NCBI RefSeq assembly: GCF_006345805.1
Contig: NW_021832124.1
Coordinates: 186,001-250,000, forward strand
DNA length: 64,000 bases
Direction: 5' to 3'
Source of the DNA: Octopus sinensis
Lineage: Eukaryota
Part shown: positions 1 to 64,000 of the stretch, piece after piece
How the letters are laid out: every line of letters starts with the position of its first letter
Numbering within the stretch: the stretch's first letter is position 1
The notes under the pieces: model-generated
Databases searched by the model: none
What the model was told of the DNA's origin: nothing
The model's input: the letters and a program-made list of their open reading frames with translations, nothing else
Made by a program: the position numbers and the translations under genes

Positions 1-790
1 ATCTCGGACTTTGTTTTCTACCATTTGCTTTGCAATAAGCTTTTCGTGGAATCTTAGATTTATAAAAGAAATATACTTTTTTACAAATACAGTAATATTT
101 GAAATATCGCTTAAAAATTTGTTTCGTAGACTTGAAAGCAGTTGTCCTCTCTCAATACAATTCACGGTGATCTAAAACGTGCAAAATTGTCAATTAACCT
201 GTCTGATCAACTCGTACATCACTTTGTTGTACATTTCCTGTTCATTTCGCGTGATTTCGATCAGTTCGTGAAGCTAAAAGTTCAATCTCGTTGCTTTTCT
301 TACTACTGACTGAAAATTTGTCGGACAAGACACTTCAGTCAGTTCATATATTTTCTCTAATTTTTTAACTTGTTGTCTTCCTGGAGGACGACTATTTGTA
401 AATTTAGCTCAATAGCTTATACAGAGAAGGGACTACCGTGTGATGGGACGCGTGAGAGATGGGAATTACTGTGTATGGTCTACAACACACAAATTAGATC
501 TTTACTCTTTATGTAGTTCAATTTTTTCTGATTTTTTGTTGATAAAAAATATCATGTCGTCCGGGCTGAGTTCAAATTCCTAAAAGAAAATATAATCACA
601 AACTTGTGAAGAATTTATTTTGCTTGAAATGTACGATGCAGGACATACAAAAGAAATATCATCTCTTTGCATTTTTAGTAAAAACTTTACTTTCCTGATC
701 CACAGAAGCAAATCGAATTCTCCAACAAATGAAGAAACCTTTCAATTGTTGGAAAGTACCAGGCTTGATCCCTTACGCTCATTTTAGTCT
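1..790 (-). CDS. AXDND1: Axonemal dynein light chain domain protein (AXDND1-like), 5' portion; runs off left end of window
   Basis: Manual minus-strand translation across ~27-33 nt GT-AG introns gives VVPSLRPPGRQQVKKLEK...LHELIEITRNEQEMYNKVMYELIRQ|ITVNCIERGQLLSSLRNKF, matching the p28/Ax_dynein_light ELIRQVxxxCxERGxLL motif. Start position is approximate. Confidence 0.65.
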
Positions 791-1586
791 AACAAAAATA
801 TGTAAATATCTAATCCTTAGGAACTATAAAATACAGTCATTTTTTAATTTTTGAATAATTATTGTTTTTTGATAGTTTTTAAATTAATAATTTTTTTTCA
901 AAATTCGACATAATTTTTTATTAATAAAGCATTTTCGGAAAATATTTATAATCGGTATATTGTAGTGAATTAGTTAATTTAAACAATCTACTTTTTTCTT
1001 GTTCTTTCATGTGTATCTTATCACAGTTAAAGATATCCTTGGTAGAATATGCTTTCATATTATTATTATAAGTTTTAAAAAACTTTTCTAACATTGATGT
1101 GTGGCATGATTTTTTTCACCAGAAATTAAAAAAAGTTGATGCTGTATCTCTAAACGATCAGGCCACTCATTGTAAGCTTTAAATTCGAATAAATTAAAAA
1201 TTTGAGTTAGTTTTTAGCGGAAATTGTAATAATAGTCATTAAAGTAATGTCAACTCAAAAAATAATCTTAAATTAATTTTTTCATTTTGTTAGATCTTGA
1301 ATCTCATATTTAATCTGCTTAATTGCTTTCAACAATTGATACAAGTTTAATCGAATAAACAAGTCAAGATTTCAAAATAAGACAAAATCGTTCTTAGTAG
1401 AAGACTTTAGGATAATAACCAATGATTGCTCGATATGACTAGGAAACTATCATGTCACATCAAAAAATAGTTCTAACGGGGAATCACATGAATTTGACAA
1501 AATTAAATATTTTTTGTTAATTAAGTAAATTATTTTGTGTTTCTAATTTTTAAATACTTTTGTCCAGTGTGCTCGTATTTGGCAAT

Positions 1587-1846
1587 ATGAAAATTGACGA
1601 AAAATCAGATGCAATTGCCCCTTCGAATGTCACAGCTTACGACCTGATCAAGATCACTGGCTGCGATAAATTTTATGATGCCGTACAAGTAAGAACCACT
1701 TTGTTGTAAATCCAGGATTGTTATTTCGAGAATGACAAAGACTGGAGACCATGTCAGTCAAAGTTAAAAGAATTTCAAAACTGCATGATTGTATATCTCT
1801 ATTATATTTCCAGAACTATCAAATGAATAAAGATAAAAATAAATAG
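1587..1846 (+). CDS. COA4: Cytochrome c oxidase assembly factor 4-like twin CX9C protein (2 introns, 27 and 23 nt)
   Basis: Spliced translation MKIDEKSDAIAPSNVTAYDLIKITGCDKFYDAVQ|DCYFENDKDWRPCQSKLKEFQNCMI|NYQMNKDKNK*, with the twin CX9C spacing and DWRxCQ motif of COA4/CHCHD8. Confidence 0.8.
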
Positions 1847-1952
1847 TCTAAATTTTAACTTCTTTTGATATTAATTGGAATTCAAATTAACGGCCACTTT
1901 CTCTTTTTTAAACATTTTTGTAAATTAAGTTAACTTACTTTACTTGTCAAAA

Positions 1953-2763
1953 TTACAAAATTTGTAAAAAATATTGCAAAAATTTATTTATAAACGCATT
2001 AGCAGCAGAGTCAATAACAGCCACTGTCTCATTTATATATTTCCTTTGTCGAGACAGACGACAGTCTTCCAAGCTAAGCCAGTCAAGAATAGTCTTGCTC
2101 TTGTTGACATCCAATAATATCCTCAGAACGGACGTTTCCTCTTCTATTCTTTTCTCACTCAAATCACGAGACAGTCGCAAATACCGCTGTTCATAAACAT
2201 CCTCAAAAAACGGATCTTCTCCCAAACATGTCTTCTCTTCTACCAACATATCCACATAATTCAAATAGTTTTTGCAGGCCGGAATAGAAAATTCTAAACA
2301 TTTCTGGGATTTGGGCAGAGGTTGACTTTCTTCCTTGTTTTTAAGACGGGAAAGTTCATTTGTTGCCTCAGTGAGGTCGTCAATTGACTTTTTAAGACGA
2401 TTGATGGAGGATTGGATATCCATTTTTATGTCAAAGTATAAATTATCCTCCAAAGGACAAGTCTTTTTGCTGGAATCCAAGTTTTCTTCGATCAACAGTC
2501 CCAGACTGCGTTTGAATCCTTGGTCAGTGTTGATAGATCTTTTATAAATGAAATAAAAAGTACAATTCGTCCCATTCGTTAGGCTTTTCCCACTGTGAAC
2601 AGACAGTTACGTAATTATAGTAGTAAAGTTCACCACGAGAACTTTTATGGAGAGACCAGTTGCCTGCCACGTCGAGAGCGGATTTGCGGGCCTCAGTTTT
2701 TCGGAGTAATTCTGTTGATTTTCCGTGTTTGGGATTTGGTTTTAGGGGGATAGGTTTATTCAT
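1953..2763 (-). CDS. WAC: WW-domain plus C-terminal coiled-coil protein, WAC-like (shortened)
   Basis: ORF 2542-2763 has a WW domain ([29 protein letters not shown]). A 25-nt intron (gtac...aaag) joins it in frame to ORF 1953-2495, which has a coiled-coil tail resembling the WAC C-terminus. Confidence 0.6.
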
Positions 2764-3161
2764 TAGTCCTGTATAAATAGTCTATTGGGGGATTGGTCAA
2801 ATTTATGTTTAATTATAATGTTAATAAACAAAATCAAAAAGACAAATAATTACCACTTCATGTCGATTATTGATTAAATTTATTTTAAAAATTTTAATAA
2901 TATTAAATTATCGATTAATTAAGAAAGTTAAATTAAATATACCGTTGATGATTTTAAATATATTTTACTAATTTTGTATGGAAGAGAGACACTATGGAAA
3001 TAACCCCATATATGGAAATTATTAACTGTTTTCTCTAAAAAGGAATCAAGATTTCATTTTCGAGTTTTTGTGCAAAAAACTTTCATTATTCAAAAAAAAT
3101 ACATAAAATTTATTAAAATAAATAATTAATAAATTATCATTTACAAAACGTGTTAAACCAA

Positions 3162-4280
3162 ATGGTTCTTGTGTGTCCACTACTTAATAGTCCTGTCCAC
3201 TCATCAACGTGTACAACTTGAAGGGAGAACGATCCGAATCAACAGTAGCCTTACCCGCAGTATTCCAAACACAAATCAGGCCTGATATTATTTCCAAAGT
3301 GGCCGATGAAATGAGAAAGAACACCCGCCAGCCATATGCAGTCTCCAAGACAGCCGGAGTGAAGGTCACCGCCCATTCCTGGGGAACAGGCCGAGCCATG
3401 TCCAGGATTCCTCGGGTGGTCGGGTCGGGGTCCGGTCGAGCCAGTCAAGGAGCATATGGAAATATGTGTAGAGGTGGCCACATGTTTGGAGGGACCAAAA
3501 TATTTCGTCGATGGTACAGAAAAATCAATCTCCGACAAAAAAGATTTGCCATTTGTTCTGCCATTGCCGCCTCAGGAGTGTCCTCGTTGGTTATGGCCAA
3601 AGGTTTGTCCAAAACACGTTTTTAGGTCACCGAGTGGAGCAAGTCCCCGAATTTCCGTTGGTTTTGGGAAACGACGTGGAAAGTTTAACAAAAACGAAGG
3701 ACGCGGTCTTTGCCATGAGAAATGTGAAGGCATATGTGGACGTGGAGAAAGTAGTCGACACCAAAAGATTGAGACCTGGGCGAGGCAAAATGAGAATCGA
3801 CGACATGTGCTTAAAAAGGGTCCATTGGTTATCTACAAGGAAGATAACGGAATTACACGAGCTTTCAGGAATATTCCCGGTTTTTCTGTTTTTTTTGATT
3901 TTGTAGGAGTGGATTTATTGCCGGTGTCTCAGCTTAATTTGAGAGTATTTGCTCCTGGTGGTCATGTGGGGAGATTTGTGATATGGACTGAGGGGGCGAT
4001 TAGTAGTTTGGATGCTTTATATGGGACGTGGTCTACGCCTTCTCTGTGCAAGGTCGATTGGAACCTTCCCCACCCGATGATGACGGTGACGGATATTCGA
4101 CGAATTTTGAGGAGTGAGGAGATTCAGAGTGAAATATGTGACCCACTTAAGATGAAGAAGAGGGCCACTAGTAAGAGGGCGAGGAAGGTGAATCCTCTCA
4201 AGAACAAGGCTCAGATGGAGAGACTCAATCCTCGTCTCATTCAGGTTCACAGAACTAAGGAAATTGCTATGGATGTTTAA
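3162..4280 (+). CDS. RPL4: 60S ribosomal protein L4 (uL4); introns of 20, 23 and 27 nt; one apparent 1-nt deletion at ~3795
   Basis: MVL|SCPLINVYN..., [53 protein letters not shown]. Introns at 3171-3190, 3603-3625 and 3880-3906. Confidence 0.97.
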
Positions 4281-4760
4281 TTTCTTTTAATAATTCTTGG
4301 ATTTTGTTACTTTTTATTGAACTACTATTCTTTTCAGATGTATATTTTTTAGTTGAATTTGCCGAAGAACAAAACTCGGAATATTCGTACTGAATTTAAC
4401 GTCAAATCTGTGGAAACAGGCGATAATTTTATAACATCCTATACATACGCCGTATCGTAGTATGAAAATTAGTTTGCTGTTGGAAAGGGTTGCCTATCCC
4501 TTACATACGGTAAAAGACGTTATTGTCGTTATTTTGATACAAGTCTTTTCAAAAAAAATAGGTGGGGTCAAAAGAGATATACACTCAGTCTGTTATTATA
4601 ACTTTCCGAGTTATGCATCTTGATTTTTTGTCCTTGGTAAATTCAATAACTTACAGACGACTGGTTTCACATGCGCTTTGATTTGGGAGGTTGAATAATT
4701 TGATTATTATTATTATTTAAGCCAAAACAAAATCACCGTCTTAACCATTAACTAGCACGT

Positions 4761-5102
4761 TCAGGTGATTCCGACACTTCTCAACAGTCGAGCGATCTTT
4801 TCACGATGTTCCGACCGTGACCCCACACACTTTCTATATGTACGGTGAATGGTTTGTGGTCCATTTCCACGATCTCCCCCATTTGCCTCTATGAGAGACT
4901 CCAGTGTTCTATGGACAATTTCCCTATCGGTGTGGTCCTTCAGTAGGTTGATAGATCTTTCTTGAATTTTTTCGATTTTTAGGCGGTTCGTTGCTGCCAG
5001 GTTACAGCCCCAAGCAGCACATGCATAGCCTATTGTTAGCTCAATATACTGCTTGTAAAGGGTCTTGTAAAGAATTGCTTTTTTTAGAACCAAAAGTGCC
5101 AA
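4761..5102 (-). mobile_element. Decayed non-LTR retrotransposon fragment (region C-terminal to RT)
   Basis: LYKTLYKQYIELTIGYACAAWG...KIEKIQERSINLL resembles the LYKxxIRPxLEYAxxxW...LExxQxxAxR thumb region of LINE ORF2. Confidence 0.6.
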
Positions 5103-5187
5103 TTCTCGGATTGCTTGAGAATGAAAATAAAAATATTTTTTTAATTCAACGTATTTTAATATTAAAAATTATTTGAATGCATAAAAA

Positions 5188-5925
5188 ATGTCTGTTTTAC
5201 GTTATCTCAGGTCACTAAATATTTATAAAATTAGTCAAATTGAAGCTAAAGAAATCGACGCCAAACTCTTTGCTTATTTTTCCGTGGACCAACTTATGGA
5301 ATTGGCAGGTCTGGGCTGTGCCATTGCCATCAACCGGAAATACCCGACCAATCAATTTAAAAACATTTTAGTTTGTTCCGGGCCAGGAAATAACGGGGGA
5401 GACGGGCTGGTTTGTGCACGTCATCTTCGCCTATTTGTTGTATATAATACTATATTGTAGGGATATAATACTTTTCTGTACTACCCTAACAGACCTCAGA
5501 AAGTTCCTTTTCTGAGTCTTTATAATCAACTGCGTTGGACAGGTGTCACCGAAATCCAAGATTTTCCTGCTTTTGGAGAACTGAAAGACTTGGGAATTGA
5601 ATTGGTGGTCGACAGTGTTTTCGGATTTGGATTTCACGGAAAACTTTTGCCGCCTTTTGATTATGTTCATTCAGTTTTGTCAACATCCGGAATACCAGTA
5701 GTGAGTGTGGACATTCCTCTCGGGTGGACAGTCGACGGGAATAACAACACTCAGTCGCTCCAACCGGACATGCTTATTTCACTCACTGCTCCTAAGCTTT
5801 GTGCCCGCAGTTTTCGCGGGAGGTTCCACATTTTGGCGGGAAGGTTCGTCCCTCCGTGTTTGGCGGAGGAGTATTCCCTCTCTCTCCCAGAATATAAAGA
5901 TGCTGATCAAATCGTCGAATTGTGA
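5188..5925 (+). CDS. NAXE: NAD(P)H-hydrate epimerase (YjeF_N domain); two 24-nt introns
   Basis: [70 protein letters not shown]. Introns at 5211-5234 and 5437-5460. Confidence 0.95.
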
Positions 5926-6719
5926 TTTTCCTTTATAATTATTAAATGATTTTATTTGTCATGTACTAAGAATATTGCGTAGTCGTCTTTGTTCGGGTTC
6001 AGTTCATCACAAATTCAAAAAGTAAGTAAAGAGTGTATTTCCAAATAAATGAAGAACAAAGACGAAATTTTTACATTTCGGTCAAAGAAATTGTTGTGAA
6101 TATTTTCCACATCATATACTTGTTTGACATAGCAATGTCTTTCGAGCAAAACCAACTGGAACACCTAAAACACGACCAGCCGACTTGTCTGTCACGGAAA
6201 AATGTGGAAAATATTATTAAAAAAATTTATTTTTTTAATCATGAATTGAGAAAAGAAGCAGCAAATGGTGTGTACAAATTGCAAAACTCTTGCTTTAACC
6301 TTTTTTAGTCTTTTTAAAAAATTCTTTTGGGTTTAATCTAATTGATTTTATATTATTTATATCTCTAAATTCCTGTCGATTAAAATTTAATTTTTATCTT
6401 TAACACAAAATAGCTGCAAAATAAATCTTCAGAAATACTAAACAGTTTGTATAAACAATCCTTAAAAAATCTAGTAAATTTCTGATCCAAGTTCCCCTTC
6501 GTTAGATTTTTATGTGCAACCTTCCCAGCTGGACGAAGAGATAAATTTTCTTACTGGCATCTTAGCTCTATAGTAATCTTATATAATTATGTTTTTTAGA
6601 GTCTTGATATATCTTTATAAAAGCATTTAGATTATTCATATAGTCGCAGCAATACTTTGTAATTAATGTATTCATACTAATTCTGACTGCAATTTGGATG
6701 GAAATTTGTTATTCTAATA

Positions 6720-7869
6720 TTAAAGAGTGTTTGTTATTGAATTTTCATAAGAAAAATTTGCAACATTTGCTTCAGGATATTGATTTTTGGAAAAATTCAA
6801 AAGAAGAAACAGTTTTTTTTTAAATCGTCGGTTGAGTACATAGTAAGGAATGGCGTTAATTACACTGTTCAGAATGAGAAGCAGATCGCTTATTTGTATT
6901 GCAAATGCAATGGGACGTGATCGTAGGAGAGATTTTGAATTGAGAAAGTAAACTATAGTCCTCACAATTGATGGAAATTGACAAAATACAAAAATAATGA
7001 CAATTGTAGTCAACGTTGCCGCAGTATTCACTTGAGTTGGTTCCTAGTACATGATGAGTCAAATAATCACTTTTTGGGATGTTAAAGCACGCCTTTGTTT
7101 CCACTTTACAACAGCCCGCCATATTTTGTAATTTAATAAAACAAGGACAAAGAAAGGGATGATTGCCACAAATGTAAAGTAAAGACCGAAATTATATACG
7201 TGGCGGTAAAAAGAGCTTTTTCCAAAATCACTCAACTTGTTTCTATAGCATGCTTTGTTATGAATAGGAATGATGTGAAATTGAAAAAATTGTGGCATTG
7301 CCATCACAAAGGATATTACAAAAATAATCATAATCTTAAATTTTGCATTTTTTTTCTGACAAAAAATTTCAGCTTTATATGGGTGGCAAATCATGATGTA
7401 CCCGTCGACAGTAAATGCAATCGTAATCCAGACAGAAGCAAACTTGTGTATATGTAATAACCCAATACCCGAAACATCGATGAAAATGCATGAGAAACCC
7501 AGAAGGTGGCTAGTCGATAAATATTCTTTGACATTTTAAAATTAGAACCACCAAATAAAGTACATCCATGAATAACTGCTGACCACAACACGTGAAATAA
7601 ATCAGACACAGAGAGAGCTAGCATATATGTGTAGTTACTTGAAGAATATTTCATTTTCATCAACGTTGTCGATGTAATAACGTTCAAAAACTATTAAAAC
7701 TTACGTAAAATATTACCATTCCACAAAAAGCAACAACTAAACAAGCGAGACTAGAGTAGAACACTTCTGGCGATAACGGATCTTTGGATGGCTGACAAAA
7801 TTCGTTGCCATTTTTTAATCGAACAGAAGCAATTATTATAATCATTGATACTAAACTGCTATGCCTCAT
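6720..7869 (-). CDS. Rhodopsin-class (class A) neuropeptide-type GPCR, FMRFamide/sex-peptide receptor-like; 3 short introns
   Basis: Seven hydrophobic segments across ORFs 7684-7869, 7391-7687, 7059-7394 and 6720-7031. Motifs YTYMLALSVSDL (TM2), ASVWITIAFTVDGYIMICHP (TM3), FCQFP (TM6), NSVINAIPYYVLNRRFKK (TM7/H8). Confidence 0.85.
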
Positions 7870-8389
7870 TCCTTACATATCATTAAATTTGTTATATAAA
7901 CTCAAAGGCCATCGATATACTATATTTGTTATTAATTGATACTATCTTATTAATTAATTCTATTTTAATTACAGATTCCGTCACTACAGAAAGCGAAAAT
8001 GAATCGAAAACAGTTGCTTTCAATAATCTACTTTCTAAATTGCAGTAAGAAAGTAATTAAACAGTTATGTCACAAAACCAATCTCACAAAATATATTGAT
8101 TATCACATCAAACATTTTTCAACTGATTGAATATAGTATTGCACAATTTAGAGTCCGCTGGGAACGGCCCGAGTTATTTTGAGTTTAGAATGAGTATTGA
8201 AACATATAAATATATTAAATATATGATTAACTAGTTTTTTAATATTATACAACTGTGGGAACAAATCAGTCAGAAAAAATGTTTTTGTTTAAAAGCAATC
8301 TAACAAAATTTAATTAATTAACAACTACCAGTTACGAGAACTTTTATATTTGTGTAAAACCAGGTTTTTTTCCCGTGGCGCATATTACT

Positions 8390-8810
8390 TAGAAATTTTA
8401 AGCAGGCTCGGAGGTCATCTTCAATTGACAACAACCTGTTTGTGTCAACAAAACAAGAAAAAGCTTGTTCACACTGATATCATGTTGAGAACTGAAGCAA
8501 TATTTTTATTGCCCTACTGAAGGATAAAAATCCTTTATGGAAATCCGGAACATATCTGTTGACAATTCAGCAAATATTATTTTTAATGTGGGGTTATAAC
8601 GATGTTGGCAAAGCTTTTCATCTTCTGTTAAAGTAAATTGATAGTACATGATTCGGAGAATGGATTGATATCATTTATTTCAATATTAAAAAAAGGAAAA
8701 TAATGATTAATGCTCTTTTCCAATTCTTCTAGATGAAATATAATACAATCACTGATCTTATCAACTAAAATATTCTTATCTTTGTATTTAATATTTTGAT
8801 TAAACCTCAA
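8390..8810 (-). mobile_element. Decayed hAT (Buster/ZBED5-like) transposase C-terminal fragment
   Basis: HLEELEKSINHYFP...INPF and FST*YQCEQAFS...SIEDDLRACL match the hAT dimerisation-region pattern (PFxTTYLCExAFS...EDDLRxxL). Contains stops and frameshifts. Confidence 0.6.
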
Positions 8811-9052
8811 AGGGAATCCCTAATAAAAACATCAACTTAAATATTCTGTATAAGATTTAACAATTTAAACAAACCGCACATAAACGTATCATCAGAGAGG
8901 CTAAACTATGGGAATAACTTTGCCCCGAACAGATGTGTTATTCTCATATCTCCAGGATAGAAGTTTTTTAATATATGAACACTAAGGTGTGCATTAGGAC
9001 TTAATTAGTTAATTAGATTTTGGTGAAAAAATTGCTTATTAGATTTCTATTT

Positions 9053-10325
9053 ATTATAACTGTGGGAACAAACCAGTCTGAAAAAATGTTTTTGTTTTAA
9101 AGCAATTTAACGAAGTTTAATTAATTAACAACTACAACTTTTATATTTGTGTATTAACAAATTTAAAAAATCAAAATCAATAAAAAATTCGATAATCAAT
9201 AAATTCGGGTCAGATCTAAGTAAAAAAATCGATGATTAGGAACTCGATAAACAATCGATAATTACTTTCTCGACCTAATATTTACTTTTGTGTATAAATG
9301 TAACAATTAATATGTAGAAATTTTATTTAAAAAATAAAGAATTTTAATAAAAGAAGTTATAATTTGAAAGATCATCATAATATTGCGGAAAGAAGCGTTC
9401 CTCATAACTCCACTCCCCAAAGTGGTTTTGATTTTCAGTCAGTGGGGGCTCATATGCATTCGAGTAAGTATATTCTTCAGTAGATTGATAAGGGACATCA
9501 TGATGAAAAGTGTAGGTATTTTTTTGTCCTTTTTCTCCTCATAAGATCCTGGGGTTGTTGTAATACAACCTTAAGACGCGGTTGAACTTGTCAACCGTCA
9601 TCTTAGGGTTGTTTTTCAACTCCCCCCACATTCTTGCAAGTTCTGGTGGATTGGTGATGCGAAACGAATTCGACATCCCAATCCACGTGAGATACGGACA
9701 CTTCTTGTTTAGGTTTTCAATAAGAAATTGATATAAATACGTCTTCATTTCCAATTAGTAATTGTCATCTGCAGAACGCACAGCACGTATTTATATTGTT
9801 CGTGGAGACGTAAATTACGGCAATTTTTGCGAATTTGCGTCTTTTTTATTAAAACGGCGTCAATTCCGGTTTGTTTTGAAGGTAAATTCGTAATAATTAA
9901 ATATAAATGAATTGCACCTGCTTCTTATCAACCCAAACTTAATCAACTCTTTTTGGACACCTAAACTAAATGTTATAAGATTTGAACTTGTTTGCCTCTT
10001 CGATTTGAATAAATATGAAGAAGGCACATGACTCTACTATGTCCACTTCGTTGAGTGCCTGGTGCTTATATTTCAGACATAGTGCAACTAAGATTCTTTG
10101 CCCCTCAACCAAAAAATTACAAAACACAGAAATTTAAAAACGAAGACGAAATGTATTCCCTACAAGTTCTCGCCCTCCACAGAGGTACTGGACTAGGATG
10201 GTCCAGAAGCCTTGATTATGTTCCTACGGAAGTGTCTTAATAGTAATAAAAAGTAGGATTAAGTAATTTATGAGAATTGAAACATATATTAAATATATAT
10301 GATTTACCAGTTTTCAAATATTATA
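9053..10325 (-). repeat. Copy A of a dispersed ~1.27-kb ETS-carrying repeat
   Basis: Segments align by eye to 8190-8356, 28729-29055, 41352-42300 and 44270-44733. Confidence 0.85.
9539..9748 (-). CDS. Intronless ETS-domain-only ORF (copy A); premature TGA removes the last ~12 residues relative to copy B
   Basis: MKTYLYQFLIENLNKKCPYLTWIGMSNSFRITNPPELARMWGELKNNPKMTVDKFNRVLRLYYNNPRIL aligns to the ETS consensus LWQFLxxLL...W...F....P.EVARxWGxxKNxPxMxYDKLSRALRYYY. TATAAATA lies ~40 bp upstream. Confidence 0.85.
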   Translation of the reverse strand: MKTYLYQFLIENLNKKCPYLTWIGMSNSFRITNPPELARMWGELKNNPKMTVDKFNRVLRLYYNNPRIL

Positions 10326-10336
10326 GAATAAACTAT

Positions 10337-10549
10337 ATGAATAAGAAGAAAGTGGTGTCTTTGGCATATATGTTTATCGGGTGGAATCTGCTGGGATTGG
10401 CACTTTATAAAAATGTCCAAATCAGTCCAACCTTCTTTGGTTGTCTCACTTTTAATGTTCCCAGACCTCCCACTTAACGAACGGATTCTCCGTACACTTG
10501 GTTTTATCCAAGTCCACGAAAAAACATGAATCTAGTTATACAAATAATT
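10337..10549 (+). CDS. Possible small single-pass membrane protein (1 intron)
   Basis: MNKKKVVSLAYMFIGWNLLGLALYKNVQISPTFF followed by a 25-nt GT-AG intron and DLPLNERILRTLGFIQVHEKT*. No family recognised. Confidence 0.35.
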
Positions 10550-10602
10550 TATTTTATTATTTTGTAAAACTAATTAAATAATAATAAATTGTTTGTGTTT
10601 CA

Positions 10603-11148
10603 ATGCCAAGTTGTGCATCCGACGATAAGCCCAAAAACGCCACAGAATGGCAGCGAAGGAAACTCGAAAAATTGATGGAAGAGCCAGTTAAACCCCCCAA
10701 ATTATCCACAGGACAAACCAGTCGTAATCCCCAACATGGCCGACCCAGTAAAGCCAACTGACCCCCCTCAGTTCGTCCATCACGTGTGGGGTACCCATAT
10801 ATAAGCACCTTCAAGGGTCAAGCGCTGGAGTGGGAAGTGGGGACTTTCACGTCTACCGGGGAATTCGTCGTCGGGAGTACGCCCGTCAGAAAATATTGGA
10901 ATATAACGCTTTCCAGGCAGGCCTAGTGAGTAACCCGCAGGACAAGGTGGCCAGGGAGTTCTACCAGCGAATGGAGGCAGAGACAATGATGTTGCAGGCA
11001 AAGACTGACAAGAAACACAAAAAGAGGTATTCGGGTGATTTAGTGGAGGGTTAAACGTAAAAATAAATTGAGGGAGTTGAAGGAAAAGGGTCTCTTTGTT
11101 AAGAAAAAGAAGAATGTCCAGTCACCAGAGGAATCATCTTCTGAATGA
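10603..11148 (+). CDS. PRKRIP1: PRKR-interacting protein 1 homolog (3 introns, 25/25/22 nt)
   Basis: Spliced: ...KLMEEP|DKPVVIP...DPPQFVHHVWG|SSAGVGSGDFHVYRGIRRREYARQK..., the PRKRIP1 signature. Confidence 0.92.
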
Positions 11149-11199
11149 TTATTTTTGATTAAATTTATAATGGATGTAAAATTCTTTAATTTATTTTTT

Positions 11200-11201
<2 letters not shown>

Positions 11202-11292
<91 letters not shown>
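11202..11292. repeat. Poly(T) tract, 91 nt
   Basis: Uninterrupted T run directly visible. Confidence 0.95.
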
Positions 11293-11296
<4 letters not shown>

Positions 11297-11312
11297 AATA
11301 TTAATACGTGTA

Positions 11313-12155
11313 ATGTTAATCTTCTTGTTTGTGGTGTCCTTTCAGTTCACCCACCCACATAAATGCACAATTTGCAGAAATGTGGTGGACAGATTTGAAC
11401 TGGTTGGCCATATTTATATCACCACAGAAAATGGCCGACACAGCAGGACTGAACTACGAAGGCGGAGACCCGACATGGCAGCAAAAGAATTTGGCCGCCT
11501 ACAAAGACAGTGAAATGCGACTTTATACAATTCTGGAAAATATATGCCACAATAAGCCCAATTCGAACACCCTCCAAGCTGACCAATGCAATTCCTTCCT
11601 CGGAGATGTGGAAGATGACTTGGTGGAGTGGTGGTCTACTGGAAGAGGAAAAAAGGGACTGTTTCAGACACTCTGTGTGGATATGTACAGTCTCTGCTGC
11701 CCCTTTGGTCACTATGGTCCTCACTGTCATCCCTGTCCTGCCGATTTGGGACCCCACTGTTCCTGCAATGTAGAGACTGGTCTCATTACTAGGGGAATGG
11801 GACGCGGAGTGGGACAGGAGTGTGTGACTGTTGGGAGGGCTATGTGGGCCAGGACTGTGAGGAATGCTCGATTGGCTACTTCCGGGAGGGCCAAACTTGC
11901 CAAAGTTAGTTTATGGGATATTTGGTAGAGTGTTCTCCTCCTTGCGACCAGTGCAGTGGGGGTGAGTATTGTGACTTGTGTGGTGAAGGATATGTGTTGA
12001 ATGAGGAAAGGAAGTGTGTGGATATTGATGAGTGTAATGAGAGGCCGTGTGGGAGGCAGGGAATATGTATTAATATTCCTGGGAGTTATCATTGCTCGTG
12101 TGGGGATGGTCTTCCTCCCACTGAGGGGCCGTGCTATCCTGATTCTGACTTGTGA
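11313..12155 (+). CDS. CRELD: Cysteine-rich with EGF-like domains protein (CRELD family)
   Basis: Signal peptide, CxxC (CTICRNVVDRFE), NYEGGDPTWQQKNLAAYKDSEMRLYTILENIC, CCPFGHYGPHCHPCP, and a Ca-binding EGF repeat (CVDIDECNERPC). Confidence 0.9.
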
Positions 12156-12489
12156 GTCTTAGTTGGCCTTATTTATTATCAAAGATGTTTAAAAATAATA
12201 CTTTTATCTGACTTGTGAGGTCTAGTTTGGTGAATGTCAACATTATAAAGTGTGCTGGTTTTTCAAGGATTAGTCATTGCAAGTTATGGTTGTGTTATTT
12301 TTACTGTGAAAGACCACCCACTTTTAAGAACACTATTTTGTGAGGAGGAATGAGACTTGAAACTGAAAAAAGTACAAATCGTAGTTGAAACATTGCAAAA
12401 AACTGGCTTTTGTACATTAAGATAAGATAAGTTTATTTGTCTCAAAAAAGATATTGGACATAAAGTTATTCACAAAGTTGTCCATCGCT

Positions 12490-13560
12490 ATTTCCTTCTC
12501 CTCTCTATAAACTTTCTGAACTGGCTTTCGACAAGGTCATAAAAACGTTTTCTGAAAGCTCGATATTTGCTCTCGTAGATTTACGCCAAAGGCCGCCTTG
12601 AGCGCTAGTCTCCTCGTTTTTTTCAGTAGTTTAATAATCCTTGCCTTAGAAGGGGACAAGATCCACCCTTCCAGCCCATACATCAGCACAGGAAGAATGG
12701 CTACTCGGAAAATGAATAGTACCGTCGCAGGAGATAGGCGAAAGAAATATGATCATTTGTGTACACCGTTTTTTCCTTAGAATAATGTCTTCGTCACACT
12801 TTCCATTTTCAGAAAATTTAACTCCCAGGTATAAAAACGATTGGGTCTTCCGAATAAAGTCAATCATGTTTGATAAGGCTTTTGCACTTCTTTTTGCTGA
12901 TACTTGAGTGAGCGTGCAATTGACAGAGTCAAGTACTTTACTGCCATCCACTGTTTTATTTGCTTTAAGTAAATACTCGGGATAACGTACGATACACTCT
13001 TTATCATTTCGCCAACACATTGAAAACTTGATTCACAAATGTGAAATGAACGCCATCCGCTCACTCACCGGACCAGACTTTGGACAAAACAAGGAATGCT
13101 TAATATTCCTATACAAACAATACATTGACAGTGTCAAGTACTTTACTGCCATTCACTGTTTTATTTGCTCTAAGTAGAATTTTAGTTTCATTTCCGATGT
13201 TGTAGGTAGGACTGTTTCGTCCATAAATAAGCACGCTAGCTGAGATGCACATTGGTTTTGGAAAGTCTGTCATGTACACGTTGAATAGTAATGAGCTGAG
13301 AACTGATCCTTCAGGTACTCCCCTTTTTTGGAGAATGGCTTTTAAATCTTGGCCAAGGTATTTGACAGAGGAGATTCTCCAATTCAAAAAGCTCGCTAAC
13401 CATCCAAGGGTTTCCGCATCGATGTCACAATTTTCAAGATTTTTCAGCAAGACTGAGTGACAGACAGTCAAAAGCTTTCGATGCATCCAAGCAGACAATA
13501 CTGGTCGATAAGAATTATTCCTTCTGATTCCAATGAAATGCAAAAATAAAAACGACATAA
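12490..13560 (-). mobile_element. Mosaic of decayed non-LTR RT fragments with internal duplication and an inverted LINE patch
   Basis: RGVPEGSVLSSLLFNVYM (RT motif), FLYLGVKF. ~58 bp duplicated at 12920-12977 and 13126-13183. Confidence 0.75.
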
Positions 13561-13938
13561 AGTAAAAAAAAGGACATCATAAAAATCATCCCCGTGCTCC
13601 CACGTGGCACAATTTATTAGGTTTGCCATGAATAATTAAGATAATTAAAAAAAAAAATTAATCAATAATTGATAAAAAATAAGCTTTATTTTAATTAAAA
13701 CTATTTTATATTTTAAAGGCTCTCGGGGCGCATTTTTGACACCCTGACTTAAGCTGTTTATATCTAAAATTGTAGTTTCTTATTTCAAATATTCTGATGC
13801 GCAAAAATGGGTTAATCATGAAACTCACGTTTGCTAAAATATTTTATAAAAGTCCACAAATTGAGGATAGGTAAATTTGTACAAAATAAGATAAGAATAA
13901 AAACAAATAAATAAGTTTGAGTTTCAAAAACGAATTTA

Positions 13939-14275
13939 TACAGTCCCGGCCAAATTTTAGAGGCACCGTATTTTTTTCTTAAAAATGCATATTTTTAGCA
14001 AAACTAGTTTTAAGTGAAGGACTTGATAATTTGTACGAGAAAGTGTATCTTGTTCAGCAAGAGGGAGCGACCTGTCATACATCCAGGTCAACCAAAGAAT
14101 ACCTCACTAAAAATAATATAAATCTGGCCGAGTCAGTCTCCGGACTTGAAAACAGTCGAAAATCTTTGGTCGATTTTAAAAAATAGAATGAGAAACGTCA
14201 ATGCGTCCTCAATTCAGGAATTATGCAGTGAGACAAAAAATGCATGGAATAACATCGACAGTGATGTCGTTTTAA
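13939..14275 (+). mobile_element. Truncated Tc1/mariner element (TA + left TIR, DD34E catalytic fragment)
   Basis: TA|CAGTCCCGGCCAAA terminus. FQQEGATCHTSRSTKEYL...WPSQSPDLKTVENLWSILK is the Tc1 QQDxAxxH...WPxxSPDLNPIENxW motif. Cut on the right by the LINE 3' end. Confidence 0.8.
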
Positions 14276-14279
14276 GTTC

Positions 14280-16760
14280 GACCCGATCTTTGCGGCTGAG
14301 ATCCTTTTTAGCTGAGTTTATTTTTGAGGGCTGATTGTTGAGGATATTGTTTGCGGTTAGTGCGTTCAAGGAGGATTTAGTTATTAGTTCTTTTATTTAC
14401 GATGGTTTTTTGTTGGGGAATGAGCTTAGGATACGGCTGTAGTGGAATGCTGGTGTGTTTTTGATGTTCCTGTCAGGGTTTGGTGTTGTCGTGAGATTGT
14501 GATTTGAGTAGTGTTTGATCATACGCGCGAAAGCGAAGAATTGAGTTCCACAGATGTCGTAATGGTCTGCAAGTTTGATCATGTTGGTTTCCTGATGCAT
14601 ATGGTCGGTCGGAGTAGACTTCATACAACCCGTAATGATTTTGAATGTTTGGTTTTGGATTGATTGTAACTTCTGAAGGAGTGTTTTTGACAGGAGAGAC
14701 ACACATGATGGACTTGCGTAGTCCAATGTTGGAAAAATGTATTGTTTCTATAGAAGTATTAAACATTCCTTGTTTTGTCCAAAGTCTGTTCCGGTAAGTG
14801 AGCGGATGACATTCATTTTACATTTGTGAATCAGGTTTTCAATGTGTTGGCGAAATGATAAAGAGGAGAATTTAAATATTGTTAATTCTGATTGTCGAAG
14901 TGAAATTGTGTTTTCGTGTATTACTTGTTAGAAGAGTGGCTGATGATTTAGTTGGTGATAGAGATAGACCGTTTAAAGTGATCCAGTTATAAAGGGTATC
15001 AATGAATGGCTGAACTTGACGACATGCTGCCGTTGGATTTGTGTTTGATGACGTGATCGTAATATCATCTGCGTACAGGAACAGAGATACATTTTCGGGT
15101 GGTGTAGGAATTTCACTTAGGTAAGTGTCGAAAAGTGTGGGGGATAGGACTGAGCCCTGAGGTACTCCATTGGGGAGGATGCATGTATTTGAGCGTTTTT
15201 GTCTCTCACCAAGATATTTGGATATCCATCGTTTTGAGTTATTATCGATATTTGTGTTGATGATTTTGTTTATTAGTGTGAATCGCGGAATGGATTCAAA
15301 AGCTTTGCTTAGATCCAGAGTGATTAATATTGTCCGAAGGAGAGGGTTTTTTCTTGAATCCGTTTGATATTGTTTGTAATATTTGTGAGTAAAGTTGTCG
15401 TCAAATGATATTGTCTGAAGCCATTTTGCGTTTTGCTAATTGGAAGTTTATGAGATATTCTGTTTAAAATTAGACGTTCCATTATTTTTGAGGAGGTGCA
15501 CAAAAGTGTGATTGGTCTGTATGATGATGGGTCGGCAGCTGGTTTATGTAGTTTTAATTTCGTGACAATTTCCCAATTTTCCATATTCTCGGGATGGTGT
15601 TGTTGCTAAAAGATTCATTTAGTATCGATATGAGATATTTTAATCAATGATCACCCAGACCTTTAAGGTGGAAACTGCTAATGTTGTCGGGTCCAGTTGC
15701 ATGGGATTGTTTGAGATTGTAAATTACGTTTTTTACTTCTTCTTGGGTGAATGGATTGGGATTGTGGTCAAAGGGATATTTTGTACTCGTAATTTGTGTG
15801 AGTGACAGTCTCGTTTGCGGTTGCTGATGTTCTTGAAGTGTTTCATCAACAGATCGGCATGTTCTTTGTTAGTGAGTATACCATTTTTGGATTTTATAGA
15901 CTCATGGTTTCTCCATCGTTGGAGTTAACGATTCTGTTTATTGTTTTGAAGAGTGTTTTTGTTTTGTAGTATTGGTGAACTAACGCCAGTTTTCTTTTTT
16001 CCTTTCCTTGAGTTTGTTAGATATCTTCTTTTTTAGTTCCCTTAGTCGAGTGGCATTATCCGTGATTCCTGACCGAGACGTATTTTGTTTGAGGTTGTCA
16101 CGAGTTTTCATTAAATCTGGTATTTCCTTGGTGTAGTTCGGGTTATATTTCCTTATGTTCCCCATGGGATATGTCTTCGCTTCTTTCGAAACAAAAATAT
16201 GATGATTCATATCACCAACCTACATTAAAAATTAAAAAGAATTAAAACTTTCAATGGACAGGCAAATTTACATACTTCACAATTTCGAATGACTTTTCTG
16301 ATTATGTCATTTTTAACAATGAAGTATCTTTGTCGAAACTCATATTCAATCTTATTTACTCCTCCGTGTAAATATTTGAGATACAATCTGCGCATTAATC
16401 GTAAATCTAGAGTACCTTTCATTGATTTTTGTAAAATTCTCGATCTTTTTTATAAGTCTATTTTTTGCTTTCCTAGAAAAATCTTCCGGAAATTTATTTT
16501 CGATCTGTCAAGTCGTATAGTCGAATAATCTGGAATTTTTGGCGTTTTATGTTTTTCATTTAATTTGTTTTCTTTTATTAAGGCAATATCGATGTTGTTT
16601 GAGATAATAAAGTGTTTGAACTCCATGAATTTGTTTTGGATTCCGTTCAATTGGAGAATATTTATTTTATTCTGACGCTTTGGACTGGAAATGGTGTGAT
16701 CCTTTTGGATCTGCCTGCTTTCTAGTCATGGCCGCCTAAGAGTGTTACCCCGAGGGACTA
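14280..16760 (-). mobile_element. Decayed APE-RT LINE (Jockey/L2-like), internally deleted
   Basis: APE N-terminus (NGIQNK...IDIALIKENKL), SSYRPITLLCTSSKIMERLIL, DLSKAF, GVPQGSVLSPTLF, YADD at ~15070, DYASPS...LQSIQN. Multiple frameshifts. Confidence 0.9.
16225..16422 (-). mobile_element. Fragment resembling the LTR-retrotransposon integrase H2C2 zinc-binding region, embedded in the LINE
   Basis: YLHGGVNKIEYEFRQRYFIVKNDIIRKVIRNCEVCK fits the HxGxxK...RY...IxxCxxC pattern of Ty3/gypsy integrases. Confidence 0.55.
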
Positions 16761-17027
16761 TTGAGGAACAATTCCTCTGTAGATACAGATCTGATAACTC
16801 CATTAGAGCGCCCATGTTGACCTGATGAAATATTAAAAACGCTGATTGGTTAAATAAACAGTTCCCATCGTAAAATGAAATTAAAAATCAATTTTATTTG
16901 TCAATCTTATTTTGGAAAAAAACCTTAAAAAATATTTTTTTAATCCCAAATAAGCAGAAAGGGTTATTAAAGACTCAGTAAACACACACATTTATTAATA
17001 AGAACCAAAATAATAAAATACGAACTA

Positions 17028-18902
17028 TTATAAAGATTTTTCAACAAAGTCTTTGAGAACGAGCTGTTTATAGTCATCAATAGTGCCATCCCACACATCG
17101 ACAGAGCCCTTTCGACATATCCAAATATCCTCAGCCACCTGAGAGATAAGCCTGAAGTCGTGGGACACCAGAATAACCCCTCCAGGGAAATCAACAAGGG
17201 CATCAGCAAGAGCATCGATAGTCTCCATGTCCAAATGATTCGTCGGCTCGTCCAGCAGGAGAATGTGCGGTCTCTGCCAAGCCAACCAAGCGAAGGTGAC
17301 ACGACAGCGCTGCCCGTCACTCAAATTCCTCATCACACAGACTTGTTGCTGTCCCGACAGACCATACCGGCCAATTATCTTCCTCATGTCCTCAATTTCC
17401 TTGACTTGGGGAAACTGCTTCATCATCCAATTGAGGGCGGACATATCCAAGTCAAGAATGTCCTGCAAGTGCTGATGATATCTCCCAAACTTGAGGTGGG
17501 CATTCCGCCTAATTGCCCCTTCCGTGGGCACCAACTTAACCATAAAACACACAAAACACCTCGTCGCATATCAGTTTGAGAAAAGTGGACTTTCCGGCCC
17601 CATTTCTGCCCACAAGTGCCAATCGAGTGTCCAAGTCAATCCCAAACTCCAAATTACGGAAAACGAAAGGCTCCTGCCCACTATAACTGAAGGACACGTT
17701 CTGAATCATAATCACAGGAGGCGGAATATCCGAACACCCAAAAAATGTGAACGCAGGAGCCTTCTCAGCCCCACTGGCCAACATGGCAGTACTCGTCCTC
17801 TCCATCATCCGATTCATTTGCTTCTCCCTACTTTTGGCCTGTCGAGCCAATTTGGCAGTCCCATGTCCGAATCGTGCAACGTAGTTCTTGAGGTGCTGCA
17901 TCTTCCCCTGCTCCCACTGCTGTCTCTTCTGCTGATTCTCCTCCATGTTGGCCCGAATGGTCACATACGAGTCATAATTCCCCTTAAATCACTCGCCACC
18001 ACTCACAGTGAACAAATGCAGCTTCTTTTTGAACATCAACAACACTCGTGTGCAGACTCCATTCAGGAAATCCTGCGAGTGGGAGACCACCACCAGAATG
18101 CCCTGGAAACTGCATTTAGTCACAAAGACTACGATTGGAGTTCCCTTTCCAGCCAAACACACGACTCGAGGTCCAAATGATTGGTCGGCTCGTCCAATAG
18201 GAGTAGGAGAGGACGAATTAGAAGAGCTCGGGCAAGGGAGACCCTCATCCGCCACCCACCGGAAAACGAGTTGAGAGGACGCTGCTGCATTTCGTTTGTA
18301 AATCCAAGACCGAACAGAATTTTGGCTGCCTTTGGACGGATTTTGTCAGGATCGATCAGGTCGAGTCGGTCGTAGATTGACATGAGGAGTTCATGGGACT
18401 CGGGACTGTCGGAGACCGCCAACTGGACGCTCTGTTCCTCAAAAATGGCACGTTCGGAGTCCACGTTGATTACACAGTCAATGACAGACTCCTCTGTGGA
18501 ATCCATTTCCTTGTGTAAATGATAAATGTCGATTTCAGGAGGAATGGGGAGATCACGGGCAGCAAGGGCACTCAGCAGGGTGGACTTGCCTTAATATGAC
18601 AGGCATTGGGTAATACCACAGCCATTACTCCAATCAGGCCATATCTCTGTCCGTAGTTGAGCTCAATCGAGGTGTCCATGAGAAGTTCAGTTCCGTGGTA
18701 GATGAGGCTTACTCCGTCGATGTGGACATCACGGGAATCGCCCTGTGAGGATAGTACCCCAGTACACGACCTGTATGCCTGTTCGGGGTCATTCTTGTTC
18801 TCTAATACCACAGCTTTGTGTGTTTTATACATAAAAGTTACTTTTTACAATTTTCGGCTCAGGTTTTTTTTTATTCCCCTTTCTCCTGTTATCAGATGGC
18901 AT
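17028..18902 (-). CDS. ABCF2: ABC-F family ATPase ABCF2; several short introns; one apparent 1-nt deletion at ~18628
   Basis: MPSD start, RSCTGVL, YGLIG(x)[21 protein letters not shown]...[34 protein letters not shown]...[17 protein letters not shown]. Confidence 0.95.
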
Positions 18903-19239
18903 AGCACGAAAACAAAACGCGGAGAATAATTTATTATAATTATCAATCCACATTAGACTTAATTAATTTGTGATATTTATTCATTTAAAAAAGGGAGATT
19001 GTTCCCAATCCATTTAATTCCCTATCAGGGTCAGTCACCATACCTCCCTTAGTTGTCTTTATAGCATGGTCAGTAGCAGATGGTAGTACAGAGGACAGTA
19101 TAGTGCTTGGAGGAGTACAGAATGTAGTGATTTACAATTATTTTGCAAATAGTTCTTTTTAATGTTCTCTTTGTCTAGAATTGCTATTTAGAGGCAACAC
19201 ATTTGCGATTGTAATTCCACTTGCTTTTGAAAGTTAGTT

Positions 19240-19830
19240 AGTAAGTGCCTAAGGTTTCGCACATGCCGTACTTTCAACTATCCTTCCAGTCAGTTTTTTC
19301 CATCCAGCCATGTTTGGAAATGTCTCTAAGATTGTCACCAGTTTTAAGTCGGTCGTCAATTCCTCAGGCAGAAGGAAGCATGCGTCTTGGCCGACCCCGA
19401 AATCCAATTCCGTGAGAAAAGCGTCTAGTCTGTCAAAATCCGTTTTCGATGTTCCCCATGTTCCCGAGTTGTATAATAGGATTGATAGTACGAACGCATC
19501 ATACAGACGTGTCCGAAGATTTAGAGAGATAAGTTTTCTGTGTGTCCAGATACTCCACATCTTTCTTAGTGCACATGACGCCAACATTTTTCTGCGGTCA
19601 ATGTCCTCAGCATCGTCCGAGCCTTTTAGTAAACCTCCACTTCTCGTTCCCAGTCGACAGCCGCTGAATCAAAGTTAAGTTCGTCTCTTCCGAATTGATC
19701 TTCAGGGATCTCCTCCACATCCTCAAATACAAAACCGATGTCGTCGACGTATATTAGTTCCACAAAATGATTATTTAAGTGATGCAACCTTTTGAAAAAG
19801 TGCAAAAATATCAACTCACTCTTGAAAGAA
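19240..19830 (-). mobile_element. Decayed RTE-like RT fragment
   Basis: YVDDI RT motif, then LRTRLYDAFVLSILLYNSGTW C-terminal motif. Confidence 0.7.
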
Positions 19831-20001
19831 ACACAAGTCCAACAATCTTGCGATTTAAATACACCCTTGTTTATTTAAATCGTTGATGAATAAGAGTTCG
19901 CATAATCTAGCCTTGTTTTATTCCCACAATTTACCAAGTCCATAACTTTAGCCAACTGTTGCTGTTTCCAAGGAAATTGTTTAGGAGGCTGTGGTTAGAA
20001 C

Positions 20002-23000
20002 ATGTCAGAGAAAGCACTCATGGACTGCAACCTTCTGAAGGACCTTGGCGAATTGGTTGGTTGGTCAGCTGACTGTCAGTGTTCTTCAAGCGGGATTAAT
20101 GTCGACATAGTCAAGCAGAAGAACGATTGGAAGTCGATTGAAGAACTGTTCTTGTTCTTTGGCCTTAAATTCGACTGTCGGTCCTTGACCCCACTGAAAA
20201 ACCTAAACAAACTAAAAATAATTGCCTGCAATATATCAAACCCTTCCGAACTGAGCAAACTGACCAGTCTGGGAGAATTGTGGGTGTGCGAGTGTGAGTT
20301 GACAGTATTATTTCCATTTATTAATAAAGAGTGTCATTCCTCTCCAATCGTGCACACATTTGAGACACCTTTACCTATTCGACAATCAAATCACGGTGAT
20401 TGATAATTTGGACAAAATGTGTGCTCTGGAAGTATTGTGGCTCAGTAACAACCAAATAAAGTTAATTGAGGTAAATTGGGCGTGTCATTCGAGGGATTGG
20501 ACGACTGTGGCAACCTACGAGTTCTCAACATTGCAGGCAATCAAATCTCAACGACTAGTAGTTCTCGTTTGTAGTACAATCAGGCAATTCATTGGGCAAA
20601 TTGACAAATCTACAAGACCTCAATTTGGCAGGGAATCAACTCTCTTCGTTTTCTGTAGTGAATGTCACTCCACGTGATTAGGAAGTACAAAAGTTACAAC
20701 AACTCAAGTCGCTCAAGTCCCTCGTTTTCAATCAAAAATTGTATTCCAATAACCCTCTCGTGGACAACAGCAATTATTTGAATATTCTGCTTCACCTCCT
20801 GCCCACCCTCGTCGAGTTGGACGACGTCATCCTGACTGAGGAAATGTTCAGGCAAAGTCGGGTTTGGTTCAAAATGTAATTGCAGGACTATTTCACAAAA
20901 AAGCACATGCTTTACAGATTCGAATTGTTCAACGACCTCACACGGGAAAGGAAAGCCAAGTTTGATGCCAAGTTTGATAACTACGTCGAGGAATTGGAAG
21001 ATCACCACAAGGAGCTGACAAGGATGATTAAAACAGTCATTTGCTGTTATTCCATTTTTAGATCAACCGAAGTCTGACTGCTTGTGGAATGTATGGAGTG
21101 GACAGTTCTGAATACACTCGCTTGTCCGAGGTTAGAGTCCCTCATTAAGTTACCGAGGGGGACAAATGTGAGTTGAGGGAACTGGAGAAGCGACTTGTAA
21201 ATGTCGAAAGTGATATTTCCCAGTATTCTTATCATGTCTATTCAGAGCTGACAAAATGTACACAAACACTCTCCGTCGAATTGAACGAAATCAATTTTTT
21301 GATCGACAGATTAAACAAGTCGAGTTCGAAATGTGTGGAGACTTGACTGTCCTCGAAGTGAGTCCGGACGATTCCTCGTGAGCATCGACTGGATTCATTT
21401 CACAGGTTTACGGAATGTGCAGAACTGTTGAAAACATTTGTGTGCAATAGACAGTTACGCGACATGGGCATTGCTCGACTGCGTATTCACAGATTACAAA
21501 GTATAAGGCAACGGCGTGCAGAAGAGACCATTCCCCATTCGTATCACATTCGGTGATTGACAGGCCAACAGAGAGTGGACTACTTTGCTTTGTTGTTCAT
21601 TTAATATAGTCCTCAATGTTATGGTTTGATGTGTCTGTCACATGACAGGACACCCCTGAATTCACCAACTCGCTAAACTACTTATTACACAAACAGGGAA
21701 TCAGTCTGCCTATTCGTCACGACAGAAAATATGGTCGTAAACTGCTAATTGATTAGTTTTAGTGAGTCTATTACTGGTGGAGTGTTATATTGGCCATTCC
21801 AACGTTGAATCGAAGGCTGACATAAAGTAATGTTACGTAATAGTCGTAGATTGTTTGTGAACAAGAGTGAGGAGTGTGATGAGTGTAGTGGACACTTTTC
21901 CCGATATAAATTCAAATCAAATGACTTGCTGCGTCCTGTTTTCCTGGTTGACGTAGAATTCGTACTTTTAAAGGTCAAATTCCTTTTTTTAATCAAAGGA
22001 CTCAAAATGGGACATTTCTTGCTGGGATTTTGAAATTAAATTAAACAAACTTACCAACTTTAGTCCAATAAAAGTCTCCTCAGAGACCCTAAAGGCACTA
22101 CTCAACAAAAAAGTTGACAAAAAGTAATTCTATTTTTCATGTCTAAGGTTCCTAAATGAAGACAGGCCTCATGTCAACGTCCATGGAATACAAGGACTGT
22201 CGTTGAAGGACTTTAGAGGAGGCGACATTGTCAAACTCGATCTTTCACACACAAATTTGACAAGTCTTTTGGGTTTAGACGAACTCGTCAATTTGAGCTA
22301 TCTGGACGTGTCGGATAATAATATTAGAGATATAGAAGTGAAGCAGGTTGACTAGTCGAGACACTTGCAGACTAACCACCGTCTACAAACACTGATAATC
22401 CATTCGAATATGTTGTCAGATCTCCCACTCTGTGTCGACATTTTGGCCACTTATTTCTCGAATATTGCACAATTGGACTTGAGATTTAACTTATTTGAGA
22501 GGAATCTGAACAGGACATTGATTCTCTCTAAACTACCCAAACTTGTGTCACTCAACAATACAGATGTAAGTGGAGTGCTGAGAACACCCATAAACACCAG
22601 CATACAAACATACATCAAACTGGTTGCTAGACTGACCACATTTCAGGGACTGTGCCAAACAAGCAACACAGCAGAACTACAACCCACTCTCAGTCCCAGG
22701 ACAGTCTGTTCTCAGCTGATATCGTCCAGTAAAGGACACAACCTTGGACTGGTAGTCTCCAACTGGGAATTGTTAGATCACTACTCTGATGGCTACACAC
22801 GCTAACATAACAGGATCAATTGATATATCTGCACTGAGGAATGTTAGGTGGCTTTCAATGCAGTATAATAACATTAATGAGATTAAAGTGAGTGATGTGG
22901 TGGTCAGTCTAAGGGCATCGAGAACTGTGTGCTACTCGAGGAACTAATTTTATCGAATAATATATTGACAAATGTGGACTGGATGAGTAGTCTTCCCAAT

Positions 23001-24508
23001 CTGAATTATGTGGATATATCTCATAACCGGATTCTTACATTGCCGGATAATCTAAATAGTGATAAACTCTATTATTTTGACGCATCACATAACAAATTGG
23101 ACAAATTTTACCCTCTCTCTGCACTAAAAAATTTATCAGAACTTTATTTAAAGGCCAACCAGATATATAATGTTAAAGAAATATATTATTTTAAAGTATA
23201 TTAAATAACTAAAATGAAGAAATTGGCAGAATTATACATAATTGATCTACGAGAGAATGCAATGTCTCACGACCCAGTAAACTTCATAATTTACAACATT
23301 CCCACTCTCCTGTATGTCAATTCGATCAAAATTGTACTCCACTCCTCACATAAATAGACAACTGGGCTTCTCATAGAAGCAAAAAACACCTACGACGGCC
23401 TCCTGGACGACCAAATGCTTATAAAACTCACAAACAAGCCTGAATGTGAGATTTCTAAAACATTGTTTACTCTGAACTACCAAAAAATAAAACGAGTGCA
23501 CTTGGAAATCACCCAGACCTTGAATAACCTCAAAAAGTAGACATTTTAATCACACCCGCAGTATTGACTTGTCGCACAATGATTTGAAACATTTTGACAT
23601 ATTTGTGCACTTCAATCATTTGAGAGTGACTGTCTGTTCTCATGTGATAGGCCCTGAATTTGAACTGCAATAAAATCGAGAGTCTGCAACCACCAGTCCC
23701 CACTCTAAAGGACTCGGACTTGTTCACAAATCTGGAAATCCTCACCCTCAGTCACAACCTTATTAGGGATATTGGAAGGGTGGAGTTGGAGAGAATGCCC
23801 AATGTGGTTGTTCTCAATATTTCTTGTAAGAAATTGTGTTATAAATATAAGCAAACCAACTCACAAACCTCGACTTTAAAGAACCCTTTCCTCGACTGGG
23901 AGTAATCGACGTGAGTTCGAATAAACTTGAGAAAATCACCACAAAGTCGACTTTCCCGTCCCTGTTCCACGCCAATCTGTCCAACAACAAACTCAAGTCG
24001 ACAACATTCCTCCATTCAATGATGAAATTGGAATATCTTATGTTGGAATCGAACAGAATTCAGGTTAGCTGAGTGTCCTTTTTTGCAGAACTTGGACGAA
24101 ATCGAGAAAATCTCAGCCCTCACTTTCCTGAGAGAACTCTCCATATCAAGCAACCCAGTAGTGGTGAGATTAGTCATTCCTAAGATCACGCGTAAGTTCA
24201 ACTGCGGGCCACACATGATTGCTGTGCTTCCCCAATTGGACAAGTTGAACGGGAATGAAATAACCACTGATGATGTCACTCGTGCACAAAAAATGTTCGA
24301 ACATGTCGAGTCGGAGGAGGCATGTAACAACACTCAGTCTCCACTTCCTGCTGGGTCGCCCATCAAGATATCTCCAATGACTTGCAGAAAAACCAAATTC
24401 TCAAAATGCCTGCCCAAAAAAGAGGACGAGCTGAGCGTAATCGGGACTCAGAGTATAATTGTTCCTTCATTTCTTGTAGTCTGTCATGCAACAAAAAAGT
24501 ATAAATAA
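20002..24508 (+). CDS. LRRC9: Leucine-rich repeat-containing protein 9-like (ciliary), multi-intron
   Basis: N-terminal IEELFLFF...LGELWVCECEL, many LxxLxLxxNxI repeats, central coiled coil, C-terminal LRELSISSNP...MIAVLPQLDKLNGNEIT. Exact exon structure not fully resolved. Confidence 0.75.
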
Positions 24509-24747
24509 CCTTATTAAATTCTATTTATTTATAAATCGTCCTTTAAGACAGCACCCCTAATGTCAAAATAGAGCACACAACCCCTAGTTTAAAAAATTCT
24601 AAAACAAGTGAAGCACACGAGATTAATCGAGTCAACTTAATAAATCTTAGTCAGTTCGCAAATTAATATTCAGTATAACAAAACAGTCAAATGTAAATTA
24701 AATGTGAAAACAAATCAGAAAAGAGAATAATAACCAACAAAATTAGA

Positions 24748-25585
24748 TTATTTGGACTTGATAGCAGCAAGCAATTTTGACTTGCTGGCACCGCGAAGAC
24801 GTCCAGTCCTCCTCGCAGCAATAAGTCCAACCTTCCGTCCCGGAGGAGCATTACGACTAGTCGTGGAGGCCTTCCCAATGTGCTGGTGATTCCCACCACC
24901 AAACGGGTGTTCCGTCGGCTACAAATAACCACCATTTTCTCACATTCATTGCCACTCCTCTCACACGGGGCCAACACTTGCGTTTTCTCTTGTACTTCCA
25001 GTAAGCCCTCCCTGCCTTCAACAAGGGCTTCTCAAGACGTCCGCCTCCTGCCACAACCCCCACCACGGCTCGGTTGGTGGACGGAAATGTCTTTTTTATG
25101 CCAGAGGGGAGTTTTATTCGAGTAGTCCGGGCCTCCACGTTGTGGGAAATGACTGTGCTGTACCCTCCCGATGCACGTGACAACTTTCCTCGATCTCCAC
25201 ACTTTTCCTCCAATGAACTAATAATGGTCCCCTCAGGCATGGCTCCAATGGGCAGGACATTCCCGATGGACAGAGAGGCTAAGTGTGTCACCCAAACTAG
25301 TCAACCCTTCACTCCGCAGTATATGTGCTGGCCTGTGTAGAGTCCTTCTACGGCAGAGAAATGGTGAGACAGTCGACGGTATTTCTTGAGATCTCTGAAT
25401 TCGACCTTGGCTAAGGGAGCCCCTCGTCCAGGGTCGTGGATGATATCTTTCACGACTCCTTTTATATATCCGTGTTTTTCGGCGTAGTCGATGGGTCTTA
25501 ATTTTGCTGGGGCCTTCCTAAAGTGTGTCCTCGCCTTGAATATAGATCCTGCGCCCTTCCTTTGTGCTAAGATTACTCGTCCCAT
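24748..25585 (-). CDS. RPL8: 60S ribosomal protein L8 (uL2); introns of 27 and 25 nt
   Basis: [48 protein letters not shown]|[28 protein letters not shown]. Confidence 0.97.
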
Positions 25586-25724
25586 TTGATAAAGAACAGT
25601 AACAACAAAAAATAATTATTCACGTGTGAGATATTAATTTCTTAATAATATATTTAAGTATTAATAAATATAAAGAATTAAAATTAATTATCCAAAAAAT
25701 GTTTTGGGCTAAATTTATGTTCAT

Positions 25725-27809
25725 TCATAACTTATAAGAGAACGGGTGATTATTCTCCCTGCCCAACTCTGGATGAAGTGGAAATAAGTCCCCATCACAG
25801 TACCAGCCTTAAAACGACACTACTATTCTGTTTGTTTGAAACACGGAGAAACCTATGACTCATTAACGACGGTTTCAGTTTTCAGAAAATTAATTCTCAG
25901 TCTTATTGATCTGCACTCATTTGCTGTTCTATGTAACCGCATCTCTAAATCTCCAAATATGCGGAAATTGTTGAAATCAGGCTAATATATCGATATTCAT
26001 ACTAACTAATGACCAGATAAACTAGTCTTTCTAATTCCTTTAAGTTTTATCGTGGAAAAATATTCAGAATACATCAACAGAATCTTTATTTAAACAAACC
26101 CAAATTAGCTACCAAAAATCAAAGTTCTTGAGATGTGAGTTTTCCAAAAAAGTCTTGGTTTATTCCATCAGTCGACCATTCCACCAAAAAATTGGCGGTG
26201 TCCTCGTCAATAGTCGACTAGAATAAACAAACTACAGAATACGCCGTAGAGAATCGGATTTTTGCTGTTTTTTGGAGAGTAATAAAACGTCGGAAATCTA
26301 TCAAACACGTCAAAATGAATACTTGTAAATCGGGAATTGAGGAGGCACGTAGTTCTCAAATCCGTCCATTCTGGCAAAAACTAACGATTTTTCATTTTTG
26401 AACTGAAATGTAATAAGTCGGTACCATTTCTGCAAGTTTGACTAATTGTTTGTCCATTGATTTGCAGTAATTGCAGTCATCCGTCGTGTAGAACTCAATA
26501 AAGACGTCTTTGTCTTGATTAACGACCTGGTCAAATGTAGATCCTACCACATCCTCAAAATTAGTCAATCCCTCACTTGAATGTTCGGAAAAACATTCTT
26601 TTCCGGAATCGGCTGAGATTTTATGTTTGGAATGAGCTTCTCTGCATGGAACTGTTCGACAAAAGAAAGGAGAGCTTCAGTGGTCAACTCCGAGCCCTCA
26701 AATAAATATCTTTTGTCGAAGGAGGAATAAATGGCCACGACAAATTCTGTATCAACACGAGTACTGTTGTTATAAAAGGACTTGACTTCCGTGGAAAAGT
26801 CCCGCATGTCAGAAAACCCGCACATAATTTTTTTATTGAGTTGCTTCATTACTTGACGGATTCTAAAAGTAATTTGGCATTTTAACGTGTTAATTTTTTG
26901 GTTTAAATCAAAATTTTCAGACTCAATCTGAAAATAGGCAACCAAAAATGGGTGAACGAACAATTGCTTGTTTTTTTCAGTCCTGTGCCCGCATGTTCCC
27001 AACCTAAAAAATCCAAACCATGCCTACATTTGATGCACAATCCAATTCGCCAGCGTAGTTTCGTTGGTCAGTAAAGAGAATCCCGTCCAATTTGAATCAA
27101 ACTGATTAGTGTGTATGCCTCTGTACAGAACGACTTGTCTACCAAACTGGAATCAATATTCGTACCCATCTTTTTCTGACAAGGCGCACACTTCCGGGTT
27201 TTCTGACCAATAGAAATGTGCAAATTGGGCTAATTGAAATGCAACGTTGTCAAATTCGAATTTCAAGGAATTTCCTGAACATAAATATGCTAAAAATTCA
27301 TTTCATATTAAGAACCAAAAACTCGGAGTTTTGGGGACTCGCGGACATGTTTGTACTCTTCAACTGTGGCAATTTGCTTAGAATAGTGCTCATAGTGTCC
27401 TCTGATCCAATTTAGAGATTTTTCGAAAGTTGAAGGTTCGTTGTCGAGTCCAATAATGTTGCCATTTTTCAAAAATACGAGGGCGGGGAACATTTTTATC
27501 TGCAATAGCTCACAGAGACTGTTGTTCTTGGTACAGTCGTGCTACATTAGACTAAGAGAAACAAACCCAATATAGATTCAGATTAAGTGATTCTGATTTG
27601 GCTGTTTGTTCGACTTTTTTAAAAACGTTTTTGTACAAAATAGACTTTCCAGACCTCCTATAAGAGTTGTGGTTGGTCTACCATTCAGTGTAAAACATGA
27701 TGACTGTCTGCGATTTGTCTTTCAATAGGGAATCATAATCCTCATGCCTTAAGTGGAAGAGAGAAATGGTTGACAGAATTAAGAAATTAGTAATCAAAAT
27801 CAGCCCCAT
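25725..27809 (-). CDS. Protein disulfide isomerase family, multi-thioredoxin protein with atypical active sites
   Basis: Signal peptide MGLILITNFLIL..., b'-like FEGSELTTEALLSFVEQFHAEKLIPNIKSQPIPEKN, a'-like VVGSTFDQVVNQDKDVFIEFYTTDDCNYCK. The 3' end is approximate. Confidence 0.7.
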
Positions 27810-27998
27810 TATTTAATTGTGTTATAAAAGTGTGTTATTTCTTTAAACTGATTTTTATTAAATATATTTTAACATATCAGTTTAATTTTCCTAAATTGAA
27901 ATAATATGAAACTCAAGTCCAATTCTTTCTTAAAGTATCGAATTGCGAAAGAAAAGAATCGTGAATGAATAATATAAAAAACGGCACAAAAACGTGAA

Positions 27999-28535
27999 AT
28001 GATGAACCAAAATTGTTGGGAGCAGTACTGTGAGGACTCCAAATATTACCCACCTATTGAAGACACTTGTTCTGGAGATTCCTTTTTTACTGCTTCTAAT
28101 AATCCGATTCTCTACTCTGAGCAGTCTTACAACGGGTACTACGTGGAAACTGATTCTCCTTATTTTTATAACCTACAGGATACCCCAATCGAATACTCCG
28201 TAAAAATCTACGACATGAAGCCGGAAATCCCTTCATACAAATCTTTTGCTTTGGAAAGTCTGGTGGAGACAACCAAATGCAATAAAATACGACGAAATAA
28301 AAAGAAATTTGAGATGTTAAACGAAACCGAAAAACAGGAATTCCGACGACACCAAAACAGACTGGCGGCCAAACGTTGCCGTCAGAAAAAATTTGACAGA
28401 ATTGCTCAATTAGAGGAACAAATTAAGGCTGTGGACTATCAAATATGTCAACTAGACGAACGATTAAAGTCGGAAGAATTCACTTCAGAACATTTATTGG
28501 GTGACTTGTATTTGGTTTATTCGAATAAAAAGTAG
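27999..28535 (+). CDS. bZIP transcription factor (AP-1/Fos/ATF3-like), intronless
   Basis: Basic region RRHQNRLAAKRCRQKK followed by a heptad zipper (L-EEQIKA-V-DYQICQ-L-DERLKS). Confidence 0.88.
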   Translation: MMNQNCWEQYCEDSKYYPPIEDTCSGDSFFTASNNPILYSEQSYNGYYVETDSPYFYNLQDTPIEYSVKIYDMKPEIPSYKSFALESLVETTKCNKIRRNKKKFEMLNETEKQEFRRHQNRLAAKRCRQKKFDRIAQLEEQIKAVDYQICQLDERLKSEEFTSEHLLGDLYLVYSNKK

Positions 28536-28728
28536 ATTTTATCATATTTTATGTTAGTTGGAATGGCAATCTGACCTCATAAACGAGAGCAATTAGTGTG
28601 AATGTTCAATTTTAATTAAAAATAAAATGTCCGGAATTAACTGGTTGTAGTCTGCCTAAATCAGACAAGCTAGAATAAGTTTTGGTTTTTAATCTCCATC
28701 ATATTAATTAAAATTAATTATACTTTAT

Positions 28729-29055
28729 ATCCGCAGAATTTTATATCCGTATTTATATTGTTTGCAAAGACGCAAATTATGGCAATTTTTGCAAATTTAC
28801 TTCTTTTTTATTAAAACGGCATCAATTCCTGTTTAAGTGTTTACTCGTAATTATTAAATATAAATGTATTTATACATGCTCCTTATCCACCCAAGCTTAA
28901 TCAACTCTTTTTGGACACCTTAAGTTAATTTTTTGAGATTCAAACTTGTTTTCCTACTTAGTAGGTTGATCTCTTTATGTGGGTGAATGTGAAAAAAGCA
29001 CATGACTTTAATATGTGCACGTGTGGGATTAGAGGAGACTAGGATGGTTCAGAAG
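28729..29055 (-). repeat. Promoter-only remnant of the ETS repeat (no ETS ORF)
   Basis: Aligns to 9770-10207, including TATAAATA, GCAAAAATTGCC, AATCAACTCTTTTTGGACACC and GGACTAGGATGG. Confidence 0.8.
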
Positions 29056-30020
29056 ATCGTCTGGTATTGTACACGTGTGGGATTAGAGGGGTATGTTGTA
29101 TGAACAGACTCAGTTCAAACGGGTTGAATCTGTTTGGCCTACTTAATTTTTAAGTATTGCGTGAATCAATTGGGTCTCTTTCTATCCAATAAAATTCATC
29201 TTATAAATTATATCTTAACTTGGGCGAAAGCTGACTTTTAAAACAGTGTTTATTGAGCTTTTGAATGTCACATAAACGTGAATTATAAATTTCAATTACT
29301 CGGTGGTTTAATTATTGTCGCCCGGTTTAAGGATTGTCACTTTCTTCGCTAGAAAAAGTTGGTTATGTAACAATTCTCCACATTAATTACTATTAAGAAA
29401 CAAAAAAAAGTGACACTTCAAGAAGCAATTCAAAATTTAAGATTTTTCTTTTCAATCACCTATCTCGACATCAAATTAGTAAATTTTAAAACAATGTATA
29501 AAAAACGAAAAAAATATTTATTTGCTGCACAGACTTAATAATGTGATAGACTACATATATCCTATTTATAATCTTCATATTCTCAGTTGTCCGATCCTAT
29601 ATTCTTCTCAATAATGTGATGCTGACCACTTTTGAAAATTATGTATGACTTTATACCTTTTGTGAATCCTGCTGATGTGATGTCGGGCTTTGATCAGTTG
29701 GATCGCTAAAGGAACATGCGGGTAAATTCATTGGAGGCCGTAATCTCCTGACCTAGTTAGTTTAACTTTTCTTCCGGTAGTTTTTGGGTTAAATTTAAAC
29801 ATGATTCATAAAAGTAATCAATCATAAAGTTAATAAATGTGCCATTAATTAATCTTACAAGCTGTACTAGACGGCATCTGTCTGATTGAAATTATTAACG
29901 AAAATTTATTGGAGACTAGTTAATTATATCAAGTATTAATTAACTATGAAATAGGTCAATGATTATCCAGTATAATAAAAACACTGAAATAAAGTTTATT
30001 CGAATTATTTCCGAATATTC

Positions 30021-30570
30021 ATGCTCAACATGATCATTTCAGCCACACTGTTGGAGGCAGGGATGGTATCAGGCATAATCAGTTAAAGGTGCAGTCTTCC
30101 GGGGAGACGCGCTGTCGGTGTGCTTGCCTAACGATGACACAAATGTCGATGCACACAATGTATTACACCAGCACAGACCTGAATGTTACAAATTGGTTTG
30201 TTAATGTTTTATAAGCATAGTTTTTGTGAAAATGTTCTCAAATATGTCTCACCTTCATTCTGTGCTAACTGTCAATGCAAATTCGAGCATCGGGACACAC
30301 TGCTCATCAAAGTGACCCAATTTCCTAATTTAAGGGAGCAAATGGCTTCTTTCTGTTGGGATTGTTGATCATCGTGTCATACATGATCTACAAGTTCGCC
30401 GAAATGACATATAAAAAGCAGATGCACTCAGAGGATGAAGATTTGTTACAGGGAAGAGTATGTGGACTATTTTAGACAGAATTAATCGAACCCGGATATA
30501 ACATAATTAACCAGGAAGGAGCAAGTGGGAAGAAATGGTTTAAAAAGTCATATAATATTTTTAATAATAC
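30021..30570 (+). CDS. TMEM9: TMEM9-family membrane protein
   Basis: Spliced: signal peptide, ETRCRCAC, N(C)|FCENV...FCANCQCKFEHRDTLLIK|, then a TM helix GFFLLGLLIIVSYMIY. The Cys pattern matches TMEM9. The 3' exon structure is uncertain. Confidence 0.7.
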
Positions 30571-31080
30571 TAACTAATCTATCATTTTATTAATTTTACA
30601 CAAATTACTTTTTCTTTTTTGCCATCTTAGACCGACTTTTTTGAAATCGGGAGGATCATTAGTCCTTACCTGCTGGAACACGACATTGTTCGGAAATGGG
30701 GCACAGATTTTCCAAAAAATTCAATCCAAAAATTTTATTTGAATTCTCAGATAAGCATTAATATTGTCAAATGCAGTGTTTATATTCTCCGGATGATTTT
30801 GAGAATGGACGACATTGAAATATTGTTATGGCATTGACAGCATTTTCTAAATCGCAGAAAAACGGCTCAAAGTCATTTTTGGATATTTTTATTCGTGTTG
30901 TCAGAAAGGGAGACTTTAAAAGGGCACATGTGAATACTACGCGCGAGATGTTTGAGGATTTTAACTTGACAAAAATGATATAAAAATCAAATTAATCTTA
31001 AATTTTTTTATATTTTATTATTTGTTAAATTCAAGATTAATTTTAATAGACAACAAAACATTTTCATTCTTGTGGTTACT

Positions 31081-31555
31081 ATGAACACTCGAAAAGTTGA
31101 CAATTAATTAATCCGAATTATTAGGTAAGCGAAATGTTTATGACATTCGGAAACGTTGCCACAAAAATGGCAGAATTAACAGTACTGTTGGACTACTCTC
31201 CCGAGGATTTGACGATTGCGTTAGTTCATAGTCCATAATGTACCCAACAGACAAGACAGGTGGCCAGAAGAAGAAAAAAGTCGACTTTTAGACGCCGTGA
31301 CTAAATTCCACGGAGACATCAACAAGATAATGGAAGTGTTTAGTCACCGTTCAATGTAGATTTACTTTCTTACCAAAGTCGACAAGTCACCAACCAAATG
31401 AGGAAACTAAATCCGAGGATTGGTTCACACTCAGGGTCCTCCGCACGTGACTTTGAGAACTTTCAAGCCTCCGTGGCCGAGACTCCCCGTATAGTCAATT
31501 CCTTCAATTTTTAGGTCGAATGGAGGAGTCTTCTATGAATGATGACTATGATTGA
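31081..31555 (+). CDS. BAP18: Chromatin complexes subunit BAP18-like SANT protein
   Basis: MNTRK|VSEMFMTFGNVATKMAELTVLL...A|QDRWPEEEKSRLLDAVTKFHGDINKI...RS(I)|RQV aligns to BAP18 TKVGEIF...TKLGELTMQL...KWTETE..LRAAVKRFGDDLNHI. Confidence 0.75.
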
Positions 31556-31644
31556 TTTTGCTATTTGTGACTTTTCTTTTTAATTAGATATTTATTTTAA
31601 GATTTATTTAATAATTATTTATTTAATAATTATTAAATATTTTT

Positions 31645-32512
31645 ATGAGTAAGAGTGACGAGGTGAGGTTACGGGAAATATATAAGCGGTGTTTAAAACA
31701 TGCCTTTCTCTGTATGGATACTTATCAGTGTCCTCCGCCTTCTGGCGATTTGGAATTCCTTTTGTCCCTCACTTCTTCCTCTCGACTGTTCAAAGGGTAT
31801 ATTCACATCACATTTCAGCGGAAACAAAGCTGATTTGAAAGAATCGAACGAATTGATAGCCCGACTGTTCAAAATATTCAACGACATGATTTTTTGCAAT
31901 AAACTTGACTGCCGAGTGGAATTAAATCCCCGCCTCCTCAAGACAGGTGGAAGGACATACCTGACCAAGGACTGTCGAATCGAGTTGTCCCCCAAAGTGT
32001 GTGACCGGCCTTGTTTGTGACCCTTCTATTTACTCTAGCCAGAATAAGGGACACGCTTATCCACGAAATGTGTCATGCGGCTGTGTGGATCATCGACGGA
32101 GTAAGAGGGGGGCATGGTCCTCTCTGGAAGGCTTGGTTTGTTTCATTTCTTATTAACTAGGACTGCTAAAGTGGCCAAAATGTGCCCAGATCTGCCAAAA
32201 ATAGAACGCTGTCACAATTATGGACTCAAATACAAATATTTGTACAAATGTGAGGTCTGTTCTGATCGACACTTCCGCCATTCCCGAATGAGGCACGACG
32301 GTTGTGACTGTGGTGGCAAAATAGTCAGAATCTCGTCCAAAGGCGAGCTGATTCCGTCTCGTCCAGTCACTCCTTTCGCCAAGTTCGTGGGGGACAATTT
32401 CGCGGATGTAAGACGACAGAATCCCCACTCTGCCCACTCAGACATTATGGCTACACTCGGAAAGGCTTTTTCGGACAGTCTCAGTCTTTCGGAGACACCC
32501 AAGAAGGCCTAA
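31645..32512 (+). CDS. GCNA: GCNA/ACRC-like SprT metalloprotease with zinc finger and HMG-like tail
   Basis: LNPRLLKTGGR, IELSPKVCD, LIHEMCHAAVWIIDG..GGHGPLWK (HExxH), CHNY...YKCEVC, RHSR, TPFAKFV...IMATLGKAF. Confidence 0.85.
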
Positions 32513-33112
32513 TAGGACTCTCCCTCCCAGTGTCAAAATAAAGTGATTTTGTATTAGGCGTGTGTCAATATTGAGCGACATGCGAATATTTCCATGTAAA
32601 CACAGAGTAGTATAAGACGAGGCGTGACAGCCGTAAAGTTTATCTCAAATATGCAGCGGTTTTGCGTATGATTGCTTAAGACGACAAGGCCGTTTATATA
32701 TGTTTGTCCCGACTTGAATGTCGTCGAATATTCCTCGATTTGTTCATAGAAAAAACACTTTTGATAGCAATGACAAAAAACCAGTTCAATCATACTCTCC
32801 CAAGGCCACGCTCGGACGACTCAACTCACCGAAACCCCTCCAATCGGTTTTCGGCTTATTCCTATTAAACTAGAAATCCATGTCGGGCCTTCTGTAGGGA
32901 TTCATGTTAATGTGGCAGGAACGAGTTGCGACTTATAGACAGGCAGCCTGTTTTCTCCAGAGACGGCCTCAAGTAATGTTTGGCGCATGTTCTTAGCTCT
33001 CTCACTTCCCGAGGGACGCCTAAATCCAGAGTTCAGTCTGCAGTGGGATTAGAAGAACAATTCAAACAACTCGAAAGGGAAAACCGCGACTTACAAAAAG
33101 AGCTCGAAAATA

Positions 33113-35097
33113 ATGTTTTGTTTCAAAAATCGAATCGCAGAAAGATGTGCTGAAAACTCTGAACAAAATGCTCTCGACCCTGACAACCCAGTTGGAGGAG
33201 TCCACCAAATCTGTCGACAAAAAAGTACCCCACTCGGAACCACACAGGAACGACAAATTCGAGAACTCGGGACATGTCTCAAGTTGATGACTACGCCGCT
33301 CAAAAAAAGTAAATTTTTAAATTTATGTTCGGAAACACGCCAAGTGCAATCTCTGAGCAACCTCAATCATTCAAACGTTCGAACAGAAAGAGAAGCGTCC
33401 AGAAAGAATAAAGTTTAAATTTTGTTTTATTCCAAGATTCGGTCGTCTTTCAAAAACGTTTTTGCGTTTAATCGAGGACCAAAAACGTCCGAGCCGTCAG
33501 CGGAGGTCAGAAACGAGCTCGAGTCAGCGCATTTGTTTCTAAAATTGCAGGTCGAAGAGTTATGTGGCGGATATAAACGAATTGTGCCAACTTTTACGAG
33601 AAAAGGAGTTGTATGTCGCAGATTTGCAACTTGAAATTGTCAGTCAAAAAAATTATATAAAAAATTTGGAAAAACGGCTCGACACTGTGGAAAAGACGCA
33701 TCGAACGGAAATGATTTCGAGGCGGAAATCAAGTGATTGCATAAATTACATCAACGACACAAAAAACGGTAACTCTGAACAAAAAATAATGCCCAAGCAA
33801 ATTTGAGTGATTCGTTGGATTCCGCGGAAATCATGATTTCGTTGTACGTGCTCACAAATAACAAAATTAAAAAAGTATTTAATTGGTTCACTTCCAGAGC
33901 TTTGTTGGGAATCTATTACTCAGTCACAACGTAAAATGGTGTGCCCTGCTGGTCAGCGTAAAGAAGGTCTTCAAGGCATGGAGCAGTCACTCACCCATAG
34001 AACTACCTCAACTCGATGGACTCGAATGTGGGACTCAGTCTCGAGAGCGTCTCCTCCCTCGTCGTGGGAAAGAAACTGTGGTCGAACGGTACCCCTGCAT
34101 TTTCGATTGGCAGAGCAGGGGGAACTAGCCGACCCTCCATGTGCCTTTCTGAGGGGGTATTGTGATCGGATATACATACTACTCAAAGGCAAACAAACTG
34201 GTTGAGTTGCAGGGGCCAAGAAAGGGGGCTTTGATGAACTGGCTTTTGACTTGCTCGTTTCCAAGTCGCTTCTTTCGCGATATATGAGCGATGTTATGAC
34301 TAAAAAGAGACTCATTCTTTGTGGAATTCGACTGAGTGGAAAATTCCAAATAGTCCGCCGTCTGGCCGAGCATTTCAGAGACAATTCAAAGTTTGTTTTT
34401 TGCAGTTTTCGTAGTTCGACCAACGTGGAAATCCGACAAATTTATACTTCCCCGGAAACAAGTCTTGCAATGTCACTCAACTCCATCATCGACAACCTGA
34501 GGACTCCCTGGACCATCATTCTAATAAAAAACGTGGACATGTCGAAGGAAGAGAACGTTAGTCAGCCAATCCGCAAGTTCTTTAGCAGAATCCGTAACTC
34601 CAAGTGGCATTCTCGTGTGACCTGTATAGTGTGCTCATTCTGGGTACCTGTCGCAAACACGGAAAACTGGTTAAACAACTGGAATTGGAGTACAACTTTA
34701 AAATCCACCACCTGACCTCACACATGGAACCCCTGGTCAATATTCTCCCGCGGGTGGTCTTCCGTGAAAGTATCAACTCGGAGAATTCCATGAAAAACTG
34801 CGGAAGAAACCGACAAGTTGCGACTTTTTTGGACTCGACGTGGAAATACATTGAAGAATTGATTGAGTCACACGGAAACGGGAGGCGGTGATCGGTCCCT
34901 TTTTATTTGTTGATATCCCCTATGGCGGGAACGTGGGTGATTGGTTTGTCCGTAAATGGAACGACAGAATAATCCCGCTGTTGAGACAAGCTCTCCACTC
35001 CACGCCCTCGACGGAACCCTTCGAGTGGGTCATGGAACGGATTCCGTGGAAAGTGACTCGACTGTTGATTAACAGACTTGGCAATATTCACAAATAG
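33113..35097 (+). CDS. NAV: Neuron navigator/unc-53-like AAA protein (C-terminal half only)
   Basis: IRSSFKNVF motif, coiled coil, RLILCGIRLSGKFQIVRRLAEH (degenerate P-loop), WTIILIKNV, YNFKI...HMEP, IGPFLFVDIP...WFVRKWNDRIIPLL...EPFEWVMERIPW. Start is approximate. Confidence 0.75.
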
Positions 35098-35469
35098 TCT
35101 GTTTTATTCTCCTTTTAACTGAATTTAATCAAAATATAGTCAAATCAAACACAACTAAAAAAGCAATTTTTTAACTGGAATCAAGTCTTGTCAACGTTGC
35201 CCATCCGTGAGTCCTTCCGGAACGACATAGTTGCAAAAAGGGGATATCCTACCTTCTCTCTCACATTACTAATAAAAACTCTTCATCGGCGATGAGAATC
35301 ATCTCCCACCTCCATCTCTTTGCATACAGAAAAAACTGTAATGAGATGTGTGCTTAAAAACATTTGATATATTACTTTAAACGGAGTAGTTTTTAATCTG
35401 TTAGACTTTTTTATTAAAATGTCGAAATGCATATAAATATCACATTAATACAAAGAAACTAATTAATTG

Positions 35470-35870
35470 TTTAACTAAGTCCCAAGCTTTTGAAGTGAAC
35501 AGGGAGTGGCCCTTTTTCCTCCTCCTCTTCTCTGGCTCTGTAGACCTCCGAGGATATGCAGTCCAGCGCTCATCGCTGACTAAATGTCAGGAAAAGACTG
35601 GAACCCCAAAGACTGAGGGAACAGTTTAATATCGACTATGAATATGAGATGGTTAGTGCTATAACACTTTTCATTATGCTCGATCGACATTTGTTCTCTG
35701 CTTAGCAGTTCTAGGCACACGACAAACAGCAATATGCTGTCGCTATGTAATGTGCTCCTCTCTAGCATTTGTTGTAGTGTAAATGCACATTGAATCTGTC
35801 CATCACAGTTGCAACAAATTTTATAAACCACAAAGAAGTCTTCCCAGGCACTCTACGGAGTAGGCATGGT
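35470..35870 (-). mobile_element. R4/Dong-like RLE retrotransposon fragments (RT piece plus 3' end)
   Basis: LERSTLHSDSILLFVVCLELLS (degenerate RGILQGDSxSxLLFVLCLEPLS). The 3' end sequence is shared with 43129-43260 and 45070-45130. Confidence 0.7.
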
Positions 35871-36037
35871 CAACATTTGCCTTTTTCATATCCACCCACA
35901 TCGACTAGATCAAACTAGTAAGTTGGTAAAAAAATTTTAATCCCTAGAAAATATTGTGTTAAGGTGTCCAAAACAGCTGACTATCTATTGATCAGATCTC
36001 AACAGTAATATACGCGGGACAATGTGCCTATCAAGAA

Positions 36038-37905
36038 ATGACAAAGAATGTCAGGCCAACCAACGACTTGAAGGTCAATATGAAGAAAAAAGTTAAGGAC
36101 TGGAAGAAAAAATTGGAACTTATTCGAAAGCACTTTGAGCTTAGAGTTACATGTGATAAGAAAAATATCACCTATGATATTCTCAGTTCGCTAAGCTACA
36201 AAAAATCAAAAAAGGGAGAGAAAGAAAGAATTATGTCGCATATCGAAGACACTATAAAAATATTAGAAAAGAAAATTACTGTGTATGAGTTCAGAAGGGA
36301 ATTCAACCACGACAACCGCTTTCGAATTATATAAAAAAGCGTTCTACAGATCTTTGGACCCTGCTGATCATTTATCATCTAGCATGTTTAACCCAGATGA
36401 GTGTTTTAATTTTTGGAAATATATTTGGTCTAAAAGAACCAATACCTGTCAAAATGAGAAAATGAACTTGCCAGTCAGACAAACTGGGCAGAATCTGATA
36501 TATGCTCTATTAGTCAAGAACTTTTCGAAGATGTTATAAAATATCTTCCAAATTGGAGATCCTGTGGCTGCGAAGGGGTGTATAATTTTTTATTAAACAT
36601 TTCGAATCTTTACCTCTGTATATCTATACTGAAATCTTAAAAAATGGTAAAGAAGAGTACATACCTAACAATTAGTTTAACACTGGGATTACTTACCTCA
36701 TCCCAAAGAAGCCTAACTCGAATTTGCAAAAAGACCTCAGACCCATAACATGCATGCCAAACCTGTATAAAGTTCTCACTAAATGCGTAAATATAAAATT
36801 AACGGATTATTTGGAATATTATTCGCTTGTTTCAGGCCTTGATTAGCAAGAGTATAAACTTGGCCTAAGGAAACAATCTGTTTACATCCTTGATAGATGT
36901 GAAGAAAGCTTTTGATCGTGTGGATCATAACTTTTTTATTACGTGTTGGACTGCTCCGGGCTACTAACTTGGATTACCAGGTTCGTAATGACCTAAAAAT
37001 TTTGGCGGAAAAACAAGAAACGATATCTATGATGATAAATGACATCGACATATTTTTTGCTGATATTGGCCTTGAAAGAAATCTAGAAAAATCTGCCACA
37101 AATTGTACAACTCTTGCTAATAAAGAGACTATACTGTACGGAATTGACGGATACCAATATTTGGGAGTCTTAGAGACAAGTCAAATAAAATCATGAAGAA
37201 TGAGATGATGGAAAAAATAAGTGCAGAGATCAAAGCACGTATAAAGAGACTAACAGGCACGAAACTGAATGGTATTAATCTTTTTAATTTACAATTATTA
37301 CATTGGATTGATAGACATAAAACCTGATGAGTTTGAAGTAATTGACAGAGAAATTCGTCTACAACTTAATTCATATCACATACACTTGAGACCTGCAAAT
37401 TGTCAGAGACTATATCTCCCTCGTACATACCTTGGAAAAGGATTGGAATCAATATCGATGAAGAGCGAAAGAATGCTACTGGAATTCTATACTGACATAA
37501 AAAAATCGGTAGGCTTTCTAAGAAAGGCTGGTATTCTGCGGACTGAAAATTTAATGAAAACCCATTTGGACACCATCGCAGACTACTTAAAGCATAAACA
37601 GACCAAATATAACAATGAAATCAACATAAAAAATTTAAAGGAAATTCAACTCAAATACCTTCTTGATATTATCGAAAAGTTTACATTCATCACTTTACAA
37701 ATGCAACAAACATTCATTCCGATATTAAAGGATCTTCTTTGTGGTTGCAGGAAGGCAATATATGCCCAAGTAGTGAGAGTCTATATTGCTTGCTGCAAGA
37801 TATAAATCTGTTCTTTCAGAACGAGATGTAAATTGTCCAGAAAAACTCCACAAATACGACCTACTTGCAAGTGACATCGGACTGTTACATAGTGCCAAAG
37901 TACAA
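36038..37905 (+). mobile_element. Decayed R4/Dong/NeSL-like RLE non-LTR retrotransposon, cut by a Helitron at its 3' side
   Basis: FNFWKYIW, YLIPKK...DLRPITCMPNLYKVLTK, DVKKAFDRVDH, YQYLGVLE, RLYLPRTYLGKGL, EKLHKYDLLASDIGLLHSAKV. Confidence 0.85.
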
Positions 37906-37926
37906 TCTTAATAATAAAATGGTATG

Positions 37927-37976
37927 GTGTGTGTCTGTGTCTGTCTGTCTGTGTGTGGTCTGTCTGTCTGTCTGTG
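37927..37976. repeat. (GTCT/GT)n microsatellite in the Helitron 5' region
   Basis: gtgtgtgtctgtgtctgtctgtctgtgtgtggtctgtctgtctgtctgtg directly visible. Confidence 0.9.
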
Positions 37977-38104
37977 CACACCCACATTCAAATTGTTACA
38001 AACCAGATCAAATTGTCAAAACCTTCCCTTTTGTAGTTATTCGATAATGAGGCACAATAAAAGGTTGATATCCTCTAAGAACCTTCCTGTCAAAAAATTT
38101 TAAT

Positions 38105-39750
38105 AAGAAAGAATATCCTCGATGATGAGGTCCCCCAAAACCTTCAAGTCAATTTTCTGCGTTTTTGTTAAAATGAACAACAAGAAAGTCCTCGACTCAC
38201 ATGATGTGGTCCCCCAAAACCTTCAAGCCAAAAAATTAAAAAAAATTATTTTCTGCGTTTTTGTTAAAATGAACAACAAGAAAGTCCTCGACTCACATGA
38301 TGTGGTCCCCCAAAACCTTCAAGCCAAAAAATTAAAAAAAATTATTTTCTGCGTTTTTGTTAAAATGAACAACAAGAAAGTCCTCGACTCACATGATGTG
38401 GTCCCCCAAAACCTTCAAGCTAAAAAATTAAAAAAATTATTTTCTGCGTTTTTGTTAAAATGACCAACAAGAAAGTCCTCGACTCACATGATGTGGTCCC
38501 CCAAAACCTTCAAGCCAAAAAATTAAAAAAAATTATTTTCTGCGTTTTTGTTAAAAGAACAACAAGAAAGTCCTCGACTCACAATGTGGTCCCCAAAACC
38601 TTCAAGCCAAAAAATTAAAAAAAATTATTTTCTGCGTTTTTGTTAAAATGAACAACAAGAAAGTCCTCGACTCACATGATGTGGTCCCCCAAAACCTTCA
38701 AGCTAAAAAATAAAAAAAATTTTTTCTGCGTTTTTGTTAAAATGACCAACAAGAAAGTCCTCGACTCACATGATGTGGTCCCCCAAAACCTTCAAGCAAA
38801 AAATTAAAAAAAATTATTTTCTGCGTTTTTGTTAAAATGAACAACAAGAAAGTCCTCGACTCACATGATGTGGTCCCCCAAAACCTTCAAGCAAAAAAAT
38901 TAAAAAAAATTATTTTCTGCGTTTTTGTTAAATGAACAACAAGAAAGTCCTCGACTCACATGATGGGTCCCCCAAAACTTCAAGGTAAAAAATTAAAAAA
39001 ATTATTTTCTGCGTTTTTGTTAAAATGAACAACAAGAAAGTCCTCGACTCACATGATGTGGTCCCCCAAAACCTTCAAGGTAAAAAATTAAAAAAATTAT
39101 TTTCTGCGTTTTTGTTAAAATGAACAACAAGAAAGTCCTCGACTCACATGATGTGGTCCTCCAAAACTTTCAAGCCAAAAAATTAAAAAAATTATTTTCT
39201 GCGTTTTTGTTAAAATAAACAACAAGAAAGTCCTCGACTCACATGATGTGGTCCCCCAAAACCTTCAAGCCAAAAAATTAAAAAAAATTATTTTCTGCGT
39301 TTTTGTTAAAATGAACAACAAGAAAGTCCTCGACTCACATGATGTGGTCTCTCAAAACCTTCAAGCCAAAAAATTAAAAAAAATTATTTTCTGCGTTTTT
39401 GTTAAAATGAACAACAAGAAAGTCCTCGACTCACATGATGTGGTCCCTCAAAACCTTCAAGCCAAAAAATTAAAAAAATTATTTTCTGCGTTTTTGTTAA
39501 AATGAACAACAAGAAAGTCCTCGACTCACATGATGTGGTCCCCCAAAACCTTCAAGCCAAAAAATTAAAAAAAATTATTTTCTGCGTTTTTGTTAAATGA
39601 ACAACAAGAAAGTCCTCGACTCACATGATGTGGTCCCCCAAAACCTTCAAGCCCAAAAATTAAAAAAAAAATATTTTCTGCGTTTTTGTTAAAATGAACG
39701 ACAAGAAAGTCCTCGACTCACATGATGAGGTCCTCCACAACCTTCAAGCC
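38105..39750. repeat. Tandem array, 17 full units of ~95 bp (93-97) plus a partial first unit
   Basis: GTCCTCGACTC recurs at 38188, 38284, 38380, 38475, 38570, 38663, 38757, 38852, 38947, 39040, 39135, 39230, 39326, 39422, 39517, 39612 and 39709. Units differ mostly in homopolymer length. Confidence 0.97.
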
Positions 39751-40379
39751 TCGTGAGGCCATTAATTAGCTTAGCTATCTTTTTTCGATGACATAAATTC
39801 TTTTTTGTTAAATTTTCGTTAAAAAAATAAAATAAAAGCTCTAATTGTTATCGACCATGAATATACTGTGCAATTATCAGATTTTGAAAACCACTAAAAA
39901 GGAAAAAGCAAAAATTATTAGAGATTTACATAATTGATTCTTTTTAACTGCCGAAACTGACAAATTCGATTATGCTACTGTTTAGATTTCTTAAAAGATA
40001 GAGGCAAATAAAATTTAAATTAGTCATGTAAATTTCAATTTGCCTATATTTAAATCTCCTTGATTTAACAGGCTTTAACCGAAACAGACAAGTTCGATTA
40101 TGCTAAAGTTTCAATTCCTTTAAACATAGAGGCAATTAAGTATAATGGCTTTGATTGGATAATACACTTTACATAAATTTCACTAAATAAATTTACGTAG
40201 AAAATTTAATATAAATTACTGATTCGCGTTTACAAAATCATAAGAATGTCCTATAAAGAGAGATCTGAGAATGTTAACAAACAAGAGAATATGAACCATA
40301 TAACAAAAAAAGAGAAACGAGGGAAGATGTGCTTAAATGGTGAGGGAACTTAGACAACAGCTGGACAAGGTCAGGACTG

Positions 40380-41221
40380 CTGTTAGACTCAACTACGGGT
40401 AATAGAATTATGCATTCTAGGTTAATTGTTTGGGATGAATGTACGATGGCTCATAAAGGCGCATTCAAGCAGTTGACCGAACATATAGAGATATCAAGAA
40501 TTGTAGCGACCATTTGTTTGGGGGAGCATTAGTTGTATTGGCAGGTGATTTTAGACAGACGCTGCCAATTATTCAAAGAGGGACGCCTGCGGATGAATTG
40601 AATGCCTGCCTCAAATCGTCATATTTGTGGACACACGTGAAAAAGGTAAGCTTAGATGTAAATGTACATGCACATTTACAAGGCGTTAATAGCATATTCC
40701 CACAAATCCTTCTAGATATTGGAAATGGGGCAATCACTTCAGAAATGCACGACCAGAAAATTAGGCTACCGGAAGAATTATGTATTTTCGTAGAAACAGC
40801 AGAAGAATTATTGAATGCCGTCTATTCCGAACTATCTGAACACTACGTGAATTTCGACTGGCTGCGTGAACGAGCTATATTAGCTCCACTTAATGATGAG
40901 GTACTTAATATAAATTTAGATTTATTAATGAAAATCCCTGGCAGAGAAAGAATATATAAATCGGTCGACGTTATTATGGACCATGAAAGGGCCTGCGATA
41001 GATTTAAGAGACTACAATTTCCGCTGAAGATAAGTTTTGCTATGACAATAAACAAGGCCCAGGGACAGTCTTTAAAGGTAGTAGGCTTATTTTTAGAGAA
41101 CGAGTGCTTTTCACATGGCCAGCTGTATGTGGGGGCTCAAGGGTAGGTAGAAGAGAAATTTATTTATATTTGCCAAGGATGGACGGACTGCAAACATCGT
41201 TTATCCACAGGCCTTAGAATA
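40380..41221 (+). pseudogene. Helitron PIF1-type helicase remnant
   Basis: ORF 40514-41146 plus flanking frameshifted segments. An internal deletion lies between SVDVIMD and RLQFP. Confidence 0.88.
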
Positions 41222-41351
41222 AGGTTATATCAAAGCAGGTCGCATTTATATATCTACATAAATTTATAGTTATTTAAGGAAACTGCGAGCGTAGCGAGCA
41301 GGGCCTCCGCAGGAGCTAGCTCGCAGTGAGCGAAGCGAACTGCTGAGCTAG

Positions 41352-42300
41352 TTTTTTAATAATTACGAATTAACACTTAAAACAAACGACGTGCGCCATT
41401 GTAATAAAAAAGAAGTAAATTTGCAAAAATTACCATATCAATTTCTCATTAAAAATTTGAACAAAAATTGCCCTTATCTCATGTGGATTGGGATGTCAAA
41501 TTCGTTTCGCATCACCAATCCACCAGAACTTGCAAGAATGTGGGGGGAGTTGAAAAACAACCCTAAGATGACGGTTGACAAGTTCAACCGCGTCTTAAGG
41601 TTGTACTACAACAACCCCAGGATCTTAAAAGAGAAAAAGGACAAAAAATACCTATACTTTTTATTATGATGTTCCTTGGGATTCTACTGAAGAATATACA
41701 CCTTACTACTCGAATGCATATGAGCCCCCACTGACTGAAAATCAAAACCACTTTGGGGAGTGGAGTTTCTTTCCGCAATATTATGATGATTTTTCAAATT
41801 ATAACTTCTTTTATTAAAATTCTTTTATGATGATATTTGGTCAAAAGATATCCCTTGGCAATCTATTGAGACGCCTCTTTCCTCAATATTACAAAGATCT
41901 GTCAAACTTTGACTTCTTTTATTGAAATTATTCATTCTTTAAATAAAATTTCCATATATTAATTGTTACATTTATACAAAATACTAGGTTGGGAAAGAAA
42001 TGATCGATTTTCTCTTAGATCTGACCCAAGTTTATTGATTATCGATTGTTTTGAAACAAAAACAGTAAAATTGCCGTAATTGCGTCTCCACGAACAATAT
42101 AAATACGTGTTTTGAGTTCTGCGGATGATAATTACTTTTTTGAAATGAAGATTTGTTTATACGAATTTCTCATTGAAAATTTAAACAATAAATGCACTTA
42201 TTTCTGAATGTGAAGACATACTTTCGGGGCTATACAATTTATTGATTATCCACTCCTTCTGAAATAAAACAAACTGGTTTGTCCTCACAGTTATTAATAA
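41352..42300 (+). repeat. ETS repeat copy B (ORF 41391-41669, TATA/ATG deleted) with nested truncated copy D (42067-42207)
   Basis: Near-identical ETS coding sequence to 9539-9748, but read through to ...ILKEKKDKKYLYFLL*. A second 5' piece with TATA and MKICLYEFLIENLNNKCTYF* lies at 42145-42207. The 3' flank aligns to 9053-9480. Confidence 0.88.
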
Positions 42301-43124
42301 AAAGAAAGCTATTTTGCTCAAAATATTCCTTGCCTGAGATCTCCATTACTGAAATTGTTTTGTCAAAGAGTGGTCATTGGAGCAAATATTTCTGCAATCA
42401 TTAGGAATAAATAATCCTGTATAACTTGTTTACCGTTATTTGGAAATTAAGTTATTTTTTAATAACTCTTAATTTTTGAGAGTGCAATAGATTTTCCAAA
42501 TTCTCTGCAAGTCAGTAAATCTACAAGACTGTTTGAAAACGTTCTAAAATCCATGAAAGACAATATTAAAAACAAGAACGATTTTTATGTCGAGCCAAGT
42601 TTGTACATATAAATGACTAGTTGGTCACTTGATCAAGAATGAGGCTCAAACGAATTCAACGGGAAATATAATTTAACTTGTAATGGAAATTTGAAATTAT
42701 TGTCATACAAATACAACAACAATGACCGACAAGTCCCTTCATTCAAGTTATCAAAATATGGCAAGACAAAATTACTTCTCACGTGAAAAATCCGAGGATC
42801 TCGGAAATAATACTCAAAAAAACTTGAGAAAATTGTATCAGTACAATCACTGTTCATAATGTTTATCAGAATTTAAAAATGTCTTCATATCAATTGTTTT
42901 AGAAAAAGAAAAGATTTGAAGAACCAATAAACATAAGAATAATGAGTAGTGATAAATAAAGAATGAAAATAATTCACAATAATGAAAAAATATTTACAAA
43001 TTAAATAACACTGCTACACCACAAAAAATACAAATAAAAGTACACGTGTGAACGTATGCAGAATTAATTTTGTTTTATTAATTTATATTGATAAAAAAAG
43101 AAACTAATTAACTAAGTGATTTTT

Positions 43125-44278
43125 ATAGCTAAGTCCAAGTCTTCGAAGTCAGCAGAGGGTGGCACTCCACACATTTCCTTCCCTTCTTCCTCCTCTTCTC
43201 TGGCACTGTAGACCTTCGAGAAGGTGCAATCCAGGGCCTTTCGCTGACTAAACGTGGTGGAGAGTACAACATTCCAGATCCTCAATATCTTCAAAATGGA
43301 AGTAATGGATGTTGTCGAGTCTTTTACTCACGTATTCGAATAGTTGTATTGCACAATTTCAAATTGATTTGCAAAATGTTAGAATGGACGGATGACCTCG
43401 ACTTGAGAGTAGGTATTGTCTAATTGGTAGATTGTGATCATTTCCTTAAAAAGCAGATCTGCAACATCCCCAGCAACAGCCACAATCCACACTTCCTTCC
43501 CAGAAATCGAGGACTTTTACAAGGACTTTGTCACCCTCGGGTCGGTGGTGAATGACTGTGGTTTGTTGGATTTGTGCTATCTCAGGACTGCAGCAATTTT
43601 TGTAATTCTCTCGGAGTAATCTTCGGACAATAAGGTCCATTTCATCACTCGGCTCCAATTCGATCAGACCAACCTATCGCGTACTCGCAATGAGATGGCG
43701 TACTCGTTCAAGGCATGAAATAAGTTCCGTGCATTGAGGCAAGTTTTACATAACATTGCCGCCCTACTACGCACACTTTCTCGTTTCGGGTGTGATTAAT
43801 GAGGCTGGGCTCTCAATCACACCAAGATACTTATTACCTTGGTGTTCCTCCAAGACTTTGACTAGGTCACCAGGGGTGTTAGTCGCCGACTTGTTGTAGT
43901 TGAGCTCCAGCCCCACGGCCTTCATGAAACCTTTCAAGACTTTGCCCATCGAGTGGAGGATCTCTGAAGACCGAGCGGACAGTTTTATGTCGTAAAACAT
44001 CCTCCTTCATGTTCGATCGACATTTGTTAGAATTGGGCAGTGAGGACTCTACTCAGCGGTTCTAGGCAGAGGACAAACAGCAGCAGAGACATGCTGTCGC
44101 CCTGTAATATGCCCCTCTCTAGCTTCACCTCGCCTATATCGCAATTGTTGTAATGCAGATGAACGTTCCACCTGTCCATCACTGTTGCAACAAATTTGAG
44201 AAAACCATGGAGGCAACCTAAGCCTTCGCAGACACTCAACGAGGTAGGCATTACCACAGAGAGCATGTGTAAATTCAT
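43125..44278 (-). mobile_element. R4/Dong-like RLE retrotransposon fragments (RT to 3' end)
   Basis: LERGILQGDSMSLLLFVLCLEPLS, FYDIKL, GLELNYNKSA, KYLGVIE. The 3' end is homologous to 35477-35590. Confidence 0.8.
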
Positions 44279-44733
44279 TTATATTTAATGATTACAAATT
44301 TATCTTCAAAACAAACCGGAATTGACGCCGTTTTAATTAAAAAAGACGCAAATTCGCAAAAATTGCCGTAATTTACGTCTCCACGAACATATAAATACGT
44401 GCTGTGCGTTCTGGGATGACAATTACTAATTGGAATGAAGACGTGTTTTATATCAATTTCTTATTGAACACCTAAACAAGAAGTGTCCGTATCTCACGTG
44501 GAAGGGATGTCGAATGTCGTTTCGCATCACCAATCCACCAGAACTTGCAAGATGTGGGGGGAGGTTGAAAAACAACCCTAAGATGACGGTTGACAAGTTC
44601 AACCGCGTTTAAGGTGTTGTACTACAACAACCCCAGGATCTTAAGAAGAGAAAAAGGACAAAAAAATTACCTACACTTTTCATCATGATGCCCTTATCAA
44701 TCTACTGAGAAATATACTTACTCGAATGCATAT
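44270..44733 (+). repeat. ETS repeat copy C (ETS region 44435-44690, many indels)
   Basis: Aligns to the reverse complement of 9450-9915 with scattered 1-nt indels. Retains ACCGGAATTGACG and TATAAATA upstream. Confidence 0.88.
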
Positions 44734-44827
44734 CAAGGTCGAGTAGTTGTCCACCATTTAGGGACTGGCAACCCCAATCAACAAGTTTTATGAGATGGGG
44801 ATTTTGTATCAACGGTATAATTATTTA

Positions 44828-45135
44828 TTAAACTGGCCCAACCCAGATGCCTTCCAATGAACACTTGTTCGCCTCTAAATGACATGAACACACAGCTTGG
44901 ATTGGATGCCACTCCTCTTCTTTATATGCCCATATGACACCCGTAAATATAAGAATTCCATTAGTTCTGTGATACGTATTGTACAAAAGATGTTTGCCTT
45001 CTTCCGAAAGACAACTTTGGACTGAATGTTTGTTGATCAATTGTGGGTGTCGAACTCCGAGAAGATGCACTCCAGCAATCTTCGCTGAATAAATGTCAGG
45101 ATAAGACTGGAACCCCAAAGACTGAGGAAACAATA
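44828..45135 (-). mobile_element. R4/Dong-like retrotransposon RLE-region fragment
   Basis: Shares TAAATGTCAGGAxAAGACTGGAACCCCAAAGACTGAGG with 35580-35620. Confidence 0.6.
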
Positions 45136-45277
45136 TCCTTTAGATTTGTTTGCCGAATGATTTGTAGTTTCCTAAACGGTTTGCTGTCACCTCTCATTCT
45201 ATTTTAATTAATAATAATAAGTCCTCAAAATATACGCAAAATTAATTTAAAAATAGTTGGAATACATTTGGTGTGCC

Positions 45278-48200
45278 ATGAGCGGTGCTTTGCGTATATG
45301 TGATGAAATCGACAGGGGACACGGAGACAGTACCCTCCCCTTAAATGTTAGCATGTGGTCTCTAATATAGTCCCTCGATTGGTCTGCCCACTGGAATGTG
45401 GTATATCGAAAAATAATACTGGAAAACATCATATTTCTCGACGAATTGGACGAAAATTGCGACAACTATATAGTAAGCCACAACACTCACTTGTCAGCGC
45501 GAAATTGACTCAAATCCTCGAATCAGCCAACTCGATCGTTTCCCCTCAACCTCCTGAATCCACTAATTTTCAACAATTACTTCACGGACTCGAATGGGGG
45601 GGTATATATATGGGTCATCTCCCAGATCCCTCCCAACAACGACGACGTCCTCACCAAGAAGATCTCGGGGGAAGTCTCAGGACTTGTGCGGACTCTCCGT
45701 TGCTGTAGTACTGTCGGGTGAGCCTGCAGTGAAACCCAGGATGGTGGAGGAGTTGAAAAGACTGATATCCCAGCAGCAAAAGAAACTAAAAATAGACGGA
45801 CTGCTTGCCTAGTACATCATTCTCACATTGCAGCAAAGAGAGCATATTCCCAGAACACAGGGCGGCTGATTTGATGAGTGAGGTGGACAGGGAGATTGAG
45901 GACATCAAGAGTGCCCCCGTGGAAGACTACCTCCCTGAAAGACACTCCCCTCTGGTCGACTGGAAGAGGATTGTTGGCAGGGTAGGCGGTTGAATAACTC
46001 AGTTCGGGCACTGTCACCCCCCCAATCTGAGGGCACTGTGGAACAATCTCTACCACCCTTCCATTAACACTTGTTCATCGTCGGGGGATGAGGATAGGAG
46101 GATAATGGAGTTGGTGAAAGAGCACGGGGATCACAATTGGAGCACTGTGGCTGCCCAATTGGGGGTATTCTGACTGATTCAGACTAGACTCGGAGGACTC
46201 CCTTCTTTTGTCTGCAGAGGTACCAGAAGATTCGGTCATCGCATCAGAGCAGGTGGTTTGTGTGGAGTATGCAGGACGTGGGGGTCTGCCGAGGATGAAA
46301 TTTGCTGGAAGTAGTGGACAGTCTGTGTTTGGGTGACCGAGTGTCCTTCAAGGAAGGTTAGAATATTATTCTACGTGAGTGAGTCTGTACATGTCCAATC
46401 GAAGCAGAGTGGAGTGCCAGAAACGGTACAACGAGTTGTGTCCCCGTCGTTGTCTGGGCACGTGGGGAGTGGAGGAGGACGAGGTTGTGTGTCCTGGTCA
46501 CTCCCAGAGACTGTTGGCCGCCATGAGGACGAATGGACTGACCAGATATCGCTGGGGGGACGTGGCCAGTCGTGTGGGGACGAGGACTGCTGGACAGTGT
46601 CGACAGAGGTGGACATCAACCTTGTGGAAGGCCGGGGGAGTGGACGACGAGGTTCTGGTGAGGACTGTGGAGAGAATGGGGTACAGGTGGGGACATGTGG
46701 CAAGGGAGGTGGGGGCTCCCCCCGACATGTGCAAACACCGCTACCGAATGCTGTCAACCTACAATCGACGACTCATCAGTTCGGCCTTCCAAAGGGTGGT
46801 CCCCTCCTTTATTCCAGGTCCGCTACGACCCAGCCATCCGCGTTGACCTCAAACTTACCGACAAGTTGAAGGGCCATGTTCGCCGACTGTGTCAGATTGA
46901 GCGACAGTTCCTTCAGGAGACGACAATTCTGAGGAAGAAGCAGGCCAGTCTGAGCATAGCTCGCCCATTCGACGTGTCTGACCCAACCATTGACTCTTCT
47001 CTCCTGCAGGTGCCTTCTTCGGTCATTCCAGATTGCTGCTGAGTTGGCCGAGCACTCCAATCGACTGGCTCGAGAACGACGTGAACTGGAAGTGGACTTT
47101 TCTGACACTCTGTACAACTTGGAGATGAGGATGCTCAACTCGGGGACCAGTAAGGCGTGTTGGTCATCACAGACTCGCATTCACACATTCCTGCTGCTGC
47201 TCTGTCCTCCTCCAATCTGCTCTCGAGGGGGATTCTCCGCAAAGGAGTGACTCGATTCTTTGCTCAGCCACTCCCTGATTTGACGGACGGACTGAGTGAT
47301 GAGGAGGCAATTAATATTCTGGTGACCCTCACTTGGCATTGCAGATGAACTCGTTGTGGGCGGAGATTGACAAATGCAGTAGTCGAGGACAGAAGAACAT
47401 AACTCCCCGTCTGTTCAGCAATCAAATCATTTCCCACCACGTAGAGGGTGTGTTCATTCGTAGGGCACTCCTCTCAGTTCTCCCTCAGTCACCTCCCTCT
47501 ACTACCGGGAGTGTCTGATGGAACATTACAGAGACCATTTCAGTGGAACCAAAGTCCTTGGGAGACCACGCACTTATTTTAGTTTGGTTTGTACAATCAG
47601 TGCAGTCGGACTCAACTCGGATGTCCCCACTTTCTGTCAACATGAACAGTCCCCACAAATCACAGGAGCTGTCATATTGAAGGTAGCAATGCAGGTTAAC
47701 CCAGCAGACACTCTCCGTGGACATAACGTGTGTTCTCGACAGAGTGAGTGATGCAGTCCTGCGGGAGTACAACATGGACAGTCAGTCGGTGGATGTGCTC
47801 ACTCAGTCCTCTCTCATTGCCTCGGGCAAGTCCCCACAATCCACGAGGGAGTTATTCGAGACTGCATTCCTCTACTTTACTGGACAGACTAGTTGTGGAG
47901 TGCAGTCGGAGGTCTCTCTCTTCCCCCCCACATTCTCCACTACACGTGCATTTGTCCGCCTGTTGAAGCAGAGACCAGACTTGGAGAAGATGTCCGTCAA
48001 GTCGTCGTTTGAAGAGGACGAACACTTCACTGCCCTCCGACTGCTCTTCATGGGTCTGTTTACATGGCCTGCCGTGTTCACCACATGTCAGCTCTCCCAG
48101 AGGTTGATCCAGTTCGGCATGTTTAGGGAACCAGTCAAGTCCACAATTCGACGGAAGAGGTAATTGTGGAGGGAGAATAGTAGACTGGGTGTGTCGGGTG

Positions 48201-48418
48201 GGTCGAAGAGGGCCAATAGGTATCGATTCTGGTCTCGGGAGAAGAAGGAGGAGTTCAGTCGGAAAATGTCCATTGCTGCCCACATCAAAGCCTGTTGAGT
48301 TGTCTGTGTCAGTTTGATAGCCGGGAAGAGGAAGGAGCCTCGTCCAGTCAGCAACGATGAGCCTGTGAGGAAATCTGCTCGTCTGGCTGAAAAAAGGGCC
48401 CGGAAGAATCAAAACTGA
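45278..48418 (+). CDS. SNAPC4: snRNA-activating protein complex subunit 4 (SNAP190)-like Myb-repeat protein; the C-terminal third could be a separate gene
   Basis: NVVYRKII, IPPNND, EVDREIEDIK...VDWKRI, LWNNLYHPSIN, HGDHNWSTVAAQLG, FCLQRY, and successive Myb repeats (RCQKRY, RYRWGDVASRVGTRTAGQCRQRW, WGHVAREV), in the same order as SNAPC4. Confidence 0.75.
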
Positions 48419-48474
48419 TTTGTAAATTTGTGAATTGAATTCTTTTTATTAATTTGAATGTTTAAATATACATA

Positions 48475-50034
48475 ATGTTTTTGTTGGGCCACTCCCTGAA
48501 GGTCATCCCCCGCCGTCTCTGTGAGGAATGGTGTATGCCCTACTTATTGACGAATGAGAAGGGACCATTTCAGCTGAGAGGCTGAGGGATAATTTGGCTG
48601 TCAGTGTGTACGAACAGTGCGGGTATAAGCTTCATACACCTCACCGAATGTTTGTCCTCCACCCATGTATCACTGTCATTAATATCCTCAGACACGAATA
48701 ATTCATCAGACACATCACAGTTGGGGGAGGCCGTCGGACTGGCCAGTACTGTCACTCCCTGGACCATCACCGGCAGTGTACTCGTCTTGGTGATATGCAG
48801 ATGTCCCACCTGGTCCAGTCCTTTCAGACTGAATTGCTCTTCTGGCCTTCCGATGTTGCCAGACTGGGCAGGATACTCAGCGAGACGGGGAGTACTGCTC
48901 TATTCGTGAACTGCCGAACACTCAAAACCCAGCAAATCAAATTTCTTCGCCAAAACCTGTCCGTGTTTGTGTTCGATCGGTGTCCTTGATTGACGTTATT
49001 TAATCAGATGGGCCGTCATTCTGCACATTTTCCGACTATTCACCAACTCTGCATATGCCAAGGGGCAGCTCTACTTGGCTGAACTTTACTTTCTTAAGTA
49101 CACATCACCCACTCACCAATCAGGGCTCGATTTATGGCTGCCGACAAACTGATAATGTCTCCTGACGAATGCCGAGTGTCCATCGATGTAGGAAGTATAA
49201 TTGAACGTAGAAATGTATCAAAAATGTCAAAAAACTGGTGGAAAGGAATAAGAATGTGCAGACCAGTAGAACGGCCTCCAAATTGCTGAATATTTCCGTG
49301 ATTGGCTACACAAATGCAGGCACACTTCCCTCCTCATCGACAGGCAAGACTTCGTTGATTCGATGCCTCACGGAGGATACCCGTCTTCGAGGCAACCCGA
49401 GACTATTCTCCACATTGGATGTGAGTGCCCACGTGGGAACTTTATTTGACGGAACCCCCGTGACCTTCCATGACACTGTCGGGTTTGTGGATATGCTCCC
49501 AGTCCATCTTCGTCCTTGTTTTGAGGCAACATTTCTCGATTCTGTCAATTCTGTACTTCCATCAATTGTGTACTGTTTGTAGGACTTGCTGATACACGTT
49601 GTGGATGCCAGTTCGTATGACTCTGTCCTACAACAGGAGGTGGTGGAAAAGACGCTCAAAAGACTGGGAATTACTCACCCCGTCCTCACTGTCTTCAACA
49701 AAGTCGATTCCTTCCAGAAGAGTTGGCGCACAGCTTGGATGGACTGGACTGTCAAATTAGCTGCCTCACTCGCCAGGGCGTGGAAGATCTCAGGAGTAAA
49801 CTTGAGGACTTGGTGTTGGCTGAAAGACTGATAATCCGGAAGACTTTTAAGGTGATCTCGAATGGACAGATATGGAAGTGGGTGATTGGTCTGTGATTCT
49901 CCAGGTGGTGTCACGAAAATGCAGTTGTTGACAATTCTCGACTTTTTGAAGGTGATTCCGCCTACCTTGTGATCGACGTTGTTTTTTCTGCCGCCTCATT
50001 TGCTGCCTTCACCTCAAAGTTCAATAGAAAATGA
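48475..50034 (+). CDS. GTPBP6: HflX-family GTPase GTPBP6
   Basis: SQLGEAVGLA, ISVIGYTNAG|KTSLI (G1), LFSTLD (G2), DTVGFV (G3), DLLIHVVDAS, VFNKVD (G4). Confidence 0.88.
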
Positions 50035-51292
50035 TTTATATGATCAGTTAATTAGCATCCCCCTAGTAATAAAGTTGAATTGTTCAATTGGTAGGATTCC
50101 CTTTATTCTGTTGAATATTCTGGGTATTTTTATTGCAGTCAAAAGTCAATTTTACCACAATTCAAAAGGATTAAAGAAATGATTATTGTTTCCATGCAAC
50201 TAAATTTTCATTTTCAGCGAACGTTGACAGAAAGGAAATAAAACTGTCGAATACAAATTGTCCCAAGAGTGAGTGGTATCATTCCAAACATAGAATTCCC
50301 TGTAGTCAAGATTACTAATTTCCATTTTGATTGGCCTGTCAAACAAATTGAGCACAATAGACTAGACCTATCAAAAGACACCCCAAAAAGCAGAATTTTG
50401 AAATCATTTAATTAGAAACACATAGTCGGACGAGAACTTGTAAAGGCAATGGATTTTTAGAAGAATTGCCGTATTTCCGAAGTTACAGCGACCCAGTAGT
50501 CTACTTTTCTTGGATCCCCAACACAAGTAAAAAAAAGACAAAAAATGGTAAACTAACCAATCTCTGAAATGCCAGCCCCCCGTTCTTCACCTCCAGTGCG
50601 TATTCCTTTCGCATTTCTCACAGAACTGAATCGTCCATCAGTAAGTGCAATAACTTCTATAGCAAAAGGGAATTAACAGCTTCCATCCTGATTTATTCAA
50701 ACGGTAGGACAGTTTGATTGTTATCTTAGGAACTACATCAAGCAAACCAGTACAGTCAAGAAAGATCGAATAAAGGACTCCCAGATCGAAAGATTGGAAA
50801 TCATAGGTACGAGAAAATGTCAGAAAATTCCACGCGACCTCAACTGTGATAAGGCTAGAGCCGAAAGCAGTTCTATTTGTAAGAAATGAGAATAAAGGGC
50901 GAGCATTTACTTGTCTACATCTCATTAAAACCAAAATAAACAATTCTGGTTTTTTTTCTATATAAGTATTCTCAATTTATTGGATTAATATTAGTTGTTA
51001 TCCATTTTTTGAAACCAAATTTCAATTGTAGAATACTTGTAGTTTTGGGTAGGGAGCTAATTTATGCAGCAAAACAGAAATAAAGGAACCTGTATTCTTG
51101 GAACGATTATTCGAATGGTATGTTTAAAAACCACAGTAAACTAAAAAATCGTGCTATTGATAGAGCTTCTGTAATCCGCCAAGTAGAGATACTTATTTGA
51201 CCTCAGCATGTAGCAATGACTGAACCACTGTCTGTGTAAAATAAGATGATTGTAGAGACTGTTAATAGATTAGAATGAGCGTGTTAGTTTAA

Positions 51293-64000
<12,708 letters not shown>

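What the first reader, a model, noticed from the sequence alone, without database searches (positions are those of the whole stretch)
9053..44733. A dispersed repeat carrying an intronless ETS-domain-only mini-gene: five or more related copies in 64 kb
Seen: the same ~1.3-kb sequence family occurs at 9053-10325 (-), 28729-29055 (-, promoter only), 41352-42300 (+), 42067-42207 (+, 5' piece) and 44270-44733 (+), with ends also at 8190-8356. It encodes only an ~80-aa ETS winged-helix domain with no activation or PNT domain and no introns, in a genome where nearly every gene is intron-dense. It keeps the W, WG, KN, MT and R-x-L-R-x-Y-Y recognition-helix residues. Copies sit among R4, hAT and Helitron debris, and copy B starts immediately after a Helitron CTAG end. 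Known: ETS genes are normally low-copy host transcription factors, and DBD-only variants can act as competitive repressors. Inference: a mobile or amplified cassette that has captured a host ETS domain and spreads it genome-wide, possibly as a dominant-negative or self-binding factor.
Basis: partly seen in the sequence, partly recalled or inferred. Interest (0 to 1): 0.82.

Follow-up and report, generated by a model that had tools for sequence, protein, structure and literature searches.

The report
Local cluster of mini-ETS genes
A roughly 1-kb unit carrying a single-exon, 134-residue ETS transcription-factor gene recurs at least seven times within about 103 kb of one Octopus sinensis contig. 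It looks like a young, locally amplified gene family with many dead copies; nothing shown here makes it a transposon or spreads it genome-wide.

Summary
The repeat is real. The window is Octopus sinensis contig VCDQ01000438.1, positions 186001-250000. It holds three ETS-coding copies: A (9025-9987, -), B (41355-42311, +) and C (44249-44733, +). It also holds a nested 5' piece, a promoter-only copy and a 3'-end fragment.

All three coding copies in the window are broken. Two intact 134-aa copies lie 56-59 kb to the left of the window start on the same contig. One of them is annotated as XP_029654840.1.

The unit is a TATA promoter, an intronless ORF and about 300 bp of 3' sequence. The ORF encodes a full ETS domain plus a 52-aa acidic and aromatic tail. 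The reading frame is under purifying selection (dN/dS 0.11 between the intact copies). It is far more conserved than its flanks.

Divergence is mosaic along the unit, which points to gene conversion between copies. The unit has no terminal inverted repeats, no poly(A) tail and no Helitron ends. It is too long at both ends to be an mRNA retrocopy. The Helitron end next to B is unique to B.

Every copy seen lies on one contig. Genome-wide spread could not be tested, because the protein database proved nearly blind to cephalopods. "Amplified cassette" is supported. "Mobile", "genome-wide", "DBD-only" and "self-binding" are not.

The parts
9025..9987 (-). Copy A: the most complete unit in the window (promoter, ORF, 3' region). 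It is a pseudogene by one nonsense codon.
   Evidence: 93.5% identical over 967 bp to intact copy L1, with no indels in the ORF.
9344..9748 (-). Copy A reading frame: 134 codons plus stop. ATG at 9746-9748, in-frame TGA at 9539-9541 (codon 70, AGA in intact copies), normal TAA at 9344-9346.
   Evidence: Translation; Pfam Ets E=1.1e-17; codon alignment.
9786..9798 (-). TATA box region (CAATATAAATACG) about 45 bp upstream of the ATG. It is conserved in A, D (28748-28760), the nested piece in B (42095-42107), C (44387-44399, one base missing), L1 and L2.
   Evidence: Motif search; sequences.
9317..9331 (-). AATAAA polyadenylation signal about 15-20 bp after the stop codon. The repeat unit runs about 270-300 bp beyond it.
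   Evidence: conserved in B (41938-41952), L1 and L2.
9940..10062 (-). Upstream part of the unit, derived from a LINE reverse-transcriptase region lying antisense to the ETS gene. The same junction is shared by D, L1 (46 bp), and C and L2 (with a roughly 110-bp deletion).
   Evidence: Homology to an independent LINE copy at 35844-35983.
8990..9049 (-). Short fragment of the same LINE's 3' terminus (antisense) directly after the unit's 3' end. It is shared with L1.
   Evidence: Alignment A4.
8190..8368 (-). Orphan 3'-end fragment of a unit (8227-8368), followed by 63 bp (8190-8252) that also occur upstream of A (10270-10328).
28716..29020 (-). Copy D: promoter only (LINE-derived part, core promoter, TATA box). 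Homology stops just before the ATG. A weak extra match extends to 29055.
   Evidence: 74.8% over 313 bp to A and 82% over 224 bp to L1; sequence.
41355..42311 (+). Copy B: a rearranged pseudogene. It has a promoter fragment without TATA or ATG (41355-41437) and an ORF with one-base deletions (41435-41816). It also has a diverged partial duplicate of the tail (about 41822-41925) and a 3' region. A nested second 5' fragment (42067-42204) carries a TATA box, an ATG at 42146 and about 19 codons.
44249..44733 (+). Copy C: promoter plus ORF truncated in the tail. It has about 14 one-base indels against 14 substitutions relative to A.
43088..44251 (-). 5'-truncated LINE (reverse transcriptase on the minus strand) running from its 3' terminus (GAAACTAATTAAC at 43100-43112) up to the promoter of copy C.
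   Evidence: Translation with RT motifs; Pfam RVT_1 E=1e-6, 29.1 bits, just under the 29.6 cut-off; alignment A4.
35426..35983 (-). Independent copy of the same LINE without any ETS gene. It shows which part of the unit is LINE-derived.
40514..41351 (+). Helitron remnant: PIF1-like helicase ORF (40514-41146) and a 3' end with GC-rich hairpins ending in CTAG at 41348-41351. Copy B starts immediately after it. No other copy has this end.
   Evidence: Pfam PIF1 E=6.3e-16; fold of -32.6 kcal/mol and BLAST showing the end is unique.

Best explanation
This is a young, lineage-specific multigene family. Its gene is single-exon and encodes a divergent ETS DNA-binding domain (residues 5-83) fused to an acidic, aromatic-rich 52-residue tail, driven by its own TATA promoter. 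The gene has been amplified at the DNA level within one chromosomal neighbourhood of Octopus sinensis. At least seven copies or fragments lie within about 103 kb, scattered between unrelated housekeeping genes.

The copies exchange sequence by gene conversion or unequal recombination, and most decay. The three coding copies in this window are pseudogenes, while two intact copies 56-59 kb left of the window start are kept by purifying selection.

Inferred, not shown:
- The intact proteins bind GGA-type ETS sites through the conserved recognition-helix arginines.
- Given the tail's composition, they act as small activators rather than as DBD-only blockers.
- The founder arose as an intronless copy of the 3' part of an ERG/FLI/ETS1-type gene. 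It landed next to a LINE fragment, which now forms the distal part of its promoter.
For: Location:
- The window equals VCDQ01000438.1:186001-250000. The only database relative (XP_029654840.1) lies on the same contig at 127369-127701.
- That locus holds two intact 134-codon ORFs 2.2 kb apart.

Selection:
- Among A, L1 and L2, the ORF differs by 2-4.4% while the flanks differ by 7-18%.
- dN/dS between L1 and L2 is 0.11, and 0.04 within the ETS domain. The excess of synonymous changes has binomial p=4e-4, and p=1e-5 for L1 against B.

Mosaic history:
- L2 has 1 private change in 405 ORF positions but 17 of 192 in the 5' flank and 43 of 275 in the 3' flank.
- L1 has 1 of 192 in the 5' flank but 11 of 405 in the ORF.
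- Uniform decay of transposon copies does not predict this pattern. Gene conversion does.

Common descent by DNA-level duplication:
- All copies share the same junction with an antisense LINE fragment.
- Sub-groups share further flank features: A with D upstream, C with L2 a roughly 110-bp deletion, and A with L1 a LINE-terminus stub.

Unit structure:
- It contains the TATA box and at least 120 bp upstream of it, and runs about 270-300 bp past the AATAAA signal.
- It has no TIRs and no tail repeats or poly(A) at unit ends.

Protein:
- Pfam Ets above the curated cut-off.
- Closest PDB relatives are FLI1, ERG and ETS1, and the R-x-x-R of helix 3 is kept.
- The tail has net charge -10 and 14 aromatic residues out of 52.
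Against: - The units are short (about 1 kb) with fairly sharp ends and unrelated flanks. They sit between unrelated conserved genes (RPL4, a DUF3456 gene, ABCF2, RPL8, a Myb-repeat gene). Simple tandem duplication does not produce that layout, whereas insertion of a small mobile segment would.
- Only 84 kb of one 303-kb contig could be inspected, so copies elsewhere in the genome are neither shown nor excluded.
- Expression of any copy is unknown.
- DNA binding and activation are inferred from sequence only. Several residues assumed from memory to contact the phosphate backbone differ from canonical ETS proteins (GKRY becomes GPKN, Y395 becomes L, the first Trp of helix 1 becomes Tyr).
Confidence: 0.6

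Rival explanations
1. The unit is a non-autonomous mobile cassette. The ETS gene would be moved by a transposon's machinery, either by Helitron 3'-end bypass or by read-through transcription that ends in a LINE 3' tail. It would spread preferentially to linked sites and perhaps across the genome.
For: - The segments are short and discrete, with unrelated flanks, and are interspersed among host genes.
- B begins exactly after a Helitron hairpin+CTAG end. Helitron end-bypass transduction has been shown experimentally (PMC4778049, abstract seen).
- Copy C has the structure expected of a 5'-truncated retrocopy of an 'antisense ETS + LINE tail' transcript. A LINE runs unbroken from the ETS promoter to its own 3' terminus, and the ETS side is cut off.
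- On the ETS 3' side the end points form a series (D < C < L2 < B < A < L1).
Against: - The Helitron end is present only at B, and the unit itself has no hairpin/CTRR end.
- Only C has the LINE continuous to its terminus. In A, D, L1 and L2 the LINE part is 15-140 bp and then gives way to other sequence. A and D share non-LINE sequence beyond it.
- There are no TIRs. No TSD was seen by eye around C.
- Divergence along the unit is mosaic rather than uniform.
- All known copies are on one contig.
Confidence: 0.25
2. The copies are processed retropseudogenes made repeatedly from the mRNA of one expressed intronless parent gene.
For: - The gene has no introns.
- 5' limits differ between copies while 3' limits are similar (A-equivalent 9025-9060).
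- LINE reverse-transcriptase sequences are abundant nearby.
Against: - Every copy, including the promoter-only one, carries the TATA box and at least 120 bp upstream of it. An mRNA would not contain these.
- The unit continues about 270-300 bp beyond the AATAAA signal and has no poly(A) tract.
- Retrocopies scatter across the genome rather than clustering within 103 kb.
Confidence: 0.05
3. The repeats are an assembly artefact: collapsed or duplicated haplotigs, or mis-joined long reads.
For: Copy C has about as many one-base indels as substitutions (14 and 14 in 472 bp), many in short homopolymers. That is typical of poorly polished long-read consensus.
Against: - Copies differ by 6-18% in non-coding parts.
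- They have different flanks and different rearrangements.
- They lie between intact single-copy host genes. Duplicated haplotigs would be near-identical and collinear.
Confidence: 0.03

Closest known systems
ETS transcription factors of the ERG/FLI/FEV and ETS1/ETS2 groups
   Same: - Full ETS winged-helix domain: Pfam PF00178 at 64.5 bits against a cut-off of 26.9.
- 43-45% identity to ERG-like proteins.
- The two helix-3 arginines and the core tryptophans of strand 1 and helix 2 are kept.
- RefSeq names it 'protein C-ets-2-like'.
   Different: - Only 134 aa, with no PNT/SAM domain and a single exon.
- Multi-copy, whereas ETS genes are normally single-copy.
- Very divergent: the next best hits among 1.84 billion representatives are only E about 1e-14.
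- Helix-1 Trp becomes Tyr, Tyr395 becomes Leu, and the wing motif GKRY becomes GPKN.
Young multi-copy intronless transcription-factor genes embedded in repeat units, such as the DUX4 retrogene in D4Z4 arrays (from general knowledge, not tested here)
   Same: - An intronless DNA-binding-domain gene with an acidic C-terminal region.
- It is carried inside a short repeated unit that also contains TE-derived sequence.
- Many copies are dead and a few are intact.
- Copies evolve in concert.
   Different: - The units here are not a regular head-to-tail array. They are scattered over about 100 kb between host genes.
- The DNA-binding domain is ETS, not homeobox.
- Expression timing is unknown.
Gene capture by Helitrons or Pack-type transposons
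   Same: A host-gene-derived fragment is found in several copies near TE sequence. One copy abuts a Helitron 3' end.
   Different: - Captured fragments are usually non-functional pieces lying inside recognisable element termini.
- Here the unit is a complete gene with its own promoter, under purifying selection.
- It has no element termini.
v-ets of the avian E26 retrovirus, the historical case of an ETS gene carried by a mobile genetic element (from general knowledge)
   Same: ETS coding sequence without introns, linked to a mobile-element context.
   Different: That is a retroviral fusion oncogene. Nothing here is retroviral: no LTRs and no gag/pol/env context, only LINE fragments in antisense.
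DBD-only ETS isoforms such as Ets-1 p27, which act as dominant negatives (PDB 3ri4 appears among the hits)
   Same: A small protein dominated by the ETS domain.
   Different: The octopus protein keeps a conserved, strongly acidic and aromatic tail. That predicts activation rather than passive competition.

Membership tests
ETS-domain transcription factors (Pfam PF00178) | Sequence match to the ETS winged helix-turn-helix domain over its full length, above the curated threshold | tested here: met
   64.5 bits against a cut-off of 26.9, profile positions 2-80 of 81. 55 PDB ETS chains match at E<=1e-3.
ETS-domain transcription factors (Pfam PF00178) | Two invariant arginines in recognition helix 3 that read the GGA core | tested here: met
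   N-R-V-L-R-L-Y-Y aligns with S-R-A-L-R-Y-Y-Y of FLI1. This is kept in A, B, L1 and L2.
ETS-domain transcription factors (Pfam PF00178) | Sequence-specific binding to GGA(A/T) DNA | not testable with these tools
   Needs EMSA, SELEX or PBM with the 134-aa protein.
Helitron (autonomous or non-autonomous) | Unit ends with a 3' hairpin followed by CTRR and starts with TC, inserted between A and T | tested here: not met
   Unit 3' ends read ...CCCACAGTTAT(T)AATAAA with no GC hairpin. The only hairpin+CTAG end (41275-41351) belongs to a neighbouring Helitron and is unique in 84 kb.
Cut-and-paste DNA transposon or MITE | Terminal inverted repeats flanked by target-site duplications | tested here: not met
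   The inverted-repeat search of A and of L1/L2 gives only short AT-rich chance pairs, none at the unit ends.
Processed retrocopy (LINE-mediated retroposition of an mRNA) | Copy starts at or after the transcription start, ends at the polyadenylation site with a poly(A) tract, and lacks the promoter | tested here: not met
   All copies include the TATA box and upstream sequence. They run about 270-300 bp past AATAAA and have no poly(A).
LINE transduction product | Every copy is contiguous with a LINE that runs to its own 3' terminus, with truncation only at the far end | tested here: inconclusive
   True for C (LINE 43088-44251). In A, D, L1 and L2 only 15-140 bp of LINE remain and other sequence follows.
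Genome-wide dispersed repeat | Copies on many unlinked contigs or chromosomes | not testable with these tools
   - No octopus genome is searchable with these tools.
- All copies seen lie on one contig.
- A control with a housekeeping ABCF2 exon found no cephalopod protein other than the window's own ORF call. Database silence therefore carries no weight.
Locally amplified multigene family with concerted evolution | Linked paralogues, a shared ancestral junction, purifying selection on intact members, pseudogenes, and mosaic divergence | tested here: met

The most novel reading that the evidence does not exclude
The mini-ETS unit is a self-contained gene cassette of promoter, ORF and terminator. 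It duplicates into nearby sites by a mechanism that leaves no classical transposon termini, for example LINE-tail-dependent retroposition of an antisense read-through transcript, as the structure of copy C suggests. Its product would be a lineage-specific ETS activator. It may work together with the divergent intronless Jun-like bZIP gene that sits inside the same cluster. This would be a cephalopod counterpart of repeat-embedded factors such as DUX4.
Probability: 0.15. Interest if true: 0.75.

Novelty: new member of a known kind. Interest (0 to 1): 0.4.

Why it matters
ETS genes are normally single-copy, intron-rich developmental regulators. A cluster of tiny intronless ETS genes that is being born, homogenised and killed in one neighbourhood is therefore an unusual example of transcription-factor family turnover. 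It occurs in cephalopods, a group already known for other transcription-factor expansions (C2H2 zinc fingers).

If the intact copies are expressed, they are candidate lineage-specific regulators, with an easily tested DNA-binding domain and activation tail.

For genome annotation there are two practical points. The RefSeq model appears to start 24 codons too late. The window's copies should be flagged as pseudogenes rather than as a transposon family.

Tried and rejected
- Counting copies through the protein databases. The word-indexed search, the exhaustive HMMER search of 1.84 billion representatives and exact look-ups all found only XP_029654840.1. A control with a housekeeping ABCF2 exon then showed the database holds essentially no cephalopod proteins. 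This silence is uninformative, and I do not use it as evidence for restriction or for lack of expression.\n- Walking along the contig. Look-ups of window ORFs near the left edge were not on record, and only window-encoded proteins may be looked up. The 48-kb gap between the two loci and the rest of the contig remain unseen.\n- The top multi-domain hits (P0002-P0004, E about 1e-24) looked like close relatives. They score high only because they contain two or three ordinary ETS domains.\n- Terminal inverted repeats: none.\n- Helitron as the general vehicle: its 3' end is unique to B. The missing half of B's promoter was not found upstream of the Helitron.\n- Viral origin: no relative in IMG/VR. 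An exact 59-mer found nothing in JGI metagenomes.\n- hAT debris next to A. It was read by eye from an hAT-like C-terminal motif (my recollection of the family) in the translation of 8360-9040(-). Pfam did not confirm it, so it is left as unconfirmed.\n- R4 identity of the LINE: not determined. Pfam gives only RVT_1, at about the cut-off.\n- Homology between the ETS tail and the Tyr-rich N-terminus of the neighbouring bZIP gene: none, only similar composition.\n- An apparent 1.4-kb upstream collinearity between A and C. It was only an A-rich low-complexity match.\n- Literature searches found no description of ETS expansion in cephalopods or of TE-borne ETS domains.

Full report
**Observation.**
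Self-comparison of the window confirms the repeat.
- Copy A (minus strand) matches C (44262-44733) at 94% over 479 bp and B (41435-41825) at 89% over 405 bp.
- It matches a second 5' piece nested in B (42067-42204) at about 83-84%, and a promoter-only copy D (28716-29020) at about 75-76%.
- An orphan 3'-end fragment lies at 8227-8368.
- tblastn with the intact protein finds no further copies in the 84 kb available.
- The reading frame is an ETS domain: Pfam PF00178, E=1.1e-17, covering profile positions 2-80 of 81. The best solved relatives are FLI1, ERG and ETS1.

**Where this is.**
The only close database relative is XP_029654840.1, 'protein C-ets-2-like' of Octopus sinensis.
- Its locus (L001) is contig VCDQ01000438.1, positions 117369-137701.
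- Looking up the intronless bZIP ORF of the window placed the window on the same contig at 186001-250000. A 20.5-kb stretch is identical.
- The 'second locus' is therefore only 48 kb to the left of the window.
- Everything seen so far (L1, L2, A, the 3' fragment, D, B, C) lies within about 103 kb of one 303-kb contig.

**Anatomy of the unit.**
L001 carries two intact 134-codon ORFs, L1 and L2, 2.2 kb apart. Comparing all copies, the shared unit is about 0.9-1.0 kb and has these parts:
- A distal promoter part that is homologous to the antisense reverse-transcriptase region of a LINE. An ETS-free copy of that LINE lies at 35426-35983.
- A core promoter with a conserved TATAAATA about 45 bp before the ATG.
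- The ORF, followed by an AATAAA about 15-20 bp after the stop.
- A further 270-300 bp that ends at ...CCCACAGTTAT(T)AATAAA.
- In A and L1, a 45-60-bp stub of the same LINE's 3' terminus follows.

The protein is the ETS domain (residues 5-83, net charge +10) plus a 52-residue tail. The tail has 10 acidic residues, no basic residues and 14 aromatic residues. From general knowledge, this is the composition of acidic activation domains, so 'no activation domain' is not a safe description. The RefSeq model starts at Met25 and would lack helix 1. The upstream 24 codons are conserved with synonymous differences, so the 134-aa frame is the likelier product.

**State of the copies.**
All three coding copies in the window are broken.
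- A has a single AGA-to-TGA change at codon 70 and no indels.
- B lacks the TATA box and ATG. It has one-base deletions, a 12-bp deletion, a diverged partial duplication of the tail, and a nested second 5' fragment.
- C is cut off in the tail. It has about 14 one-base indels against 14 substitutions in 472 bp, and that ratio suggests long-read consensus errors as much as decay.
- D keeps only the promoter.

**Selection and history.**
- Among A, L1 and L2 the ORF differs by 2.0-4.4%, while the 5' flank differs by 10-16% and the 3' region by 7-18%.
- dN/dS is 0.11 for L1 against L2, and 0.04 within the ETS domain. Comparisons that include the pseudogenes give 0.15-0.22, except A-L2 at 0.58, which rests on only 7 changes.
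- The excess of synonymous changes is significant (p=4e-4 to 1e-5). The frame has therefore been a working gene for most of the family's history.
- Branch lengths disagree sharply between segments. L2 has 1 private change in the ORF but 17 and 43 in the two flanks. L1 has 1 in the 5' flank but 11 in the ORF.
- Selection on the protein cannot explain an ORF with almost no synonymous change lying inside strongly diverged flanks. Recent gene conversion can.
- Sub-groups of copies also share flank features: A with D upstream, C with L2 a roughly 110-bp deletion, and A with L1 the LINE stub. All copies share the same ETS/LINE junction. This points to descent from one ancestral locus by DNA-level duplication.

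**Is it a mobile element?**
- I found no terminal inverted repeats, no poly(A) or tail repeats, and no hairpin/CTRR end on the unit.
- It cannot be an mRNA retrocopy, because every copy carries the promoter and runs well past the polyadenylation signal.
A PIF1-helicase ORF lies at 40514-41146, and GC-rich hairpins end in CTAG at 41351 with B starting at the next bases. However, this end occurs nowhere else in the 84 kb, so it is a neighbour of B and not the vehicle of the family.
- The most mobile-looking feature is copy C. A LINE runs unbroken from the ETS promoter to its own 3' terminus (43088-44251), and the ETS side is truncated. This is the structure of a 5'-truncated retrocopy of an antisense read-through transcript ending in a LINE tail.
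- The other copies do not share that continuity, so I keep this as a minority reading.
- What does argue for some insertional process is the layout. The units are short with unrelated flanks, and they are scattered between RPL4, a DUF3456 gene, ABCF2, an LRR gene, RPL8, a GCNA-like HMG exon and a Myb-repeat gene. They are not arranged in a plain tandem array.

**Limits.**
Genome-wide copy number and expression could not be tested.
- The large protein collections returned only XP_029654840.1.
- A control with a housekeeping ABCF2 exon returned only the window's own ORF call, and then hits of 76% identity or less. These collections are therefore effectively blind to cephalopods, and their silence means nothing.
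- Attempts to read more of the contig failed.
- IMG/VR and JGI metagenomes hold nothing related.
- Literature searches found no prior description.

**Other claims.**
- The proposed self-binding site is not conserved. CCGGAAT in A and C (CAGGAAT in D) reads CCGGAC in both intact copies.
- LINE sequences are confirmed as reverse transcriptase, but the clade (R4 or other) was not determined.
- The hAT-like stretch next to A was seen by eye only, and Pfam did not confirm it.

**Verdict.**
The best explanation is a young, locally amplified and partly homogenised family of a single-exon mini-ETS gene (confidence 0.6). The window holds its pseudogenes, and two selected, intact members lie nearby. The transposon-cassette reading remains possible (about 0.25) and would be settled by one whole-genome BLAST. 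It is a new member of a known kind of phenomenon, namely lineage-specific transcription-factor gene amplification with pseudogenes, and it is of moderate interest.

Noticed in passing
window 27999-28535 (+): An intact, intronless 178-aa bZIP gene sits in the middle of the ETS cluster, about 180 bp from promoter-only copy D and convergent with it. Pfam gives bZIP_1 at E=8e-9, and the closest solved relatives are Jun/JunD (E about 2e-5). Its N-terminal 100 residues are Tyr- and acid-rich like the ETS tail, but not homologous to it. ETS and AP-1 factors are known to cooperate, so the co-location may or may not be meaningful. It is single-copy in the 84 kb seen.
   Followed up: partly
window 38152-39750: A satellite of 16.8 copies of a 95-bp unit (96% matches) lies immediately upstream of the Helitron helicase remnant. 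It may be cargo of that Helitron-like element.
   Followed up: no
window 11190-11292: An uninterrupted run of 103 T (A on the minus strand) lies between copy A and the DUF3456-domain gene. It could be a real homopolymer or a long-read assembly artefact.
   Followed up: no
window 44262-44733: Copy C has as many one-base indels as substitutions relative to its relatives, many in short homopolymers. This suggests poor consensus polishing in this repeat, so its frameshifts should not be trusted without read support.
   Followed up: partly
L001 9930-10334 (contig VCDQ01000438.1, about 127298-127702): RefSeq protein XP_029654840.1 (110 aa) starts at an internal Met and lacks ETS helix 1. The conserved frame begins 24 codons upstream and gives 134 aa. 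The second intact copy, L001 12154-12558, has no annotated protein in the collections searched.
   Followed up: yes
window 43088-43112, 35452-35464; L001 about 20047: Three copies of the same LINE all end at exactly the same terminus (AAAGAAACTAATTAAC... on the antisense strand), each abutting a TTATTAA/ATTAATA-like A/T-rich site. This suggests a target preference. The same terminus abuts the 3' end of ETS units A and L1.
   Followed up: partly
window 3209-4280, 17028-18506, 24857-25291, 46333-46869, 51500-63024: The host context is ordinary and gene-rich. It includes RPL4-like exons, ABCF2, RPL8/L2-like and PDI-like exons, an LRR gene, a GCNA-like HMG exon, a Myb-repeat (SNAPC4-like) exon in a GC-rich stretch, and a large axonemal dynein heavy-chain gene on the minus strand. 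Apart from Pfam hits on four of them (Myb, DUF3456, a weak HMG box, ABC transporter), these names come from reading the ORF translations.
   Followed up: partly
protein collections: For this contig the large protein collections hold only isolated ORF calls, and they hold no other cephalopod orthologue even of a housekeeping ABCF2 exon. A negative result from them for any octopus finding should not be read as absence.
   Followed up: yes
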